DNA of 64,000 nucleotides, from assembly GCA_048270185.1 (NCBI GenBank), contig JBLWTJ010000002.1, forward strand, positions 224,001 to 288,000. The letters are read 5' to 3'. The notes under the pieces are model-generated. The model ran no database searches and was not told the origin of the DNA. It was given only the letters and a program-made list of their open reading frames with translations. A program made the translations under genes and the position numbers. The stretch comes from Bacteriovoracaceae bacterium. Its GTDB lineage: Bacteria > Bdellovibrionota > Bacteriovoracia > Bacteriovoracales > Bacteriovoracaceae. How positions within the stretch are numbered: position 1 is the first letter of the stretch; the number at the start of each line of letters is the position of its first letter. Of the stretch, positions 1 to 64,000 are shown piece after piece.

Positions 1-1359
1 GCGTCTCTTTTTTATTTTCCCCTCAGATAAAGAATCACAAATTTGTTGAACTTCACTCGCATCAACAGCAACATAACTTATAACAGGAGTGATTGAAATA
101 TCACCAATCAAATCAGCACTGACTCCTGCTTCACCAACAATAGCACCAACAATATCACCAGGGCGAAGCTTATCTTTCTTTCCGCCACTAATGTATATTG
201 TTTTCATTTTTGGTGTAACCTCATATTCTTGATCGATATTAAAATCATCAATTCTCTTAAGTTTAAAATCACTTCCTTGATAATCACAAATTCTTGCAAA
301 TACTTCATCTTCATTTGGAGTAACAAAGCTTACAGCATGACCAATATTTCCAGCTCGCCCAGTACGCCCGACTCGGTGAACGTAGACTTCTGGATCATTG
401 GTTAGATCATAATTAATAACGAGATCAATTCCCTTAATATCAATTCCTCTTGCGGCCACATCTGTTGCAACAATTCCACAAAGACTTGAATTAGAAAATT
501 GAGTAAGTACTTTCGTTCGCTCATTTTGATCAAGGTCACCGTGAATGGCCTTAGCACTAACTTTCATTTGCCTTAGCTTCTTAGCTACATTGTCACAGAT
601 AATTTTAGTCTTACAAAAGATAATGAACTGACTTGCTTGATAGTGTGCAAGTATCTTCAAAAGTACATCATCTTTGTCTTTGTGACTATCTAATTCGATA
701 AACTCTTCTTTAATAATACTTTCGTCATGGAAAGTATCAACACTGACTTCAACTGCACCTCTTTGTATTTTACTACCTAGATCAATAATATCTTCAGGGA
801 AAGTTGCAGAAAATAAGAGAGTCTGTCTTTCATTTGGGATAAAGACTTCGATTTTATGAAGATCCTCACTAAAGCCCATATCAAGCATTCGATCCGCTTC
901 GTCTAGAACAAAATACTTTACCAAATCAAGATTTAAAATTCTTCTCTTTAAAAGTTTTAAAACTCGTCCGGGAGTCCCAACAATTATATGGGCACCGTGG
1001 TTGAGAGATTTTTCTTGTTGAAACTCACTCTTTCCACCTGTGATCGTTAAAATCTTAACATTTGGAATTGTACGTGCCATTCGGCGCATTTCTTTGGCCA
1101 CTTGATCTGCTAACTCTCTTGTTGGACACAGAATTAAAGATTGTGGTCTAGTCACTTTAACATCAAGGGCATTTATAATCCCTAAGCCAAAGGCCACAGT
1201 CTTACCACTTCCCGTTTTCGCCTGAGCAATCACATCACTTCCTGCGAGTATTAATGGAAGGCTCTTTGCTTGAATCGGCGTCATTGTCTTGAAGTTTAAA
1301 TCACTTAAGTTACTGATTATACGAGGGTCTAGTTCTAGTTTTTCAAAAATATCATTCAT
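1..1359 (-). CDS. dbpA: ATP-dependent DEAD-box RNA helicase DbpA (3' end runs off the window)
   Basis: Not in the ORF track. Manual translation from ATG at 1359: MNDIFEKL...MTPIQ...AKTGSGKT...PTRELA...GTPGR...LDEADRM...SAT...ARGID...HRVGRTGRAG, ending in a DbpA RNA-binding domain (GGKKDKLRPGDIVGAI). Confidence 0.93.
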   Translation of the reverse strand, partial: MNDIFEKLELDPRIISNLSDLNFKTMTPIQAKSLPLILAGSDVIAQAKTGSGKTVAFGLGIINALDVKVTRPQSLILCPTRELADQVAKEMRRMARTIPNVKILTITGGKSEFQQEKSLNHGAHIIVGTPGRVLKLLKRRILNLDLVKYFVLDEADRMLDMGFSEDLHKIEVFIPNERQTLLFSATFPEDIIDLGSKIQRGAVEVSVDTFHDESIIKEEFIELDSHKDKDDVLLKILAHYQASQFIIFCKTKIICDNVAKKLRQMKVSAKAIHGDLDQNERTKVLTQFSNSSLCGIVATDVAARGIDIKGIDLVINYDLTNDPEVYVHRVGRTGRAGNIGHAVSFVTPNEDEVFARICDYQGSDFKLKRIDDFNIDQEYEVTPKMKTIYISGGKKDKLRPGDIVGAIVGEAGVSADLIGDISITPVISYVAVDASEVQQICDSLSEGKIKKRR

Positions 1360-1510
1360 AGATTGAAAGTCCCTTTATTTGCACAACAAGTCAAAGCTAA
1401 TTGTAGAAATACTTACATTCAGCTACACACTTCTCTCCAATGTATCTTTCTTATAATTGGCCATGTTAGAATTTATCGACAAAATTAATTAATAAAGAAC
1501 AAGGAAGTCT

Positions 1511-1885
1511 ATGAAAAAGCTAATTCTACTTTTAATGCTCTCAACTTCAATCTATGCAGGAGAATGCTACAAAGATCTATGTCAAGACGATAAGGTAATG
1601 GATATCTTTGGTTGGTCAGGATGGGTTCATTCATTTGATAAAACAAATGATACTGTCGAAGTTGATCTTGCCCATGGCCCAGGAACTTACCACTTTCCAT
1701 ATAGTGAATTAGGAAAAGCTGTTGAGTGCTTTGATAAGATCTGTGTTAACGATCAAGTCTTAGATAAGTATAATGAAGTTGATATTGTGCTAGAAGTTTA
1801 TACTCACGGAAAAGTTGTGGTCTTCTCGCCTGATCGTGATGGTAAATTTATTATGGAATTAAAAGAAGTAACAAAATATAATTAG
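1511..1885 (+). CDS. Secreted hypothetical protein with an internal two-fold Cys repeat
   Basis: Signal peptide MKKLILLLMLSTSIYA; repeats ECYKDLCQDDKVMD and ECFDKICVNDQVLD; AAGGAAG RBS upstream. Confidence 0.8.
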   Translation: MKKLILLLMLSTSIYAGECYKDLCQDDKVMDIFGWSGWVHSFDKTNDTVEVDLAHGPGTYHFPYSELGKAVECFDKICVNDQVLDKYNEVDIVLEVYTHGKVVVFSPDRDGKFIMELKEVTKYN

Positions 1886-2313
1886 TGTTTAACTTTCTTA
1901 AAGATTGAATCAAGTCGTTCCTTTCTCATAGTGACTTTTTTCTTATAGTCTTTAAGAAAGTTTATTGCTTCTTTATAATTATTGGCCCTACCGACTTGAA
2001 TAACTCCCACCATTCCCATCACATAGTGATACTTACAATCAAAAATATAAATCCCTTCTTTATCAAACTTTACAGTAATTTTCTTTCCATTCTCTGATTG
2101 CCAATGCTTTCCTTCTTTTGGAATAAAGATTGATTGTGGTTGATGACCAAATCCTGATGGAATAAAAGTTACATCATCCCCAGAGTTGATATGAAGAAAG
2201 CTTGGTTCAAAGAACATTTGATGAGTGTCTTTGACATCAATACCATGTACTTCGTATGACTTTGAAAAAGCTGAAATTGAAATGATAAATATAAGTAAGA
2301 TTCTTTTAAACAT
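1882..2313 (-). CDS. Pseudoazurin/plastocyanin-like blue copper protein, exported
   Basis: Signal peptide; MFFEPSFLHINSGDDVTF, GHQ and type-1 Cu ligand loop CKYHYVMGMVG. Confidence 0.88.
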   Translation of the reverse strand: MFKRILLIFIISISAFSKSYEVHGIDVKDTHQMFFEPSFLHINSGDDVTFIPSGFGHQPQSIFIPKEGKHWQSENGKKITVKFDKEGIYIFDCKYHYVMGMVGVIQVGRANNYKEAINFLKDYKKKVTMRKERLDSIFKKVKH

Positions 2314-2346
2314 AAAAAAAAACTGACCGCTTTAAAGGCGGTCAGG
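2314..2346 (-). terminator. Rho-independent terminator downstream of katG
   Basis: Stem CTGACCGC/GCGGTCAG; the A9 tract at 2314-2322 on + reads as a U-tract after the stem on the minus strand. Confidence 0.75.
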
Positions 2347-2358
2347 CATATTTGGTAA

Positions 2359-4557
2359 TTAGTATTTTAGATCAAAACGATCAGCTTGCATTACCTTAGT
2401 CCAAGCCTTAACGAAATCATTTAAGAACTTAGTTCTTCCATCGTTAGAAGCGTAAACTTCAGCAACAGCTCTTAGTTCTGCATGAGAACCAAATACTAGA
2501 TCAACTGGAGTTGCAGTATATTTTTGCTTACCAGATTTTCTATCTAGGCCATTGTAAATACCTGGAGTGCTAGACTTAACCCATTTGTTATCCATAGTTA
2601 AAAGATTAACAAAGAAGTCATTAGTTAGTTTTCCTGGACGATTTGTGAAAACACCATTCTTTGATCCATCAGCATTTGCATCAAGAACACGTAGACCACC
2701 GATAAGAACAGTCATCTCAGGAACAGTAAGTCCTAACATATTTGCTTTATCAATAAGTCCATAAATTGGAGTTCTTTCAGAATCTGCTGAGAAGTAGTTA
2801 CGGAATGCATCTGCTTTTGGCTCAAGGAATGCAAATGAAACAACATCAGTTTGGTTTTGAGTTGCGTCTCCTCGTCCTGAAACAAATGGAACCTTAACCT
2901 TATTATTAGAAGCTTTTTCGATAGCAGCTGCACCACCAAGAACGATTGTATCCGCTAGAGATACTCCATATTTCTTAGCAACTCCTTCTAATTTAGAAAC
3001 AACCATTGAGACATTAGAAGCTTTATTAATTGCCCAATCTTTTTGAGGAGCAAGACGGATACGTGCACCATTTGCTCCACCACGCATATCTGTTCCACGA
3101 TAAGTCGAAGCTGAGGCCCATGCAGTTCTAACTAGCTCAGATACTGAAAGCCCTGATCTTAAGATATCTGCTTTGACAGCACTTGCTGTAGCATTTGAGA
3201 ACTTCTTTCCCTTTGGAGTTGGGTCTTGCCACTTGAATGACATTTTAGGAACCTCTTTTCCAATGTAGCGGGCCTTTGGTCCCATATCTCGGTGAGTAAG
3301 TTTGAACCAAGCTTTTGCAAATGCAAACTCAAACTTCTTTGGATCATCTAAGAAACTCTTACCAATCTTGTTGTAAATTGGATCTTCTTTGAGGGCCAGG
3401 TCTGTTGTAAACATAATTGGAGCATGACGCTTTCCTTTAATGTGTGCATCAGGAACCATGTCTGCAGCACCTTCATCTGTTGGAATCCACTGGTGGGCGC
3501 CTGCTGGCGATTTAACCATTTTCCAATCAAATGAGAATAAGTTATCGAGATAACCAGTTGTCCATTGAGTTGGAGTTGCGTTCCAAGCACCTTCAAGCCC
3601 AGAAGTGATTGTATCTTCAGAGTGTCCTTTCCCACACTTATTCTTCCAACCAAAGCCTTGCTCTTCAAGAGGCGCACCAGCTGGGTCTTTTTCGAGACAG
3701 TCATCAGGCTTGTGAGCACCGTGTGCTTTACCGAAAGTATGACCACCAGCAATTAGTGCAAAAGTTTCTTCGTCATCCATTCCCATTCTTCCAAATGTTT
3801 CACGAATATCTTTTGCTGCAAGTAGTGGATCAGGGACACCATTTGGTCCTTCTGGGTTTACATAGATTAGACCCATCTGAACTGCTGCAAGTGGTTTTTC
3901 AAGTTTACGATCACCGTGGTATCTCTTGTCCCCTGCTAGCCACTTTGTTTCTGGTCCCCAGTAAACTAAATCAGCTTCCCAATCGTCTGTACGACCACCG
4001 GCAAAACCAATTGTATTGAATCCCATATCTTCTAGTGAAACGTTACCTGCAAGAACCATTAAATCGGCCCATGAGATTTTATTTCCATATTTTTTCTTAA
4101 TAGGCCAAAGCAGTCTTCTTGCCTTGTCTAGTGAGACGTTATCTGGCCAACTATTAAGCGGCTCAAAACGTTGTTGACCGCCACCGCCGCCACCACGTCC
4201 ATCATGTGACCTGTAAGTTCCAACACTGTGCCATGCCATACGAATAAAGAATGGCCCGTAGTGACCGTAGTCTGCTGGCCACCAATCTTGTGAAGTTGTT
4301 AATGTTTTTCTGATGTCTTTTTTTACTGCCGCAAGATTTAGTTTTTTGAATTCTTTTGCGTAGTTGAATTTCTCACCAAGAGGACTGGATTCGACAGAAT
4401 GTTGTCTCAGTGGTGTTAGGTCAATTCGATTCGGCCACCAAAAACTATTTGGTTTTGCTTCACCTTTTGCATACTGCTTTTGCATATTATCATTTGAGTT
4501 CGATGCACAACTCAAAAGCATAATACCAGCGGCTAGTAATGGAAGAGTTCTCTTCAT
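2359..4557 (-). CDS. katG: Catalase-peroxidase, probably an exported lipoprotein
   Basis: RMAWHSVG distal triad, [20 protein letters not shown]. Start taken at ATG 4557 ([17 protein letters not shown] lipobox, AAGGAG RBS) rather than the track's 4602. Confidence 0.97.
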
Positions 4558-4623
4558 AATTAGCTCCTTATATGAGTAAATTTTCGATGACATTAGTATC
4601 AAATAAAGTGAGATCTAAAGATA

Positions 4624-4659
4624 ATCTATTTTCTCTATTCTAGGATAGAGAATACCTAT
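4624..4659 (-). promoter_or_regulatory. OxyR-like (LysR) operator upstream of katG
   Basis: Perfect ATAG-N7-CTAT at 4645-4659 plus an adjacent imperfect half (ATCT-N7-CTAT, 4624-4638), resembling the OxyR ATAG-N7-CTAT repeats. Confidence 0.5.
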
Positions 4660-4711
4660 AGGAGCTAAAAGTTAATTTTTCTTATTTAACGCGAAAGGAC
4701 ATTCACTTGAT

Positions 4712-4876
4712 CTAAAGACTCTGCCAAAGCTCTTTTAGCCTATCAATACTGGCTTCTCCATCTTCTAAGAGCTCTTCTTTGGAAAAAGGAAGCTCGTCAT
4801 CACTAGAGAGAAAAACGATGATTTGTTTCAAACGCTCTGCTTCATTTATGAGGTCATGTCTTAATTTACTATCCAT
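4712..4876 (-). CDS. Small (54 aa) HisKA/DHp-like helical protein
   Basis: ATG at 4876, just after the bEBP stop at 4884; MDSKLRHDLINEAERLKQII resembles an H-box helix. The track's upstream extension overlaps the bEBP gene. Confidence 0.55.
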   Translation of the reverse strand: MDSKLRHDLINEAERLKQIIVFLSSDDELPFSKEELLEDGEASIDRLKELWQSL

Positions 4877-4883
4877 TTTTGAC

Positions 4884-6245
4884 TCACTGTAAGAAACTTG
4901 AGCTTTTTGCATCAGATTGAATTCGATAAAGTAGTGACTTTGATAATTGTAGCTCACGGGCCACTTTATTTATCTTGCCATCACATTCATTAAGAGTTGA
5001 TTCATAGACTTTTGTTTCGATTAATTTGATCAGACTTTGCAGGCCATTATTTCGCGCAAACTCAATCATCTCTTCAGTAACAAAGTTTAAATTATTATCA
5101 ATTTTCGACTCATTATTCTCATTGTTTAAGATATAACGAGGTAAATCAGATAGAGTAATTAAACCTTTCTTTCCAGCACTAATAGTTAGGACAAGATTCT
5201 CTAGCTCACGAATATTTCCTGGCCAGTCGTATTTATTTAAAATCTCTTCGACTTCATCATCAAGAATAATTTTCTTTGATGAGTTCGATAGGAAGTGATC
5301 AAACAATAAAGTTATATCTTCTCTTCTCTCTTTTAGGGATTTAATCTTTAATTCAAAACCATTTATTCTAAAGAAAAAGTCTAAGCGAAATTTTTCTTCT
5401 TTAATAAGTTTTTGAAGATCATCACATGTAGCTGTGATTAAACGAAAGTCACTTGTTTCAACTTCAGTTGAACCAACTTTACTGAATGACTTCTCTTCAA
5501 TGGCCTTAAGAAGCTTCTTTTGGATATGGACAGGTATCGTTCCAATTTCATCTAAGAATAAAGTTCCACCATTAGCACGAGAGAGAAGTCCCTCTTTATC
5601 ACTTGAGGCTCCTGTAAAGGCACCTTTGACGTGACCGAATAATTCACTTTCAATTAGGTTCTCTGATAGTTCAGATAAATTAACGTGGACAAAATTTCCA
5701 GCGTCACTCGATAACTCATGTAATGCTTTAGCGATTTTTGTCTTACCAACACCAGTTGGCCCAGTAATTAAAATTTTATGCTCGCGAGGTCTTGGAAGAT
5801 CTCGAAGGTAAGAGATTTTAGAAATAAGCTCTTCATCGTTAGTAATATACTTAGTTGCAAAGAATGAGCGAAACTCATCTTCATCCATCGAGTTAAGAAT
5901 ACCACCAACGTGCTCTTTTAAGTTCTCTAAGAAGTCCTGCTTTACAAAATAATGATCACATCCTGCTTTATAAGCAGCTTTGATAATATCTTTAGAATCA
6001 TTACCTGAGAGTGCGATAGATGTAATATTCTTTTCATTGGCCTTTTTGATAACTTCAATCCCTTCAAGCCTTTCATTTTCAGATAAATCAAGATCAGAAA
6101 ATACGAAGGAAATATTTTGAGTCTTCAACATATGTAAGGCCACTTGAAGGTTTTGGGCCTCAACAATTTGCCCATATTCTTGTAATTGGCTTACAAGATT
6201 AAATCTAAAATACTTATCATCTTCGACTACTAATATCTTCTTCAT
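4884..6245 (-). CDS. NtrC-family sigma54-dependent response regulator (REC-AAA+-HTH)
   Basis: REC ILVVEDD...FSDLDL; Walker A GPTGVGKT; ESELFGHVKGAFTGA; LFLDEIG; WPGNIRELEN; C-terminal HTH (INKVARELQLSKSLLYR). Confidence 0.96.
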   Translation of the reverse strand: MKKILVVEDDKYFRFNLVSQLQEYGQIVEAQNLQVALHMLKTQNISFVFSDLDLSENERLEGIEVIKKANEKNITSIALSGNDSKDIIKAAYKAGCDHYFVKQDFLENLKEHVGGILNSMDEDEFRSFFATKYITNDEELISKISYLRDLPRPREHKILITGPTGVGKTKIAKALHELSSDAGNFVHVNLSELSENLIESELFGHVKGAFTGASSDKEGLLSRANGGTLFLDEIGTIPVHIQKKLLKAIEEKSFSKVGSTEVETSDFRLITATCDDLQKLIKEEKFRLDFFFRINGFELKIKSLKERREDITLLFDHFLSNSSKKIILDDEVEEILNKYDWPGNIRELENLVLTISAGKKGLITLSDLPRYILNNENNESKIDNNLNFVTEEMIEFARNNGLQSLIKLIETKVYESTLNECDGKINKVARELQLSKSLLYRIQSDAKSSSFLQ

Positions 6246-6268
6246 AATGGTCCTCTTTAGACCATTAT
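6244..6268. promoter_or_regulatory. Perfect inverted repeat (GTC-N7-GAC core) over the RBS and start codon of the sigma54 regulator
   Basis: ATAATGGTC-CTCTTTA-GACCATTAT, 9-bp arms. Confidence 0.55.
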
Positions 6269-6330
6269 TATCTAATTAATACATAAAATTAAAGGCTTAT
6301 GTAAAAAGTATCGGTATTTTATTTAATAGA

Positions 6331-6347
6331 CAGTCGAAAAAAGACTG
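6331..6347. promoter_or_regulatory. Inverted repeat CAGTC-N7-GACTG (candidate operator or weak terminator)
   Basis: CAGTCGAAAAAAGACTG in the intergenic region upstream of the bEBP gene. Confidence 0.4.
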
Positions 6348-6367
6348 CTTAAATACCCTAAATTACA

Positions 6368-6742
6368 CTAAATACTGAGTTTTCTACACTTAAGCTTTAA
6401 GAGGGCCTTTTCAAATTCAATCTGAGTCGCAAAAATTTTAAAGTAGTCATGGCCAAAGGTATTGTGAAGGGCCTCTCTTATCGACTCATCTGAATTCGTT
6501 AATACTTTTTGAGTAATCATACCCTTTTTGAAGTCATCAAAGGTTGCATCCTGATTCTCAACTTCTTTTTGAATCTCTTCAAATAACTCTTGTACGCCTT
6601 TAGTATATTTTTTAGTTTTACAAGTATTTGTCTGTGTATCATTTCCTGTCGCGATGGTATCCGATGAGCCACTTGTGCTTGTTCCACCACCACATGATAT
6701 AAGAGTAGAAAATAAAATTATTATTGCTAAAATATTCCTCAT
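6368..6742 (-). CDS. Hypothetical lipoprotein
   Basis: Lipobox LISC, Gly/Ser/Thr linker, helical domain with two further Cys. Confidence 0.8.
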   Translation of the reverse strand: MRNILAIIILFSTLISCGGGTSTSGSSDTIATGNDTQTNTCKTKKYTKGVQELFEEIQKEVENQDATFDDFKKGMITQKVLTNSDESIREALHNTFGHDYFKIFATQIEFEKALLKLKCRKLSI

Positions 6743-6753
6743 AATTCCCTCAA

Positions 6754-7515
6754 TTATTCGAATTTAAAATTCTTTGTTATATTTCTATTCTCTTCCATTA
6801 TATATGTTTGAAACTCATCAAATCCAATATAGTCCATAAGAGTTGGTCGTGTTTCATCACCTATAATTTTAATCTCTTTATTGATATTAAGATATAGAGA
6901 TCGATCTTGATATGTATTTGTTAGATTGACTTCTTTTACTTTTGGAAAGAATTGTAAAAATCTAAAATCGGCAATATCAGTGTCAGAGAGGTCAAGGCTT
7001 CTCTTTCTTTTTATCTTTCGATAAACAGAGTAACATGAAGAGCGATCATAGCTTTTCCCTAGAGCAGCAAGAGCATGCTTTTCAAATTCATTGAGATTAG
7101 ACATTCTACAATAATCAAGAAAATTTGCTTCACGACATTTTAAGTTGGTTGTATCAACAGCTAGATTTTTAACAATAATAACTTGTCCTCGGCGTGTATA
7201 ATTTGCAGTCGATTCTTCAAAGAATGATTTTTCAAAATCTCTCTTTTCCCACTCCCCTGCAATATATGTATCATTGATGACAGTATTAACACTTCCGATA
7301 TCTGTATAAGTTTCGTAATCCTCAAGTTCAGCACTAATCTTGACTCCAGAGCAAACAAGCGCCTTAGCTGTTTTATTTTCTATTGTAAGAATGACCTTAT
7401 TATTTTCTTCTCCTGTTTTCAGGTTGAAGTTCACCCCATCCAAATCAGAAGCATTTGTATTTACGAATAAAATAAATAAAAGAATTGTTACTAAGTTTTT
7501 CATATTATCTCTCAC
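6754..7515 (-). CDS. Secreted hypothetical protein with a short LRR-like C-terminal region (likely start 7503)
   Basis: Signal MKNLVTILLFILFVNTNA; Cys cap followed by SLDLSDTDIADFRFLQFFPKVKEVNLTN (LRR-like). Confidence 0.7.
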   Translation of the reverse strand: MRDNMKNLVTILLFILFVNTNASDLDGVNFNLKTGEENNKVILTIENKTAKALVCSGVKISAELEDYETYTDIGSVNTVINDTYIAGEWEKRDFEKSFFEESTANYTRRGQVIIVKNLAVDTTNLKCREANFLDYCRMSNLNEFEKHALAALGKSYDRSSCYSVYRKIKRKRSLDLSDTDIADFRFLQFFPKVKEVNLTNTYQDRSLYLNINKEIKIIGDETRPTLMDYIGFDEFQTYIMEENRNITKNFKFE

Positions 7516-7924
7516 ACTTAATTGAATTTAACACCTTAAAAGGTTTGCTCATTATTGAGCGATACTCGATTTTTTCAAGAAGGTTATTTGAATCAAAGTT
7601 AATTACCAAACTATCAGTTTTCCTTAAACTCTGTTTTCCAGAAGTCTTCTTGAGAAGTAAATTTGTTACAACTTCATGATCAGCTTGACCAAGAGTCATA
7701 CTTAATCCAGCACTATTTCCTCTAATACGATCAACAATTGTCAACCATACACTATTATTAATATCACCAATATGATCAATATAAATGTCACAATTATAAA
7801 GTTTTATTCTTCCTCTATATTCTGACAAGAAGTGATCAAGGACCTGTTTGTTACCTGAAGAAAAGCTCCATTCACTAGCGTTAGTATTCATCATAACAAA
7901 CAGTAACAACAAAAAAGTTTTCAT
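7505..7924 (-). CDS. Secreted hypothetical protein
   Basis: Signal MKTFLLLLFVMMNTNA; start overlaps the upstream gene's stop (ATGA). Confidence 0.8.
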   Translation of the reverse strand: MKTFLLLLFVMMNTNASEWSFSSGNKQVLDHFLSEYRGRIKLYNCDIYIDHIGDINNSVWLTIVDRIRGNSAGLSMTLGQADHEVVTNLLLKKTSGKQSLRKTDSLVINFDSNNLLEKIEYRSIMSKPFKVLNSIKCER

Positions 7925-8565
7925 CGATCATCCCTTTCAAAAATTAATTCCAATTCTGGACGATAAACTTCAATCCCTAAATTAATCATCGAATTCCCAT
8001 GGCATAGGTCTAGGTCTTTTAAGTTCTTAATAGGACAGTTTGAAACAATTAATAATTCAAGTCTATCCTGCATACATAGTTGCCAGTTTGAAATCAGACT
8101 TAGAACTCTTCCTTCTTCAACAATTAGCGGTCTAACATTTTCTAGTGCAAGATTAATTTCATCACCAATTTTAAGGGCATAAAAGCTATTCTTATCAATT
8201 GATTCAACCGGAAGCTCAATCAGAATATTTTTTTCTAATACACCACGATATGAAAGTTCCACTTGCTCTTTCAAATAAAGACTCAAGTACTGGTCATAAG
8301 CGATTGAAAAATCATCTATCCCACCTAGATTATTTGCATATGTAAACTCTTTAACTTGTGAAACAATTCTCTTAGCTTGTTTTTGTCTATGAGATATTGC
8401 TTCGCAAGAAATAAACTTATCAGCAGATATAACATGACCAACATTATTGCTAATACTTCTTCTTGCATGCTTTAAGACATAGAGAAGGTTTTCATCAACA
8501 ATATTGGCCATACCAGATGTCATGCTAAATATAGTAAATAAAGAAATTACAATCGCTTTCAACAT
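7921..8565 (-). CDS. Secreted hypothetical protein
   Basis: Signal MLKAIVISLFTIFSMTSGMA; GAGG RBS; four Cys. Confidence 0.8.
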   Translation of the reverse strand: MLKAIVISLFTIFSMTSGMANIVDENLLYVLKHARRSISNNVGHVISADKFISCEAISHRQKQAKRIVSQVKEFTYANNLGGIDDFSIAYDQYLSLYLKEQVELSYRGVLEKNILIELPVESIDKNSFYALKIGDEINLALENVRPLIVEEGRVLSLISNWQLCMQDRLELLIVSNCPIKNLKDLDLCHGNSMINLGIEVYRPELELIFERDDR

Positions 8566-8570
8566 GACCT

Positions 8571-10151
8571 CTATTCTTCAATAACAAAAGTTGCAGTACC
8601 GTAATGAGAGTATGCTCTCGTCTCTTTTACTTCTTCAGTACTTTTATAATTAAACTTTCTTAGAAACTCACTTGTTTGTGTTGCACTTCCAAATAATGAA
8701 TTCGAAAGATCAAGCGCCATTGCAGCATACTTACAGTAAACAGATGGACAGTCTTTACTCTTAAGCATATCTGAGCCTACAGACGCCCCGTTTCTTCTTG
8801 CTTCAGGAAGAGTGATTGCAGGGTTAGAACGAACATATCCTGTAGAGATTTCTTCAATAGTCTTAGCAACAAAGTCATTCATTATTTTACTCTTTTCTTC
8901 TTTCGAAAAATTATCTCTTGGGTCTTCTGAGTAGAAATGTACTTCTAAATTACCAGCAATATTTGTCGTCTCTGATATTGAGTTAATTGACTTTGTCTTA
9001 AATAAGCCACCTTTTGTCGTATGCTTCTTTACTTTCTTATAAATCTCACTCTTGTTATAAATAAGTCTGTAGTTATTATTAACAGCAAGGTTATACTTAT
9101 ACATTGAGTTAACATTGAAAACAGCAGTTAAATCTTTGTTAGCTTTTTCACCTTTTAGTAGCATGCAAGATGATAGTGCTGAAATATTAACACTACCACT
9201 TAAAGACTCACCGAAAACAATACTTCTAAATCCTGGCGTAACCTCATTGTCTTGATCCATAATTCCTGGAATACTAATATCTTTTTCAATTTCAGAAACT
9301 AGACCACCGATATCGTTAACAGCAAACTGAATCGAGTTATCAACAGGCATTCTCTGAAGATTAATTCCTCTATTATAACGCTTGAATTCATTAAGAAGTT
9401 CATAATGTTTATTTTCAAGTATAACTTTTACTGTCCCACCATTACGTGATCTCATATCAGCGAGGTCAGCATTCATTTTTTTAAGTAATACTGAAATTAC
9501 ATCAAGAGTATTTGATTCACGTGTCGTTAGTTCTTCAACTTGCATTTTAGTTGCGACTAATTGCTCATTTAAGCTTGTTTCCGCTTCAAAGAGACCTTCA
9601 AGTTTTGCATTAACCTGTGCCATCGAACTTTCAATTTTCACAAGTGTATTTTCTAATTGCATTATATTGTAACGATTTAGATCCTCATTCTTTTTCAAAG
9701 CTACAATTTGAGTTTCAACTAGAACTTTCTTACCCTGAAGATCTATTTTCTTCTCTAGCAACTTAATACGAGACACAGTGTATTTCTGTAGACTTGTATT
9801 CGTACGAACAAGAGTTTGCATTAAAAGCTTTAATTGTCTTTTCTCATAAACAGAAAGCTCTGCACTATCTTGAATTTGATCAATCTCTTTACTGTATTGA
9901 TCTAACAATAAGTAAACACCTTCACACTCTGCTTCCGTTACGAGAGAATTGAATGCATCCACTCTCACAGTATTTGTTTTTGGGGGAAGAACATAGGCAG
10001 TCTTACAAGACTGATCCCAAAAATACCCCGTCGATCCTTTTGGTTCACGTATCTTTTGTGAATCACACTTCGTATACTTATTTGGAATATTGGCCAATAC
10101 TGGAGCAGATATTAAAAATGCTGCCACTGCCATCTTTTTACTAAAATTCAT
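8571..10151 (-). CDS. Secreted coiled-coil protein, paralog of 11187-12617
   Basis: Signal peptide; CKTAYVLPP motif; long heptad region; FGESLSGSVNISALSSC; GAGGTG RBS. Confidence 0.85.
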   Translation of the reverse strand: MNFSKKMAVAAFLISAPVLANIPNKYTKCDSQKIREPKGSTGYFWDQSCKTAYVLPPKTNTVRVDAFNSLVTEAECEGVYLLLDQYSKEIDQIQDSAELSVYEKRQLKLLMQTLVRTNTSLQKYTVSRIKLLEKKIDLQGKKVLVETQIVALKKNEDLNRYNIMQLENTLVKIESSMAQVNAKLEGLFEAETSLNEQLVATKMQVEELTTRESNTLDVISVLLKKMNADLADMRSRNGGTVKVILENKHYELLNEFKRYNRGINLQRMPVDNSIQFAVNDIGGLVSEIEKDISIPGIMDQDNEVTPGFRSIVFGESLSGSVNISALSSCMLLKGEKANKDLTAVFNVNSMYKYNLAVNNNYRLIYNKSEIYKKVKKHTTKGGLFKTKSINSISETTNIAGNLEVHFYSEDPRDNFSKEEKSKIMNDFVAKTIEEISTGYVRSNPAITLPEARRNGASVGSDMLKSKDCPSVYCKYAAMALDLSNSLFGSATQTSEFLRKFNYKSTEEVKETRAYSHYGTATFVIEE

Positions 10152-11187
10152 AACTCACCTCTCCTATTTCAACTTTATTTATAATTGTTTTAAATTTGAT
10201 TCCCATTCCAGGAGTAACTTTTTTATCTGAGTACTTTCTAACTACTGATTCGATAAAACTTGGAGTTAAATCATTGAATCCAAATTTTCCATTCTGCTCA
10301 AAAAAGCTCCTATAGAAATCGAGTCTTCCTTTCTCTCCAAAACGATTAAGTATATCTCCTTTGAATAGAGCTCTTTCGCCTTTCATCATTTCAGCAGTTT
10401 TAAAGCCTGCCTCAAACATATTTTTTGGAGATGTTAGTTCATTTAGTTTCTTAAGTTTATTTCCATAAGACTCAACATCTTCAGACTTAATCCAATCTGT
10501 AACAACTGTTTGACTAAAGTGCTTCCCGCTAACATTGAATGCTAACTCAACATCTTTTTCAGCAATGTCACAGGCTAATTCAAAAAGAGAAGTATCAAAT
10601 TGAACTTTTCCTATTTTTAAATCATCAGCAGTTCTTGCATAAAAGTAATCTTCATCAAATCTCTTAAGATATACATTTAAGTAACTCTCAGGAAATAATT
10701 TCAGAATCGCACTATTCTTCACTTCAACATCAAAGAAAGATTCATTAAAACTAACCTGATTATTAATCCTCGAAAGAACAGATTCCGGATTAACGTTTAC
10801 ACTTAAAGCAAGTCTCTTCAAGAACCCGACAGAAGCGAAGCGTTCTCCATATGGATAAATAACCACTTTATTCTTTCCTAGTTCATAAGAGTTTGTTTCT
10901 CCAGAAAGAGTAAAAGGTTCTAAAATCTCACGACGAATTTGTGCAAATTCTTTCGCATCCATTTTAGATACATCTCTAAATCTTAGCTCCTTCTTATAAA
11001 GACCTTTAATTTTTCGACATAACTTCTTTTCTAGTGTAATGCTATCAACTACAATTTTCGATTCATACTCATTAGCAAACTCTAGATTTAAATTATTATT
11101 ATGATCTTTTTTAAATTCATAACCATCGACACTGATCACATTGGCAATTGCCGCTAGGTTCAGAAGAGTTAATAAAAGTGCTCTCAT
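10141..11187 (-). CDS. Secreted hypothetical protein
   Basis: Short signal MRALLLTLLNLAAIA; overlaps both neighbouring genes. Confidence 0.82.
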   Translation of the reverse strand: MRALLLTLLNLAAIANVISVDGYEFKKDHNNNLNLEFANEYESKIVVDSITLEKKLCRKIKGLYKKELRFRDVSKMDAKEFAQIRREILEPFTLSGETNSYELGKNKVVIYPYGERFASVGFLKRLALSVNVNPESVLSRINNQVSFNESFFDVEVKNSAILKLFPESYLNVYLKRFDEDYFYARTADDLKIGKVQFDTSLFELACDIAEKDVELAFNVSGKHFSQTVVTDWIKSEDVESYGNKLKKLNELTSPKNMFEAGFKTAEMMKGERALFKGDILNRFGEKGRLDFYRSFFEQNGKFGFNDLTPSFIESVVRKYSDKKVTPGMGIKFKTIINKVEIGEVSYEF

Positions 11188-12617
11188 TATTTACTCTCCT
11201 TTACAAATCCCATCGTTGTAATTCTAAGAACAGTTTTAATAAGCTCTGATTTCTCATTATATGAGTAAGCAAAATTCTTCGCACTTGTTTGAATTAACTC
11301 CCCTCTACCTTCGACTGCAACTTTCACAGTATAGCTTTGGTCCCAACACTTACGACTTTTTCTAAAAAAACTTCTCTTTGTACGACAAATTCTCTGAGTT
11401 CTCGTTTGCTTAATATGTGGATCATTTGGAATATCAAGATCTTTAATAATAAGCTTACTATCTGTTGGTGTGGCAATTGTTGAGATTAGCTTTAAAACGA
11501 TATCATCTAGAATTAAGCCTTTTAAATCTTGAATCTCTTCGTATAGTTCACCCGACGTTCCTGCTGAATCTTCATCCTGGATCGTAATATCAATTGACTG
11601 ATCTAAATTTGAACTTTCAAAAAGATCAACAACTTCTGAAACCTTAAATGTATTCTTTGTTTTAGTTAGTTTATTTAATTCATTTATTACTTTATCGACT
11701 TTTACTTTTACCGAGTACTTCTTACTCAACTCTACTGGATACCATATTGTTGAGTTAGCAACCAAGTAAGTTGATAAATTTGAATTAAGCGCCTCTCTCT
11801 TAGCGCTATCTAATGTAAACGCTTCACCATTTTTCTTCTTTAGAATATTTACGATAGGACACACACCAGACATATTAAGTTGAATAAATCCTGTTAAACT
11901 CTCTCCCATTGCAAAAGTGTTCTCACTTTCAGCTGCAGCATAACCAATTCTTTCAGAAATATTTTCAAGACTTGAAAGCTTTACTCCTGGTACATTAAAA
12001 GAATGAAGAGCACCTGTACTACTAAGTCCAATTAAGTCATCTTCTGACTTTAGTCTCACACTTAGAGCATTTGCAACAAGAGGCATCTTCTTAATTGTAA
12101 GCCCTCGGCCAGTGTTTGCTTCACGGTATGCATTTACTAGTTCAGTCCACTCGTGTTCAAAGTGTGCCTTACCTTCAAAGATAACCATCTTAGAAAATTG
12201 ATCCTTCTCCATCTTTGCTTGAGGCAAGGCCTTATTTATATAAGTAAGAATATTCATTTCAGAATCAGTTAGAGTTGCAATACGAGATTCTAAATCACGT
12301 TGTGTTTCAACAAGATTCTTCACGCGATTAAGTGATGTCGTATAAGAAGAACATAAGTTACTTTCTGCAAGAATATTATATGAGTCAAAACGAGCAATCC
12401 CATTTCTTGGAGGTAAGACAAATACTGTCTTACATGACTTATCTGTTAAGTAATCAGAAGAGTGAGATGCCACTGCTCCACCTGCACCAGGTTTTACAAT
12501 TGCCAGATTACATTCTTCAGTATTTCCCTCATAAGGAAAGTTTGCAAAACCAAATTGCCCAATAACTAAAGAACTTAGAAGCAGGCCTTTCTTTAAAAAT
12601 TCATAATAAGTATTCAT
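11187..12617 (-). CDS. Secreted coiled-coil protein, paralog of 8571-10151
   Basis: Signal peptide; CKTVFVLPP; MGESLTGFIQLNMSGVCP; GGGAGA RBS. Confidence 0.85.
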   Translation of the reverse strand: MNTYYEFLKKGLLLSSLVIGQFGFANFPYEGNTEECNLAIVKPGAGGAVASHSSDYLTDKSCKTVFVLPPRNGIARFDSYNILAESNLCSSYTTSLNRVKNLVETQRDLESRIATLTDSEMNILTYINKALPQAKMEKDQFSKMVIFEGKAHFEHEWTELVNAYREANTGRGLTIKKMPLVANALSVRLKSEDDLIGLSSTGALHSFNVPGVKLSSLENISERIGYAAAESENTFAMGESLTGFIQLNMSGVCPIVNILKKKNGEAFTLDSAKREALNSNLSTYLVANSTIWYPVELSKKYSVKVKVDKVINELNKLTKTKNTFKVSEVVDLFESSNLDQSIDITIQDEDSAGTSGELYEEIQDLKGLILDDIVLKLISTIATPTDSKLIIKDLDIPNDPHIKQTRTQRICRTKRSFFRKSRKCWDQSYTVKVAVEGRGELIQTSAKNFAYSYNEKSELIKTVLRITTMGFVKESK

Positions 12618-12669
12618 ATTTATCTCCCTAGCAATTATTTGCTCTCATTTATTTAGTGACTTGTTAAAA

Positions 12670-12685
12670 GCAGGGAGTGTGCCAA
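12670..12685 (-). promoter_or_regulatory. sigma54 (-24/-12) promoter for the leftward operon
   Basis: Minus strand TTGGCACACTCCCTGC = GG-N10-GC, about 50 nt upstream of ATG 12617. Confidence 0.8.
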
Positions 12686-12735
12686 TTTTTTAATTAGTTA
12701 AATGATTGAAACTATGTAAGTTTGAATCTCAAGCC

Positions 12736-12784
12736 AGTCCTTTTCAGACCAAATAAGTCCAAAATAATCTAGTCGACCAAGACT
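12736..12784. promoter_or_regulatory. Candidate enhancer (UAS) region between divergent sigma54 promoters
   Basis: AGTC-N7-GACC (12736-12750), AGTC (12756-12759), AGTC-N6-GACT (12771-12784). Confidence 0.45.
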
Positions 12785-12820
12785 GATTATGTAATTTTAA
12801 TAGTTTAGAACATTTCTTTC

Positions 12821-12836
12821 TTGGCACTCAGATTGA
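12821..12836 (+). promoter_or_regulatory. sigma54 (-24/-12) promoter for the rightward operon
   Basis: TTGGCACTCAGATTGA = TGGCAC-N5-TTGA (GA variant at -12), about 40 nt upstream of ATG 12879. Confidence 0.7.
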
Positions 12837-12878
12837 ATAGATAAGCTTACTAATTATGATTAATTCGAGGAGAAAGAT

Positions 12879-13757
12879 ATGAAGACTAAATTTATGAGTA
12901 TATTATTGGCCACAAGTTGCCTCTTAGTACTAGGCCAAGTTCATGCTATAACTTTCACAAAAACTGAGGCTAGAAAAGTTTGTAAAGAGATAAGAGATAG
13001 CCAGATCAGTCAGACATCACAGTGTAATTCTGATGTAAATACTAACTACAATATCATTGAAGAACTTACTAAAAGCTACCTTCATGGCCTTGACCTTTTA
13101 GATGAACGACAAAAAGAGGCCCTCCAATACCTAGAGTATAACTCACAGGCCCAAGGTGAATATCTTGAATTATCAAAGTCGAAAATTGAACTAACGGATC
13201 AGTTAAAAGGCCTTGAGGAAAATATTCAATCAACTTTTGAGTACTATAACAAGTTGATTGAAGGTATTTCACCAAACTTCTCTAATCGCTATGCCACAGA
13301 ACTTCTACAACAATATTCAAAAGAGAAGAAAACAAGAGTAAGCCGCCTAGAGAGCGAAAGAGAATCTCTAAGTTCTCGCCTTACTTCAATTAGAGAAAGG
13401 CTTGCACAACTTAATATTGAACTTGCTCCATATCGTGAAATTATCAATCAATACAACTTACAGATAAGTGAAATAAAGTCACAAACTCAGCAAATTCTAA
13501 AAAGACTTGAAGAAAATAAACAAACAAATAGGAGTCATGATACGACAGGATTCATTGGAAGATCCCTATTTGACTTTGGCCATGGAGATGACTTTGATAT
13601 GCAAGCATGTATAAGTTTGCATATGTCTCTTAACAAGTTACCTGAGTTTGATTTACCACGTCTGCCTAATATACCAAGAGGCCCTTGGGGAACAGATGGA
13701 CCTGGCATCAATAACCCTTATGTGAAATCTTTACAAAAAGAATCATATTCTAGGTAG
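12879..13757 (+). CDS. Secreted long coiled-coil protein with Pro/Gly-rich tail
   Basis: Signal ending QVHA; heptad-rich core; tail LPRLPNIPRGPWGTDGPG; GAGGAG RBS. Confidence 0.85.
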   Translation: MKTKFMSILLATSCLLVLGQVHAITFTKTEARKVCKEIRDSQISQTSQCNSDVNTNYNIIEELTKSYLHGLDLLDERQKEALQYLEYNSQAQGEYLELSKSKIELTDQLKGLEENIQSTFEYYNKLIEGISPNFSNRYATELLQQYSKEKKTRVSRLESERESLSSRLTSIRERLAQLNIELAPYREIINQYNLQISEIKSQTQQILKRLEENKQTNRSHDTTGFIGRSLFDFGHGDDFDMQACISLHMSLNKLPEFDLPRLPNIPRGPWGTDGPGINNPYVKSLQKESYSR

Positions 13758-13836
13758 TTAGAGATGACGTGAGAAAAAAGAAATTCAAACGATTATTAAT
13801 TTATGATAACAATAATTAAAATTTAATGAGGGATAT

Positions 13837-14247
13837 ATGAAAGATAAAACAATTATCGGACTAGCAATTCTAACAGCAACTTTTGGAGCTCATGCGCAAG
13901 ATGCTGATACACAGAATAAAGATGATAAGTCTAAAGACTTAAAACAAATCTATACCCAACAAGAAGACTTAACAGTTGATGAAGAAGTCGAAATTAAAAT
14001 TCTCGAGCACCTTGAAGAGCAAGGTATCTTAATTGAAGACCTTACAATCCAAGAGATTGAAGAACTTCAGATCCTAATGAAGAAAATTGTACTTAGAGAT
14101 CGCTTGCTAATAAATTCAAGTATTCGTTGTATGATAAGCCCAGATGCTGCAAGCACTAATATTAGATGTCTTAGTGCAGAAAGAAAACTCGAAGAGAAAT
14201 TAAAAGAGCAGCTAAATCAAATCAATCAAAGCTTTAACCGCCGCTAA
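13837..14247 (+). CDS. Secreted small protein, candidate YcaO substrate/precursor
   Basis: Signal ending GAHA, acidic helical region, then NSSIRCMISPDAASTNIRCLSA; lies 9 nt upstream of the YcaO gene. Confidence 0.6.
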   Translation: MKDKTIIGLAILTATFGAHAQDADTQNKDDKSKDLKQIYTQQEDLTVDEEVEIKILEHLEEQGILIEDLTIQEIEELQILMKKIVLRDRLLINSSIRCMISPDAASTNIRCLSAERKLEEKLKEQLNQINQSFNRR

Positions 14248-14256
14248 TTAGTATTA

Positions 14257-15426
14257 ATGAAAATATTAAATCAAAGAGAGTCTCTTGATGGCCTTGTCGA
14301 CAGATTTGCAATCCAAGGCCAGGCTCTTTCTGATGATACAATTCTCAATATAAAAGAATTCCTAAATAACAATACCGATAGACTTACAATTGAAAGAGTT
14401 ATTTCGGATTTAATACCTCACGACTACTATCTGACACGAACATCATGTTACTATCATGGTACACAAATAAATGGTTTTTCACTCTCACATAAAGAAGAGC
14501 CTCACAAATCACTGCTTGAAGCCTATGAGAGGTACTTATTTTTAAACTTAGCTCTACTTGCAGATATTAATAATGAATCAAACAATGCATCTTCATACCT
14601 AAAATTGCTTAATGTTGAATCGATGGATCTCTCAAAGACGAATGTCATCAATTTAAACTCGCTAGAGGAAGTTAGTCTTGAACGCTATTTACTTGGTCTT
14701 CAATCAAATTTCTCATCCTTTACTTCAAATGGATGTGCAGTACATACATCAGTACTAAACTCAACCAAGGCATCGATCTTCGAATTATTAGAAAACCATA
14801 TCATTCAAGAGCATATCATGCTTGATATAGCACCAGTTGAAGTCCATGTAGACGAGCTTATCCCCACTTCAATTTCAGCGAAACTTAATGAGCATGGATT
14901 TGAGATAAAGACCCTTTGCTTTACAAATGGCCAATGGCCTACTTTTTTAACGTTCATTCTTAATAAAGACTTAACAGGTCCCTATCTATTCTACGGCATT
15001 GGCTGCCATGAAGATTTAGATCAAGGTTTACAAAAATCAATTAGAGAAGCTTTCATGTGTTGGTGTATCGAGCTTCCTCAGATTAGCGCATTAGATGAAG
15101 TCGACTTAGGACACGATATCTCTAAGTCATCAAAATTCTATCATTATCAAAATAGTGAAGTCATGCAAAAGGCATGGTTTGGTATGCCTATTAAAAGTAT
15201 TGAAGAGATTAAACTTCAATACCCAACCCAAAAGTTAGCGGCCGTTATTAAAGAAATGGACTTTTTAATTCTGCCAATTCTGGCCCAAGGAGAAAAAGGA
15301 CAAACCATTGTTTTTACAAAGGTTTTTTCTTGTAAAAATCACCCAAAATCCTACTCAACTCCCCCCTATCTACGAATTCATGATACATTAAATAATATTG
15401 ATAAATTAAAAAATTACCCTTTCTAA
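14257..15426 (+). CDS. YcaO-family protein (divergent)
   Basis: KSLLEAYERY; TSNGCAVH...SIFELLENH; YGIGCHEDLDQGLQKSIREA; C-terminus ...YPF. Confidence 0.8.
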   Translation: MKILNQRESLDGLVDRFAIQGQALSDDTILNIKEFLNNNTDRLTIERVISDLIPHDYYLTRTSCYYHGTQINGFSLSHKEEPHKSLLEAYERYLFLNLALLADINNESNNASSYLKLLNVESMDLSKTNVINLNSLEEVSLERYLLGLQSNFSSFTSNGCAVHTSVLNSTKASIFELLENHIIQEHIMLDIAPVEVHVDELIPTSISAKLNEHGFEIKTLCFTNGQWPTFLTFILNKDLTGPYLFYGIGCHEDLDQGLQKSIREAFMCWCIELPQISALDEVDLGHDISKSSKFYHYQNSEVMQKAWFGMPIKSIEEIKLQYPTQKLAAVIKEMDFLILPILAQGEKGQTIVFTKVFSCKNHPKSYSTPPYLRIHDTLNNIDKLKNYPF

Positions 15427-16272
15427 GTGAGAGATATGAAAGTTGGAAGTATATTAAAGTATAGCAACACAGAGCTATCCTTAGTTGAAAAATTACCTTC
15501 TGGTTTAAATAAGCTAGTATGGTCTAAGGACACTCAGCTACTGATCTTTGACCAAGAAGACAATTATCTTCTACTGAATCCAAGAGAAGTTTCTGGTATG
15601 AGACTTTTTATTGAAGGTCAAAAAACGACACTAATTAAACTATTAAAAGACCAAACTCTTTGCTATCTCATTCAAGGTATTGCTAAAAGCTTCCAATGTC
15701 GATTTATACAAATCCAATCAGAGCAGCTTGATTTAAAAGATCACCTTGATAATGGCTTCTACTTTTCAAATATTATATTAAAAAAAGATTTATCTAAACC
15801 AATCGAAGAAATCAGTTCATCACTAATTGAGAGAAAACTCGATAAAAAATATCAAAATGAGTATGCTTTAAATGAATTTATGACGAGAGTGTCAATTCCA
15901 GGTGGAACACATTACAAGGATGATTTCTACACACTGATTAAGGCAGAGTATAAGGAACTAATCGAACTCGATATCGATGGACTAGACTTTATTGAGTATT
16001 CTTTAAAGGAATATGGCCATGATACATATTATATATGGATGATTAACCACCATACCAAAACTGCTCTACGATGTTTTTCATGGGTGGCACCAAAACTTAG
16101 AGGACAAAGTATATCGAGTCGTGCAAATGAAGAAATCAATAAGAGCTTATATGCTAAAGGCGTTAAGCAATGTCTATCATTTACATCTTTCACAAATATA
16201 GCACAGGTAAGAAGTAGTTTAAAAGCTGGCTACAAGTTAGACCGAATTGTTATTTTAAAAGAGGTTAACTAA
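15427..16272 (+). CDS. Protein with C-terminal GNAT acetyltransferase-like domain
   Basis: Motif A WVAPKLRGQSIS and motif B NIAQVRSSLKAGY. Confidence 0.65.
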   Translation: MRDMKVGSILKYSNTELSLVEKLPSGLNKLVWSKDTQLLIFDQEDNYLLLNPREVSGMRLFIEGQKTTLIKLLKDQTLCYLIQGIAKSFQCRFIQIQSEQLDLKDHLDNGFYFSNIILKKDLSKPIEEISSSLIERKLDKKYQNEYALNEFMTRVSIPGGTHYKDDFYTLIKAEYKELIELDIDGLDFIEYSLKEYGHDTYYIWMINHHTKTALRCFSWVAPKLRGQSISSRANEEINKSLYAKGVKQCLSFTSFTNIAQVRSSLKAGYKLDRIVILKEVN

Positions 16273-17660
16273 TGAGTCGTTTAATTCTATCAACTTTACT
16301 CATTCTTATTTCAATTAATACTCTTTCTAAAGATATCTACTTAAAAAGTGATATTAAAATTACCGGATTTGACCCAGCAACCCTAAAGTATGCAGAGGAA
16401 TGGGAGTTATCCCCAACTGTATATGAGACACTAATTAAACCAATTGCCTCAGAAGGTTTCCTTAGGCCTTCTCTTGCTGAAAGTTGGAAATACAAGAGCG
16501 GAACACTAAAGTTCAACCTTAGAAAAGAAACAAGATTTTCTAACGGTGACCCAATCAATGCCAAGGCAGTTAAAGAGTCATTCCTACGTTACTTACTACT
16601 TGATAAGAACAAGGAATCTATTCTTTACAATTGTTTAAAAGAGGCAAAGAATATTAAATCAATCACTGAATCTCATCCTTCTATTACGATTCAATCGGAA
16701 TATAATATTTCTTTTAAAATTAAAGAAGACTGTAAGGATACTTTTCTAAAAGAGATCGCTCAACCGATATACGGTATTGTCTACACAAAGAACTTAAAAA
16801 AGGACCTTTCATTAACTACTCCTTCGATTGTATCAGGAGCTTTTAACTATAAATTAAATAACGATGATCTTATCCTGTATCGTAACAGCAATAACTGGGC
16901 ATGGTTTGAGAATAAATCCAAATTACAAAAGATTATTGTCTCAAAGAATAGAAGTAAGAATACGAATGTTTTAAGAACAGGCTCTATTGAAGTATTCAAT
17001 GAACTGCAAGAGTCAAATCAAGATTTCATTCTTAGTCTTCCAAATATCACTTGGTATCTAACATACGAATGTAAGAACGATTGTGACCTAAAGAAATCAA
17101 TAATAGATGAACTAAAATATAATCTACCAAAAATCATTAAAGAAAAGAGCTATTCAAATGTTTTCAATACACCAGCAGATTCTTTCTTTCCAGCAAGTTT
17201 TAACTGCCCATCAAAAGAGGTTAAAAAGGTTGCTATAAAGAAAAAGGGAATATGTCTTAAACTTGACTACGGATCGAGAAGAACAAATGAAGCTGTCATG
17301 GGATTCACTGATAAAGCATTAAATGATCTCGGTTATAAAACTAATAACTGTGAGAATCCAAAGGTTTTCAAAATATACCCACAATTTCTCCATGATGAGA
17401 TTATACCAACATTAGATTTCTTGGCCAATACAGTCATGTCAATCAACAATATTGTAGAGATCAACAAGTATCTTCCAAATCAAAACAATAAAGTTACCTA
17501 CAATCGAGGAAGGCTATGCACAGAGTTCAGTAAGTTAAACTTTACTCCACTCTATCACTCACGCATTGCTTTTTTCTATTCAGATAAACCACTAAAGAAA
17601 ATATTCTTTAAAAGCGGTGGATATATTAGTTTAATTGATCTGCCATTTGTTGAGTTTTAA
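16272..17660 (+). CDS. Family-5 (oligopeptide/nickel type) ABC substrate-binding protein, no adjacent permease
   Basis: Signal peptide; FDPA...VYETL...PSLAESW...FNLRKETRFSNGDPINAKAVKES. Confidence 0.82.
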   Translation: MSRLILSTLLILISINTLSKDIYLKSDIKITGFDPATLKYAEEWELSPTVYETLIKPIASEGFLRPSLAESWKYKSGTLKFNLRKETRFSNGDPINAKAVKESFLRYLLLDKNKESILYNCLKEAKNIKSITESHPSITIQSEYNISFKIKEDCKDTFLKEIAQPIYGIVYTKNLKKDLSLTTPSIVSGAFNYKLNNDDLILYRNSNNWAWFENKSKLQKIIVSKNRSKNTNVLRTGSIEVFNELQESNQDFILSLPNITWYLTYECKNDCDLKKSIIDELKYNLPKIIKEKSYSNVFNTPADSFFPASFNCPSKEVKKVAIKKKGICLKLDYGSRRTNEAVMGFTDKALNDLGYKTNNCENPKVFKIYPQFLHDEIIPTLDFLANTVMSINNIVEINKYLPNQNNKVTYNRGRLCTEFSKLNFTPLYHSRIAFFYSDKPLKKIFFKSGGYISLIDLPFVEF

Positions 17661-17661
17661 T

Positions 17662-18684
17662 ATGAAGATTACCGAGAATGATTATTTTTTAGCAAAGAAG
17701 TATAAGAAGCAAGATAGCTTCTATATAAGCCTATCTCGTAAACGCCCTACTTTAGCTGGTGCATTTATTGAAATGCTAGAAGTTCTTTCACAGAACTTAA
17801 TTAATAAAGAGTGTGATTTTCTACTAATCGACAACGACGATCAGATTCTTTTAAAGGATTTACAAAATATTGGATTCAACACTTATGGTTACTTAGCAGA
17901 TGATAAATTAATCTCACTAAGTGACATTAACCTTATTGCACATACAAAAAAGATACAGAATATTGTTCTAGTTGTCGGAAGTAAGATTAAGCATCCTTCA
18001 ATTGAGAACTCAAAAGAGTTTATTTCATTTATTAGAAACAGAGAGCGTTATTTAACAAATCTTACAGAATTAAATCCAAATATTTATAAGGATACAGAGA
18101 ATTTAAAATCTTTTAACCTACAAGATAATGATAAATTAAGAGTTGATAATAGCTTCTCATCTCTATCAATGAAAAGAACCTCGGCAAATGGATTTAACTC
18201 GCCACTAGAAAGTAGTGAAATCATCCAGCTTCTTAACGACAGTCTTTCATATACTCAAAGTAATTCCATAAAAAGACCAATTGCTTGTGCAGGAGGACTT
18301 GGAAATTTCAAGGCCTATATAACAAATGGTGATAATAATGTCGAAATCTACACTCCAGAAGACTTAAACATCAAGCAAACGAATATCGAATGGAATAATC
18401 TTTTAATGGACCAGATAGCAAGTAATCTTGAGACCTTTAATGGATGTAAAACTTGGCTAATTCTAAGTGTGGACCTAGTTCAATTAAGGAGTAAATATGG
18501 AGCAAGAGCTTATCGATTTGCTCTAATGGAAACAGGCGGACTTCTCCATCAACTACATCTATCGGCTACTTCATATGGATTTGACTTTCGTATTCTAGGC
18601 GGTTTTGACGACAAGGTAGTAGAAACTTTACTACACATAGGTAATGAAGAAGTTGTCACAGCAATATGTGGACTAGGAAAGTAA
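17662..18684 (+). CDS. SagB/McbC-type FMN-dependent dehydrogenase (nitroreductase fold)
   Basis: KRTS...KRPIACAGGL...KYGARAYRFALMETGGLLHQLHLSA...LGGFDD; ATG 17662 directly after the SBP stop. Confidence 0.82.
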   Translation: MKITENDYFLAKKYKKQDSFYISLSRKRPTLAGAFIEMLEVLSQNLINKECDFLLIDNDDQILLKDLQNIGFNTYGYLADDKLISLSDINLIAHTKKIQNIVLVVGSKIKHPSIENSKEFISFIRNRERYLTNLTELNPNIYKDTENLKSFNLQDNDKLRVDNSFSSLSMKRTSANGFNSPLESSEIIQLLNDSLSYTQSNSIKRPIACAGGLGNFKAYITNGDNNVEIYTPEDLNIKQTNIEWNNLLMDQIASNLETFNGCKTWLILSVDLVQLRSKYGARAYRFALMETGGLLHQLHLSATSYGFDFRILGGFDDKVVETLLHIGNEEVVTAICGLGK

Positions 18685-18690
18685 CAACTA

Positions 18691-20799
18691 ATGAAAAGAA
18701 TTGATAAGATCTTCATCATTCTCTTTTGCTTTATTATCGTAGTGTTAGGATTCTACTCAAATTATGCCTATAGCTTAATTCAAGAAGAAGCAAAGCAAGT
18801 TGCCATCAAACAAATGATTGCTAATTCTAATGTTATAACTTCATCTATCCAAAATGATGTATTTTCAAGTAACTATATTAACGCCTGGTACTCAGCATCA
18901 CGTTCAATCAAAAACATAGATGGTGCTTACTTCATTCTAGCGGATATCGACGGTAACGACCTAGTCGATGATTTAGGCTCTCAACTCAAGTATAAGAAGC
19001 TTACAGAAAATAATAAATTTAAAAAAAAGGAAATTAACAAGTCTTCTTATTATTTAGTTTCAAATGACTTTAAAAACCTCATTGTAAAAGATCACTTTAT
19101 TAGTAACCTCGACGGGAAAAGTAATTATTCTATTTCATATGTCTATCCGCTCTCTTTCTTAGAAGCGAGTATATCAAAAATCTCATATATAAATTTAGCT
19201 TTAGCTGCAATATTAATTGGAATCATTGCTCTGTATTTTATAATTATTCGTAAGCTCTTTAATAATAGCTTCACTGCTCTTGGTAATGGAGTTGACCATA
19301 TTATTAAGGGGGAAGAAATCACTAATGCTGAAATCAACGAAGTACTTGAAGATCATTTCGAGGCGCGCACACTCCTTGATAATTTCAAGAAAGATTATGA
19401 TTTAACTAAGAGGAAGTTACAGGAAGAAGCAAAACTATCGGCCCTTTCTAAAATTGCAACACAAGTTGCCCATGATATTCGTTCCCCTCTATCTGTATTA
19501 GAAATGTCTATTTTTGAAGAGGAACAAGTTAGTAATAAGAATATAATCCAAAGTGCGATTCAAAGAATTAATGATATTGCCAATAATTTATTAAGTGAGA
19601 ACAGGACTAATACTAAAGGTCAGGAAGAGATCTATCTTCCATATGTTATTGATTCGATTATTACCGAAAAACGCTACCAATATTCAAAATATCATCAACT
19701 AGAAATTAGATTTGTTAACAATTGTGACAATCTTAACCTGTTTACAAGGTTTAACGATATCGAGCTAAAGCGAATTCTTTCAAACCTTATTAATAACTCG
19801 GTCGAGAGCTTCGCAAACAGACAAGGTATTATTGAAATTATCCTCACTGACTCTCAGAATGATATCTTCTTAGAGATTAAGGACAATGGTCACGGTATTG
19901 AAGAAGACATCCTAGATCAACTACGCAAGAATCCATTTAGTCACAAGAAAGAAGGTGGAAATGGAATAGGCCTTTCTCATGCGATGCAAACAGCTCAGAA
20001 GTATCAAGCCAGTTTAGCACTAGACTCGCAAGTAGGACATGGAACAACAATTCGCCTAACACTTAAGAGAACTTCAGCACCAAGGTGGTTTAGCTCTTCA
20101 ATTAACCTTTCCAAATTTGATAATATAATTGTCTTAGATGACGACTACTCGATTCATGAGCTTTGGAATAAACGTTTATCAGGCCTTAAGAGAGATTATC
20201 ATATTATCAATTTAAATGACCCATTAGAGCTATCAGCAACTCTTTCTAAACTTGATATTAGTAAGACTTTCATTATATGTGATTACGAATTTGTACATGA
20301 GTCGCTAGACGGTATTGATACCATTATTGAAAATGATATCTCTAAGAACTCTATTCTTATTACAAGTCACTTCAATGAAGACGACCTTCAAGAAAGATGT
20401 CTTAAGAACTCAATAAAGATGGCACCTAAAAATTTAGCGAGATTAATTGAGCTACATGAATTTGGTAATATGAGTAAGGGAAAACAGGTCGTCTATCTTG
20501 ATGATGATCGCCTTTTAACTCATGCCTGGAAAACGAAAGCAACTAAGAATGGTGTGGATTTACTCACTTTCAATAATGTGAATGACCTACTTCAATCAGC
20601 AAGTGAGATCGATCAACAGGCGACCTTCTATATTGACTATAGTCTAGGTGAGAATGAATTAAGTGGAGATAAAGTAATTGAGAAGTTACAATCTCTAGGC
20701 TTTACTAAATTTTATTTGGCATCTGGTTACACTAGGGACTACTTTGACGAACTTGGAATTAATATCGAAGTCGTAGGTAAAGAAGCCCCTTGGGTATAA
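18691..20799 (+). CDS. Membrane hybrid sensor histidine kinase with two C-terminal receiver-like domains
   Basis: Two TM segments; QVAHDIRSPL; NLINNS, DNGHG, GNGIGL boxes; IIVLDDD and VVYLDDD receiver starts. Confidence 0.92.
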   Translation: MKRIDKIFIILFCFIIVVLGFYSNYAYSLIQEEAKQVAIKQMIANSNVITSSIQNDVFSSNYINAWYSASRSIKNIDGAYFILADIDGNDLVDDLGSQLKYKKLTENNKFKKKEINKSSYYLVSNDFKNLIVKDHFISNLDGKSNYSISYVYPLSFLEASISKISYINLALAAILIGIIALYFIIIRKLFNNSFTALGNGVDHIIKGEEITNAEINEVLEDHFEARTLLDNFKKDYDLTKRKLQEEAKLSALSKIATQVAHDIRSPLSVLEMSIFEEEQVSNKNIIQSAIQRINDIANNLLSENRTNTKGQEEIYLPYVIDSIITEKRYQYSKYHQLEIRFVNNCDNLNLFTRFNDIELKRILSNLINNSVESFANRQGIIEIILTDSQNDIFLEIKDNGHGIEEDILDQLRKNPFSHKKEGGNGIGLSHAMQTAQKYQASLALDSQVGHGTTIRLTLKRTSAPRWFSSSINLSKFDNIIVLDDDYSIHELWNKRLSGLKRDYHIINLNDPLELSATLSKLDISKTFIICDYEFVHESLDGIDTIIENDISKNSILITSHFNEDDLQERCLKNSIKMAPKNLARLIELHEFGNMSKGKQVVYLDDDRLLTHAWKTKATKNGVDLLTFNNVNDLLQSASEIDQQATFYIDYSLGENELSGDKVIEKLQSLGFTKFYLASGYTRDYFDELGINIEVVGKEAPWV

Positions 20800-20801
20800 A
20801 T

Positions 20802-21317
20802 TTACTTCTTAATTAAACTCTTTAATTTATCAGCAACTTTATTTGCATCAAGCATTGGATCAACATCGCGATCTAGTGCTGCAATTTTTAAATTTGGATC
20901 AATGATAAAAGTCCATCTCTTAGAAACGTTAAAGACTGCCATCTTCGCTCCAAACTCTTTTGTTACCTTTCCATCTTCATCTGATAAAAGATCAAAAGTT
21001 AAGGCATGCTCTTTGTGGAACTCGGCCTGATCTTTTACTGAGTCAGTACTAATCCCGTACACTTCTGCACCAAGGTTTCGAATAACTTTAATACTATCGC
21101 GAAATGCACAAGCTTGTTTTGTACATCCAGGAGTTCCGGCTTTTGGATAAAAATAAAGTACTGTCCACTTCCCTTTGCGTGTTTCTATATTAAAATCTAC
21201 ACCTTTGTGATTCTTAACGATAAATCTAGGAACTTCTTGTCCTGTTTCAACATCTTTTGCATATGCATTTACGAGTAAGAGACTCATTGCAACAAAAAAC
21301 CATTTTACCACTTTCAT
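20802..21317 (-). CDS. bcp: Bcp-type peroxiredoxin with signal peptide
   Basis: YFYPKAGTPGCTKQACAFRD; N-terminal signal ending NAYA. Confidence 0.88.
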   Translation of the reverse strand: MKVVKWFFVAMSLLLVNAYAKDVETGQEVPRFIVKNHKGVDFNIETRKGKWTVLYFYPKAGTPGCTKQACAFRDSIKVIRNLGAEVYGISTDSVKDQAEFHKEHALTFDLLSDEDGKVTKEFGAKMAVFNVSKRWTFIIDPNLKIAALDRDVDPMLDANKVADKLKSLIKK

Positions 21318-21495
21318 TATTCCTCCAAATCAGTGAAATTTAATCAATCTTATCTCTAGTTCTTATATATACGCAAATATCATCTCATCGGATCATTCTA
21401 AAAATTAAGAATAATGAATTTACATTTAGTTAGGAGCTTCAACTAACTCAACGACTTAAGTTCTCTTAATAAGATGAAACTGCTATAATCAGAAT

Positions 21496-21978
21496 ATGGA
21501 AGAAAGACAAATTAGCTTTAACTCAAAATTTGGAACGATTTATATCTGTGCCAATGTTAATGGAATCTCATACCTAGGATGGGAGGACCAAAATCGACCA
21601 GCTCCAACCCCTAGTTGTGATCTTAGAGTTAAGTCCTATCTTGCTAGTGCTCAAGATGAACTCATTGAATACTTTGCCGGTAGTCGCAAAGAATTCTCTC
21701 TTCCAATCAGTCTTGAGCGCGGAACAGATTTCCAAAAGAAGGTCTGGGCAGAATTATTAAAAATCCCATATGGCCAAGTTTCAAACTACAGTGATATTGC
21801 TCAGAAAGTAGGTTCACCAAAAGCCGTTCAGGCCGTAGGAAGCGCTAATGGGAAGAATCCAATCTGTCTGATTGTTCCTTGTCACCGCGTCATTGCAAAG
21901 TCGGGAGAACTTTCAGGATACGTTGCTGGGGCCAATATCAAAGAGGCCCTTCTCAATCTCGAAGGTGCTCTTATTTAG
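21496..21978 (+). CDS. ogt: Methylated-DNA-protein-cysteine methyltransferase
   Basis: GTDFQKKVW...IPYG...AVGSANGKNP...VPCHRV. Confidence 0.93.
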   Translation: MEERQISFNSKFGTIYICANVNGISYLGWEDQNRPAPTPSCDLRVKSYLASAQDELIEYFAGSRKEFSLPISLERGTDFQKKVWAELLKIPYGQVSNYSDIAQKVGSPKAVQAVGSANGKNPICLIVPCHRVIAKSGELSGYVAGANIKEALLNLEGALI

Positions 21979-22024
21979 TTGCTTTGTATAGACGAAAACG
22001 CAGGGCAATGCTAAATTATTACCC

Positions 22025-23965
22025 ATGAATGATAATAAACAAAACAAGAAAGACATGCGTCCAAAACAGGACATTCCAACAATCCTATCTCGCCTAGAGC
22101 GTCCAAAGAAAGCAGTGATCACAGCAGGTATGCCTTATGCCAATGGCCCAGTTCACATTGGTCACCTGGCAGGAGCTCACGTTCCAGCAGATATCTACTC
22201 TCGTTGGATGAGACTTCTTATTGGAAATGACAATGTTCTCTTTGTTTGTGGAACCGATGACCACGGATCGACAAGTGAAGTTGCGGCCAAGAAACTAGGA
22301 AAGACAACTCAAGAATTTATTGAAGAAGTCCATACGAAACAACATAGTACAATGAAGCGCTATTCAATTGGACTTGATACATATACAGGAACTTCAAGAG
22401 AAGAAAATTTTGAAGCACACAAAGAACTATGCCAAGATTTTCTTAGAAAGATGCATGCAAATGGAATGCTTGATAAGAGAACGAGTCAGCAGTGGTTTGA
22501 TCCAAAGCTATCAATGTTCCTACCTGACCGCTATGTTCAAGGTGATTGCCCAAATCCAGATTGCTCAAATACTAAAGCTTATAGTGATGAGTGCGATGTT
22601 TGTGGTAAGAACTACGATCCAAGTGAATTAAAGAATCCAGTATCGGCCGTAAGTGATGCAACGCCAGAGCTTAAGGACACTGATCACTGGTATCTCAATA
22701 TGTGGAAAGTGACTGACCAATTAATTGAGTGGCTAAATACAAAACAAAAGACTTGGAGAAAGCCGATTCTTCAAGAAGCATTTGGGACAGTTTATCCATG
22801 TGTGACTTTCACAAATAAATCTGAACCTGCGTATAAAGAAATTAAAGAATCTCTTCCAAAACATAAGAGCCGTTACGCTCCGGGTAGAAAGGTTCTCGTT
22901 CAATTTGAAAATCTTGCAGACCTTGCAACTGGAAAGAAAATTCTTGAAGATGCAAAAATTGAATGTGAACTCAATGATGGTTGGGCACACCGTGCGATTA
23001 CTCGTGATGTTTCATGGGGAATCCCTGTTCCAACAGATATTGAGCCAGGGATGGAAGGTAAGACTTTATATGTTTGGCCAGAGTCACTTATCGCTCCAAT
23101 CTCATTTACAAAAGTTGCTCTAAAGAAGAAAGGATTAGACCCGCAAACTTATAAAGAATTTTGGACTGACCCAGAAGCGAAGGTTTTTCAATTCCTTGGT
23201 ACTGATAACGTCTTCTTCTATGTCCTTATGCAGGGATCAATGTGGTTTGGTGTTCAAGAAGACCCTATGAGACAGGCACTTCCAGGTGAGTTCCAACAAA
23301 CAGATGTCTTCTCTAATTTCCACCTACAAATTAATGGTGAAAAGATGAGTAAGTCTAAAGGTAACTTCTATACGGGAGATCAGCTAATTGACGAGATGGG
23401 ATACACAGCAGACCAAGTTCGCTACTTCCTTTCGACTCTAAGCTTATCAGAGAAAGCTTCTAACTTTGACTTTGAAGTTTTCAAGGCCAAGAATGCATTT
23501 CTTGCAGGGCCAATGAACGCTTCATTTGAGAAGCCAATCTCTGCTTGTCACAAGCAATTTGGTGGCGTGGTACCTAAGGGTGAGCTTATTGGAAAGACTG
23601 AAAAAGAAACGTTAAAAATTGTTCAGCAATATACGAAATTCATGGAAAAGGGAGAATACCCAAAAGCACTTGGTGCTCTTGAAAATTACGCTCGTATTAT
23701 TAACGGACTATTCAATACGCACAAGCCTCACGATGACCGCTTTGATGAGAAGGAAAGAACTGATGCTCTTTATTCTTGTTTCTACATTCTAAGAAATATC
23801 TTAGTAATGCTACAACCTTTTGCTCCAGAGACAATGGAGAAACTTCGTGTATCACTAAATCTTCCAGAAAGTGTTTACTCGATTGATGAGCTAACAAAAG
23901 AATTCCCTGAGAATCACAAGATTGGGGAACAAGCAGAATACTTCCCAGCAGTTGATGCTGAGTAA
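22025..23965 (+). CDS. metG: Methionine--tRNA ligase
   Basis: PYANGPVHIGH, Zn-knuckle Cys (CPNPDC, CDVC), ITRDVSWGIPVP, KMSKS. Confidence 0.95.
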   Translation: MNDNKQNKKDMRPKQDIPTILSRLERPKKAVITAGMPYANGPVHIGHLAGAHVPADIYSRWMRLLIGNDNVLFVCGTDDHGSTSEVAAKKLGKTTQEFIEEVHTKQHSTMKRYSIGLDTYTGTSREENFEAHKELCQDFLRKMHANGMLDKRTSQQWFDPKLSMFLPDRYVQGDCPNPDCSNTKAYSDECDVCGKNYDPSELKNPVSAVSDATPELKDTDHWYLNMWKVTDQLIEWLNTKQKTWRKPILQEAFGTVYPCVTFTNKSEPAYKEIKESLPKHKSRYAPGRKVLVQFENLADLATGKKILEDAKIECELNDGWAHRAITRDVSWGIPVPTDIEPGMEGKTLYVWPESLIAPISFTKVALKKKGLDPQTYKEFWTDPEAKVFQFLGTDNVFFYVLMQGSMWFGVQEDPMRQALPGEFQQTDVFSNFHLQINGEKMSKSKGNFYTGDQLIDEMGYTADQVRYFLSTLSLSEKASNFDFEVFKAKNAFLAGPMNASFEKPISACHKQFGGVVPKGELIGKTEKETLKIVQQYTKFMEKGEYPKALGALENYARIINGLFNTHKPHDDRFDEKERTDALYSCFYILRNILVMLQPFAPETMEKLRVSLNLPESVYSIDELTKEFPENHKIGEQAEYFPAVDAE

Positions 23966-23967
23966 AT

Positions 23968-23998
23968 AAAAAGGCCTCTATTAAAGAGGCCTTTTTTT
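23968..23998. terminator. Bidirectional rho-independent terminator
   Basis: AAAAAGGCCTCT-ATTAA-AGAGGCCTTTTTTT between convergent genes. Confidence 0.9.
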
Positions 23999-24650
23999 AT
24001 GATAAATCTTCAAGCTGGCTTTTTATTTTATCTTTTAATTGTTCAAAATTAATATCTTCAATTTCAACAATCATTCCTTCATCAATTTGTCTTGCTTCCA
24101 CATCATCAAGATCACCTTCATCAGCAACACCAATAACTTGCTCGAGTGCAATTGACATATCTCTGTGAACAAAAGGATCTAGCTCATCAAGACCTGCAGC
24201 TAAAGTTGTTCCAAGAGCTGTTCCAGAAGGAGCTCCAAACAGAAACCCACCAACAGCGGCAACACCACCATCAAGACTAACTCCAGTACCAATATAGTAA
24301 GCGGCCGTAGCCTTTGCTCCAATAATTAATCCAAGGTAAGCAGAGACTGCTAAGATTGCAACATCTGCCCCAGCAGCGTATAGAGCATGACGCCCATTCA
24401 TATCGGCCATCTTCTTAATATCACTTCTTGCAAATGTACGATAATCTGAAAAGAGATTACGACATTTAAGTTCGCGACTATTACCAACACACTCTTCAAA
24501 GAGGTAGCGATCGTTTACGATCTCTGTGGCCTTAATATACTTATAAGGTGTCTCTTCAGCTTGAATAAATGTCGAAGCGTGATTAAGTTGGGCAAGGAGA
24601 AGAACTCCCGTAAAAAGAATTTTCTTTAGTTTTGGTGTTAGATTTTTCAT
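23997..24650 (-). CDS. Secreted hypothetical protein with hydrophobic Gly/Ala-zipper segment
   Basis: Signal ending LNHA; GGVAAVGGFLFGAPSGTALGTTLAAG. Confidence 0.75.
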   Translation of the reverse strand: MKNLTPKLKKILFTGVLLLAQLNHASTFIQAEETPYKYIKATEIVNDRYLFEECVGNSRELKCRNLFSDYRTFARSDIKKMADMNGRHALYAAGADVAILAVSAYLGLIIGAKATAAYYIGTGVSLDGGVAAVGGFLFGAPSGTALGTTLAAGLDELDPFVHRDMSIALEQVIGVADEGDLDDVEARQIDEGMIVEIEDINFEQLKDKIKSQLEDLS

Positions 24651-24729
24651 GACCTAATAATAGCTATTTTCTTGAACAAATCAGCTCAATTGAAATTATT
24701 CTAGGCCATGAAAAAATATTAGACACTTC

Positions 24730-25506
24730 TTACTTCATGAAATTCTGGGACCTTAGGTAAGCTAATAAGTTCTCACTATACTTAATATGGGACTCTTCAG
24801 TGTACTTTGCCTGAGTGTAGACCTGGGCCAAGTTCAGTGCCCCACTTTCTTCAATCATCGCCCTCAATCTTTCATTATCTCGGTAACGCTTCATTCCCTC
24901 ACTCTCTCTTTCCTTGTAGGTTTCAAGAATTTCCTCATCGCTATAGTGGTGGTACTTTTCCCTGTGGACAAGAGATTTAAGTGGTAAGCGCTTACGCATA
25001 TGTGGCCTTTCATCAGGATGGCCAAGAGCAAAGCCCACAACCGGAACAACATTATCAGGAAGATTAAGAATATCCCCTATTTCAGAAGCACTGGCCAACG
25101 TTGTTCCCATATAGCATATTCCCAGCCCTAAACTCTCTGCGGCCAAGGCAGCGTTCTGACTAGCAAGAATGGCATCAATCGAGCCAATCATAAAACTCAT
25201 ATAATTATCAAAATTATTGGCGGCTTCACTAACTTTAAGCCATCTCCTCATACGATTAAAGTCTGCACAGAAAGTTAAGAAGATCGGGGCATCCATGAGC
25301 ATGGACTGCTCAAAATGTGCCTTGAACATCTTCTCCTTCATACTCTTATCTTTTGTTACAATGATCGAGTAAGCCTGCATATTCCCTGAACTTGAGGCCA
25401 TGACAGCTGCATTTAGAATTTCATCTAAAATAGCATCATCAACTTCTTGATTCTTAAACTCACGAATTGAACGATGAGAATGTAGTTGCTTAATAAAATC
25501 ATTCAT
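24730..25506 (-). CDS. NfsA/FRP-family NADPH-dependent nitroreductase
   Basis: HRSIREF, ASSSGNMQAYS, FCADFNR, LAAESLGLG. Start taken at ATG 25506 (GAGG RBS). Confidence 0.9.
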   Translation of the reverse strand: MNDFIKQLHSHRSIREFKNQEVDDAILDEILNAAVMASSSGNMQAYSIIVTKDKSMKEKMFKAHFEQSMLMDAPIFLTFCADFNRMRRWLKVSEAANNFDNYMSFMIGSIDAILASQNAALAAESLGLGICYMGTTLASASEIGDILNLPDNVVPVVGFALGHPDERPHMRKRLPLKSLVHREKYHHYSDEEILETYKERESEGMKRYRDNERLRAMIEESGALNLAQVYTQAKYTEESHIKYSENLLAYLRSQNFMK

Positions 25507-25873
25507 TACAACCTCTTTTTTGACCGACAAAATGGGCAAAGACGACTCCGTCTTGTAGGAGTTTTCCTGTAATTTTACAGTTTAACTTCAGTTTCCCTTT
25601 TAAATCGACTCTAAACTCTCGACCTCTTTCTTTGGCCAAAAAGCTAAGCATAATTACTTTTTGAAAAGCTCTTCCACTGACAGGAACTTTAAAAACTTTT
25701 GGTACTTCAAATGAACCTGTAATATGACCGTTGCTATCAATAGTTGTTATAGTTAAAATATCTCTGTAGGCATTCCCCGAGATATTAACATCGAGATCGT
25801 ATATACCGATGGAGCTTTCTCCAACGGCCACTACATGCAGGAGTGCAAATAGCATCAATATATACTTCTTCAT
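25499..25873 (-). CDS. Secreted hypothetical protein
   Basis: Signal-like N-terminus; beta-strand-rich; GGAG RBS. Confidence 0.7.
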   Translation of the reverse strand: MKKYILMLFALLHVVAVGESSIGIYDLDVNISGNAYRDILTITTIDSNGHITGSFEVPKVFKVPVSGRAFQKVIMLSFLAKERGREFRVDLKGKLKLNCKITGKLLQDGVVFAHFVGQKRGCNE

Positions 25874-26208
25874 GGATACTCCATAATTAAAATAGATTAA
25901 TAAATTTAAATTAGATTTGATTAAAAAATGTGATTAGGCGCAGTGGCGCCACCAAAGAATTGAAACTGAAATTGCGTAACGTTGAAGTCGAAAAATCATA
26001 GAAGCAAAGTATGATTTCTAAGCTTAGAAGTAAATAAGCTAGTTTCTAACAAATCATAACAGTAATGGTACAAGATCTATTACCTGTTCATAAAAACTAA
26101 ATAAGAAATAGCGAGAAACTTTATCATACTTTAGTAAACAACGCATGGCACGAGGTCTATTCTTAAATAAGGTAAATGCTAAAATCTATAAAAAGAGTGA
26201 GGTATTTT

Positions 26209-26820
26209 ATGCTATATAATGCGATAATTTTACTAATATTACTAAGTTGCTCCCACAAGGACATTAAGACTGAATTACCAGAGGAAAGATTAGTGAAGAA
26301 GGAAAAGAAAGTAATTGGTTGGAGAGAATGGGTAGAATTACCAGAGCTTGGTATCAAGAATATTAAGGCAAAAGTCGATACAGGTGCTCGCTCTTCTTCT
26401 CTTCATGCATTTGACGTTAAGATTTTTAAAAGAAGAGGTAAAGATTACGTAAGCTTTACTGTTCACCCAGAACAAAGAGATATAAAGAAAACAATTACTT
26501 GTGAAGAACCGGTACTTGAGTTTCGAAATGTTAGAAGTTCAAATGGTCATGTTGAAAAGAGACCAGTTATTGAAACAAATGTAAGGTTACTTGGAGAAGA
26601 GTGGCCAATTGAAATCACCCTCACGAATCGTGACGAGATGGGATTTCGAATGTTATTAGGACGCCAAAGTTTTAGAAATAAGTTTCTCGTTGATGCAGGA
26701 AAGTCTTTTAACGGTGAAAAGCTAAAAAAGAAAACGGCCAAGAAAAAAGTAAGTAAGAAGTCGACTAAGAAAGCGACTAAGAAAAAAGCTAAAAGTGTTA
26801 AGAGGAGCTCAACGAAATGA
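26209..26820 (+). CDS. RimK-associated retropepsin-like (putative ATP-dependent zinc protease family) protein; start uncertain (ATG 26209 or GTG 26293)
   Basis: IGWREWV, AKVDTGARSSSLHA, LTNRDEMGFRMLLGR; Lys-rich tail. Confidence 0.88.
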   Translation: MLYNAIILLILLSCSHKDIKTELPEERLVKKEKKVIGWREWVELPELGIKNIKAKVDTGARSSSLHAFDVKIFKRRGKDYVSFTVHPEQRDIKKTITCEEPVLEFRNVRSSNGHVEKRPVIETNVRLLGEEWPIEITLTNRDEMGFRMLLGRQSFRNKFLVDAGKSFNGEKLKKKTAKKKVSKKSTKKATKKKAKSVKRSSTK

Positions 26821-28031
26821 AATTAGCAATTCTTTCTAAAGAACCAAAGAACTACAGTACACGTCGTCTCGTTGAAGCCTGTAATCAACGAGGACATAAG
26901 GTCAAGGTTCTAAATACTCTAAAATTTGCCATTGACCTGGAAACAGAAGAGCCTGAGCTCTATTATCTCCAGAAGCAATTAGGTCATTACGATGCAGTTC
27001 TACCGAGGATTGGAGCGTCTATTACATATTATGGAACGGCCGTTGTTCGTCAATTTCAACAAATGGATATCTTCTCAGCTAACTCTGCAGATGGAATTCT
27101 AAACTCAAGAGATAAGCTTAGAAGTTTTCAAATTCTTAGTAAGCATAATATTGGAATTCCTGCCACAACATTTGTAAAGAATAAGAAAGATGTACTACCT
27201 GCAATTGAAAGAGTTGGTGGTGCACCTGTTGTTATAAAGTTACTTGAGGGAACTCAAGGTGTCGGTGTTTTACTGGCCCATACAATTGAGATGGCCACAT
27301 CAATCATCGAATTACTACAAAGTCAGAAGCAAAACGTACTTATTCAAAAATTTGTTGCAGAAAGTAAGGGAAAGGATATCCGTGCCATCGTTGTAGGAGA
27401 TGAAGTTGTTGCGGCCATGAGACGAGTTGCTCAGGGACAGGAATTCAGAAGTAATGTTCACCGCGGTGGTAAGACTGAGATGGTTGAACTCGATGATATC
27501 TATAAAGAAACAGCAATTCGCGCAACTAAGCTTATGGGACTTGGTATTGCCGGTGTTGATATGCTCGAAGGCAAAGATGGCCCACAGATTATGGAAGTTA
27601 ACTCTTCTCCGGGTCTTGAAGGAATTGAAACATGCACAGGAATTGATGTGGCAGGTTCAATTATTGACTATATTGCTTCACGTGTTGATTACCCAGAAAT
27701 CGACTATCGTCAAAAGCTAACAGTAAGTAAAGGTTACGGAGTAACTGAAATATATATTCCAGAAGGCTCACAATATATTGGCCAGACAATTAAAGAGTCA
27801 GGACTTCGTGAACGCGATATCAACGCACTCTCTCTACATAGAGCAGGGAAAGTTGTTCCTAACCCTAAATCAGATCGAGTACTAGAAGCTGAAGATCGCC
27901 TGACTTGCTTTGGAAAGCTTGAAGCAATGAAAGATCTTATTCCAGAAAAGACGAAAAGACGTCGTCGTACAAAAGTTAAGAAGATCAAAGACTCTGAAGT
28001 ACTAGACGAAGTAAAAGGACATCACGAATAA
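26817..28031 (+). CDS. rimK: RimK-family alpha-L-glutamate ligase with C-terminal TrkA-C (RCK_C) domain
   Basis: PRIGASIT, KLLEGTQGVGV, FRSNVHRGG, MEVNSSPGLEGIE; C-terminal SQYIGQTIKE...PNP...LEAEDRL. Confidence 0.92.
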   Translation: MKLAILSKEPKNYSTRRLVEACNQRGHKVKVLNTLKFAIDLETEEPELYYLQKQLGHYDAVLPRIGASITYYGTAVVRQFQQMDIFSANSADGILNSRDKLRSFQILSKHNIGIPATTFVKNKKDVLPAIERVGGAPVVIKLLEGTQGVGVLLAHTIEMATSIIELLQSQKQNVLIQKFVAESKGKDIRAIVVGDEVVAAMRRVAQGQEFRSNVHRGGKTEMVELDDIYKETAIRATKLMGLGIAGVDMLEGKDGPQIMEVNSSPGLEGIETCTGIDVAGSIIDYIASRVDYPEIDYRQKLTVSKGYGVTEIYIPEGSQYIGQTIKESGLRERDINALSLHRAGKVVPNPKSDRVLEAEDRLTCFGKLEAMKDLIPEKTKRRRRTKVKKIKDSEVLDEVKGHHE

Positions 28032-29056
28032 TGGCAGACTCGAATATTTTAGTAATTGGTGAAGAAAGCTTTGCCCCAGGGGAAAGAAAAAGAACCCAGC
28101 TTGAAGTGGCTTCTTTATTTGACTATACAAAGCTACACATTCCAATTGAAGTCATTCGAGGAAAAGAAGATGGACCAACTCTATTTATTAGTGCGGCCAT
28201 TCACGGTGATGAAATCAACGGTGTTGAAATCATCAAGAGAATACTAAAGCGAAAAGACCTAAGAAAGCTCAAAGGAACGCTTATTGCAATTCCTATCGTC
28301 AATGTCTTTGGTTTTAATAATAAATCTCGTTATTTACCTGACCGCAGAGATCTTAATCGTTGCTTCCCTGGAAGCTCTAAAGGATCTCTTGGAGCTAGAT
28401 TAGCTCGTATTTTTATGAACGAAGTTGTTAGTAAATCAACACATGGAATTGATCTCCACACTGGAGCGATCAACCGAACTAACCTTCCTCAAATTAGAGC
28501 ATGTCTTGATGACGAAGAAACTCAGAACCTAGCAAAGAGTTTTGGAGTTCCTGTTACAATTAACTCTAAGATTCGCGATGGCTCACTTAGAGAAGCTGCG
28601 CGAGAGATTAATGTAAAAACGTTACTCTTTGAAGGTGGTGAAGCATTACGATTTGATGAGTCTGTTATTACTGCAGGGGTTCGAGGATGTTTCAATGTTA
28701 TGCAAAATATTGGTATGCTTCCAAAGCCAGTAAGAACAGAAAAGAAAACTCAAGGGCGTCCAAAGAAGAAAGTATTTGAAGCCAGTCATAGTTACTGGGT
28801 GCGAGCTGCACATAGTGGCTCTTTTAGGCTCCACAAGCACCTCGGTGATTATGTTGAAGAAGGCGAAAAGCTTGCGACAATTTCTAGCCCATTTGGAGAT
28901 GACCCACACTATATTCGAGCAACAGAAGCCGGTATTATCATCGGATTAAGTACTATTCCCCTAGTGAATAAGGGAGATGGAATGATTCACATTGCCTCTT
29001 TTAGTAACTCAAAAAAAGTTGAAGAAGCGATTGAGAATTACGAAGACCAGTATTAA
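28031..29056 (+). CDS. Succinylglutamate desuccinylase/aspartoacylase-family peptidase
   Basis: HGDEING, RDLNRCFPG, IDLHTG, FEGGEA. Confidence 0.9.
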   Translation: MADSNILVIGEESFAPGERKRTQLEVASLFDYTKLHIPIEVIRGKEDGPTLFISAAIHGDEINGVEIIKRILKRKDLRKLKGTLIAIPIVNVFGFNNKSRYLPDRRDLNRCFPGSSKGSLGARLARIFMNEVVSKSTHGIDLHTGAINRTNLPQIRACLDDEETQNLAKSFGVPVTINSKIRDGSLREAAREINVKTLLFEGGEALRFDESVITAGVRGCFNVMQNIGMLPKPVRTEKKTQGRPKKKVFEASHSYWVRAAHSGSFRLHKHLGDYVEEGEKLATISSPFGDDPHYIRATEAGIIIGLSTIPLVNKGDGMIHIASFSNSKKVEEAIENYEDQY

Positions 29057-29505
29057 TAACCTAATCTTTTAACGGCCAAGGCAACTTTCTTGGCCTCATT
29101 TTTTTCCCAACCCCAATAACCACAAGCATAGCCAACAAGAGTAAGACCATTATTCTCTAACTTCTTTACAGCGAAAATATAATCACGATCTTTTAAGAAA
29201 GAAGTGCTCCTAGGGAAGCGCTGGCAAGCATAAGGATACTCTAGTTGAAATGGGCCATTTGTAAAAGTGTGGCCCTTAATCGACTCTTTTAACATGACCG
29301 TATATTTGAGATCGATTGTCCCCTTCTTAGTCTTCATACAGAGATTATCAAGCTTCTTCACATCTAGATTATGATTTGCTTCTGTAATAGTACCAATAAA
29401 GATAAGAGAGGATTTCTCAATCATTTTCTTATCATCTTTTTTCATGCACTTTGCTTGAGCAATTGAAATTATTAAGCTTAGTAGAATAATCGATAGTAGC
29501 TTCAT
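29053..29505 (-). CDS. Secreted hypothetical protein, TIMP/NTR-like pattern
   Basis: Signal then C...LIFIGTITE...KESIKG...C...YIFAV...C. Confidence 0.6.
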   Translation of the reverse strand: MKLLSIILLSLIISIAQAKCMKKDDKKMIEKSSLIFIGTITEANHNLDVKKLDNLCMKTKKGTIDLKYTVMLKESIKGHTFTNGPFQLEYPYACQRFPRSTSFLKDRDYIFAVKKLENNGLTLVGYACGYWGWEKNEAKKVALAVKRLGY

Positions 29506-29518
29506 TTAAAAAAACCTT

Positions 29519-30142
29519 TTAGTAATCTTTATTTGTTCCGGCCTTTCGTTCAAAATAAATTAGATCGATATAAACGGATGTGGCCAAGATTACTTTTCGT
29601 TGTTCTTCAGTAATAAGTTTGGAATTATATTCAACTAAGAAGTTGTCTTTGTCCGTAAACATCTCATTTAAAATACCAGAAAACTTCTTAAGTATAAGTG
29701 CAATTTCACGCCCAGTATTTGTATATAAAGGATAGGTCCACGGCTTCCAAATAGGAGAACGCATCGACATAACGGTATTCCCCTGTGCATCTTTTAGATC
29801 AAATTTCTTTGTGAATATAGAAAAACGCTTTTCTAAACTTCCCAAAACTCTTCCATTCATATCTTTCACTTCAAGATAGCGAAAGTAAAAACGAAATGGA
29901 TGATGGGCGACCATAAATTCCTTACGATCATTATCGTAGAAATGAATATCAAATTTACGCCAATGACCGAGGGCCTGCCTCATTAAGAAGCCAAATATTC
30001 CTTTTTGTTGTTCAGCTGCATAACCGAGACGACTTCCATCTTCATCTAAGATCTCATATTTATTTCTCGTCTCGTATCCAAGTAGTTCCCAAGCTTCAAA
30101 AACTTGGTGGACAAGTAATTTCTTTCTTAAGCCAATCTCCAT
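29519..30142 (-). CDS. Scramblase/LURP-one (tubby C-terminal-like) family protein
   Basis: ETRNKYEI...AAEQ...R.F; FTDKDNF...ILATSVYIDLIYFE. Confidence 0.8.
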   Translation of the reverse strand: MEIGLRKKLLVHQVFEAWELLGYETRNKYEILDEDGSRLGYAAEQQKGIFGFLMRQALGHWRKFDIHFYDNDRKEFMVAHHPFRFYFRYLEVKDMNGRVLGSLEKRFSIFTKKFDLKDAQGNTVMSMRSPIWKPWTYPLYTNTGREIALILKKFSGILNEMFTDKDNFLVEYNSKLITEEQRKVILATSVYIDLIYFERKAGTNKDY

Positions 30143-30236
30143 CTACCTATAATAACATAGAACTTAACCAAAAATAACTAGATGACTTTGCCATTTACAC
30201 ATATTTACAGCTATTATTGTAGCAGAGGAATAATAA

Positions 30237-31571
30237 ATGATAGACAGTAAACATCTCTCTCGTAAGATGCGAAAGCCGACTGAAAGTATCAAGAAGATCT
30301 TAAAGATCATGGATATTTCCTTTGGCTCGTTTACAGTGCTCTTTATCCTTATTATCGGTTTTCATTTCCTAAAAACAGGAAGTGGGTTAAATGGTTTCCT
30401 CTCTCTTCTTGGCTTCCTCGTATTTAACCTTCTTTTGTCTCAAGTCAGTATCAGAACAAAAGACCCCTATCCCCTCGAGGTCTTTCGTCAAATAACAGGT
30501 ATGGCCGTTTTAAGTCCTATTATCCTCTACTATGTTCAAGATCCTTTCTCTCCTTTTTGGTACACATTTCTAATTATGACCATATCGAGTAGTAATATCC
30601 TCTATGAAATTACAGGAAAGACAATTTATGGTTTTGGCTTTACTGTTTTTGGTACTATCAGCTATATTTTATCGAGCTACTTTCTCTTAAATAATCCAAA
30701 TTGGTATCTCATCTCACTTCACTGTGTGACAATTATGATGCTTGGTGTTTTACTCTTCAATCTCTTCCATCTTATTCACGAAACATTTATGAGTGAAGTT
30801 CAAAAGTCACAACAACTATCAGAAACGATGAAAGAACTAAAGAACACCCAAGATTCTCTCGTATATACATCTCGCATGAGCGCTATCGGAGAAATGGCAG
30901 GAGGAATTGCTCACGAAATTAATAACCCACTTGCAATTATTTCAGGAAGTATCTTTCAAATAAAAAAGGGACTTCGAGACACTCACATCAACCCAGAAAC
31001 ACTACTCAATATTACAAATCGTATTAGCGATACCATCGAAAGAATCACTCAAATTATTATGAGCCTAAAAATTGTTTCAAGAGATTCAGAAGTGACAAAG
31101 GCAAGAGATATTAATCTACGTGACATACTTATTGATGCCACATCAATTTGTAATGAACGATTTAAAGCTCACGGCATTGATTTCCACTTTGATCCCTATA
31201 ATCAAATCTACAATACAATGGTTTACGTTGACCGTGTTCAACTATCACAAGTCTTTATTAATTTACTAAGTAATTCATACGATGCAGTCGAAGGCACAAG
31301 AGATGCTTGGATTAAAATTGAAGTTGAAGATGTAAAAAATTTCGCCAGAGTTAAAGTGATTGATTCAGGTCATGGAATTGCAAAAGAAATTGTTGGAAGA
31401 ATCTTTGACCCATTTTTTACCTCAAAAGATGTTGGCCATGGAACTGGACTAGGGTTATCAATTTCAAAAGGCATTATGGAGAAGAATGGAGGGAGCCTCC
31501 AATTAGATAACGAATCTCAAAATACTTGCTTTATCGCTGAATTACCAAAGTCCAATCCTATAGAGTCTTAG
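30237..31571 (+). CDS. Multi-TM sensor histidine kinase (orphan)
   Basis: GEMAGGIAHEINNPL, NLLSNS, DSGHG, FFTSK, GTGLGL. Confidence 0.93.
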   Translation: MIDSKHLSRKMRKPTESIKKILKIMDISFGSFTVLFILIIGFHFLKTGSGLNGFLSLLGFLVFNLLLSQVSIRTKDPYPLEVFRQITGMAVLSPIILYYVQDPFSPFWYTFLIMTISSSNILYEITGKTIYGFGFTVFGTISYILSSYFLLNNPNWYLISLHCVTIMMLGVLLFNLFHLIHETFMSEVQKSQQLSETMKELKNTQDSLVYTSRMSAIGEMAGGIAHEINNPLAIISGSIFQIKKGLRDTHINPETLLNITNRISDTIERITQIIMSLKIVSRDSEVTKARDINLRDILIDATSICNERFKAHGIDFHFDPYNQIYNTMVYVDRVQLSQVFINLLSNSYDAVEGTRDAWIKIEVEDVKNFARVKVIDSGHGIAKEIVGRIFDPFFTSKDVGHGTGLGLSISKGIMEKNGGSLQLDNESQNTCFIAELPKSNPIES

Positions 31572-31957
31572 AAACAAGAGATAAAAGAATCCCCAATACT
31601 TCCAAGAACTTTTCTACCTTTTTCATCAAGAATATTTCCATATGAGTTTCCACCGTCACAGTGGTCCTCAACAGTCATTATAATTGTATAGATTTCACCT
31701 GTTTGTGTTGCTTGAACTTTCATTTCAGCTAGTGCGTTGTGGCAGTATTCATATTCAAAGTCAGAAAATACCGGGTACTTTAAGAAGTCTTCTTTTGTAA
31801 GTGAAGGAAGCTTACGGTAACCAATTTCAGAATATTCATCTTTATCATAGCTTGAAGCAAGATCAACATTATTTAACTCAGGGCATGCTGATGCAGCAAA
31901 AGTAAGAAATGAGAACAACATGACAACGATATATTTCACAGGGAACCTCCACAACAA
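31568..31957 (-). CDS. Secreted hypothetical protein (likely start GTG 31939)
   Basis: Signal peptide ending ASA; EDHCDGGNSYG motif; four Cys. Confidence 0.7.
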   Translation of the reverse strand: MLWRFPVKYIVVMLFSFLTFAASACPELNNVDLASSYDKDEYSEIGYRKLPSLTKEDFLKYPVFSDFEYEYCHNALAEMKVQATQTGEIYTIIMTVEDHCDGGNSYGNILDEKGRKVLGSIGDSFISCF

Positions 31958-32043
31958 ATCTTTAAAACTAAAGCTTTTTTACCTAGCGGGAGGCCAAGAG
32001 ACAATTATATAAAAAATATGAATCTCATCTAAAATTTAGATAT

Positions 32044-32457
32044 CTAATCAATATTCACGAGATGCCCATCTGTACTAGGCGACTGAGTGATTTCCCAACG
32101 GTTCTTATCTGGGTCTATGAGAAGGAAACTCTTTTCTCCCCATGGATGATCTTTAGGCTCACCGCTCACATCAAAGTCAAACTTTGACTTAAGGCCCATG
32201 AGATTTTGATAGAACTGATCGACATCCTCAACAGTAACACCATAAGAGACTTGAGCTGGATTATCTAATAATTCAAAATAGTTAGAAGCCTTACCTACTG
32301 GTTTAAAGAAGGCCACTCGACTCTTGTCAGGAAGAACAAAGTCAGCAAAGTCCTCATTGGCAAAATGAGCATTAACACCAAAGACCTCAGTAAAGAAGTT
32401 GGCCATTATTGTGACGTCTTTTGACGTAATTACGAGATGAGATAGTGCCTTTAACAT
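32044..32457 (-). CDS. VOC/glyoxalase family protein
   Basis: HLVIT...FFTEVFG; PWGEKSF...DPDKNRWEI. Confidence 0.88.
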   Translation of the reverse strand: MLKALSHLVITSKDVTIMANFFTEVFGVNAHFANEDFADFVLPDKSRVAFFKPVGKASNYFELLDNPAQVSYGVTVEDVDQFYQNLMGLKSKFDFDVSGEPKDHPWGEKSFLLIDPDKNRWEITQSPSTDGHLVNID

Positions 32458-32524
32458 GGCCCTACTTTAACATAAGTTTTAATTGACTTCCATTTGCTTT
32501 AAGCATAAATCTTGCTATCCAACT

Positions 32525-32541
32525 TTGGTGCAGGCCTTGCG
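32525..32541 (+). promoter_or_regulatory. Possible sigma54 promoter for the 2OG-Fe(II) oxygenase gene
   Basis: TTGGTGCAGGCCTTGCG = GG-N10-GC; the -24 element is imperfect. Confidence 0.3.
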
Positions 32542-32575
32542 CCTTTTTGGCCTATGGGCCTAGTGAGAAATTTTA

Positions 32576-33178
32576 ATGAATGAATTCCAAAGAATGCTGG
32601 AATCACTGAGTGAAAAACGCTACTTCGTAAGTGATACACTCATTTCAAATGAGCTAGCTCTTGCATTGCAGGACGAAGCCATGTCGCGCTTTGAAAAAGG
32701 TGATTTTCATGAAGCCAAGGTTGGAAGAAATATCACTGAAAGACTAGATCAAAGAATTCGAGGCGATATCACTTCTTGGCTCGATAATGATAGTTCTAAT
32801 CAAAGTCTTGCCCAACAAGAGTATTGGAAATTTCTCGACCAATTGAAAGACCTTCTAAACCCAACCTTCTATCTTGGAATAAGAAGTTTTGAAGGACACT
32901 TTGCTTGTTACGATGAAGGTGCTTTCTATAAGAAACATGTCGATCAACACAGAGGAAGAGGTCTTAGACGCTTAAGTATTATTCTCTATTTAAGTGATAT
33001 GTTGGAAGGACAAGGAGGGGAACTAGTTCTTTATGACTATAATGATCATGACAAAATTCTTGATACAATACGACCAAAGCTTGGCCGTATTGCACTCTTT
33101 ATTTCAGATGATATGGCCCATGAAGTTCTTCCCTCGTTTGCTCCTCGCATTTCATTGACGGGATGGCTTAGGGCCTAG
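32576..33178 (+). CDS. 2OG-Fe(II) oxygenase (prolyl-hydroxylase/EGLN-like)
   Basis: IRGD, YKKHVD (HxD), HEV, RISLTGW. Confidence 0.9.
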   Translation: MNEFQRMLESLSEKRYFVSDTLISNELALALQDEAMSRFEKGDFHEAKVGRNITERLDQRIRGDITSWLDNDSSNQSLAQQEYWKFLDQLKDLLNPTFYLGIRSFEGHFACYDEGAFYKKHVDQHRGRGLRRLSIILYLSDMLEGQGGELVLYDYNDHDKILDTIRPKLGRIALFISDDMAHEVLPSFAPRISLTGWLRA

Positions 33179-33185
33179 GCTTTCT

Positions 33186-33731
33186 TTACATAAAGAAGAA
33201 AATAAGCGTTCCAAGAACAAATAGTATTGCTGTGATCTTCGCTTCTCTCTTCATCGTAAATGCAAGATAGAGTCCAGTTAAAATAATTAGTAGTAAGAAA
33301 ACTCCAACTGCTTTTTCATAATTTCTAATAAACTGAGATCCATGCCCCTTGTGAACTTCAATGAGCCTTCTTAGTAAGTTAGGAGATACATGGCTTACTT
33401 CTGTGCCACTCTCCTTAACAGTGAATTTATAATAGTCACGAGTTGTTGGACGAGTAATGGCCCCATCACCTAAATTCTTCACATAATCAAAAGAGTAATT
33501 TTCATCAATTTCATTAAGCTCAATTGCTATATTCTCTTTTGTTAAATCTGCTTTTGAGAGTTGAATCGTTTTTACAATTTTTACCTCTTCACTCCCCTTT
33601 AAATTAAAAAGATATGAAGTTCCCGTAAAGGCCATTATAAGTAAAAATGGTGCAGCAATTGCTGACAGATAAAGGTGTATTTTAATCCATGTAATTCTTT
33701 TCATTCTATAATCCTTAACCTTTAATTCCAC
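33186..33731 (-). CDS. PepSY-associated TM helix protein
   Basis: KIHLYLS...MAFTG, LIEVHKGHG, TM helices. Confidence 0.75.
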   Translation of the reverse strand: MELKVKDYRMKRITWIKIHLYLSAIAAPFLLIMAFTGTSYLFNLKGSEEVKIVKTIQLSKADLTKENIAIELNEIDENYSFDYVKNLGDGAITRPTTRDYYKFTVKESGTEVSHVSPNLLRRLIEVHKGHGSQFIRNYEKAVGVFLLLIILTGLYLAFTMKREAKITAILFVLGTLIFFFM

Positions 33732-34179
33732 AATGCGATAATGCAGCAGGAAGTTCTAATAATTTTAATCCGATTTGATCATCCATTTTTCTTTCGATCT
33801 TTTGTGAGATTGGAAAAAAGTACATTTCAGTTGTCACAGCAACTTTCGCACTAAATAGATGTCCACCTTTACAAGAAAAATCTTCATCACCTAAAACGGT
33901 GTGAATATGAAAGAATGGTTTTCCATCAACATGAGATAAATTACCGTCAAGACTTAGAAGCTCATATTCATTCTCAAATAGCTTGCGATCATACTCTTTA
34001 CGATCAAGATGATAAAAACCTAGTTCGACTTCTTTTAAGGCACCAATTCCTTTGAGCATTCCCGCGCCAAGCTTTTCAGTCGCAGCAAACTCCTCAAGGG
34101 ACTCAAATAGGTCCTCGTCTTTAAAGAGACGAATTAAGTAGCATTCTTCTTGTTTTAGATATTTCATATAAGCTCCCAA
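33715..34179 (-). CDS. PPC domain (DUF296) protein
   Basis: GIGAL, ELLSLDGN, HIHTVL, GGHL. Confidence 0.88.
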   Translation of the reverse strand: MGAYMKYLKQEECYLIRLFKDEDLFESLEEFAATEKLGAGMLKGIGALKEVELGFYHLDRKEYDRKLFENEYELLSLDGNLSHVDGKPFFHIHTVLGDEDFSCKGGHLFSAKVAVTTEMYFFPISQKIERKMDDQIGLKLLELPAALSHCGIKG

Positions 34180-34283
34180 AATTACAGCCTAAATTATAGC
34201 AAAATATCGATTCTTGTCCTCTTGCAGCGCACCCTGAAATCCTTGCACACCTAATTTACCCTGAAAGGAATAAATGATACTTA

Positions 34284-35021
34284 TTGCTAGTGTTTATCCG
34301 TCTACTGACCACATTAGCAACGATTCTGCTCATCCAAAGCTCTTTGGCCTCAGAGTGCTTCATCGAGCATCTCGATAATGCAATATCGAATAACCGCCAA
34401 AGGCGCCTTCAATACGCAAAGCTTACTAATGGAAAAAGTCGTAAAGTATCAAATCAATTAATATTTGCTGAAAAGATAGCAAAACTTTATGGCAAAACAC
34501 TAAGAAATAAATTAGCTCCATACCGTAAGGCAGGTATCCCAATTCTATGTCTCGACTTTATCGAGATGAGTAAGGCACCAAAGCTTATGAGTTATGATAG
34601 TCAACATGAACTCTCATATGCTGAAGTTGAAAAAGTTAATATAAAAGAAATTAAAAAAGATTTAAAAAGTCGACTTGAAAATGAAGAGTTCACTTCTATC
34701 GTTGATTATGTTGAGCAAGAGCTAACAAAAGTTGAAAAATATAGTCGCTATAATTGTATGGTAAAACATGTACTCGAATCAGTAGCACGCTCATCATTCT
34801 TAGTTCCACACTATGTAAATCATGCAAAAATAAAGAATCTAAAATCACCACTTAAATTACTCAAGAGTTATCTCAAGTATAATATCAATGCCCTTAGCTT
34901 TTCTCATTTAATCGATAAACGGGCCGTTTCTCTACAAGAGAAAGGAATTTCAATTTTATGTGGAGATGTCCCTGAAATTCCGTTAAGATTAGATTATGAG
35001 ATGGAACTTTCTAAACACTAA
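34284..35021 (+). CDS. Secreted hypothetical protein (start approximate)
   Basis: Signal-like N-terminus; internal repeats GIPILC / GISILC and CFIEHL / CMVKHVL. Confidence 0.7.
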   Translation: MLVFIRLLTTLATILLIQSSLASECFIEHLDNAISNNRQRRLQYAKLTNGKSRKVSNQLIFAEKIAKLYGKTLRNKLAPYRKAGIPILCLDFIEMSKAPKLMSYDSQHELSYAEVEKVNIKEIKKDLKSRLENEEFTSIVDYVEQELTKVEKYSRYNCMVKHVLESVARSSFLVPHYVNHAKIKNLKSPLKLLKSYLKYNINALSFSHLIDKRAVSLQEKGISILCGDVPEIPLRLDYEMELSKH

Positions 35022-35889
35022 AATTGGACTTGCCCTCGGTGGAGGTGCAGCAAAAGGTATTGCTCACATTGGTGTTCTTAAGGCCTTTGAAGAAAAAAAA
35101 ATACCTATCTCTTATATTTCAGGAACAAGTGTTGGCTCAATCGTTGCCGCTTACTACGCCTTTGATAAAAGCTACGATGACTTCCTAAATCTTGCAAAAA
35201 AGCTCAATTACAAAGACACGATCAGTTTAACAATTCCCAAAAAAGGCTTCTTTAGTACGAATGCCATACGAGAAATGATTTTGAAAGACCTTGGTGATGT
35301 CAAAATTGAAGATGCACATATCCCCCTTGCTATATGTACAACTGATATTGCAACCGGAGAACAGGTCGTCTTCTACAAAGGTTCATTAGTTGATGCTATT
35401 TGTGCTTCGATTTGTGTTCCTGGAGCTTTCATTCCGCAAGTTATTGAAGGCAGAACTCTTGTCGATGGTGGTATAACAGAGAATGTTCCTGTCTCGCCTC
35501 TTGAGGATATGGGAGCAGGAATTATCGTTGCAGTCGATCTTAATGGCGTACAAAAATATCAAGAACCAGATGATACATTTGCTATTATTAGTAATGCCAT
35601 GGATATTGCTATCGACCTTCGAACACGAGAACAAATTGAAGATGCAGATATCATTCTCTCTCTCGACTTAAGCCGATACAATCGCCTCGACAACTCAAAA
35701 TGTATAGAGGAGCTTATCGAAGAAGGCTATAGACCGATGACGGAAAGTCTCTCTGAGCTTTTCTGGTATCGTAAAGCAAGTTATATTGAATTTATTAAGA
35801 AATTATTCGTGGAGTTTGTTCCTTTTAAGGTTCCAAAAGTTATAAGTCGAATCTACAAAGAAAAACTAGCACGAATTACAATTAAATAG
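34996..35889 (+). CDS. Patatin-like phospholipase
   Basis: LGGGAAKG, GTSVG, DGG. Confidence 0.92.
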   Translation: MRWNFLNTKIGLALGGGAAKGIAHIGVLKAFEEKKIPISYISGTSVGSIVAAYYAFDKSYDDFLNLAKKLNYKDTISLTIPKKGFFSTNAIREMILKDLGDVKIEDAHIPLAICTTDIATGEQVVFYKGSLVDAICASICVPGAFIPQVIEGRTLVDGGITENVPVSPLEDMGAGIIVAVDLNGVQKYQEPDDTFAIISNAMDIAIDLRTREQIEDADIILSLDLSRYNRLDNSKCIEELIEEGYRPMTESLSELFWYRKASYIEFIKKLFVEFVPFKVPKVISRIYKEKLARITIK

Positions 35890-35902
35890 ATGGAGTTAAA
35901 TT

Positions 35903-36772
35903 TTGATTGATTTTAATCGTATTTTTAAACTACTAACAGGTAAGCTTAGCGTTTGGTATGAAGCTTCAATCAAAAGTATCCCAAACTTCATTGTTGCAAT
36001 AATTGTTCTCATTACTTTTTACTTCATCGCAAAAGCAATGAAAGATTTAGTCAAAAGAGTTTTACCAAAGATTTCATATAAAAGGTCTGTTAACGAAATT
36101 CTTGGAACAACAACTTTTATCCTAGTTGTCATTCTAGGTATTTTTACTGCCCTTGAAATAATGGGACTTGAAAAAACTGTTACTTCGATCCTTGCAGGGG
36201 CCGGGGTACTAGGTCTTGCTCTTGGTTTTGCTTTTCAAGAGATTGCTGCAAACTTCGTTTCAGGTGTTCTAATAGCCTTTCGCGAACCTTATCAGATTGG
36301 TGATATTATTGAAATTGACTCTTATATTGGAGAAGTAACTAATATTGAACTTAGGACGACGGGAATAACAACTTTTCAAGGCCTTGAAGTTTTTATTCCA
36401 AATAAGGATATGTTTACGAAGCCATTTATCAACTACACTAGTACGCCAAGGCGTCGTGTTGATATATCAGTTGGTGTTACTTATGATGCCGATCTTGAAC
36501 ATGTCACTAAAGTAACAAAATCTGCACTTGAAGAAATTCCATCTCGAATTAAAAATGTTGATGTTGAAGTATTCTTTTCAGACTTTGGAGACAGCTCTAT
36601 CAATCTAACGGCAAGAGTATGGATTCACTATCTAAATGGTGGCACTTATTTTCAAGCAAGACATGATGCTATTATCGGAATCAAAAAAGCTTTTGATAAT
36701 AATGGTATCACTATTCCATTCCCTATTAGAACGCTTGAATTTGGAAATAGCCTTGACCTTAAAAAAAATTAA
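35903..36772 (+). CDS. Small-conductance mechanosensitive channel family protein
   Basis: GLALGFAFQ, IPN, FGDSSIN, IPFP. Confidence 0.92.
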   Translation: MIDFNRIFKLLTGKLSVWYEASIKSIPNFIVAIIVLITFYFIAKAMKDLVKRVLPKISYKRSVNEILGTTTFILVVILGIFTALEIMGLEKTVTSILAGAGVLGLALGFAFQEIAANFVSGVLIAFREPYQIGDIIEIDSYIGEVTNIELRTTGITTFQGLEVFIPNKDMFTKPFINYTSTPRRRVDISVGVTYDADLEHVTKVTKSALEEIPSRIKNVDVEVFFSDFGDSSINLTARVWIHYLNGGTYFQARHDAIIGIKKAFDNNGITIPFPIRTLEFGNSLDLKKN

Positions 36773-37707
36773 AAGGGAGAGCTAGCTTCGCACATTGATT
36801 GCCAGCCTTTTACTTCTTTTAAGACTTTGTTGTGATCTTTTTCACAATCAGTGATTGGAACGTAAGAATAATAGAGAGATCCTCCTGTGATCTTCTCCAT
36901 TAGTGCTCGACCTTGCTTCGGAACAAAAGCAGGGCAACCGTAACTTCGCCCCATAACTGATCCTTCATTATAGTAAGCTTCATGCATGACAACACCTTGG
37001 GCCCTCGATTTATCGTTAACTCCAGAAACAAGTCCATCCAGTTTCATCCCATTGTAGCTACGGCCACCAACATTAAATGTTGGCCAACCAGAGCGTCCTT
37101 TGACTTTTTCGTCGTGAGATTGAGACATATAAAACTCTCCAGTTTTAAAGAAACCAGGCCTTGTTAATGCCCACTGACTATGAACTTTCTTAGTAGTATA
37201 TTGCTCAGGGATACGACATCTCTTCATCATTCCATTATGATTTGAGTTTGTTGTTACTTTACCATTTTTAATTGTTGCATCAGCAAATCTAATCTTTCCT
37301 ACTTTTCCGCTACCGTGAGAAACTTTCTTTAATTCAACTTCGCCAGTTTCCATATTAAGTAGAAAAAAACGTTTATTCTTTGAGTTTTGTGAGTAATCAG
37401 CGATTGAAATATATTTTTGGTTTTTAAACTTTGATTTATTATTTTGAAAGTACATTAAAGCTTGCTTGAGAGCATTCTTAGGAACGCCATTATATAAGAA
37501 CTTTCCGTAATGGCGACATTCTTTAGGGGCAACCTTTTCAACCACCTTTAAGGCGTCATCAATCGCCATTTCTATTTTATCTATTTCACTTTGATCAATC
37601 CCATTCATACAGCCCGATTGAGTGGCAGAAAATTGATTTGGGGCAACAGCAAAAGACCATGATTGAATAAGAATCAAAGCAAGAAATGATTTCAAAGCTA
37701 CCCCCAC
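36769..37707 (-). CDS. Exported murein L,D-transpeptidase (YkuD_2-type)
   Basis: IADYSQNSKNKRF, VSHGSG, VVMHEA...GRSYGCPA. Confidence 0.85.
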   Translation of the reverse strand: MGVALKSFLALILIQSWSFAVAPNQFSATQSGCMNGIDQSEIDKIEMAIDDALKVVEKVAPKECRHYGKFLYNGVPKNALKQALMYFQNNKSKFKNQKYISIADYSQNSKNKRFFLLNMETGEVELKKVSHGSGKVGKIRFADATIKNGKVTTNSNHNGMMKRCRIPEQYTTKKVHSQWALTRPGFFKTGEFYMSQSHDEKVKGRSGWPTFNVGGRSYNGMKLDGLVSGVNDKSRAQGVVMHEAYYNEGSVMGRSYGCPAFVPKQGRALMEKITGGSLYYSYVPITDCEKDHNKVLKEVKGWQSMCEASSPF

Positions 37708-37725
37708 AATATAAATACGAATACC

Positions 37726-37753
37726 TTATCGACACACTCAACTACTTTCTTTA
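37726..37753 (-). promoter_or_regulatory. sigma28 (FliA)-type promoter
   Basis: Minus strand TAAA-N16-GTCGATAA just upstream of the L,D-transpeptidase gene. Confidence 0.6.
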
Positions 37754-37780
37754 ATATAAATTAATAAGTGCCTAATATAA

Positions 37781-39199
37781 CTACGAAAGGCCCCCATCTT
37801 CTGTTATCGTCTCTTCGATAACTCGCCTTTCTTCATCTGTAATTGGGTCCTCAGTTAGATTCTTAATCCATCGATTCTTTTTAATAATAACAATAGCAAT
37901 CGTGGCACCAAGAATATTTCCAACGACAAATGACCAGTAAATACCTACCTGTCCTAGCGCTGTATGCTTTGAAAGAATATAAGCAATTGGAAAACGAATC
38001 ACCCAAAGAGAGACGATGGCAACCATCATTGAAATCATTGGACTCCCTCCTCCTCTCATGGCACCAGAGGCAACTTGTTGAACACCAATGAGTCCAAAAG
38101 TTAAGGCGATAATTCGAATAAAAACGACGCCTTCATTAATAACCTCAATTTCATTTGGAACAAAAATTTGTAGTGTTTGTTTAGCAAAAATGAAGAATGC
38201 AATTCCTGCAATGGTTAAAGAGATAAAAATCACCCATAAAGAAGTCTTTGTAATTTCTTTTGTTCGCTCGATCTGACCAGCTCCAATATTTTGTCCAACT
38301 AAGGCAGAAGTGGCCATTGCAAAACCAAGGCTTGGAATGATCATAAATGTAAGGACGCGAATACCTATTCCATAAGCTGCAAGAGCAATATCCCCAAACG
38401 TTGCAATAAGAAAAGTCATTACCATCATGGCCATGGCACGTGATGATTGTTCAGCCGAGGCAGGAAATCCAAGATTAATAATTTTCTTAATCAAACTGAG
38501 ATCAATTTGAATTTGGCGAAAATGTATCTTTATCCCTCCCTTACCTTTGGCAAGGAGATAGAGCCCAATAACCGCTGCAATCCCTTGTGTGATTACGGTA
38601 GCGTAAGCTGCACCATCAACACCATATGCTTTAATAGGTCCCCACCCCATAATAAGTATAGGATCGAGTGCAAAATTCATCAGCACAGTGATTAGCACAA
38701 TATAGAAAGGAGTTTTAACATCTCCAACTCCACGGTAAAGAGATTGGAACATCATATATAGATAGCTAAAGATCAATCCAATAAACGAGATCCTTAAATA
38801 TGAAACTGTTAGCCTTACTATCTCTTGATTTGGAGACATGGCGGAAATGACATAAGGAATAACATAGTATGCAATACCGGCCAGTAAAATCGAAGTTGTT
38901 AGAATGATTAGTAGAGTATGCAAACAAACCTTGGAAACCATTCTTGTGTTTCGTTGGCCAGTATATTGTGAAACAAGAATCGTACCACTAACAGCGAAAC
39001 CTGCTCCCATAGAAATCAAGAGAAAGATAACAGGAAATGATAGAGATAAGGAAGCAATAGCATTTGTCCCTAATCGACCAACCCAAAATGTATCTGTTAA
39101 CTGATAGGCCGTTTGAAGAAAGTTGGCCATGACAATAGGAATAGAAAGTTTAAATAAAGACTTTATGACTGAGCCTTGAGTGAGGTCGCTTGTTTTCAC
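37781..39199 (-). CDS. MATE family efflux transporter
   Basis: DLTQGSV...DTFWVGRLG...RGVGDVKTPF...LDPILI; multiple TM segments. Confidence 0.93.
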   Translation of the reverse strand: MKTSDLTQGSVIKSLFKLSIPIVMANFLQTAYQLTDTFWVGRLGTNAIASLSLSFPVIFLLISMGAGFAVSGTILVSQYTGQRNTRMVSKVCLHTLLIILTTSILLAGIAYYVIPYVISAMSPNQEIVRLTVSYLRISFIGLIFSYLYMMFQSLYRGVGDVKTPFYIVLITVLMNFALDPILIMGWGPIKAYGVDGAAYATVITQGIAAVIGLYLLAKGKGGIKIHFRQIQIDLSLIKKIINLGFPASAEQSSRAMAMMVMTFLIATFGDIALAAYGIGIRVLTFMIIPSLGFAMATSALVGQNIGAGQIERTKEITKTSLWVIFISLTIAGIAFFIFAKQTLQIFVPNEIEVINEGVVFIRIIALTFGLIGVQQVASGAMRGGGSPMISMMVAIVSLWVIRFPIAYILSKHTALGQVGIYWSFVVGNILGATIAIVIIKKNRWIKNLTEDPITDEERRVIEETITEDGGLS

Positions 39200-39218
39200 A
39201 AATCTCCTTTTGCTCTAA

Positions 39219-40733
39219 TTAAGCAGCATGTAACTCCTTTGTATCATCAACCTCATCATCTAATTCTTCAATCTTTTTTTTTACAAAACATTCCCCAGCA
39301 CGTTCAATATCCTCTTTTAGTTTAGTCACTAAAAGAATTTTATCACCTTTCTCAAAAACCGTGGCCCCATCAGGGATAATAAACGCACCGTGCCTCTTAA
39401 TAAAGAGAACAATTGCTCCACTTGGAAGCCTTAAATCAACAACACGTTGATCAACAGCAAAATCAGTTGGTCGAATTTCAAGTTGAACAATACCATGCTT
39501 TGTTTGCTCAAGAAGTTCCATATCGACGGGAAAATTAGCATCATCTTCAATATCTGTTATGAGCCCTAATTTTCTCGCAACGGTCTTTAAGGTAGAGCCT
39601 TGCATAAGGGCCGAAGTAATAACGACAAAGAAAACTATATCAAAAAGAGTATGGGCCTTATCCCCCATGTGTGTAGCGGCAAAACTAGCAAAGACAATTG
39701 GAGTAGCTCCCTTTAGTCCCGCCCAAGAAATAAAAATCTTTTCATTCAAATTAAAACGACTTTTAATCAAGCAAAGAAAAACAGTTATTGGCCTTGCGGC
39801 AAAAGTTAAAAAACATGCTATAAAAAGTCCAATAGGAGCAACGGCAAGAAGTCGACTTGGATAAACGAGTAATCCTAACATGATAAAGAGACCTATTTGC
39901 GATAGCCACGTTACTCCGTCAAAGAATAATGTCAGTAGATTCTTGTGAAGAATCTTACGGTTTCCAATCATCATTCCAAAAATATAAACCGCTAAGAAAC
40001 CGTTTCCACCAAGTTTTGTTGTAACGGAATATCCAAAAAATAAAGCTGCCATTGTTAAGGGCGGATAAAGTCCATTAAAATCTAACTTCACAGCATTATT
40101 AATTGTAATAAAAATATGAGAGATGGCCCAACCACCAATCAAACCAATCACTGGATTTGAAATAAATAAGAAGGCCGTGTCCTTAACATCACCTATTCCC
40201 TGCTCAATAAAACCAAGGAGAACTGAAACAAGAAAATAGGCCATTGGATCATTACTTCCCGACTCAAATCTTAGAATATTTTTGACATCCCCAACTTGGG
40301 CCTTTGGGTCCTTAAATGCAGAGAAAACAGCTGCTGCATCAGTTGCAGACAGAATCGCTCCAATGAGCATTGATTCTAATAGACCAATATTTGTTATAAA
40401 GTGAGTAAAACCACCCACTAGTAAAGTAGTTAGAATAATTCCAACAGATGAGAGAAGTACACCTCGGCCAAAGTCTTTCTTGATTTTACTGAAGGGAGTT
40501 TCAAATCCCCCACTAAAAATGATGAGGCATAGAGCCACAAGACTTAAAGAATGAGTTAATTCATAGTTTTCAAAATTGATTCCACCAATACCCTCAGATC
40601 CGGCCACCATTCCTATAATGAGGAATAGTACTAGTACTGGTAGTCCAAATCGACTTGATGATTTACTAAGAACAATGCTTAGAAGCAGTAAAATCGAAGA
40701 ACCTAATAAGAAATTGTTTAAAACCTGCTCCAT
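39219..40733 (-). CDS. cvrA: K+/H+ antiporter NhaP2/CvrA with TrkA-C domain
   Basis: SATDAAAVFS, ESGSNDPMA, GNGFLAVY, WAGLKGATPI. Confidence 0.88.
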   Translation of the reverse strand: MEQVLNNFLLGSSILLLLSIVLSKSSSRFGLPVLVLFLIIGMVAGSEGIGGINFENYELTHSLSLVALCLIIFSGGFETPFSKIKKDFGRGVLLSSVGIILTTLLVGGFTHFITNIGLLESMLIGAILSATDAAAVFSAFKDPKAQVGDVKNILRFESGSNDPMAYFLVSVLLGFIEQGIGDVKDTAFLFISNPVIGLIGGWAISHIFITINNAVKLDFNGLYPPLTMAALFFGYSVTTKLGGNGFLAVYIFGMMIGNRKILHKNLLTLFFDGVTWLSQIGLFIMLGLLVYPSRLLAVAPIGLFIACFLTFAARPITVFLCLIKSRFNLNEKIFISWAGLKGATPIVFASFAATHMGDKAHTLFDIVFFVVITSALMQGSTLKTVARKLGLITDIEDDANFPVDMELLEQTKHGIVQLEIRPTDFAVDQRVVDLRLPSGAIVLFIKRHGAFIIPDGATVFEKGDKILLVTKLKEDIERAGECFVKKKIEELDDEVDDTKELHAA

Positions 40734-40742
40734 ATGGGCAAC

Positions 40743-40769
40743 TTATCGGAATTAGGGCAGAAAACTTTA
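40743..40769 (-). promoter_or_regulatory. sigma28 (FliA)-type promoter
   Basis: Minus strand TAAAGTTT...TCCGATAA = TAAA-N15-TCCGATAA. Confidence 0.7.
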
Positions 40770-40927
40770 GCAAAAAAGTAGGTTTTCCTTGAGATTTATT
40801 TCTTAATTTCATACTTACTTTACGACTTGAAATCAGCAACGTATTAATGGATTAAATAAAAGTTTATGACCAAAGGTTTCATGAGTATTTGTGGTAGTAT
40901 TGGTAGTAATAAACAAATCGAGTTTTA

Positions 40928-41581
40928 ATGAAGAATTTAGAAATTATTGAAAAATATTGTCTCGAAAAATCTGATAAGCCAAGTGAACTTTGTATTGAGC
41001 TAGGTGATTATACAAAAGAAAATCACCCTCTAGGCCGAATGATTTCAGGAGAGCTTGTTGCCTCTCTTCTCGGATTCTTTATCCGCTCTAATAATTATAA
41101 GAATATCTTAGAAATTGGTACCTTCACTGGTTACTCTGCTTTGGCCATGGCCGAAAATATTCCAGCAGATGGAGTTCTTATTACTATTGATAAGAATAAA
41201 AAAATCAACTCCTTTGCAAAATCCTACTGGGATAAAAGTGAACACGGTAAGAAAATCACAGCTCTTTTTGGCGATGCCAATCTTGTTTTAAATGACTTAT
41301 CAGACAAAAAATTTGATCTCGTCTTTATTGATGCCGACAAAGGAAGCTATAAGAACTACCTAGAGAGTTCTCTTAAATTACTTAGTGAAAATGGAATGAT
41401 CGTAGTGGATAATGTACTCTGGAATGGGAAAGTCACTTCAACAGATGTCGATCCAGAAGATAAGACGACAAATGCTCTCATTGCTTTTAATGATTATATT
41501 GAATCACGAACAGATCTTTATAAAACAATGTTGCCTATTCGCGATGGACTCTATCTTATTCAGAAATATAAATCTGTTTAA
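40928..41581 (+). CDS. Class I SAM-dependent O-methyltransferase (CCoAOMT-like)
   Basis: LEIGTFTGYS, FDLVFIDADK, DNVLW. Confidence 0.92.
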   Translation: MKNLEIIEKYCLEKSDKPSELCIELGDYTKENHPLGRMISGELVASLLGFFIRSNNYKNILEIGTFTGYSALAMAENIPADGVLITIDKNKKINSFAKSYWDKSEHGKKITALFGDANLVLNDLSDKKFDLVFIDADKGSYKNYLESSLKLLSENGMIVVDNVLWNGKVTSTDVDPEDKTTNALIAFNDYIESRTDLYKTMLPIRDGLYLIQKYKSV

Positions 41582-42551
41582 AATCTTCTTTCATACTAAT
41601 AATATCAATAGAGTACTTACTTGCCTGATCAAGGATCTTATCAAGTTTACCAACGTGAGAATTTCTATCATAAGAAAATTCTCTCTTTTCGTCATCGTGA
41701 TGAATAATTCCAATAAAGAACTTATACTTTGAATTTAATGCAGTGTGCTTGGCCATTGCAAAGTCACCATCAGAATTACCAAGGACGAAGACAGGAACTT
41801 TACCAATCAACTCCAAGATATTAATGGCCTTACCATCTTTATCATTATTAAACGTCATTTTTGCTTCTCTTTTAAAGACAAGTTTACCCTCTTCAGAGAA
41901 TGTCTTTCCAAAGCGAGAACCAAATACTTGATATGAAGGAAGGTGATAAACCTTGCTATTAAGAACTCGAGCAAATTGAGTTCCCCCACCAGTGACCATA
42001 AAGACTTTAAAATTAAACTCTTGTAATAAGTTAAGAAGTTCAACGCTTGGGGCATAGGCCATGTCGATATATCTCTTATTCACTTTCGGGTGTTTATTCG
42101 TATCAAGCCATTTTGACATATATTCGATATATTCTTCATTTGAGTTTGCAGCCTGAGTTGTTAATAATGCCTGAACTAACTCATTCATATCTTTCACATT
42201 TGGGTAATTCATGATGACCTTATCAACAACTGGATCAGCTTTCTTATACTTGCCAACTGTTACATCTTTATAGAAGTCAACAAGGGCATTGACTTGCACA
42301 TAACTTGGAAACTCACCCCATAGTGTTCCATCATTATCAAAGACAGCGATACGGTCTTCCAAAGGAATAAAGTTCTTCGAATTCTTATTTGAAACATCTT
42401 CGAGATAATTGATTAACCTCTGAGTCGTCTTTGTATTATTCCAATATTTCAGTTCTGCTTTAGGTAATCGAGAGCTTTGACATGAGCATAGTAGACTAGT
42501 AAGAATGACTAGTAACAAAAGATTTAACTTCATAAGAATTTCCTTATTCAA
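41556..42551 (-). CDS. HAD-family hydrolase lipoprotein (likely start 42533)
   Basis: Lipoprotein-like signal (LLCSC); AVFDNDGTLW, VTGGG, GNSDGD, HDDEKREF. Confidence 0.88.
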   Translation of the reverse strand: MNKEILMKLNLLLLVILTSLLCSCQSSRLPKAELKYWNNTKTTQRLINYLEDVSNKNSKNFIPLEDRIAVFDNDGTLWGEFPSYVQVNALVDFYKDVTVGKYKKADPVVDKVIMNYPNVKDMNELVQALLTTQAANSNEEYIEYMSKWLDTNKHPKVNKRYIDMAYAPSVELLNLLQEFNFKVFMVTGGGTQFARVLNSKVYHLPSYQVFGSRFGKTFSEEGKLVFKREAKMTFNNDKDGKAINILELIGKVPVFVLGNSDGDFAMAKHTALNSKYKFFIGIIHHDDEKREFSYDRNSHVGKLDKILDQASKYSIDIISMKEDFKQIYISE

Positions 42552-43020
42552 ATATCGTTAGACTAAGAAAGAAAACTTGCTTATTAAGATCTCCTGGTAA
42601 CTCAAAAGGTATCGTAACAGTTCGAGGGCCAGTAATTCGATCATTCATAATATCATCACCAACGAGAACAACTGGTGTTGTACGCTCGACAGTAAGACCA
42701 GTTAATTTGTTAATATCGGCCTTTGCTTGACCAAGAACCATATTCACAAACTCACCTGCAGAGTCTGATACTTCTTCATTTAAATTTTCTAGATTCTCTG
42801 AGAACATTTTATTGTATATTGAGAGGAAGCTAGAAGAAGTAAAGCAAAGAGCAAGCTCTCCTTTGATCTTTTCACTATCGATATTAATTAATCCGACAAT
42901 ATCAATCACATCTTTAAATTCAAAATTAGGATGAACTTCACCGGCCGTTAAAGGTATATTTAATTGTTTTTTAAATACCTCTAGTAAGGCGTTTAGAAAT
43001 GGTTCAATAAGCTCCATCAA
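42544..43020 (-). CDS. cheX: CheX-family chemotaxis phosphatase
   Basis: DSAGEFVNMVLGQAK (E-x-x-N motif), TPVVLVG. Confidence 0.82.
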   Translation of the reverse strand: MMELIEPFLNALLEVFKKQLNIPLTAGEVHPNFEFKDVIDIVGLINIDSEKIKGELALCFTSSSFLSIYNKMFSENLENLNEEVSDSAGEFVNMVLGQAKADINKLTGLTVERTTPVVLVGDDIMNDRITGPRTVTIPFELPGDLNKQVFFLSLTIFE

Positions 43021-43269
43021 CTCTCTCCAATTTTTCCAACTAAACTAATTGTAGTTGTGAAATCAAATTCGTACAAATGAAGCCCCATTTTGCCATTAGT
43101 TTGGCACATAAAACCAACTTTCTCGCTCAAATACTAACCCCTCATAATTACGTCTAAAACCCTATCTTTCATCAATAAAATACAAGTATTTATTGATATA
43201 TTTATCATTTAAACACGCAAAAAAATGGGCGGTCGACAAGATCTTTTTTAGGCGCTTTTTAATTTATAG

Positions 43270-43962
43270 CTACCATAGAAGTCTGACTGAATAAGGTCTT
43301 CTGTAAGGGAGAATATCAAAGTATTTATCTTGTAAGACTTTTTCAAGTCCTCTATTAATTTCTTGAGGTGTATATATTCCATTTCGTGCTTTATCGATGG
43401 CACGGGAAGAAATATCTGTTGCTTTGATCTTAAATGTTACATTTGGATTCAAAAGCTTAAATCCTTCTAAAGTAAAAAGAACTGAATAAATTTCTTGTCC
43501 ACATGAACAGGCCATGGACCAAATATGTATTTCTTTCTTTTCACCATTTACATTTTAAAGGAAAGGTAAAATTTTTGTTTCAAGATCTGCACTGAGATGT
43601 TCCTTAATTGTATCAATTCCATTAATGAAGTAATTGGCCTCTTCACAACCCAATTTACTGGCACCTTTGAAACTCATAAAACGAGTTTCAAGATCATGGA
43701 CCACGTCTTGAAGCTGCGCTAGACCAAGCATTCCCGATGAACCTTTAATATTGTGAAAAGTTCTAAAGATTTGATCATAATGAATACCTAAGTCTTCACC
43801 TTCTTCAATTTTTAAAAAGGACTCTTCGGCCAGATCAATTAGCTCCATCGAATCATCCACAAACTCTAAATAAAATTTCTCCATCTCATTTTGCATGGAG
43901 GAATTATCGGGGAAGAGATCATTATCCTTAAACCTTCTTGAGATAAGAATTAGACATTTCAC
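43270..43962 (-). pseudogene. Chimeric remnant: Hpt (CheA P1-like) domain joined in frame to an internal CheR fragment, interrupted by TAA at 43557-43555
   Basis: Hpt IFRTFHNIKGSSGMLG; the same frame continues LETKILPFL*NVNGEKKEIHIWSMACSCGQEIYS...ATDISSRAIDKARNGIY and stops before the CheR C-terminal half. Confidence 0.7.
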
Positions 43963-44271
43963 TTTTTAAAAGAAAAATCGAGATTATAAAACAGGACAAG
44001 ATAAGCAACTAAAAATACACAAGAAAGCTATACAATATTTAGATACAATCGCAAGAGCAATCTAAAATCTTTATGACATTTATCATAAAAAGAATATATT
44101 TACCATGATCCAACATATCAGTTTCAGTAACTTACACCGTATAACTGCGCTTTACCTAAAGGCAAAATTTCTTATTTTTTACTTAACGACATTTAAGATA
44201 ATTAGACAGATTTTAAGGAAAAAGTTTTAATAGATGAACGTAGAATATTTATTAAAGTAAAGGATATTTGT

Positions 44272-44979
44272 ATGAAAAATTACGTATTATTATTGGCACT
44301 TGCCTCTATTTTTGCTCAGACATCATGGGCCCAATTTAAATCTGAAGATGAAATCACTTTTATCTCAACTGGTGGAAACTCAAATCAAGATAGCTATAAT
44401 TTTGCTACTCGAAATTCTTATAAGTGGACTAAGAATACATTAACTTTAAATGGAGATTATTCTTATGGAAAGTCAGACGGAACAGTTGATGTGGACAACT
44501 GGTCTGCAACTTTAAGATTTGATCATGACTTATCTGCCAAGCTTGATATTTTTGCAGCAGACTACTATGAGTCTGATCGTTTTAAAGGCTTTTGGTCACG
44601 AAACAACTATGACCTTGGCCTAAAGTATAAGTTTTATGATGAAGATAAGTTTAAATTCTTTATTGAAGTTGGTTACCGTTATACAGAAGTTAACAAAGTT
44701 CAAGACGAGCCTAATACATATGAGCAGAAGTTACGTTTCTACACAGAGCTTGAAAAAGATTTGAAAGAAGGAATTTCAGCACGATTCTGGCTTGAGTATA
44801 TCCCAAGCTTAGAACGTAGTGATAATTATATCGTGAAAATGGAACCATCTATTCGTATGCTGATTAACAAAACTTTCTCTTTAAAGTCAGGAATTCTATG
44901 GGAGTATGAAAATCTTCCACTTGATGGAAAAGATCAACACGATTACAAAATAACAACAAGTTTATTAGCTAATTTTTAA
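44272..44979 (+). CDS. DUF481-family outer-membrane beta-barrel protein
   Basis: Signal peptide; STGGNS, YESDRFKG; alternating beta pattern; terminal Phe. Confidence 0.78.
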   Translation: MKNYVLLLALASIFAQTSWAQFKSEDEITFISTGGNSNQDSYNFATRNSYKWTKNTLTLNGDYSYGKSDGTVDVDNWSATLRFDHDLSAKLDIFAADYYESDRFKGFWSRNNYDLGLKYKFYDEDKFKFFIEVGYRYTEVNKVQDEPNTYEQKLRFYTELEKDLKEGISARFWLEYIPSLERSDNYIVKMEPSIRMLINKTFSLKSGILWEYENLPLDGKDQHDYKITTSLLANF

Positions 44980-44993
44980 TTAACGGAGAATAA

Positions 44994-45821
44994 ATGAAAG
45001 ATATATTTAGCCAAAAGAACCTTGATAGTTTTCAAAAAATGGCCATTGAATACGGATTAACAACTGTTAAAGTAATTATTGTTCTATTTGTTGGTTTAAA
45101 GATCATCAATGTCCTAACAAATCTAGTCAATAAGGCAATGGAGAAGAAAGGAGTTGATCACTCACTTAAATTATTCCTTTCAACAATTGTAAGTGTTGCT
45201 CTAAAAATCGGACTCTTCATTTCAATCATTGGAATGGTTGGTATCAAAACGACAAGCTTTGTTGCACTTCTCGGTGCTGCAGGTCTAGCCTTCGGTATGT
45301 CACTTCAAGGGGCACTCGGAAACCTTGCCGGTGGAGTATTAATACTTTTCTTTAGACCATTTAAAATTGGTAATGTCATTGAGGCCCAAGGATATATTGG
45401 TAAAGTAAAACAAATTGGACTTTTTGCGACAATGCTAAACACTCCGGATAATAAAACAGTTATTCTACCAAATGGATCACTTTCTTCGGGAAGTATTGTT
45501 AATTACTCTGCTGAGAAAACAAGACGTGTGGATTTAATTTTTGGTATCGGCTATGGTGATGATCTAAAGAAGGCCAAGGAAATCCTAACGAATATCACAA
45601 AGAACCATCCTAAGGTTCTTAGTGAGCCTGAAACAACGATTGCAGTACACGCACTAGCAGATAGCTCTGTTAACTTTGCCGTAAGGCCATGGGTTAAGTC
45701 AGAAGACTATTGGGATGTTTATTTTGAGTTAACAGAAGCTGTAAAGTTAACTTTTGATGAGCAAGGAATTTCAATTCCATTCCCACAAAGAGATGTTCAT
45801 CTTTATCAAGAATCTAAATAA
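44994..45821 (+). CDS. mscS: Small-conductance mechanosensitive channel
   Basis: LGAAGLAFGMSLQGALGNLAGG, RPFKIG, LADSSVNF, IPFPQRDVH. Confidence 0.93.
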   Translation: MKDIFSQKNLDSFQKMAIEYGLTTVKVIIVLFVGLKIINVLTNLVNKAMEKKGVDHSLKLFLSTIVSVALKIGLFISIIGMVGIKTTSFVALLGAAGLAFGMSLQGALGNLAGGVLILFFRPFKIGNVIEAQGYIGKVKQIGLFATMLNTPDNKTVILPNGSLSSGSIVNYSAEKTRRVDLIFGIGYGDDLKKAKEILTNITKNHPKVLSEPETTIAVHALADSSVNFAVRPWVKSEDYWDVYFELTEAVKLTFDEQGISIPFPQRDVHLYQESK

Positions 45822-45829
45822 GTGATTTG

Positions 45830-45857
45830 GTTCTAGGGGCAACCCTAGAACTTCTTT
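45830..45857 (+). terminator. Probable terminator after mscS
   Basis: GTTCTAGGG-GCAA-CCCTAGAAC followed by TTCTTT; overlaps the stop of the convergent gene. Confidence 0.6.
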
Positions 45858-47233
45858 GCAAATCCAATCCCAATATAGTGTTGTAGATCGAGATTATCTG
45901 AAATAGGTGATTTACCATATAATTCATAGGCCCTTGAACTAGTGTCATCTTCAACACCAACTCCGACCTTTAGGTATACTGAAGATGTTCCTTTTCGAAA
46001 GAAATTAGCACGAGTTTCAACACCATATTTATGATTGACTTCATCTTTAGCTGTGTACTGGCCATCATAATAGAATCTTGTCTCCATTGCCGGAAATTTT
46101 ATATTCTTATCTTTATCATTAATTTTAATATTTAAACTACCTCCATATGAAACGTAATTTCCATTACCTCCAAGGTAAGAAATTTGCGCCCCCGCATAGA
46201 CATTGGAAGATAGAGATACTTTCTTATCTGGATCTGTTAAATTTGTAATTCTTCCAATTTTAAAATTTGCACGTGGAATTATAGCTCGATCCATATGTTC
46301 ATAGTTTCGATATTGAATTGTTCCAACACCCTTAAAGGCCTTATGCCATTTCTCTTGAGTGGCCAATGCAAAGCCCTTGTCATCCTTTACCGTTACACCT
46401 GCACCGAATTGTACATAAGACTTCTTATCATCACCTATTTTTCTAAGTACTTTAATATCATAATCATCTTTATTAAGCCCTTCCTGGTTCCAAGTCCCAT
46501 CAGAGTTCTGATAACAAAGTTGTTGATATGTAGCTCCTGATATACTCGTTGTACCACAAGGTTTGGCCACAAGCTTCGTATAGGCTTTAGATCCATAACT
46601 TAGAAGTACTTCTCCATTTTCAAATTTTAATTTACCAGAATATTTAAACCCAACAGTAAGGCCACGATCGTCACCTTCGATACCATCTGTTTCTCTAAAA
46701 TTAGTTAGTCCAGTGGCCATGAGTCCTCCATGAAGAGGATTATCATTATTGGAGTTAATTTCAAGCTCCATTCCTTCAAGCTCTCCAAGACCTAGAAGAC
46801 CGTCTCTCTTTTCATCAAGCTTAGGCATTTCGATATCCACAATAAAGTCAGGACTTTCTTCTCCCATTGAAATTGGAGATGGGCCACAATCATGGTTTTC
46901 ACTTTCATTAATTTTTGCCATCTCATAAAGAGAAGACTTTAAAATCTCCTCCGGTGCAGGAGCCGAAATAGCGTAAGTGTCCTTGATTTGAATTAAACGT
47001 TTTTCTAACTCTCCTCGATCTTCTCGTGGAATATTTGAAAATTTCTCAAGAATAAGATCATTGTAGCGAAAGCGCTCATAGAACTTTGTGGACTTTCTAT
47101 CTTGATATGTGAATCTATCTTCCTCTCGATCATAACTAACTGTGATATCACGATTACGGTAAATAACACCTGTTTCCTGTGCCATCACTGAAAGCGAAAA
47201 AATGAAGATGAATATCCTTAAGAGAATTCTCAT
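45845..47233 (-). CDS. Outer-membrane beta-barrel protein, possibly LpxR (lipid A deacylase)-like, with N-terminal extension
   Basis: Signal peptide; NNDN...DDRGLTVG, TQEKWH; C-terminal YIGIGFAKKF. Confidence 0.5.
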   Translation of the reverse strand: MRILLRIFIFIFSLSVMAQETGVIYRNRDITVSYDREEDRFTYQDRKSTKFYERFRYNDLILEKFSNIPREDRGELEKRLIQIKDTYAISAPAPEEILKSSLYEMAKINESENHDCGPSPISMGEESPDFIVDIEMPKLDEKRDGLLGLGELEGMELEINSNNDNPLHGGLMATGLTNFRETDGIEGDDRGLTVGFKYSGKLKFENGEVLLSYGSKAYTKLVAKPCGTTSISGATYQQLCYQNSDGTWNQEGLNKDDYDIKVLRKIGDDKKSYVQFGAGVTVKDDKGFALATQEKWHKAFKGVGTIQYRNYEHMDRAIIPRANFKIGRITNLTDPDKKVSLSSNVYAGAQISYLGGNGNYVSYGGSLNIKINDKDKNIKFPAMETRFYYDGQYTAKDEVNHKYGVETRANFFRKGTSSVYLKVGVGVEDDTSSRAYELYGKSPISDNLDLQHYIGIGFAKKF

Positions 47234-47240
47234 AGTAATC

Positions 47241-47268
47241 TAATCGGTTAATCAGTAAATTTTCCTTA
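47241..47268 (-). promoter_or_regulatory. sigma28-type promoter (imperfect)
   Basis: Minus strand TAAG-N16-ACCGATTA. Confidence 0.45.
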
Positions 47269-47321
47269 TATTATTTATAGTATTCGTTTCATTTCATATA
47301 GTTAGCATGTTATAAGAAGGG

Positions 47322-48011
47322 GTGAAGAAAAAGAAAATCCAAGTCTTGTTTGAAGACGAACACTATATTGCGGCCACAAAGCCATCAGACCTCCTCGTCC
47401 ATCCATTTCAGGCCAGAAGCCAGGATCGACGAAGTTTAATGCGTTCTCTCAAGAAACAAACTGACCTCTACCTCTTTCCAATTCATCGTCTTGATAAACC
47501 AGTTTCTGGTGTTGTTCTCTTTGCTAAATCTAAAGAAGCAACAAGACTTATGAAAGAGCAGTGGAATAGCGAAAATGTTTCAAAGCACTACGTTGCCATG
47601 GTGAAAGGTCAAATTGATGATGAAGGTGTTTTTGATTTTCCTATCAAGACAGATAAGGGATTACAAGAAGCTCGAACTGAGTATAAGTGTCTAGCCAAGA
47701 ATGAAGAGTATAGTCTTGCTGATATTGAAATCTTCACAGGCCGCCAACATCAAATTAGAAAACATTTTTCTCGTCGCATGCATAATCTCGTTGGGGATGC
47801 AAAGTATGGTCACTCTTCGATCAATAATATCTTTCGAAAAGACTTTAAATTCTATCGAATCTTTCTTCACTCTTATAAACTATGCTTTAAGCATCCATTT
47901 ACAGGTGAAGATGTTACAATTGAATCGCCAGTAACAGAAGACTGCTTGGAAATCGCAGATAAGCTATTTGGATTTGATCTTAGGATTTTAACTGGGCCAG
48001 ATAACCAATGA
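47322..48011 (+). CDS. RluA/TruC-family pseudouridine synthase
   Basis: KPSDLLVH, HRLDKPVSG, TGRQHQIRKH, GDAKYG, FLHS. Confidence 0.93.
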   Translation: MKKKKIQVLFEDEHYIAATKPSDLLVHPFQARSQDRRSLMRSLKKQTDLYLFPIHRLDKPVSGVVLFAKSKEATRLMKEQWNSENVSKHYVAMVKGQIDDEGVFDFPIKTDKGLQEARTEYKCLAKNEEYSLADIEIFTGRQHQIRKHFSRRMHNLVGDAKYGHSSINNIFRKDFKFYRIFLHSYKLCFKHPFTGEDVTIESPVTEDCLEIADKLFGFDLRILTGPDNQ

Positions 48012-48729
48012 AATTAAAGAAGTTTGACCACTGAGTTGGATCTGATATCAATTCATCATCAATTGTTTCAACTGCTTCGGCAATGGTTTCAACGTTTCTT
48101 AAATTATCAAGTAATTTAAAATTACCTTCACTTAATGTCTCAATTTGAGGAAGGCCATCTCTCTTATAAAGAAGAAGGTATTGTTGGTTTTGAATTTCAT
48201 CAAAGCTTTTATCCCCGTCACCTTTTCGCATGCGCCATAATTCAGAAATTTCAACTTCGGACTCAAAGAGATAGAAATTACGATCTAGCGAAAAAGGGGT
48301 TTCAAAAATACTCTCTCCCAATTCTTGAGGGCTAAATTTTATAGAATTATCCTTGGCATGAAAGATTGACCAAAAGCTTCTCTCAAATTCGGCCAGTGTT
48401 TTCATAAAAGAAAATTCAACCGTACGTGAAGCTAAGAAATCAGGAAAGTCATCAGCATAGTGAAGTAGATTTGTGTATTGAGATGGATGGGCCTCGACAT
48501 ATTCTTGGCCAATTCTCATAAAGTCTTCATCACCTAGAACGTACCAACAAGTCTCGTAATTTTCACCAATCACATCAAAGAGCCTAGCACGATAATCTTC
48601 TTGGTAAACTCCCATCACTTGAGTTGCATCAAGTTCACCTATTGGAACCATATCCTCTAATAATTCCTTTTCAATATCCTTAACAAGAACGCCTTTAAGA
48701 AAATGTTTTTGAAATTCTTCATGCTTCAA
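47980..48729 (-). CDS. DUF2063-type MNIO partner protein (BufC-like)
   Basis: VYQEDY...LGDEDF...YVEAHPS...YADDFPDFL...LAEFE; directly downstream of DUF692. Confidence 0.82.
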   Translation of the reverse strand: MKHEEFQKHFLKGVLVKDIEKELLEDMVPIGELDATQVMGVYQEDYRARLFDVIGENYETCWYVLGDEDFMRIGQEYVEAHPSQYTNLLHYADDFPDFLASRTVEFSFMKTLAEFERSFWSIFHAKDNSIKFSPQELGESIFETPFSLDRNFYLFESEVEISELWRMRKGDGDKSFDEIQNQQYLLLYKRDGLPQIETLSEGNFKLLDNLRNVETIAEAVETIDDELISDPTQWSNFFNFIGYLAQLKS

Positions 48730-49534
48730 GGCTTACTCCCTCAAATACAAGCTTTGATTTTGTAAGCTCTTGCTCTAAAACTGAAAATTCAGGGATATCT
48801 TCATCCCACTCTAAGAGAATTGGTACATCAAACTTATGACAATACTCCTTGAATAACTCCCAAACATCATGATGAACAGGATGTGAGTGAGTATCAAATA
48901 AGTGCGTCCCTAAGTCAGAAAAACCTGCCAAGTGAATTTGAGCGACATTCTTTGCTTCGATTGTTTCAAAGAACTCCTTTGCTTCAAATTTTTGATTAAT
49001 AGCATTAACGTAAACATTATTAAAATCTAAGAGAATTTTGCAACCAGTCTTATTGGCAAGATCATTTAAAAATTGAGCTTCAGACATTGTTGATTTCTTT
49101 GAAGTGAAATAAGCTGAAAGATTTTCAAAGGCCATTTCTCGTGCGTAAAAGTCTTGAACTTTCATCACTTTACTTGCAATGAAGTCGAGATTTTCTTTCG
49201 TGTAAGCAAATGGCAAAAGATTATGTAGATTTGAGTGAGCGTGTCCCGTCCAGCACATGTGGTCACTTGTCACAAAAGGCTCAAAATTATCATAGAGATC
49301 TTTTGCTTTTTTCATATATTCAAAGTTTAATTCTTCGCTAGAAGCGATTGAAAGTGAAACTCCATGGAAAGCAATTGGATAGTCTGCACGAATTTTTTCA
49401 AGCATCTTATAAGGCCTTCCAAAAGTTCCCATGTAGTTTTCAAGAAGGGCCTCAAACCACTCGACAGAATGGCCTGAGTTCTTTTCAAGGTATGGAAAAT
49501 GAATGTGTCTTAATCCAACTCCATACTTGTGCAT
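48719..49534 (-). CDS. DUF692 multinuclear non-heme iron oxidase (MNIO, BufB-like)
   Basis: GVGLR, ENY, HGVSLSI, SDH, EN, LLDFNNVYVN, QIHLAG, DTH, LEWD. Confidence 0.93.
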   Translation of the reverse strand: MHKYGVGLRHIHFPYLEKNSGHSVEWFEALLENYMGTFGRPYKMLEKIRADYPIAFHGVSLSIASSEELNFEYMKKAKDLYDNFEPFVTSDHMCWTGHAHSNLHNLLPFAYTKENLDFIASKVMKVQDFYAREMAFENLSAYFTSKKSTMSEAQFLNDLANKTGCKILLDFNNVYVNAINQKFEAKEFFETIEAKNVAQIHLAGFSDLGTHLFDTHSHPVHHDVWELFKEYCHKFDVPILLEWDEDIPEFSVLEQELTKSKLVFEGVSLEA

Positions 49535-49824
49535 TACATTGCTACCTTTCCACCCTTAGCTTCACAATCAGATTTAGATAGCTTAACAAGTCCCTTACCT
49601 TTACAAGAGTTTTGTCCGGCACACTTAAGCTCCGCTTGGCATCCATTCTGACCACTGCATGAATCAACTTTACCGTGACAAGATCCATGACCTTTACAAG
49701 AGTTAACTCCGTAGCACATTACCTCACCAGTTTTTACCTCTGGCATTTGTTTTTCAGTCCCAGTGCATGAAATCATAAGTCCTGCTACAGCAGCTCCCAT
49801 TAGTAGTGATTTTTTTGTATTCAT
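49534..49824 (-). CDS. Cys-rich bufferin-type precursor (BufA2-like), lipoprotein
   Basis: Lipobox LMISC; CYGVNSCKG, CSGQNGC, CAGQNSCKG, CEAKGG. Confidence 0.85.
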   Translation of the reverse strand: MNTKKSLLMGAAVAGLMISCTGTEKQMPEVKTGEVMCYGVNSCKGHGSCHGKVDSCSGQNGCQAELKCAGQNSCKGKGLVKLSKSDCEAKGGKVAM

Positions 49825-49866
49825 AAATTCTCCTTTGGTTACTTAGCGAACCTTGTTATTTATGTC

Positions 49867-49893
49867 TTCGTTACAAATTACTTATTTGTTACA
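49867..49893 (-). promoter_or_regulatory. ECF (SigF/NrsF-type) promoter for the precursor-MNIO operon
   Basis: Minus strand TGTAAC-N17-CGAA, about 40 nt upstream of ATG 49824. Confidence 0.65.
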
Positions 49894-50502
49894 TACCTTA
49901 AAAATTAATGTCACTAGCCCAGTCATCACAATCACTGGTAGAAAGTGAGCGACAATTAAATGATTAGTCGAAAATGAACATGCAAAATATAAAATAATTA
50001 AAGGAATCATAGCACTTGTCATAAGACTTGTTACTAAAGTCGTACTTTTAAATGCAAGAAAACCCTTCTTTAACATGAAATAATTATGAGCAAAACCAAT
50101 CATCATCAAAGAGATGAGCTCTATTGAACAATAAGAGCGATGCTCATGTATAGTATCAAGGCTTACTGGAAATAAATAATTAATTGCAATAGCTGCCCCA
50201 AGTAAAACAAAAGGAGTAAGCATTAACTTCTTCTTCTTTTCATTTAATAGGCCTGGAATTGTATTACTAAATCCAAGGTAGGCTCCAACAAAGAGAGATG
50301 CTGATGCTAGAATCACTTGAATAATAAATTGTGGACTTGCCACCATTGAAAGTTTTAGTGGTGAACTTAAAGTGATAGCAATAACACTTATTAATACTTG
50401 AGGGATGGCCCAAGTTAATGTGCGAACAATTGGAGCAGATAAAGGCTTTACTGGCTTTAGTTCTGCTACTAATGAATCGATTAATTTTTCATTACTTGCC
50501 AT
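49882..50502 (-). CDS. NrsF/DUF1109-type membrane anti-sigma factor
   Basis: LIDSLVAELKPV N-terminus, about six TMs, conserved Cys and H (YFACS...HLIVAH). Confidence 0.8.
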   Translation of the reverse strand: MASNEKLIDSLVAELKPVKPLSAPIVRTLTWAIPQVLISVIAITLSSPLKLSMVASPQFIIQVILASASLFVGAYLGFSNTIPGLLNEKKKKLMLTPFVLLGAAIAINYLFPVSLDTIHEHRSYCSIELISLMMIGFAHNYFMLKKGFLAFKSTTLVTSLMTSAMIPLIILYFACSFSTNHLIVAHFLPVIVMTGLVTLIFKVCNK

Positions 50503-51043
50503 GATTTCTATTCCCCACTGCTTTCTTTAATTTATTTAAGGCCCGTGAAATTCTGGTTCTTGTCGCAGACTCTGATATTCCTAACATGTCGGCAATATCT
50601 TTGGTCTGGTGGCCTTCAATCTTAGCTAAGATAAGTGGCTTTCTTAACTCTTCACTTAAGTACTTTTCTATTAGAGAATTAAGCTGATCGACGCTAGCAA
50701 GATTCTCTATATTCTTATTCGCTTCTCCTTCAAGATTTGTGACATCTTGCAAAGAAACTCCTTCTCTTTCATTTAATTTCGAATACTTACGAATATAGTC
50801 AATGATACGCCTTTCAATAATACAATTGATCCAAGGCATAATTGGACGCTCAGGGCCATAAGTGGACAGCGAAGTGTGAACACTGATCAAGATTTCTTGG
50901 CAAATATCCTCACGATGGCCCTCATTAAAGATTTTGTATGAGACAATTTTTTTAATTGTTTCAGAAATGGCCTCTAAAAAGACGCGATAAGCTTCTTGAT
51001 CGCCATTTTGAGCGAGAATAACAAGTTTCTTTAAATCGTTCAC
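50492..51043 (-). CDS. ECF RNA polymerase sigma factor
   Basis: AQNGDQEAY, EDICQEILISVH, PWINCI...IDYIR, region 4 IADMLGISESATRTRISRA. Confidence 0.92.
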   Translation of the reverse strand: MNDLKKLVILAQNGDQEAYRVFLEAISETIKKIVSYKIFNEGHREDICQEILISVHTSLSTYGPERPIMPWINCIIERRIIDYIRKYSKLNEREGVSLQDVTNLEGEANKNIENLASVDQLNSLIEKYLSEELRKPLILAKIEGHQTKDIADMLGISESATRTRISRALNKLKKAVGNRNHGK

Positions 51044-51097
51044 AAGGCAATTCTAACATAGTATATTTAATTCGTAACAAAAGCATGAGGTGCAAAA

Positions 51098-51358
51098 GTG
51101 AAAATTTACCATATTGTTTGGTTAATGCTTATCACACTAGCTTTCCTCTTTATCTTAACGCCAATTTTTCGTCGTAAAGAACAAGAGAAGAACGCTATTG
51201 AAAGAGAGTATTTTTCATTAATTAAGAAGGAATTAAATAGCGAAGAAATTTCGCAAGAGCTAAAGGAAGCTGCAAAGAAAATTCATCCAGCAAATAAAAT
51301 TGATACGGATGAGAAACTTGTAGCACAAATTAATCAAGATAAAATGATGATGGGGTAA
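51098..51358 (+). CDS. Small single-TM hypothetical protein
   Basis: N-terminal hydrophobic helix; GAGG RBS. Confidence 0.65.
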   Translation: MKIYHIVWLMLITLAFLFILTPIFRRKEQEKNAIEREYFSLIKKELNSEEISQELKEAAKKIHPANKIDTDEKLVAQINQDKMMMG

Positions 51359-51362
51359 AACC

Positions 51363-51677
51363 GTGACAGATGATCAACAAGAAAACCTACTTCAACGTTT
51401 AACAAATGATATCGATGATGCTCAGTGGGATCTACTGAAACCACACCATGAAAGAGAAGCTCTGTTCATGCTTACCGATAATCTTGACCTTCCCGCAGTT
51501 GGCTTTGCCATGGCACGTGATGAAGTTGAGTATATAAAGAAATGGCTAGCCGATGAAGAGATCTTTAGACCAACTAATGAGCAAATTGAGATATGGGAAA
51601 AAGAGAATACCAAATTCCAATACCTAATTGTTCAACCATACGTATTAGTTAAAATAAAAAAAGAAGGACTCCAGTAA
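51363..51677 (+). CDS. DUF2288-family protein
   Basis: WDLLKPH...LDLPAVG..MARD...WL...IVQPYVLV. Confidence 0.8.
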   Translation: MTDDQQENLLQRLTNDIDDAQWDLLKPHHEREALFMLTDNLDLPAVGFAMARDEVEYIKKWLADEEIFRPTNEQIEIWEKENTKFQYLIVQPYVLVKIKKEGLQ

Positions 51678-52093
51678 TGAAATACCTTATCTTGCTATTT
51701 GTTTTTGTATCTTGTTCAAAAGAATTTATGATTCAGGAATCATCTAGTTTAGATAATTTCACTTGTCCTACTATCGACAACTGCCTTTCCTCTCGAGAGA
51801 AGAAGGCATCAAGCAGCTATATCATGCCCTTTAAAATGTTAGGTGAAGATGCAGCTGATAATATGGAAAAAATAAAAAAGGTACTCGTTAAAATTGGAGG
51901 CTTCCAAATTGAGAGAAATGATTCCTACCTCAAGGCCACTAATGAAGAAGTTCAGCTTGAATTCATCGCTAATCCAAACAAGAAATCAATTGAGGTACGC
52001 TCTCAAGTATTAAAGCAGAGCTTCTTCTCTTACGATCAAGGGCGCGGCCAGCTTGAAAAGGTTCGCTTTAACTTCTTTCAAGGTGACTTCTAG
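51677..52093 (+). CDS. Lipoprotein, DUF1499-like
   Basis: Lipobox FVSC; CPTIDNCLSS; IEVRS...DQG. Confidence 0.65.
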   Translation: MKYLILLFVFVSCSKEFMIQESSSLDNFTCPTIDNCLSSREKKASSSYIMPFKMLGEDAADNMEKIKKVLVKIGGFQIERNDSYLKATNEEVQLEFIANPNKKSIEVRSQVLKQSFFSYDQGRGQLEKVRFNFFQGDF

Positions 52094-52143
52094 CCTTTTA
52101 TACCTAGTTAAAGACAAAGTTAAGATATGTTAAAATCTCATTA

Positions 52144-53235
52144 GTGAAGAGATTATTAATTCCCCTATTCCTACTTTTTTCGTCAACTACTTTTGCTGCC
52201 CTTGATACGGGTGATGGTAGTAATGGAAGTTGTGATGAAACAATTATCACTTCATCTGGTACGTGGAATTGTACGGATCTCACAATTAGTGCAACAGGGC
52301 TAACTGTAAACACAGCAGGTTCAACTCCTCTCATTATTAAAGTTCAAGGTGATGTCACAATTGATGGAACAATAACAATTACTCCCGGTACAACAGGTGG
52401 AAGTGCTATTGGTAATGAGGTTGTTCTCAATTCTGGTGGAATTGCAGGAGGAACAGCATTTTGTGATGCTTTTACTGCCGATATTATTGGAGGTGGTGGT
52501 GGTTCCGGTGGTGCTCACGCAACACTAGGTTCAGCAGGCTTTACTGGTTCAGACTCTGGTTCTCCAACTGTTGATAGCGACATTCCTGGAGCAGGAGCAA
52601 GTGCACCTTCAGTTACCTATGACTCTGCAATGACTCTTGAAACACAACTTCGAGGTGGTTCGAGTGGTGGTGCAGGAGGAACTGGTTGTATCGATGGTGG
52701 ATCAGAACCAGGTCTACCAGGCGGCGCAGGAGGTGGTGCCATTCAAATTACTTCAGGTGGAAATATCACTATCAGAGCAACAATAAGTGCTATTGGAAAC
52801 AATGGCCAAGGCGGTCCATCGGGTAATGGTGATGCCGGAGGATCAGGCGGCGGTGCCGGAGGTGTTATCTTTCTCCAAGCGGCCAATAATATCGTTATTA
52901 ATAATGCTAGTTTAGATGCACAAGGTGGAAGTGGCGGTGCCGGAGGTGGTTCTGAAGGTGGTGCTGGTGGTGCAGGAGCAGATGGAATTATACGTCTTGA
53001 TGATATTGACGGTTCAATTGAACAAATTGGAACTGTTAATATCTCACCTACTCCAACAACAGTTGCATTAGAAGCAGCTTCATTTGAAACATTAAATTCA
53101 GGAATTCAACCAGGTTGCGCAGTCAATAAAGATATGGCCACAGAGCAAAGTCAGATTATTGGTCTACTTATTCTTATGGCCGCTATGATTGGATTATATT
53201 TTAAAAAGCTCAAGAAAATCACTCGTACTTGGTAA
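52144..53235 (+). CDS. Secreted glycine-rich surface protein with C-terminal GC-TM-basic anchor
   Basis: Signal ending TFA; GGxGG repeats; QPGCAV...IIGLLILMAAMIGLYFKKLKK. Confidence 0.8.
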   Translation: MKRLLIPLFLLFSSTTFAALDTGDGSNGSCDETIITSSGTWNCTDLTISATGLTVNTAGSTPLIIKVQGDVTIDGTITITPGTTGGSAIGNEVVLNSGGIAGGTAFCDAFTADIIGGGGGSGGAHATLGSAGFTGSDSGSPTVDSDIPGAGASAPSVTYDSAMTLETQLRGGSSGGAGGTGCIDGGSEPGLPGGAGGGAIQITSGGNITIRATISAIGNNGQGGPSGNGDAGGSGGGAGGVIFLQAANNIVINNASLDAQGGSGGAGGGSEGGAGGAGADGIIRLDDIDGSIEQIGTVNISPTPTTVALEAASFETLNSGIQPGCAVNKDMATEQSQIIGLLILMAAMIGLYFKKLKKITRTW

Positions 53236-55512
53236 CTCATCATCACCAATATCTTCAGTATTTCCATTACCTAACTGACCATAAGACCCATCACCAATAC
53301 ACTTAACAAGTCCCGCATCTGACGATAAGAAACATGTATGGTTCTGACCCGATACAGAAGAAGATACCTGTAGCCCGAGATCAATTGGTGCAACATTTGA
53401 AAGGTCTCCTTCAATACTATCTGTATTACCTTGTCCTAGTTTACCTTGAAGGCCATTCCCCCAACACTTAGCTTCACCTGCCTTTGAAATCGCACAACTC
53501 GTTACGTGACCTGCGTAAACATAAGCTGCTTCAAATCCAAGATCTACAATTGGTGCATTCTCTAGAGTTTCATCGTCACCAATTTTCTCTCCCGTTCCAT
53601 TTCCAAGTTGGCCATCAGAGTTTTGTCCAAAACAAACAACACTGTAGTCAGATTGAAGAGCACACGTATGAGTACCACCAGTTGTTACAGAAATAATTCC
53701 CTTAGGAGTAGCAGCAGCAACATCTGGAGTTAAGACAGAGTCTGTACTTCCAATTCCTAACTGTCCTTCAAAGTTTCGTCCCCAACACTTTAGGACTCCA
53801 CCAGAAAGAATTGCACAGGCATGATAAGAAATCGATGAAAGGTCCATTTGAATTGCTTTACCACCTAAATTAACAAGTGGAGCTGAAGACGCTGGTTCAT
53901 TATCTCCATAGACAACATTGTCTCCTGTTCCTAACTGACCGTATGTATTCATCCCCCAACATCTGACGTCACCAGAAGTTAGAAGAGCACAATTGTGATA
54001 AGTACCACCGTAAAGTTTACGAACGATACCACCTACATCTGTATATCCATACTCACTAAGAGCTTCATCATCACCCATACTTGCAGTTGTACCGATACCA
54101 AGCTGTCCTAGGTTATTACGCCCAAAACATTTTACTTTGTTCGACTCAGTTAAGATACACGTATGGAAAGCACCTGCAATAACTTGAAGAGCTAATTCAC
54201 CATTTAAATCAATAGCTGGAATTGAATCAATTGATTCATCATCACCTAGGGCTTCAGTATTACCTTGCCCAAGCTGTCCAAATGAATTATTTCCCCAACA
54301 CTTAACTTCACCATTGGCGATTAGTGCACAAGAGTGATTTGCACCAGCAGCAATCTGAATAACTTGTTTTGTTACTTTTGGTTTCTCACAGTATTGAACG
54401 GCGGCCGTTGAGAAAACACCGCGGTCATCATTCAGTGAAACAATATTTAACTCAGTATCATATGAGTACTGAACTTCACGCCCATCAACGAAAGTACGAA
54501 TTGTATTGGTATCAATATTTGTTACCTGAAGGTTGAAGTCATTAATTGGTTCAATACGAGTCATGGCAAGAATACCAAGTTTTGAAAGGCCGTTACCATA
54601 CTCACCAGTTGCCATATCAACATTGAATCCACCACCGAATTCAACGAATTCTTTATAACCGTAACCAATTTCATTTTCTCCACCAAATGGAATTGTGGCA
54701 GAGTTTGTATAGAGAACACCACCAGTAACAAGTGGTCTTTCAGTGTAGCGAGCTTTTAATTTATTATAAACACTTTGAGGTGTTACAAGTTGATCAGCGT
54801 TTGCATCACCACCAAAACATTCAACGATTCTTGAAGCATCTTCACTTCCCTGTGGATCAGGAACAGGAGTTACTTCATCAGGATAGATGGCACAAATATC
54901 TTGTTCATCGGCAACGAAGACAACAACAAGAGCTGCGTCTTCTCTAAAGAAGCCTTGTTCTTGAATGGCCGCGTAGTAATCATCATTAAGAGCACGGTTT
55001 AGTGAAGCAAGACCAGCTTCACCACCATCTGTACGGCCATCACCTGCAGGGTTTTCCATCTTTAAACGAAGGCCTGCTTTAATTTCATCAATTGATAATG
55101 AACTAGTTGAAAGAATTAAATCCTCAGTCGACTTCTTATATAGCTTCCCGAAATGAGAAGATGTCGAACCGTGTCCAAGCATAACAGCAATATTAACATT
55201 GGCCGATGATGGCAGAGCACCTAAGAAAGCATCAAAGCCTTCTGCTATTTGTGCACGCTCTTGAATAATCGAAGCCGATGTATCAGGGATAACAAGGATA
55301 TCGATATTTCGAGTAATGTCTTCTTCTCTAGGAGCATAGACGTCTTGATAACAAGCGACATCTAAATTTGGTAATGTCGGAAGCTCTGCTCCCGGAACAT
55401 TTACTAGATCCTCTAACTCTTCTTCCGGCACACATGACGAAACGAGAAGCCCAAATCCCAATAGGAATGCTAGTAGAAAATGTGAATGTGGCCTTTTACT
55501 TTCTCTCTTCAA
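53194..55512 (-). CDS. Lipoprotein with vWA-like domain and RCC1 beta-propeller repeats
   Basis: Lipobox VSSC; MIDAS-like DTSAS, FFREDAALVVVFVADE; about seven HxC...VKCWGxNxxGQLG repeats. Confidence 0.88.
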   Translation of the reverse strand: MKRESKRPHSHFLLAFLLGFGLLVSSCVPEEELEDLVNVPGAELPTLPNLDVACYQDVYAPREEDITRNIDILVIPDTSASIIQERAQIAEGFDAFLGALPSSANVNIAVMLGHGSTSSHFGKLYKKSTEDLILSTSSLSIDEIKAGLRLKMENPAGDGRTDGGEAGLASLNRALNDDYYAAIQEQGFFREDAALVVVFVADEQDICAIYPDEVTPVPDPQGSEDASRIVECFGGDANADQLVTPQSVYNKLKARYTERPLVTGGVLYTNSATIPFGGENEIGYGYKEFVEFGGGFNVDMATGEYGNGLSKLGILAMTRIEPINDFNLQVTNIDTNTIRTFVDGREVQYSYDTELNIVSLNDDRGVFSTAAVQYCEKPKVTKQVIQIAAGANHSCALIANGEVKCWGNNSFGQLGQGNTEALGDDESIDSIPAIDLNGELALQVIAGAFHTCILTESNKVKCFGRNNLGQLGIGTTASMGDDEALSEYGYTDVGGIVRKLYGGTYHNCALLTSGDVRCWGMNTYGQLGTGDNVVYGDNEPASSAPLVNLGGKAIQMDLSSISYHACAILSGGVLKCWGRNFEGQLGIGSTDSVLTPDVAAATPKGIISVTTGGTHTCALQSDYSVVCFGQNSDGQLGNGTGEKIGDDETLENAPIVDLGFEAAYVYAGHVTSCAISKAGEAKCWGNGLQGKLGQGNTDSIEGDLSNVAPIDLGLQVSSSVSGQNHTCFLSSDAGLVKCIGDGSYGQLGNGNTEDIGDDELPSTSDFLELFKI

Positions 55513-55555
55513 AACGCCCTCACGAGTTGGTATTACTAATTCAATTATAAACTCG

Positions 55556-55583
55556 TCATCGGCACATCTCAGAAATGGCCTAA
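55556..55583 (-). promoter_or_regulatory. sigma28-type promoter (imperfect -35)
   Basis: Minus strand TTAG-N16-GCCGATGA. Confidence 0.4.
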
Positions 55584-55676
55584 CTTTAAAGAGATTTCAA
55601 TAGTTTAAATAATAATATGAAGATTATTGGGCCAAAAACATGGCCCAGAAAGTGGCCATTCAATAAAATATAATGA

Positions 55677-58532
55677 CTAGAGAGAGATCTGGAGCTTTAG
55701 CCCTAGACTCGAAGATTTTGATGAATCGGAAGTATTCTCAAGCGACTGGTACTTTAAACCGACTTCATACTTATCAGATAGTTTATAAGAGAGCTGCCCA
55801 TCAAGTCCCTTGTAATTCATAATGAAGTAACCTAATTGAAAATTAAATTCTCCAAAGTTAGCTCCGATATAAGGTGCAACATTAAAGAAGAACTCACTTG
55901 TTGATTCAACAACACTACCTGAGTAAGACAATTCGCTTCGATATTCGACTTGAAGAATTGAGCCATAACCAAAACGACCTTGGTTCTTCTTTGTCTTCAC
56001 TTGAAGACGTGTTCGGTTAAAGGCAATATCTTCAAACACAAGACCGGCACTATGAAGAACGCTGGCATCGATCTCGTATTCAGCTAACTTAATATTCTTT
56101 CCGACTTGGAATGAAATGAAATTCGTATCATCAACTTTCAGGTTTTTACCGCTACTAACTTTTTCATAAGTTGTCATCTCTGGTAAATAAGAGAAGTAAT
56201 ATGGTGACCTTTTCTTTTGCCCTTTTGGATCTGCAACTTTCGTCATGACAGGCTTTCTAACTTTTAAGACATCAATACGACGTTTTTTCGAATAAAGAAT
56301 ATCCCCTTTCTCAACAGCACGAACACGCCAATAGAAAGAATCATCAAGATTATTCTTAAAACGATAACTATTCTCTAACCCTAGAGGGATTTCTTTAATT
56401 TCTTTAAAGTACTTATCTTTTGAGATTTCAAGATAGAACTTATCTCCGCGAACTTTTTTAAAATTGAGTTCAACAACATTACCTTCTTTAATCTTTGTAC
56501 CGTGGCGCGGAGAAACTAAATCAACAGCATCCGCACCTCCAAATTTCTTTGTGATAATTAGATCTTCAACTTCAGAAAATGGGCTCTCTTGATTCCAATA
56601 ATCAATGGCAGCGACTCGCCACTGGAAGTGTCCAGTTGAATAGTCCTTCCAATAGAATTGATTAAGACCAACTTTTTCATCGAGAACGATCTTAGTTCCA
56701 TCAAGAATCTGAATGCGATATTCTTTAACATCATTCACCGCCTCCCAAGTCAATCTAACACTCTCTTGTGCCTGAGCAGGAGAAATCAGAAGATCAAGTA
56801 ATGACCATAATGGTGATAACTTATTTACTTCAACTCGTTTTTCAATCTTCTTAATCTTCGGTGATGCCGGCGGAGGTGGTGGCACAACAATAATTTTCAC
56901 AGGAGCAACAAATTTATTCTCTTCATTCTTAACGCGCCAATAGAATGTTCCAAGCTCTTTAACTAAGAATTTCGTATTATTACTATTTGCCTTAATCACT
57001 TCATTAAGATTCTCAAATTTTCGATCTCTTGCAATCTCTACGATAAAGTCTTCTTTGTCAGAAGCTCCTTGTCGCCAAGTGAGATCAATGACGTCTCCTG
57101 GTTTTTTAACGACAATTTTTCGCCCCTCTTTAAGAGCGCTATTATCGCGATCAAAAGTAACATTAAACTCATTCTCCTTTGACTTAGTGATGAGTTCATC
57201 ATTTAGGAAGTACTCAAGCGACCAAGTGTACTCACCTGTCTCTGTCACATCCATTGTGAACGAATTCCCTACAGTCGGATAGCGGTTATTGTTAATGACT
57301 ATATATGTTTTAACATCCGCGAAGAGATCTTGTGCCTGCCAGCTAAAGCGTATCTTATTAGGAGTGTAGAAATAGTACTCCTCTCCTTGAAATGGTCTTT
57401 TAAGTGTTATCTCACTTGGCGAACTAACTACTTTAATAAGAGCTTCTTTAGAATATAGTGCATAAGGATGCTCTTCAGACTTATTTCGATAAGATACTTT
57501 ATACTCACCAACTTCTTCAAAAGATAAGTTTAACTCTCCATCACTATAGTCAAAGTCAGTATACTCTCCTCCATTGACTTGAAGTTCAATCTCATCAAAT
57601 TTTTCAGTGTAAATTTTCTTGCTGCGATTAAGAAGAACAACATTTTCACTTTCACTGATATTTTCAAACTCAGGAACTCTTTCATAAATTACTTCAAATG
57701 ATTTATCACTTGAGATATTTAAGTCCTGACTCACTTGCCAGTAGTAGATTCCTTCTTTTAAATTCTTAACAGAAGTACTCTTCCCCTTAACATCAATAAC
57801 TTCACCATTTTCAAGTGCTGGCCTATTTGATGAAAGGTGGAGCTTTTCAACGGCTTCACTAAACTCAAAATTAATGACATTACTTTCATTTACATAAAAG
57901 ATCTTCCCATCAAGAGGAGTGAATTCTTCAGGCCAGCTCTTTTTGATCTCATAGCTATCATTTGTTAAAACGACTCGCACACCTTTGGAAATAGTCTCTT
58001 CAACATTTCCAAGTTTAACTTTTGCTTGTCCTTCTAAAACAGAAAGTTCTTTATTTCCATTTTCAGTTGAAATTTTAATCTTTGAATTATCAGATTTAAT
58101 TTCATAAATCTGATCGCCTACTTTTACGACAAAGGCTTCATTGGCATTATTTAACGTTGCAAAGACGACACCTTGCTCGATATTAAGATTGATCCCATCT
58201 GTTTCTTGTGTGATTTTAAAAAGGCTTTCTTCTGATACATTGATTTCATTACCAGAGCTAAACTTAAGCTTGGCCGTTGAGTCTTTATCAGTAAAGATAC
58301 GATCGTTATGAAAGAGTGCTTCTTTATTTCCAAGATCATGCCATGAGAAATTATCAAAGCTTCTTCGACGTACATCATTCTTAAGGTCAAAGACTTCACC
58401 AAGAGTAATTCTCTCCCCACCCATGATTGGAGGAATATAAGATGAATTAAAGACGTGGTTCCCCGCAAAGACTGCAACACACAGACAGATGAAGATTATG
58501 AATGTATCAACTAATGAATTTAGTCGCCCCAA
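55677..58532 (-). CDS. FecR-domain protein with FN3/Ig-like repeats and a possible C-terminal barrel
   Basis: NDVRRR...W...DRIFTDKDSTAKL...SVLEG (FecR); repeated YYWQV/FYWRV/FQWRV motifs. Confidence 0.8.
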   Translation of the reverse strand: MGRLNSLVDTFIIFICLCVAVFAGNHVFNSSYIPPIMGGERITLGEVFDLKNDVRRRSFDNFSWHDLGNKEALFHNDRIFTDKDSTAKLKFSSGNEINVSEESLFKITQETDGINLNIEQGVVFATLNNANEAFVVKVGDQIYEIKSDNSKIKISTENGNKELSVLEGQAKVKLGNVEETISKGVRVVLTNDSYEIKKSWPEEFTPLDGKIFYVNESNVINFEFSEAVEKLHLSSNRPALENGEVIDVKGKSTSVKNLKEGIYYWQVSQDLNISSDKSFEVIYERVPEFENISESENVVLLNRSKKIYTEKFDEIELQVNGGEYTDFDYSDGELNLSFEEVGEYKVSYRNKSEEHPYALYSKEALIKVVSSPSEITLKRPFQGEEYYFYTPNKIRFSWQAQDLFADVKTYIVINNNRYPTVGNSFTMDVTETGEYTWSLEYFLNDELITKSKENEFNVTFDRDNSALKEGRKIVVKKPGDVIDLTWRQGASDKEDFIVEIARDRKFENLNEVIKANSNNTKFLVKELGTFYWRVKNEENKFVAPVKIIVVPPPPPASPKIKKIEKRVEVNKLSPLWSLLDLLISPAQAQESVRLTWEAVNDVKEYRIQILDGTKIVLDEKVGLNQFYWKDYSTGHFQWRVAAIDYWNQESPFSEVEDLIITKKFGGADAVDLVSPRHGTKIKEGNVVELNFKKVRGDKFYLEISKDKYFKEIKEIPLGLENSYRFKNNLDDSFYWRVRAVEKGDILYSKKRRIDVLKVRKPVMTKVADPKGQKKRSPYYFSYLPEMTTYEKVSSGKNLKVDDTNFISFQVGKNIKLAEYEIDASVLHSAGLVFEDIAFNRTRLQVKTKKNQGRFGYGSILQVEYRSELSYSGSVVESTSEFFFNVAPYIGANFGEFNFQLGYFIMNYKGLDGQLSYKLSDKYEVGLKYQSLENTSDSSKSSSLGLKLQISL

Positions 58533-58628
58533 AATTTATCCTGGTACTCTTTTCTCATTCTTGCACATGACGCAAATCGTTAATATCATTGTATCTAATA
58601 TTTCAATTGACTTCTACGTAGGTAAAAT

Positions 58629-60353
58629 ATGGGCAAAAAGCCGACATTTCCGATCAAGTTTAAATTAATTACGATTAATACGCTTCTGCTCATCGTGGTT
58701 ATTGTCTTTCTCACAAAGTACTCAACTCATCTGTTTGAGAAGGATAAGAAAGCTTATCTCTATGAAAACTCGCTCTTTAATGTCACGAGTGTGGCCAAGG
58801 AATTCAACTATACACTGACACGTGTAAAGACTGATTTACAAAATCTTGCTCTTATTAAGAATCGAAAACTAAAAGTGAAAGCGATCAGTGAAACAAAGTA
58901 TATCCTCGCCTATCGAGAGAAGAATGATTTTGTTATTAATCGCGACTTCGACAAGGATGAGAATAATTTTAAATTGGCCATTCCAAGTCTTGATCGTCCA
59001 GATCTAATTAAGACATTTAAGTTTGATAACGAAGACTACGCTGTCATTTCGGCCAAGGTCAAAAAAGAAATTGTGGCCATTGTTATTAAGGCCAATATTT
59101 TAAAGAACCTTCTGTCTCAGAATCGTACTTATAATACTGTCGTCTTAAAAGACGGTGAGATGATCTTAGGTAATGATCTAATCGGCCTTGCTTCTTATGA
59201 TAAGAACGAGTTTCAGGGAAATAATATTGTAAAGAAGGTAAGAATTAATAATGATGAATACTTAATTTCAATTGCTCAGACCAAGGCCTTTGGACTATCA
59301 ATCGTTTCAACGATATCTGAATCTGATGCCTTATCTGTTACAAAATTTCTGATTCAAAGAGCAATTTACTTTGCTATCTTCATCATTGCTTTATCGACTA
59401 TCATTATCGTCTTTCTCTCTCGTGGACTCTCTAAACCAATTGAAAAGCTTTATCAAAGAGCTCTTAGTATTGGTCAAGGTGACTTTGAATCAACTGTTGA
59501 AATCAAGACCCGCGATGAGCTTGGAACTCTTGGTGATTCATTTAATCAAATGAGTCAGGACATTCTTCAGTATATTGATAAGATGAAAGAGAAAGCGCGA
59601 TTAGACGAGGAAGTAAAAGTTGCAAAGCTTGTTCAAGAAGAATTCTTTCCACCAAAAGATATAGAAAATGATAGTGTTTGTATTAGCTCTTACGCGGCTC
59701 CTGCTTCTGAGTGTGGTGGCGACTGGTGGGGACATTATGAATTTAACGAATATATTATTACCATCATTGCAGATGCCACTGGACACGGACTTCCGGCCGC
59801 TCTTTTAACTTCGGCCATTAACTCGGCTTTTAATAGTATTAAAATAAGACTTAATGAGGACCCAACTCAACTATCCCCTGCTCTCATTACCTCTCATTTA
59901 AATAAAGTAATTAATCTTTCAAATAACCAAATTCTTCTTACTGCCTTTATCTCTGTTTATAATACAAAGACAAAGGAGTATTCATACACCAATGCAAGTC
60001 ACTTAGAAGTTTTAAAAGTTCCTAAAAAAGACGAAATCACAAAAGCAGATATCCTCCCTCTTCTTGAAGCCAAAGGCCCAAGACTTGGAGACAAAGAGGA
60101 TTCAACTTATTCGTATGAAACGATTATTCTCGAACCAGGTGAGCTTTTAGTTTATATGACTGATGGTATTACTGAAGCGGAAAATACTGATGGCAAACAA
60201 TGGGGCCTAAGAAATCTCTTAAAAATACTAATGTCATATAGTAAACACACGAGCAAAGAAATTCGTGATACAATAGTTTCTGTTGTATACGATCACAGAG
60301 GAAGTGATTCATTTGATGATGACCTCACTCTCATTTGCTTGGAGATAAAGTAG
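58629..60353 (+). CDS. Membrane SpoIIE/PP2C-type phosphatase with HAMP domain
   Basis: HAMP (RDELGTLGDSFNQM); GGDW, ADATGHG, TDGITE, DDLT. Confidence 0.92.
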   Translation: MGKKPTFPIKFKLITINTLLLIVVIVFLTKYSTHLFEKDKKAYLYENSLFNVTSVAKEFNYTLTRVKTDLQNLALIKNRKLKVKAISETKYILAYREKNDFVINRDFDKDENNFKLAIPSLDRPDLIKTFKFDNEDYAVISAKVKKEIVAIVIKANILKNLLSQNRTYNTVVLKDGEMILGNDLIGLASYDKNEFQGNNIVKKVRINNDEYLISIAQTKAFGLSIVSTISESDALSVTKFLIQRAIYFAIFIIALSTIIIVFLSRGLSKPIEKLYQRALSIGQGDFESTVEIKTRDELGTLGDSFNQMSQDILQYIDKMKEKARLDEEVKVAKLVQEEFFPPKDIENDSVCISSYAAPASECGGDWWGHYEFNEYIITIIADATGHGLPAALLTSAINSAFNSIKIRLNEDPTQLSPALITSHLNKVINLSNNQILLTAFISVYNTKTKEYSYTNASHLEVLKVPKKDEITKADILPLLEAKGPRLGDKEDSTYSYETIILEPGELLVYMTDGITEAENTDGKQWGLRNLLKILMSYSKHTSKEIRDTIVSVVYDHRGSDSFDDDLTLICLEIK

Positions 60354-61114
60354 TGCATATGGGGATTAAGTTAGAAATACAAAATTCTGAATTTAAAGAA
60401 CTCGAAAAACTGCAACTTAGTTCGCCTAAGTTTGATTTAAAAATCAGTGATGAACTAAAGAGTGATAGTGATATTTTCGTTAGTCGCTATGATACACTTA
60501 TTAACCTTAAGTATCTTAAGGATAAGAAGACCAATCATATTATTGGCACCTCTCCTAGCATTGAAGATGAGCTAAAAAAAATCATAAGTTTTATCAATGA
60601 TCATAAGACAAATACAATTGAAGGCCGCATTGATGAGCATGGTTTTAAGACCGTTGAGATATCAAATGAGAGCGATTTCGATGCAAAGTACTTACAACTA
60701 GTTAAGGATATTGACCTCAATGGTTATCACGATAGTATCAATAATAAATTAAAATTAGTTACCAATGAATTCTATACAAATGACATTTTTCACCGTGTAA
60801 GTAATCAAAAATACGGAGAAATATCTATTTCGCAAAACTCAACGAAAATAATCGTAAATTACAAGAGTTATACTAATGTAGCAAAATCTCAAATTGTGGA
60901 CTCACTTTACCGAGCAGCAAAGGAGAAAACACCGAGACAAGAAGGACGCGGGGCCGGCCTTGGAATGTATATGATTCTAAAGAATTGCGATCGACTACAA
61001 ATCGTTGAAAGAAAAGATGTAACAGACTTCTACGTCTATTTTGAAATGAATAAAAGATATAAAGAGATGAGTAAGAGAATACCATCGATTAGTTTCTATA
61101 ATTTAAAGGATTAA
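60335..61114 (+). CDS. HATPase-like (anti-sigma kinase-like) protein; start uncertain
   Basis: NEFYTN (N-box-like) and GRGAGLGMYMI (G2 box). Confidence 0.6.
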   Translation: MLGDKVVHMGIKLEIQNSEFKELEKLQLSSPKFDLKISDELKSDSDIFVSRYDTLINLKYLKDKKTNHIIGTSPSIEDELKKIISFINDHKTNTIEGRIDEHGFKTVEISNESDFDAKYLQLVKDIDLNGYHDSINNKLKLVTNEFYTNDIFHRVSNQKYGEISISQNSTKIIVNYKSYTNVAKSQIVDSLYRAAKEKTPRQEGRGAGLGMYMILKNCDRLQIVERKDVTDFYVYFEMNKRYKEMSKRIPSISFYNLKD

Positions 61115-61117
61115 AGA

Positions 61118-61576
61118 ATGAGTAACTTAAAGGTCGATATTAAGGCCGAAAACGATGAAACAATTTTAACACTAACTGGTCGAATTGATGAGGATGCAGA
61201 TCTATCTCCAATTCTCGATCACAAAGATAAGAACCTTCATATCAATTTCAATCACGTTGATATGATTAACTCTTGTGGAATCAGAGAGTGGATCAACATG
61301 CTTGATCAACTCAAAGGTAAAATTACTTATTCTCATTGCCCACAAGCTGTTATCGAGCAAGTGAATATGGTTCACGGTTTTATTAAACCGGGAATCAATG
61401 TTGAGAGCTTCTATGCTCCCTACTATGAAGAATCAAGTGATGACGTAAAAATGATGTTAATCAAAACTAGTGACGTCGTTGATAATAAAGCACCTGTACT
61501 TAAAAATGACGATGGTGAAGAACTTGAATTTGATGCTATTGAAGCTCAGTACTTTCAATTTATTAAACAAATGTAA
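61118..61576 (+). CDS. STAS-like anti-sigma-factor antagonist
   Basis: LTLTGRIDEDAD...VDMINSCGIREW. Confidence 0.7.
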   Translation: MSNLKVDIKAENDETILTLTGRIDEDADLSPILDHKDKNLHINFNHVDMINSCGIREWINMLDQLKGKITYSHCPQAVIEQVNMVHGFIKPGINVESFYAPYYEESSDDVKMMLIKTSDVVDNKAPVLKNDDGEELEFDAIEAQYFQFIKQM

Positions 61577-61588
61577 CGAAAGGCTATA

Positions 61589-63061
61589 ATGAAAGACTAC
61601 TCACTATACGACTCAGTTTTTGAACCAATTTGTGTCATCAACGATAAGTATGAAATCACATATTATAATCACTTCTTTGCTTCCTTCTTTAAGAAGTCTC
61701 CAAGAATTTTAAAGAAAGGCCCTACTCTCCAATCCCTATTCACTGGATTTGAGCTAGGTAATTTTTTAGAAGATGCAAAAGATATTAAGATTGGGCCAGA
61801 AGTTGAGATTTTCTTAGATGATCAGACTTTCTATCACGTCATTATAAAATCCATTGAGTGTGAAGATGGGCACGTCATTTGTTTTAATGATATTAGTATT
61901 GAAAAGAATCTCTATACAAAGTATCGCTATCAAATTGAAGAGCTAAAAAATATTCATAATCAAATTATTCAAGCAGATAAGCTAAGTACGATTGGAGAAA
62001 TTACGGCGACAATTTCACACGAAATTTCTAACCCTCTAACGATTGCTTCAGGAAACTTAGAACTTATCGATGCACTTCTTCTTAATGCACAGATTGAAGC
62101 AAAAGATATTATTACTGCAAGTGTGGAAGATACAAAAGATTCAATCAACCGAATTACAAAGATCATTAAAGGATTAAAAGGTTTCTTACATAATAAAGAT
62201 AGTGAAAAGAAATTTGTTTCTCTGGAAAAAATAATTACTAACTCACTATCTCTTCTCAAAGTTCCACTTGATCAGAATGGAATCAAGGCAACTTTTAATC
62301 CAAATACCTATTCAATAATTTGTGCCAACCCTATTGAGATTGAGCAGGTTATTATCAATATTGTCACAAATGCAATTCACGCTCTAGTTGATGCTCAAGT
62401 TGCAAACCCGACAATTGATATAAATCTTTCGGCCAACGATGTCTGCTATGTTTTAAATATTGTCGACAACGGGCCAGGGATTGCTCCTGAAAATCAAGAA
62501 CGTATCTTTGAATCCTTCTTTACGACAAAGGAAGTTGGAGAAGGGACAGGACTTGGGCTTGCCATTTCTTCTAAGATCATTGACTCATATTCAGGGGTAT
62601 TAAGACATATTCCAGAGACTTCAGGCTGTCACTTTGAAATGACACTTCCTAAAATGGAAACAACTAGTTTCACGGACAGTGAACTTAGTGTAAATCACGA
62701 CTACAAGAAAGTTCTTGTTATCGATAACGAACCTCAAATTCTAAACTTACTTGCGTCTTTCTTTGAGTATGGACCAATCAATTTAATTTTTGCTTCAAGT
62801 GCAGAAGAGGCCAAGAGAATTTTAACAGGAACAGTTGTTGATGCAATTCTTTCTGACTTTGATATGCCAGAGACAAATGGTGTTGAATTTGCAAAAGAAG
62901 TTTTAGAAGATGGTTATGATATACCAACATATATTATGTCTGGTGTTGCTGCCGAAAAAGATATTACGAAACATAGTGAAGTAAAGGGATTTATCGCTAA
63001 ACCATTCACTAAGGAAGATATACTAAATACACTAGGTATTAAGGACGGAGAGGGTAATTAA
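61589..63061 (+). CDS. Cytoplasmic hybrid histidine kinase (PAS-like, HisKA, HATPase, REC)
   Basis: ISHEISNPL, DNGPG, FFTTKEVGEGTGLGL, receiver LSDFDMP. Confidence 0.93.
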   Translation: MKDYSLYDSVFEPICVINDKYEITYYNHFFASFFKKSPRILKKGPTLQSLFTGFELGNFLEDAKDIKIGPEVEIFLDDQTFYHVIIKSIECEDGHVICFNDISIEKNLYTKYRYQIEELKNIHNQIIQADKLSTIGEITATISHEISNPLTIASGNLELIDALLLNAQIEAKDIITASVEDTKDSINRITKIIKGLKGFLHNKDSEKKFVSLEKIITNSLSLLKVPLDQNGIKATFNPNTYSIICANPIEIEQVIINIVTNAIHALVDAQVANPTIDINLSANDVCYVLNIVDNGPGIAPENQERIFESFFTTKEVGEGTGLGLAISSKIIDSYSGVLRHIPETSGCHFEMTLPKMETTSFTDSELSVNHDYKKVLVIDNEPQILNLLASFFEYGPINLIFASSAEEAKRILTGTVVDAILSDFDMPETNGVEFAKEVLEDGYDIPTYIMSGVAAEKDITKHSEVKGFIAKPFTKEDILNTLGIKDGEGN

Positions 63062-63471
63062 TGGCGTTATCACCTTCAAAATCAGCATTAGTAAAGAAGC
63101 CTTCGATTCTCATCGTTGATGATGAAGAAAAGATTTGTTTTCTAATCAAGACATTCTTGGAGCAGACAGGTGCCTTTAAAAGTATTGTAACGGCCGACTC
63201 AGTAAGTGTTGCTCTACTAAAATTAAGAAATGAAGATTTCGATCTTGTTATTATTGATTACAAACTACCTGATAAGGATGGAACTTACTTCATCGATATT
63301 GCAAGTAAATCCATGAAGTATCAAAAGCTAAAGTACTTGTTAATCTCAGGGTTTCTCGATAACCGATCAATGGTAAGTGTTATTAACTCTGGTGTAACAA
63401 ATGTTTTAGTTAAACCATTTTCACGTGATGATATTATCAACAAAGTATACGAGTTATTAAAACTTAAATAA
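63061..63471 (+). CDS. Single-domain response regulator
   Basis: ILIVDDE, IIDYKLP, KPF. Confidence 0.92.
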   Translation: MALSPSKSALVKKPSILIVDDEEKICFLIKTFLEQTGAFKSIVTADSVSVALLKLRNEDFDLVIIDYKLPDKDGTYFIDIASKSMKYQKLKYLLISGFLDNRSMVSVINSGVTNVLVKPFSRDDIINKVYELLKLK

Positions 63472-63985
63472 CACTTACATCATTTAGAAATTCATCTTTC
63501 GTAATAAGATAGCTCTTATAGTGATTACTATATGTATCAATTTCTTCTGGAGTTAGCTTTCTCTTGGCCACTGCTGGTGTTCCAATAATAAAGCTCTCAG
63601 GTGGATAGACTTTGCCAGGAGGGACGACACTTCCCCCTGCAACAATTGAGTTCTTTCCAATAATAGCACCATCAAGAATAGTGGCCCCCATTCCAATGAG
63701 ACAACCTTCTTCAACCGTACATGCATGAAGTGTTACGCTGTGACCAACACTTACATTATCTTTTACAATTAGTGGATAATCTTCCACAACATGTAACATT
63801 GTTAGGTCTTGAATATTAACATTCTCACCAATATGAATTTCGTTAACATCACCTCGGGCCACAACTTGAAACCACAAAGACGAGTTCTTTCCAAGAAAGA
63901 CTTTTCCAATAACATCAGCAGAGTCAGCGATAAAGCACCCCTCACCGACTTGTGGTTCAATATTCTTATAACGATATAAAGTCAT
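63464..63985 (-). CDS. Gamma carbonic anhydrase family (YrdA/CaiE-like) protein
   Basis: RGDVN...NIQD...H...VGH...LHAC hexapeptide repeats. Confidence 0.92.
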   Translation of the reverse strand: MTLYRYKNIEPQVGEGCFIADSADVIGKVFLGKNSSLWFQVVARGDVNEIHIGENVNIQDLTMLHVVEDYPLIVKDNVSVGHSVTLHACTVEEGCLIGMGATILDGAIIGKNSIVAGGSVVPPGKVYPPESFIIGTPAVAKRKLTPEEIDTYSNHYKSYLITKDEFLNDVSVI

Positions 63986-64000
63986 CTTAGCGCCAACCTA

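Follow-up and report, generated by a model that had tools for sequence, protein, structure and literature searches.

A putative accessory regulatory island in a Bacteriovoracaceae bacterium and its recurrent core of YcaO, solute-binding protein and kinase genes

Background

The hallmark of azole-containing RiPPs is the pairing of a YcaO enzyme with a SagB-type dehydrogenase and, to our knowledge, the YcaOs that form azolines usually need an E1-like or Ocin-ThiF partner. Autoinduction cassettes based on modified peptides are represented by ComQXPA in Bacillus and agr in Staphylococcus, and in Caulobacter a hybrid kinase, an HPt protein and a sigma-54 enhancer-binding protein (bEBP) form the ShkA-ShpA-TacA phosphorelay. 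Sensor kinases that depend on a solute-binding protein (SBP), such as LuxP-LuxQ and TorT-TorS, are the subject of a review (PMC8050422). Bufferins are presented in the accessible text of PMC12452194 as MNIO-modified Cys peptides exported by Sec, a feature there called 'highly unusual' for RiPPs.

The locus described here lies in a 64,000-nucleotide stretch of a Bacteriovoracaceae genome (the window). It would tie an exported Cys peptide, its modifying enzymes, a peptide-binding receptor, a kinase and a bEBP to seven secreted proteins. That it is an accessory regulatory unit, built on a recurrent YcaO-SBP-kinase core and working by the steps proposed below, is a tentative reading to which we give somewhat less than an even chance.

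Layout and genomic context

Two divergent, tightly packed arms of genes, separated by a spacer of 261 nt, were found within positions 4712-20799 of the window (Table 1). All of the ORFs listed in an earlier note on this DNA were recovered at the coordinates given there, but that inventory had passed over a conserved 54-aa ORF that follows the bEBP gene. Its description of packed divergent operons applies to both arms, except at a gap of 122 nt between the last exported left-arm ORF and the bEBP, which may have its own promoter. Its view of the locus as a self-contained unit flanked by katG and bcp was borne out: the flanking genes match peroxidase and AhpC-TSA in Pfam, and because katG directly adjoins bcp in all five same-genus genomes with an orthologous bcp, the comparison indicates that the locus is an exact 16.1-kb insertion between the two. 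The conserved sequence upstream of katG picks up again immediately past the 54-aa ORF. In public runs of two studies there are contigs that read through each junction of the island and through the spacer between the arms.

Table 1. Positions in the window of the island genes, promoter-like sites and bridging contig pieces
Position	Strand	Feature	Basis or remark
4239-7682; 11739-19330; 19384-21105		Bridging contig pieces, X3	
4712..4876	-	54-aa ORF (MDSKLRHD...), candidate phosphotransfer (HPt/DHp-like) mini-protein	Putative function
4884..6245	-	Sigma-54 enhancer-binding response regulator (REC, AAA+ with GAFTGA, C-terminal HTH)	Pfam
6368..6742	-	124-aa putative lipoprotein (LISC lipobox), final cassette gene	No family found (Pfam, NCBIfam)
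6754..7515	-	253-aa exported protein, no assigned function	Homolog at same position in G442:C273
7505..7924	-	139-aa exported protein, no assigned function	Homolog in G442:C273
7921..8565	-	214-aa exported protein, no assigned function	Homolog in G442:C273
8571..10151	-	526-aa exported protein, CKTxxVLPP motif and long helical hairpin	
10141..11187	-	348-aa exported protein, no assigned function	Homolog in G442:C273
11187..12617	-	476-aa exported paralog of the 526-aa protein, first left-arm gene	
11404-14286		Bridging contig piece, X1	
12684-12670	-	Sigma-54 -24/-12 site TGGCACactccCTGC, facing left arm	Canonical
12822..12836	+	Sigma-54-like site TGGCACtcagaTTGA (TGGCAC-N5-TTGA), facing right arm	Partial match
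12879..13757	+	292-aa exported coiled-coil protein, ACIS motif at C-terminus	
13837..14247	+	136-aa exported protein, two IRC motifs (Cys98, Cys111), candidate YcaO substrate	
14257..15426	+	Divergent YcaO, 389 aa	Pfam YcaO, 39.0 bits (cut-off 25.7)
15427..16272	+	281-aa probable GNAT acetyltransferase	Weak leads
16272..17660	+	Orphan periplasmic family-5 SBP (SBP_bac_5)	Pfam, 8.3e-19
17635..18684	+	SagB-like nitroreductase-fold dehydrogenase	Pfam, 1.1e-10, 42.4 bits, above cut-off
18691..20799	+	Hybrid histidine kinase: HisKA, HATPase_c, two C-terminal receiver domains	Pfam; receivers from predicted fold

Genes of the two arms

Export was called by a hydropathy heuristic and not by a trained signal-peptide predictor. 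By this measure a hydrophobic N-terminal segment (maximum 10-residue hydropathy of at least 2.15) is present in all seven left-arm ORFs and, from the right arm, in the SBP and the proteins of 292 and 136 aa, and maxima of 0.55-1.56 were obtained for the bEBP, the YcaO, the SagB-like protein and the protein of 281 aa; the seven exported left-arm proteins proposed earlier were thus upheld. The motifs CKTAYVLPP and CKTVFVLPP are present in the 526-aa and 476-aa proteins, and the former is the founding member of a family with representatives in 27 of 236 further genomes from the same taxonomic family. A Foldseek search with its AF2 model (pLDDT 59.8) yielded EmrA/HlyD adaptors, but only as weak matches. 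In loci L013 and L131, too, the cassette closes with a lipoprotein, of 124-126 aa.

The activator at the end of the left arm matches Response_reg (3.5e-13) and Sigma54_activat (7.3e-54) in Pfam and an NtrC-like model of NCBIfam (255 bits, under the equivalog cut-off); with a Walker A motif, GPTGVGKT, at residue 162 and GAFTGA at residue 208 it agrees with the REC-AAA+ protein with intact GAFTGA described before. The 54-aa ORF starts 8 nt past its stop codon and has no match in Pfam or to any other family searched. Counterparts were found 3' of the bEBP in four other loci (L030, L082, L145 and L134) and His7-Asp8 is invariant in all five.

In the right arm the YcaO keeps ExxER, SNGxAxH and ExxEN (as EAYER, SNGCAVH and ELLEN) and carries a YPF at its C-terminus. 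Scores of the YcaO and the SagB-like protein against the TOMM-specific NCBIfam models TIGR03604 and TIGR03605 are weak and far under cut-off, the latter protein reaching 52.8 bits against TIGR03605 where 78.4 is set. The 281-aa protein had been called a GNAT; Pfam gave no match, but weak leads point the same way, namely Atlas features (0.96), an Acetyltransf_1 match below cut-off in the G286 homolog (E=0.0096) and a profile search against the PDB, in which three of the four matches (E 0.03-0.28) are named acetyltransferase. In NCBIfam the SBP comes closest to NikA, Opp5A and CntA, which bind nickel or metallophores, without reaching the cut-off for any of them, and neither an ABC permease nor an ATPase for it is encoded in the island (Pfam/NCBIfam). 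The kinase has two transmembrane segments flanking a periplasmic loop of ~135 aa. The signal-like N-terminus of the SBP, the transporter-free island and this loop were counted for periplasmic reception. Pfam does not see the kinase as the hybrid that it had been called (REC E=0.031), but its predicted fold (pLDDT 81.5), for which the best Foldseek matches are PleD and other tandem-receiver proteins (2.7e-6), with the hybrid kinase ShkA at 1.9e-4 (structure 6qrj), confirms two C-terminal receiver domains.

Recurrence of the sensing core

A profile made from the window YcaO and its six nearest relatives was searched against 400 other genomes of the Bdellovibrionota. Matches were obtained in 65 of them, and 68 of the matching loci were retrieved as an independently drawn set of YcaO-like loci. 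A family-5 SBP gene (at most 400 nt away) and a kinase gene (at most 2 kb away, same strand) stand beside the YcaO gene in 36 of the 68, and 13 of these 36 also have a full-length bEBP (at least 400 aa, within 7 kb). Judged by gene order, the YcaO-SBP-kinase-bEBP linkage is not a chance neighbourhood, and the sensing core is a recurrent family of the phylum, its layout not being a one-off. It looks like an undescribed signalling module; no description of one was found in the literature searched under YcaO. The locus G286:C233 even has the gene order of the window, with a small exported protein, YcaO, GNAT-like protein, SBP, SagB-like protein and kinase. The short YcaOs of this family retain SExxER, SNGxAxH, ELxERD and a C-terminal PHPxG, and seven of the eight members tested passed the Pfam YcaO cut-off.

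A small ORF with a signal peptide lies directly 5' in 24 of the 36 SBP-kinase loci. In 17 of the 24 there is a Cys within the last 16 residues (tails such as ...GGSICW, ...GGTICF, ...GSRCY and ...QPTCL) and in seven the tail has none. The candidate precursor of the earlier note falls into a class of small exported proteins, seen repeatedly in these loci, whose tails are rich in Gly and carry Cys; its own two Cys, 26 and 39 residues from the C-terminus, are unlike the common type among its relatives. In the reading favoured here the module would comprise a Sec-exported small protein of this class (most with Cys in the tail), a cytoplasmic YcaO, an orphan periplasmic SBP of family 5, a membrane kinase and often a bEBP.

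The same loci bear on the idea that YcaO acts on or regulates the receptors themselves, by modifying the kinase, or the SBP prior to its export, or as an ATP-dependent regulatory partner of the kinase, with the small protein as an accessory. The SBP and YcaO genes overlap and the kinase is always adjacent, and there is a second subtype (~12 of the 68 loci, counted by eye) in which YcaO occurs with a divergent short response regulator and a kinase but has neither an SBP nor an obvious small ORF, so an SBP is not a constant part of the link between YcaO and kinase. Some YcaOs are also known to act on whole proteins, as in the thioamidation of methyl-coenzyme M reductase. We nevertheless regard this as improbable, in view of the recurrence of the Cys-tailed small ORF (17 of 36 SBP-kinase loci) and its absence from G498:C1, where an O-methyltransferase, an MFS protein and a TPR protein replace YcaO.

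Equally improbable, in our estimation, is an azole-peptide toxin of the TOMM type directed against prey or competitors, with kinase, SBP and bEBP just regulating it on an unrelated ligand. The YcaO-SagB pair and its weak TIGR03604 and TIGR03605 matches would suit such a product, and classical-looking YcaO-SagB pairs do occur in the phylum (L033, L052, L058, L060, L093 and L095). SagB, however, is near only seven of the 68 loci, most relatives of the module keeping SBP and kinase without it, and the candidate substrate has just two Cys and a signal peptide in place of a leader. Among the island genes Pfam and NCBIfam revealed no exporter or leader protease, and Pfam no immunity gene.

Promoters and the association of the arms

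Each of the two sigma-54 sites is oriented toward its own arm, 31-42 nt before the start codon. Counting both strands, the 3.35-Mb genome contains the pattern of the left-arm site 24 times and that of the right-arm site four times. The latter is only a partial match because the near-invariant GC at -12 is replaced by GA, and a weak sigma-70-like pair overlaps it. Of the back-to-back sigma-54 promoters claimed earlier, then, the left one is canonical and recurs in relatives, while the right one is partial. TGGCAC alone occurs 895 times in 6.7 Mb of strand; two properly oriented copies within one 261-nt spacer are unlikely to be due to chance. The genome encodes rpoN. Of 57 naive operon starts in related loci, 10 have a sigma-54-like site, where ~1.4 would be expected. 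Among 21 related loci that were scanned, five (L013, L133, L134, L136 and L141) have such a site 5' of a 526-family gene, a count that leaves out the left-arm site of the window, and the site in L136, TGGCACACTCCTTGCA, is near-identical.

Co-occurrence of the two arms in other genomes had been set beforehand as a test, and both arm types were found together twice: a 526-family cassette adjoins bEBP-SBP-YcaO-kinase in G158:C1 and SBP, YcaO, kinase and bEBP in G017:C19. The seven-gene cassette also occurs without the sensor arm, in G442:C273, and a bEBP is present in eight of 20 retrieved 526-family loci, within the stretch retrieved. The output cassette is, on this gene content, exchangeable, because the sensor family is found elsewhere beside other cargo and the cargo occurs without the sensor. 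It could be argued from the solitary cassette in G442:C273, the non-canonical right-arm site and the 122-nt gap ahead of the bEBP that the arms are mere neighbours joined by insertion, with the bEBP controlling one of them only. This is very improbable given that the entire 16.1 kb is a single insertion in which Pfam found no regulator besides the bEBP, that 526-family genes have sigma-54 sites 5' and flanking bEBPs in several genomes, and that the arms recur together.

Proposed mechanism

Before export the YcaO would turn a Cys of the 136-aa protein into a thiazoline in an ATP-dependent cyclisation; in the window's extended form of the module the SagB-like flavoprotein may oxidise this to a thiazole, and the GNAT-like protein may add an acyl group. 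The 136-aa protein, in which the hydrophobic N-terminal segment is seen in the sequence, would then reach the periplasm, presumably through Sec, where the SBP would bind the modified tail or a released fragment and dock on the kinase loop. The His of the kinase would donate phosphate to the kinase's own receiver, a domain predicted from the fold, and from there the phosphate would go on, possibly by way of the 54-aa His-Asp protein, which is the speculative step, to the receiver of the bEBP. A phosphotransfer step is probably needed, because the kinase has two receivers and the His-Asp mini-protein follows the bEBP. The bEBP and sigma-54 would finally open the canonical promoter of the seven genes and probably the weaker one of the sensor arm, creating positive feedback; of this last step, rpoN and the promoter-like sites, which recur in relatives, are observed, and transcription itself is proposed. 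Weighing against the mechanism are the missing GC at -12 of the right-arm site, the failure of Pfam and NCBIfam to reveal among the island genes a leader protease, an exporter or the E1-like or Ocin-ThiF partner usual for azoline-forming YcaOs, the unusual Cys positions in the 136-aa protein, the seven Cys-free tails, the YcaO-kinase loci that have no SBP, the low TOMM-model scores, the solitary cassette of G442:C273 and the minority (eight of 20) of 526-family loci with a bEBP. None of the RNA runs contains the stretch.

A circuit from precursor through SBP, kinase and bEBP to both arms had been put forward in the earlier note and is plausible as an inference, but the intercellular signalling attached to it is unsupported. 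Cell-to-cell 'agr-like autoinduction' is its weakest link because a Sec signal leads only to the periplasm. The YcaO heterocycle could instead make the small protein a metal- or redox-reactive cofactor, much like a bufferin, that stays in the periplasm; SBP and kinase would then read its loaded and unloaded forms and would therefore report an outside metal or oxidant cue and not cell density. This we think unlikely, though the Sec-type signal without an outer-membrane exporter encoded in the island, the NikA, Opp5A and CntA models closest to the SBP (below cut-off) and the location between katG and bcp, possibly a matter of chance, would all fit, as would the Sec-signal RiPP precursors so far known from copper-binding bufferins (accessible text of PMC12452194). 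Against it, one heterocycle would be a poor chelator compared with bufferins, which have several modified Cys according to the same text, the tails are highly diverse and some are Cys-free, and Pfam found no metal-handling genes among those of the island.

Comparison with known systems

The signalling unit favoured here shares with the TOMM or linear azol(in)e clusters (SagBCD, McbBCD; TIGR03604, TIGR03605) a SagB-like partner of nitroreductase fold and a YcaO whose ATP/Mg motifs are intact and whose C-terminus contains Pro. It differs from them in that neither an E1-like or Ocin-ThiF partner nor an exporter or a protease was found, family-model scores lie far below cut-off, the candidate substrate has two Cys and a signal peptide, and SagB is missing from most of the module's relatives. 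As in bufferins, to judge from the accessible text of PMC12452194, a Sec signal peptide replaces the leader and Cys is the presumed target, but the island enzyme is a YcaO and not an MNIO with a DUF2063 partner, and its genes sit inside a two-component system, the link to metals being a rival reading only.

The island resembles ComQXPA and agr in that it groups the genes for a candidate precursor, an enzyme dedicated to its modification, a membrane kinase and a response regulator, and in that positive feedback is probable. Its enzyme, however, is a YcaO (with SagB-like and GNAT-like proteins) rather than an isoprenyl transferase or AgrB, its precursor has a Sec-type signal, reception would use a periplasmic SBP, and the output is a sigma-54 bEBP in a Gram-negative host, in which secretion and autoinduction are proposals. 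A hybrid kinase with two receiver-fold domains, a REC-AAA+ sigma-54 activator and a co-encoded small His-bearing protein recall ShkA-ShpA-TacA, a likeness seen in the shared domains; at 54 aa the small protein is only half as large as an HPt domain, it has no family match, and the input would be an SBP and peptide module in place of c-di-GMP. As in LuxP-LuxQ and TorT-TorS, an orphan periplasmic SBP gene lies beside that of a kinase with a periplasmic loop and transporter genes are absent, but in the island the SBP belongs to family 5 (peptide, nickel and opine type) and its presumed ligand would be made by enzymes of the same operon.

Organisation and boundaries of the island

The locus is real and non-random, and the two divergent, tightly packed arms described in the earlier note were recovered as 17 ORFs around a 261-nt spacer. 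The genes of the right arm lie end-to-end or overlap by a few bases, and a 122-nt gap separates the seven-ORF cassette of the left arm from the gene for the REC-AAA+ sigma-54 activator (bEBP). One ORF absent from that first description, encoding 54 aa, begins 8 nt past the bEBP stop.

Coordinates of the island, its surroundings and the comparison loci (window positions unless a genome or locus is named)
Feature	Coordinates	Strand	Remarks
Contig from public run X3	4239-7682		
Segment upstream of katG	4590-4700		
Island	4712-20799		
bEBP	4884-6245	minus	
Left-arm cassette, ORFs of 476, 348, 526, 214, 139, 253 and 124 aa		minus	last ORF with lipobox
Left-arm sigma-54 site, TGGCACactccCTGC	12684-12670	minus	TGGCAC-N5-CTGC, canonical
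Right-arm sigma-54-like site, TGGCACtcagaTTGA	12822-12836	plus	GA at -12, partial match
292-aa exported coiled coil, first in right arm	12879-13757	plus	Cys motif ACIS
136-aa exported protein, second in right arm	13837-14247	plus	Cys motifs RCMIS and RCLS
YcaO, 281-aa protein, SBP_bac_5 protein, SagB-like protein and kinase, in this order		plus	kinase stop at 20799
Second YcaO of the same genome	G000:C1:1004841-1005836		
Locus L131 (G442:C273), complete cassette	4335-10706		
Locus L134 (G498:C1), sensor-arm variant	657-9610		
Locus L036, sigma-54 site, TGGCACGATCATTGCA	1935-1950		
Locus L031, related module	17358-18733		
Loci L060, L093 and L095, YcaO with SagB-like gene	~7100-8600		

With the queries used, YcaO and the 526-aa protein were absent from all 12 other genomes of the genus. 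Orthologous bcp (72-81% identity) was found in five of the 12, the matches in the remaining seven being at paralogue level only and hence uninformative. In each of the five, no more than a few hundred bases separate katG from bcp, and ogt and metG stand on the opposite side. Since the conserved sequence upstream of katG picks up again directly past the stop of the 54-aa ORF, and the kinase stop lies 2 nt from that of bcp, the island is ~16.1 kb long and consists of exactly the genes listed. The segment upstream of katG is kept in same-genus genomes up to the island edge, so the katG control region was spared by the insertion. The earlier note had proposed a comparison of composition with the surroundings; G+C was 0.333 for the island and 0.366 for the genome. 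The edges share no direct or inverted repeat of at least 12 nt, only a single 10-nt inverted word, and Pfam found no integrase in the island.

That the arrangement might be an artefact of assembly was also considered. Both junctions and the divergent spacer are spanned by contigs of public sequencing runs from two studies, and the gene arrangement is therefore no such artefact; the assembly itself may derive from one of these runs. The contig from the independent run X3 carries 139 differences, together with two paired 1-nt insertions/deletions near 4710-4714 and 4753-4756, and these differences imply the existence of a strain variant in which the island has diverged. As a whole, the locus forms a functional unit.

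Sigma-54 control and the secreted cassette

The spacer had been read as carrying back-to-back sigma-54 promoters, a reading that held in full for the left arm only. GC at -12 is nearly invariant in sigma-54 promoters, and because the right-arm site reads GA there it is counted as partial; the left site is canonical. Across the genome (3.35 Mb, both strands) the left-site pattern occurs 24 times, the right-site pattern four times and TGGCAC alone 895 times. Each site faces its own operon, 31-42 nt ahead of the start codon, and it is unlikely that two correctly facing sites would fall in one spacer by chance. A scan for sigma-70 promoters and terminators gave 50 promoter-like sites against 66 in shuffled sequence and so carries no information. 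Among RNA runs, none was listed as containing window positions 11800-15400.

The factors that such promoters require are encoded. rpoN is present at G000:C1 in the same genome, and the Sigma54_activat model has 11 matches in the genome, eight at E 1e-20 or better, with the island bEBP among them. This protein was confirmed as an activator of the expected kind by Pfam (Response_reg, 3.5e-13; Sigma54_activat, 7.3e-54; AAA_lid_14), by an intact GAFTGA at residue 208 and, by eye, by a Fis-like helix-turn-helix stretch at its C-terminus. It falls below the NCBIfam equivalog cut-offs and thus has no named orthologue.

All seven ORFs of the cassette begin with a hydrophobic signal-like segment and none reaches a Pfam or NCBIfam cut-off. 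Of 236 further genomes from the taxonomic family, 27 have relatives of the 526-aa protein; the protein itself has no match in Pfam, NCBIfam or the Atlas, and its predicted model is poor (pLDDT 59.8). A role as periplasmic adaptor was considered for it on the strength of Foldseek matches to EmrA/HlyD (E 8e-4 and 1e-2) and was rejected, the matches having TM of 0.2-0.4 and being driven by a helical hairpin. A bEBP of at least 424 aa lies within the fetched stretch at 8/20 loci of the 526-aa family, and a sigma-54-like site precedes the family gene at 5/21 loci (L013, L133, L134, L136 and L141), the site at L136, TGGCACACTCCTTGCA, being almost that of the left arm. Comparison among the loci gives good support to sigma-54 control of the secreted cassette.

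The cassette and the sensor arm are found both apart and together. At locus L131 all seven genes stand in the order seen in the window, ending in a 126-aa lipoprotein, with no bEBP, YcaO or binding protein adjoining; a 413-aa ORF, DEAD-box helicase-like by eye, lies upstream. The linkage of the two arms, on which the earlier note had staked its reading, recurs in comparison genomes G158 and G017. In G158:C1, 476-like and 526-like genes come first, and after them, all on one strand, stand bEBP, a mini-ORF of the 54-aa type with its His-Asp, a small exported ORF, binding protein, YcaO and kinase. G017:C19 has binding protein, YcaO and a divergent kinase, with a five-gene cassette of the 526-aa type divergent from a bEBP a few kb off. 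The beginning of the G158 arrangement is seen in G372:C116, and in G498:C1 a 526-like gene with a sigma-54 site is divergent from a bEBP that is followed by a binding protein-kinase variant without YcaO.

A recurrent YcaO-binding protein-kinase module

The window YcaO passes the Pfam YcaO cut-off (39 bits, cut-off 25.7), scores 43.7 against 219 with TIGR03604 and carries EAYER, SNGCAVH, ELLEN and a C-terminal YPF. It is nearly an orphan as far as sequence comparison can tell: a word-based search returned only itself, scans of genome and metagenome contigs with a 4-row YcaO alignment confirmed no relative, and among 1.84 billion representatives 13 proteins including itself were found at E 1e-3 or better, four of them at 1e-30. 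A profile built from it and its six nearest relatives, searched against 400 further genomes from the phylum, gave matches in 65, mostly in open frames of 310-350 aa. This short family keeps SExxER, SNGxAxH, ELxERD and a C-terminal PHPxG in a 24-row alignment, and 7/8 members tested pass the Pfam cut-off. We take these motifs, and those of the window protein, for the ATP/Mg-binding elements that an active YcaO carries together with a Pro-rich C-terminus. In public sources the one name given to members is 'YcaO-like family protein', the assemblies being of Bdellovibrionota, Bdellovibrionales or Pseudobdellovibrionaceae. A second, canonical YcaO (Pfam 228.7 bits, 731-aa open frame) lies elsewhere in the genome.

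Stretches of 16-20 kb were fetched around each of 68 YcaO-profile matches, and the neighbours were classified by profiles grown from the window proteins. Linkage of YcaO to a family-5 binding protein (SBP5) and a kinase, for which the earlier note had suggested a synteny search, proved common: 36/68 loci have SBP5 within 400 nt and a same-strand kinase within 2 kb, and 13 of these 36 also have a bEBP of at least 400 aa within 7 kb. A SagB-like gene is nearby at seven of the 68. These counts are minimum values, as the distance rules were strict and some contigs end early. Most often the genes run bEBP, small ORF, SBP, YcaO and kinase, or YcaO, small ORF, SBP and kinase; G286:C233 has the extended order of the window, with a small exported protein, YcaO, GNAT-like, SBP, SagB-like and kinase genes. 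Full-text literature searches that named YcaO returned no published description of such a module, and the sensor core forms a recurrent and apparently undescribed family.

Sigma-54 sites were sought at the relatives with GG and GC fixed and no more than two mismatches to the 11 consensus positions. They were found at 10/57 operon starts, naively defined, against ~1.4 expected (~0.025 per 310-nt window), and several more lie immediately upstream of bEBP, where the operon as walked had been extended too far; given this enrichment, many modules appear autoregulated. A perfect site at L036 is divergent from bEBP and faces four small genes (~85, 119, 122 and 110 aa), and the same four genes stand beside a related module at L031.

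Other architectures occur among the 68 loci. By eye, ~12 have YcaO beside a divergent short response regulator and kinase: at L039, L041, L042, L044, L048, L061, L068, L069, L072, L074, L083 and L088 the YcaO-like gene is short, there is no SBP, and the divergent pair encodes a response regulator of ~230-250 aa and a kinase of ~560 aa. Classical-looking YcaO-SagB pairs are also present. At L060, L093 and L095 a ~330-aa YcaO is accompanied by a SagB-like gene (410-420 aa) in divergent orientation, and a preceding ~135-aa ORF without signal peptide, ending ...TLTATN(C/S)SSY(S/C)DS(S/T), resembles a classical azole precursor with leader and core.

Small exported proteins and candidate modifying enzymes

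Immediately upstream of SBP or YcaO, 24 of the 36 SBP-kinase loci have a small ORF whose N-terminus is signal-like; the 136-aa protein occupies this position in the window. Seventeen of the 24 have a Cys within the last 16 residues, mostly after Gly or small residues, with tails such as ...GGSICW, ...GGTICF, ...KGTICF, ...GSRCY, ...STFCY, ...GGRCIR, ...GIRCGGVPKPN and ...QPTCL; the other seven have a Gly/Ser/Thr-rich tail without Cys. The 136-aa protein has two IRC motifs, at Cys98 (SSIRC) and Cys111 (TNIRC), followed by ~25 residues as in the variant at L067, and by eye it shares an LExxGIL motif with several of the small exported proteins. Its Cys motifs are similar to the one in the 292-aa coiled-coil protein, which might be a second substrate.

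The small exported protein would be the substrate of YcaO, and its modified form would be read by SBP and kinase. At locus L134 a bEBP and a His-Asp mini-ORF are followed by MFS, TPR, SBP5, O-methyltransferase (Methyltransf_2, 1.4e-19) and kinase genes, with no YcaO and no small exported ORF in this sensor-arm variant; the swap, a single case, fits a role of such enzymes in making the ligand.

Two further enzyme labels in the earlier note are weaker. The SagB-like protein has a nitroreductase fold by Pfam (42.4 bits, above cut-off) but scores below the cut-off of the specific model TIGR03605 (52.8 bits, cut-off 78.4). The 281-aa protein has no Pfam match, yet three weak leads agree on a GNAT-like identity: an acetyltransferase lead from Atlas features (0.96), a match of its G286 homologue to Acetyltransf_1 below cut-off (E=0.0096), and a two-row profile search of the PDB that returned four chains (E 0.03-0.28), of which three bear the name acetyltransferase.

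Kinase, binding protein and proposed relay

The 702-aa kinase has transmembrane segments near residues 5-28 and 163-190, with a ~135-residue loop between. Its description as a hybrid kinase was borne out by fold comparison after sequence searches had missed the receivers: Pfam gave E=0.031 only and a sequence-profile search of the PDB returned nothing convincing for these domains, whereas the predicted model of residues 470-702 (pLDDT 81.5) placed tandem-receiver proteins on top in Foldseek (PleD, 2.7e-6; also 3luf and 3mf4), with ShkA, itself a hybrid kinase, at 1.9e-4. Both receiver halves keep the acidic pocket and the Asp, Ser/Thr and Lys positions in 3/3 aligned homologues, and by the predicted model the kinase carries C-terminal receiver domains.

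The binding protein has an SBP_bac_5 domain and a signal-like N-terminus, and Pfam found no ABC permease or ATPase domain in the island. An orphan SBP is thus encoded with a loop-bearing kinase and no transporter, as in an SBP-dependent sensor kinase. Complex prediction for the SBP (20-462) and the mature 136-aa protein with a 37-row alignment gave 0.00 against a mark of 0.32, a result which counts neither way.

With two receiver domains in the kinase, a His-Asp-His-Asp relay is plausible. The 54-aa ORF has no Pfam match; its counterparts stand directly after bEBP at L030, L082, L145 and L134, and a His-Asp near the N-terminus is invariant in all five. HPt domains carry an HxxKG motif, which HDFKG in one of the five resembles. 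Passage of the relay through the 54-aa ORF is speculative.

Interpretation and comparison with known systems

The whole may tentatively be read, with less than even confidence, as an undescribed Bdellovibrionota signalling cassette in which a miniature YcaO would install a heterocycle in the tail of a mini-protein exported by Sec, and a dedicated family-5 SBP and a (hybrid) kinase would read this self-made mark and drive sigma-54 promoters; the island would be an extended, thiazole-forming and acylating version, linked by a phosphorelay to the seven secreted proteins. For a predator growing in the closed periplasm of its prey, a self-signal of this kind could indicate confinement or density and determine when effectors are released. 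The known products of YcaO enzymes are antibiotics, toxins and protein modifications, and to our knowledge no YcaO is a constant component of two-component sensing, so this would be a new role for the enzyme. Should the small exported protein be both YcaO substrate and SBP ligand, Gram-negative bacteria would have in this module a signalling system based on a RiPP. The design would be modular, a sensor plus exchangeable cargo, and the family provides many naturally varied pairings of tail and receptor. It also gives genetic access to the way in which sets of secreted proteins are switched on in predatory bacteria.

The proposed relay would resemble the ShkA-ShpA-TacA relay of Caulobacter. Like the TOMM or azol(in)e RiPP clusters, the island appears to encode a YcaO cyclodehydratase with ATP/Mg-binding residues; unlike them, it has no E1-like (SagC/McbB) or Ocin-ThiF partner among its ORFs by Pfam and NCBIfam. 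TOMM precursors join an N-terminal leader to a core rich in Cys, Ser or Thr; the 136-aa candidate instead begins with a signal-peptide-like segment and contains only two Cys. Sec signal peptides on RiPP precursors are described as highly unusual and experimentally shown for bufferins only (PMC12452194). Bufferins are made with an MNIO (DUF692) and a DUF2063 partner, neither of which Pfam found in the island, and the Sec signal alone is common to both; the small exported proteins would form a second Sec-exported RiPP class. In its gene content the island fits peptide autoinduction of the agr and ComQXPA type.

Follow-up and report, generated by a model that had tools for sequence, protein, structure and literature searches.

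Gene content of the locus

The window, a stretch of 64,000 nucleotides from the genome of a marine, predatory member of the Bacteriovoracaceae, contains an island with two divergent operons and a regulator gene. Its relevant features are as follows.

4685..20843, no strand, island of 16.2 kb, flanked by katG (2359-4602) and a peroxiredoxin gene (20802-21317)
4884..6245, minus strand, NtrC-type sigma-54-dependent response regulator (REC, AAA+ and lid; PF00158 E 7.3e-54, PF00072 E 3.5e-13)
6368..12617, minus strand, seven-gene operon (124, 253, 139, 214, 526, 348 and 476 aa), candidate regulon
12669..12684, minus strand, sigma-54-type promoter, TGGCAC-N5-CTGCT, oriented towards the minus-strand operon
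12822..12837, plus strand, sigma-54-type promoter, TGGCAC-N5-TTGAA, 41 nt before the plus-strand operon
12879..13757, plus strand, predicted secreted coiled-coil protein, 292 aa, signal-type N-terminus, first gene of the operon
13837-14247, plus strand, candidate precursor ORF, 136 aa
14257-15426, plus strand, compact stand-alone YcaO, 389 aa, ending in NYPF
15427-16272, plus strand, probable tandem GNAT-fold protein, 281 aa, GTG start
16272-17660, plus strand, family-5 solute-binding protein (SBP), 462 aa, signal peptide or signal anchor
17662-18684, plus strand, SagB/McbC-type FMN dehydrogenase, 340 aa, N-terminal extension of about 190 aa
18691..20799, plus strand, hybrid histidine kinase (HisKA/HATPase), two TM segments with an outer domain of about 130 aa between them

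The sequence-only reading had described an atypical azol(in)e-RiPP-like cluster at 13837-18684. The coordinates and lengths of its ORFs proved correct, and the gene set, consisting of YcaO, a probable GNAT, SBP and a SagB/McbC-type dehydrogenase, is real. Adjacent genes abut or overlap. For the dehydrogenase, a TTG at 17635 gives 349 aa and the ATG at 17662, which lies 2 nt past the SBP stop, gives 340 aa. The operon runs past 18684 into the hybrid histidine kinase, which had been missed. The unit is a cassette of six genes: the small signal-peptide protein, the mini-YcaO, the tandem GNAT-like protein, the SBP, the dehydrogenase and the hybrid kinase. Hydrophobic N-termini were found in the SBP, the 136-aa protein and every one of the seven proteins encoded on the minus-strand operon; no such N-terminus is seen in the YcaO, the dehydrogenase, the GNAT-like protein or the sigma-54 regulator.

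The island has no counterpart in two close Halobacteriovorax relatives (MetRS 95 % identical), where the flanks are separated by 155 and 191 bp and the sequence between them has no match to the island. Its proteins are single-copy in their own genome, with the exception of generic regulator paralogues. No flanking repeats were detected at the island ends and no Rfam families between 4000 and 22000 at E<=0.1. None of the seven minus-strand proteins has a Pfam or NCBIfam family, and those of 526 and 476 aa are weak paralogues.

YcaO protein and dehydrogenase

The protein at 14257-15426 matches PF02624 with 39 bits (cut-off 25.7, E 7.9e-10). In the YcaO superfamily, acidic and Arg residues in ExxER and ExxE motifs form the ATP-Mg site. 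The ATP-binding motifs previously read from the letters hold, since E88, E91, R92, E176, E179 and E264 are invariant among 37 aligned sequences. The model has a YcaO fold as well, with McbD of the microcin B17 synthetase as best structural match, aligning to the YcaO cores only. With TIGR03604, the SagD-type cyclodehydratase family, only a partial match of 43.7 bits was obtained, below the cut-off of 219.25. The YcaO family profile is closer to MJ1094 (3.6e-31), a thioamide-forming YcaO that thioamidates a protein, than to McbD (4.6e-18). A full HMMER search of 1.84 billion representatives delivered 13 relatives at E<=1e-3, four of them at E<=1e-30 if the query itself is counted, and the closest share 36-40 % identity. 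A search with the window YcaO as query did not find it in nine further genomes from the genus, and word-indexed homologue searches starting from the YcaO, the dehydrogenase and the GNAT-like protein retrieved nothing beyond the window's own proteins.

The assignment of the dehydrogenase to SagB was sound as well. PF00881 is matched above its cut-off (E 1.1e-10), TIGR03605 at 52.8 bits and thus under its cut-off of 78.4, and PDB matches comprise 3eo7 (3e-11) and McbC (7e-4). K278-Y279 aligns to the KY pair of McbC, which is invariant across three aligned homologues. For the N-terminal 195 residues, language-model look-alikes scored at most 0.79, with a ThcOx-type cluster at 0.75; this likeness is a lead only.

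The reported lack of a ThiF/E1 partner, a protease and an exporter was confirmed: Pfam scans (E<=0.01) of the 15 island ORFs with at least 110 aa gave no ThiF/E1, peptidase or ABC match, and the two ThiF-family matches of the genome are located on other contigs. For protease and exporter, this absence is one of family matches; a new kind of protease or exporter may be among the nine island proteins that have no family match. Neither MNIO (DUF692) nor DUF2063 was detected among the island ORFs, and family scans of the island revealed none for the efflux, uptake or chaperoning of metals. A search for TfuA in the genome, which is 95.9 % complete, gave no match; some thioamide YcaOs function without TfuA.

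GNAT-like protein

The protein at 15427-16272 has no Pfam or NCBIfam match, even at E<=10, and because of this its assignment as a tandem GNAT fold is only probable. The earlier GNAT call nevertheless gains from other comparisons. Language-model look-alikes reach a score of 0.96 and the best ten family-bearing neighbours are all GNAT. Top Foldseek matches are GNAT too (E 2.7e-3, on a poor single-sequence model with a pLDDT of 45.5), as are all four PDB matches of a two-sequence profile (E 0.03-0.28). Aligned against a GNAT alignment with hhalign, the protein gave 59 % probability (E 9e-5), and as a single sequence only 10.6 %.

The only homologue found is encoded in G447, a genome of another Bdellovibrionota family (26 % identity, E 3e-26); it scores 16.6 bits against a cut-off of 20.7. 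The protein was not found in 237 other genomes of the order, and among 401 genomes sampled from the phylum the two-sequence profile matches two, its own genome and G447. GNATs bind acetyl-CoA through a Q/R-x-x-G-x-G/A loop. In the window protein this loop is degenerate and it is not kept in the G447 homologue, so the acylation proposed earlier finds no support. An RRE in the N-terminus was considered as well; by eye, the N-terminal half resembles a degenerate second GNAT half.

Distribution of the cassette and candidate substrate

G447 carries counterparts of all six genes, in unchanged order. Identities between the window and G447 are 22 % for the YcaO (3e-11), 26 % for the GNAT-like protein (5e-25), 28 % for the SBP (9e-42), 29 % for the dehydrogenase (5e-44) and 29 % for the kinase (4e-108). 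The first place of the G447 cassette is taken by a 101-aa signal-peptide ORF with a Cys tail at its end. More widely, of 237 further genomes from the order, 44 have a match to a mini-YcaO profile (E<=1e-10). Among 28 related loci, SBP_bac_5 lies beside the YcaO in 16 and a histidine kinase at most three genes away in 18, and simpler cassettes of a Cys-tail signal-peptide peptide, SBP, mini-YcaO and kinase are present at 16-18 of the 28. No ABC permease or ATPase was detected among 146 neighbour proteins scanned at the related loci. The window operon holds all four cassette neighbours: a small signal-peptide ORF, an SBP without transporter, a compact YcaO and a histidine kinase. No description of a cassette of mini-YcaO, SBP and kinase was found in the literature searched.

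In 17 of 18 modules inspected by eye, a small signal-peptide ORF adjoins the SBP or YcaO gene. Thirteen of these 17 carry a Cys within the last 20 residues and many related ORFs end in CxxC-type tails; small ORFs at L018, L084, L085 and L088 lack the near-terminal Cys, and none was found at L082. As an automatic control, 1525 small frames in 325 kb were screened: 29 were signal-like and had a Cys among their last 12 residues; of these, 9 lie directly at a module.

The 136-aa protein matches these small ORFs in position and layout. It possesses a canonical signal peptide ending in AHA|QD, an acidic helical stretch and two IRC motifs 13 residues apart. Its only two Cys are 27 and 41 residues from the C-terminus and not in the tail; judged by its sequence, it is atypical among the related small ORFs. 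BLAST revealed no similarity to the small ORFs of G447 and G155, the two tested, and in an alignment of seven small ORFs the initial Met is the single invariant column. Nothing points to the 292-aa protein at 12879, which had been put forward as a second substrate; its Pfam matches are at chance level only. Small ORFs in the four intergenic gaps of the island comprise no Cys-rich peptide, only an acidic 66-aa ORF at 4712-4912 on the minus strand. The notion that a YcaO/dehydrogenase/acyltransferase set without E1/RRE partner or exporter acts on a Sec-exported substrate is supported by the comparison across modules; the chemistry is a prediction.

Two other explanations of the enzymes can be weighed against these data. 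First, the substrate of the YcaO might be a different protein (the SBP, the kinase or a housekeeping protein, for instance), the modification might be backbone thioamidation or something else, and the small ORF might encode an accessory periplasmic protein. The proximity of the YcaO to MJ1094 would fit, as would the many modules in which the YcaO gene touches or overlaps an SBP gene, the modules without a Cys-tail ORF, and the stand-alone E. coli YcaO, which modifies folded uL16 (PMC13063428). However, a SagB/McbC-type dehydrogenase with its KY pair is sensible only once an azoline has been formed, no TfuA was detected in the genome, SBPs are exported whereas the YcaO is cytoplasmic, and no neighbour is as constant as the small signal-peptide ORF. 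We regard this explanation as improbable.

Second, the locus could encode a classical antibacterial TOMM/LAP directed against prey or competitors, with production regulated by the two-component system and the SBP serving in immunity or re-uptake. McbD as best structural match of the YcaO and the resemblance of the dehydrogenase to McbC point in this direction, and the goadsporin LAP pathway contains a GNAT, too. Against it stand the failure to detect an E1/RRE partner or any family for leader cleavage, export or immunity, a candidate core with 2 Cys in 136 residues that is not Cys/Ser/Thr-rich, and the SBP and kinase as conserved partners at more than half of the related loci without a transporter. 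An antibacterial product is thus very improbable. The preferred reading, a thiazol(in)e formed on the small Sec-exported protein, leads to the question of what the SBP and the kinase contribute.

Solute-binding protein, kinase and promoters

The SBP matches PF00496 (E 8.3e-19). Its best NCBIfam and PDB relatives are the nickel/metallophore binders NikA and CntA, at 50.7 bits against a cut-off of 600; in the PDB, NikA comes closest (E 1.7e-8), with only the N-terminal lobe aligned. There are no transporter genes near it. The SBP had been considered as interleaved among the modification genes, yet it is no outsider but a conserved partner that, together with the histidine kinase, occurs without transporter genes. 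The kinase is homologous to those of related cassettes in G447 and G155 (2e-68 for the latter), and its C-terminus is weakly receiver-like. The sigma-54 regulator is homologous to those beside the cassettes L014, L015, L017, L018 and L086 (E 1.6e-32 to 7.9e-47).

The pattern TGGCACNNNNNYTGMW has only two matches in the 64 kb, with 0.13 expected, and 1 of 100 shuffles reaches two. Both sit between the divergent operons in correct orientation, and RpoN is present in the genome. The TTGAA at -12 of the plus-strand promoter deviates from the GC consensus of sigma-54. The pattern does not recur consistently at related cassettes: it is matched at 5 of 95 loci, directly upstream of the module only at L091, and L095 shows no sigma-54-type match without a mismatch. 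Sigma-70-like sites were not more frequent than in shuffles.

These relatives of the SBP suggest one further explanation: a bufferin-like peptide for periplasmic metal handling. A Sec-exported thiazol(in)e protein would chelate a metal such as Cu or Ni, and the NikA-like SBP and the kinase would report the metal-peptide complex or metal status, not cell density. Bufferins (PMC11626156, PMC12452194) are Sec-signal RiPPs whose Cys-derived heterocycles bind copper. The CxxC-type tails of many related small ORFs and the kinship to NikA and CntA agree with such a role, and the katG and peroxiredoxin genes that flank the island agree weakly. However, the likeness to NikA is confined to one lobe and far below the cut-off, no family of metal exporters, importers or chaperones was found in the island, and the two Cys of the window protein are 13 residues apart and form no CxxC. 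Metal handling is therefore, in our view, an unlikely function.

Proposed function

Taken together, we propose that the YcaO and the dehydrogenase make a thiazol(in)e on a small Sec-exported protein and that the SBP, the kinase and the sigma-54 regulator sense the product, a reading to which we assign a probability of roughly 45 %. The cassette lies on a horizontally acquired island. The stand-alone YcaO would cyclodehydrate one or both cysteines of the 136-aa protein to thiazoline in the cytoplasm at the expense of ATP, the two IRC motifs being the likely site. The FMN dehydrogenase would oxidize thiazoline to thiazole, and the GNAT-like protein might acylate the substrate or act as a non-catalytic partner. 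Sec would export the modified protein, with predicted removal of the signal peptide. In the periplasm or outside, the SBP would bind the product and dock on the kinase, which would signal to the sigma-54 regulator, so that both divergent sigma-54-type promoters fire and drive the cassette itself and the seven-gene operon of secreted proteins. The families and folds, the island, the promoter motifs, the conservation of gene order and the recurrent signal-peptide ORFs with Cys tails were observed directly. We infer the chemistry and the identity of the substrate, the export from sequence, the sensing steps from gene content, adjacency and promoter motifs, and the signalling from SBP to kinase from adjacency alone. 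The likely role moves from the 'secreted product' suggested earlier to 'made and sensed', because the cluster runs into a hybrid kinase and the island holds a sigma-54 regulator.

The locus differs from microcin B17 McbBCD and other TOMM/LAP systems, since an McbB/E1-like scaffold, leader protease, ABC exporter and immunity gene are missing, the cassette substrate has a Sec signal peptide in place of a leader and offers few residues for modification, and the cassette is hard-wired to SBP and kinase. With the YcaOs of M. jannaschii (MJ1094), M. kandleri and E. coli (PMC13063428) the window YcaO shares a size of about 385 aa and the lack of a fused or adjacent E1/RRE partner. Those enzymes thioamidate folded housekeeping proteins, whereas the dehydrogenase and the dedicated small secreted ORF point to azoles on a cassette-encoded substrate here. 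Bufferins provide the published precedent for RiPP precursors that carry a Sec signal and heterocycles derived from Cys. Bufferins and oxazolins (PMC11626156, PMC12452194) employ MNIO/DUF692 and DUF2063, in contrast to a YcaO with or without SagB-type dehydrogenase and the attached SBP, kinase and sigma-54 regulator; the likeness is one of export logic only.

The sensing part has parallels as well. SBP-dependent sensor kinases comprise LuxP-LuxQ, CBP-ChiS and TorT-TorS, in which, as in the window, an SBP without its own transporter is paired with a (hybrid) kinase. Modified-peptide autoinduction is represented by nisin NisRK and staphylococcal agr, and like these the window unit encodes a modified peptide together with its presumed sensor. 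We know of no circuit in which a Sec-exported peptide modified by a YcaO is combined with a family-5 SBP and a sigma-54 activator, and none was found in the literature searched. One might speculate that the cassette represents a new kind of peptide signalling in predatory Bdellovibrionota, an autoinducer circuit with YcaO-made thiazol(in)e rings as recognition mark. The orphan family-5 SBP would read the exported protein outside the cell and act via the kinase on the sigma-54 activator, and thereby on the cassette and the secreted proteins. This more specific idea is doubtful at this stage. The window would be the most elaborate form of the cassette, in which a dehydrogenase is added together with a tandem GNAT-fold partner that may take the place of the missing E1/RRE scaffold.

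If the proposal is correct, YcaO chemistry would reach Sec-exported substrates, which, as far as is known, has been demonstrated only for the MNIO enzymes of bufferins, and an azole-forming YcaO/dehydrogenase pair would function without an E1/RRE partner. Furthermore, a modification of the RiPP type would be coupled directly to sensing through SBP, kinase and sigma-54 in Gram-negative bacteria, in which, to our knowledge, modified-peptide signalling is barely known. With a compact system of six genes plus a regulator, a predator would control a private set of secreted proteins, which could bear on the coordination or timing of attack.

Genomic Island and Operon Structure

The host genome belongs to Halobacteriovorax, its MetRS being 95% identical to those of two named Halobacteriovorax assemblies, and it comprises 3.35 Mb at a completeness of 95.9%. 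In two close relatives the katG and peroxiredoxin genes lie 155 and 191 bp apart, and the stretch between them in the window, 4685-20843, has no match in either of the two. Thus, it represents a 16.2-kb island. Its right-hand part is a tightly packed operon of seven plus-strand genes (12879-20799), accompanied by a regulator gene and an operon of the opposite strand:

from 12879, plus strand: secreted coiled-coil protein of 292 aa
13837-14247, plus strand: protein of 136 aa, canonical signal peptide
14257-15426, plus strand: YcaO, 389 aa, Pfam score above cut-off
15427-16272, plus strand: GNAT-like protein of 281 aa, no family match
16272-17660, plus strand: family-5 solute-binding protein (SBP), 462 aa, Pfam score above cut-off
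17662-18684 (start probably ATG 17662), plus strand: SagB-like nitroreductase, Pfam score above cut-off
18691-20799, plus strand: hybrid histidine kinase, 702 aa, Pfam score above cut-off
4884-6245: NtrC-type sigma-54 response regulator
minus strand: seven-gene operon, all products with signal-type N-termini, none with a family match

The sigma-54-type promoter motif TGGCAC-N5-YTGMW occurs twice in the whole 64 kb, compared to 0.13 expected matches, and two matches were reached in 1 of 100 shuffles. Both sites fall into the divergent 261-bp intergenic region, one per operon and each oriented toward its own operon. An RpoN gene is present in the host genome outside the window.

The sequence-only reading had described a YcaO, GNAT and SagB cluster lacking an E1/ThiF partner, protease and exporter. 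Among the 15 island ORFs of at least 110 aa, no ThiF/E1, peptidase or ABC family was detected at E ≤ 0.01. The two ThiF-family matches of the host genome are located on other contigs, and TfuA was not found in this 95.9% complete genome. NCBIfam TOMM models gave partial matches within the operon, with scores below cut-off. Nine island proteins are without family, and a novel protease or exporter may be among them.

Two secreted proteins of the minus-strand operon, with 526 aa (8571-10151) and 476 aa (11187-12617), form a weakly similar paralogous pair (23-27% identity at E about 1e-7) without family match or further copy in the host genome. At the left island edge, a 66-aa acidic helical ORF without family match (4712-4912, minus strand) extends into the 3' end of the gene for the sigma-54 regulator. 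DNA near-identical to 12600-18700 (0.95-0.96 of sampled words) was detected in three seawater/plastic metagenome runs from three studies, one of which may be the source sample of the window DNA.

Enzymes of the Cassette

The YcaO is very isolated in sequence, since a word-indexed search of 5.8 billion proteins returned only the query itself and a full HMMER search of 1.84 billion representatives yielded 13 proteins at E ≤ 1e-3, of which four, query included, reached E ≤ 1e-30. The predicted YcaO fold was confirmed by a model from a 37-sequence alignment (pLDDT 85.1, pTM 0.87), for which all 41 Foldseek matches at E ≤ 1e-3 were YcaO structures. Together with residues E88, E91, R92, G159, E176, E179, and E264, which are invariant in alignments of 10 and 37 relatives, and a family profile that places MJ1094 nearest (3.6e-31), followed by MusD and McbD, this makes the enzyme look functional. 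The host genome encodes a second YcaO (L001, C1:1004841-1005836) of the long E. coli type, with an open frame of 731 aa and a PF02624 score of 228.7 bits, which presumably is a housekeeping enzyme without relation to the island.

The SagB-like assignment of the dehydrogenase held as well: besides its Pfam score, PDB relatives are 3eo7 (3e-11) and McbC (7e-4). K278-Y279 in SKYGARAYRFALMETG is aligned with the KY of McbC FKYRYRGYRMALMETG and invariant in three aligned homologues. We take this Lys-Tyr pair to be the catalytic signature of azoline dehydrogenases.

For the 281-aa protein, the proposed GNAT was only partly substantiated. While no HMM match was obtained even at E ≤ 10, the fold is probable because five weaker lines agree. 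Language-model look-alikes scored 0.96, and the ten best family-bearing matches were all GNATs. A single-sequence model is poor (pLDDT 45.5), with GNATs as top Foldseek matches (best E 2.7e-3). The one homologue (26% identity, E 3e-26), encoded in G447, a genome from another Bdellovibrionota family, has an Acetyltransf_1 match below threshold; a profile of both sequences matched four PDB entries, all GNATs (E 0.03-0.28), and hhalign against GNATs from related loci gave 59% probability (E 9e-5). By eye, the N-terminal half resembles another GNAT half that has degenerated. Between the two homologues, the acetyl-CoA loop is not conserved. Judged from sequence and model, this is probably a tandem GNAT-fold protein, and any putative activity is uncertain. 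Its family occurs in 2 of 401 phylum-sampled genomes, the host and G447.

Related Loci

With the window YcaO as query, weak matches to compact YcaOs came from 9 of 200 other sampled genomes of the order, and a profile of these YcaOs matched 44 of 237 other genomes. Among 28 loci examined, SBP_bac_5 adjoins YcaO at 16, and a 495-aa protein without family takes its place at two more. A histidine kinase lies at most three genes from YcaO at 18 loci; flanking regulators are of sigma-54 type at five and of OmpR type at three. Kinase and regulator of the window are homologous to those of cassettes elsewhere. One counterpart, in G447, comprises six genes in an order identical to the window, five of them full-length homologues; RhuM, Xre/RES and IS200-type genes border it. 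In G155, small ORF, SBP, YcaO, nitroreductase and hybrid kinase are present without GNAT. No ABC permease or ATPase was found among 146 neighboring proteins scanned, and that the cassette produces a classical antibiotic appears very unlikely to us.

Other contexts exist as well. At three loci (L079-L081; G109, G181, and G208 of the same bacterial family) a YcaO of about 400 aa lies amid a distinct neighbor set of two or three B12-radical-SAM genes, an AMP-binding ligase, a GNAT and an alpha/beta hydrolase; two further loci have radical SAM genes. Three loci (L089-L091; G193, G020, and G087) combine an OmpR-type regulator, GNAT and YcaO without SBP, with a histidine kinase in L090 and L091. L089 stops at the contig edge, and in L091 a sigma-54-type motif immediately precedes the GNAT gene. 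The modules of L014 (6995-8446) and L017 (9691-11157, minus strand) have two SBP genes, and the YcaO-adjacent copy lacks a signal peptide. By its sequence, this SBP-fold protein may therefore be a cytoplasmic partner of YcaO.

Candidate Substrates and Proposed Function

At 17 of 18 modules, inspected by eye, a small ORF (53-210 aa), its signal peptide being of Sec or lipoprotein type, directly adjoins SBP or YcaO. An automatic filter with strict criteria, which misses some cases called by eye, served as an approximate control and passed 29 of 1525 small frames (325 kb), nine of them at a module. Thirteen of the 17 carry Cys within the last 20 residues, frequently as C-x2-C (e.g., GCSRC, GCGKCN, SCSGCIKC, TCRCAR, PTCL). 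With such tails in mind we considered a metal-handling role of the cassette, which seems rather improbable.

The small ORFs align weakly, with one invariant column, and several longer ones, the window's included, share an acidic helical stretch, LE..G(I/V)L..DL. The 136-aa protein is an outlier: its two Cys each belong to an IRC motif and are followed by 26 further residues, and BLAST against the small ORFs of G447 and G155 gave no match. YcaO might act on a different substrate, a possibility to which we assign little weight. In L084 (10106-10528) and L085 (10116-10538), a conserved 140-aa secreted protein ending in PSCQIK or PDCRIK is encoded divergently upstream of modules whose small ORFs lack Cys, and is a possible alternative substrate candidate. 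On the minus strand of the island, the small secreted proteins of 7505-7924 and 6368-6742 have Cys near the C-terminus (ending in IKCER and KCRKLSI) and could be further candidate substrates or reflect chance; the 124-aa minus-operon protein, a lipoprotein, is rich in Gly/Ser/Thr over a stretch behind the lipobox Cys.

Returning to the small protein adjoining YcaO as substrate, the enzymes are predicted to be cytoplasmic, with candidate substrate and SBP exported. While the small protein is nascent or still unfolded, YcaO would install a thiazoline in it, the dehydrogenase would convert this to a thiazole, and Sec would export the product. Its recognition by SBP and kinase might then activate the sigma-54 regulator and, with it, both promoters. 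The precursors of bufferins and oxazolins have Sec signal peptides (PMC12452194; PMC11626156), termed 'highly unusual' for bacterial RiPPs (PMC12452194), and provide a precedent for the export route proposed here for the 136-aa protein. Stand-alone YcaOs that modify whole proteins have been described as well (PMC13063428).

In the full-text literature searched, we found no description of such a YcaO cassette, none linking YcaO with histidine kinase and solute-binding protein and, among the papers listed, none on YcaO in predator genera; searching YcaO with substrate-binding protein and two-component system gave unrelated papers alone. The window contributes a rare form of six genes, dehydrogenase and GNAT-like partner among them, as well as a cleanly inserted island and a pair of sigma-54-type promoters.
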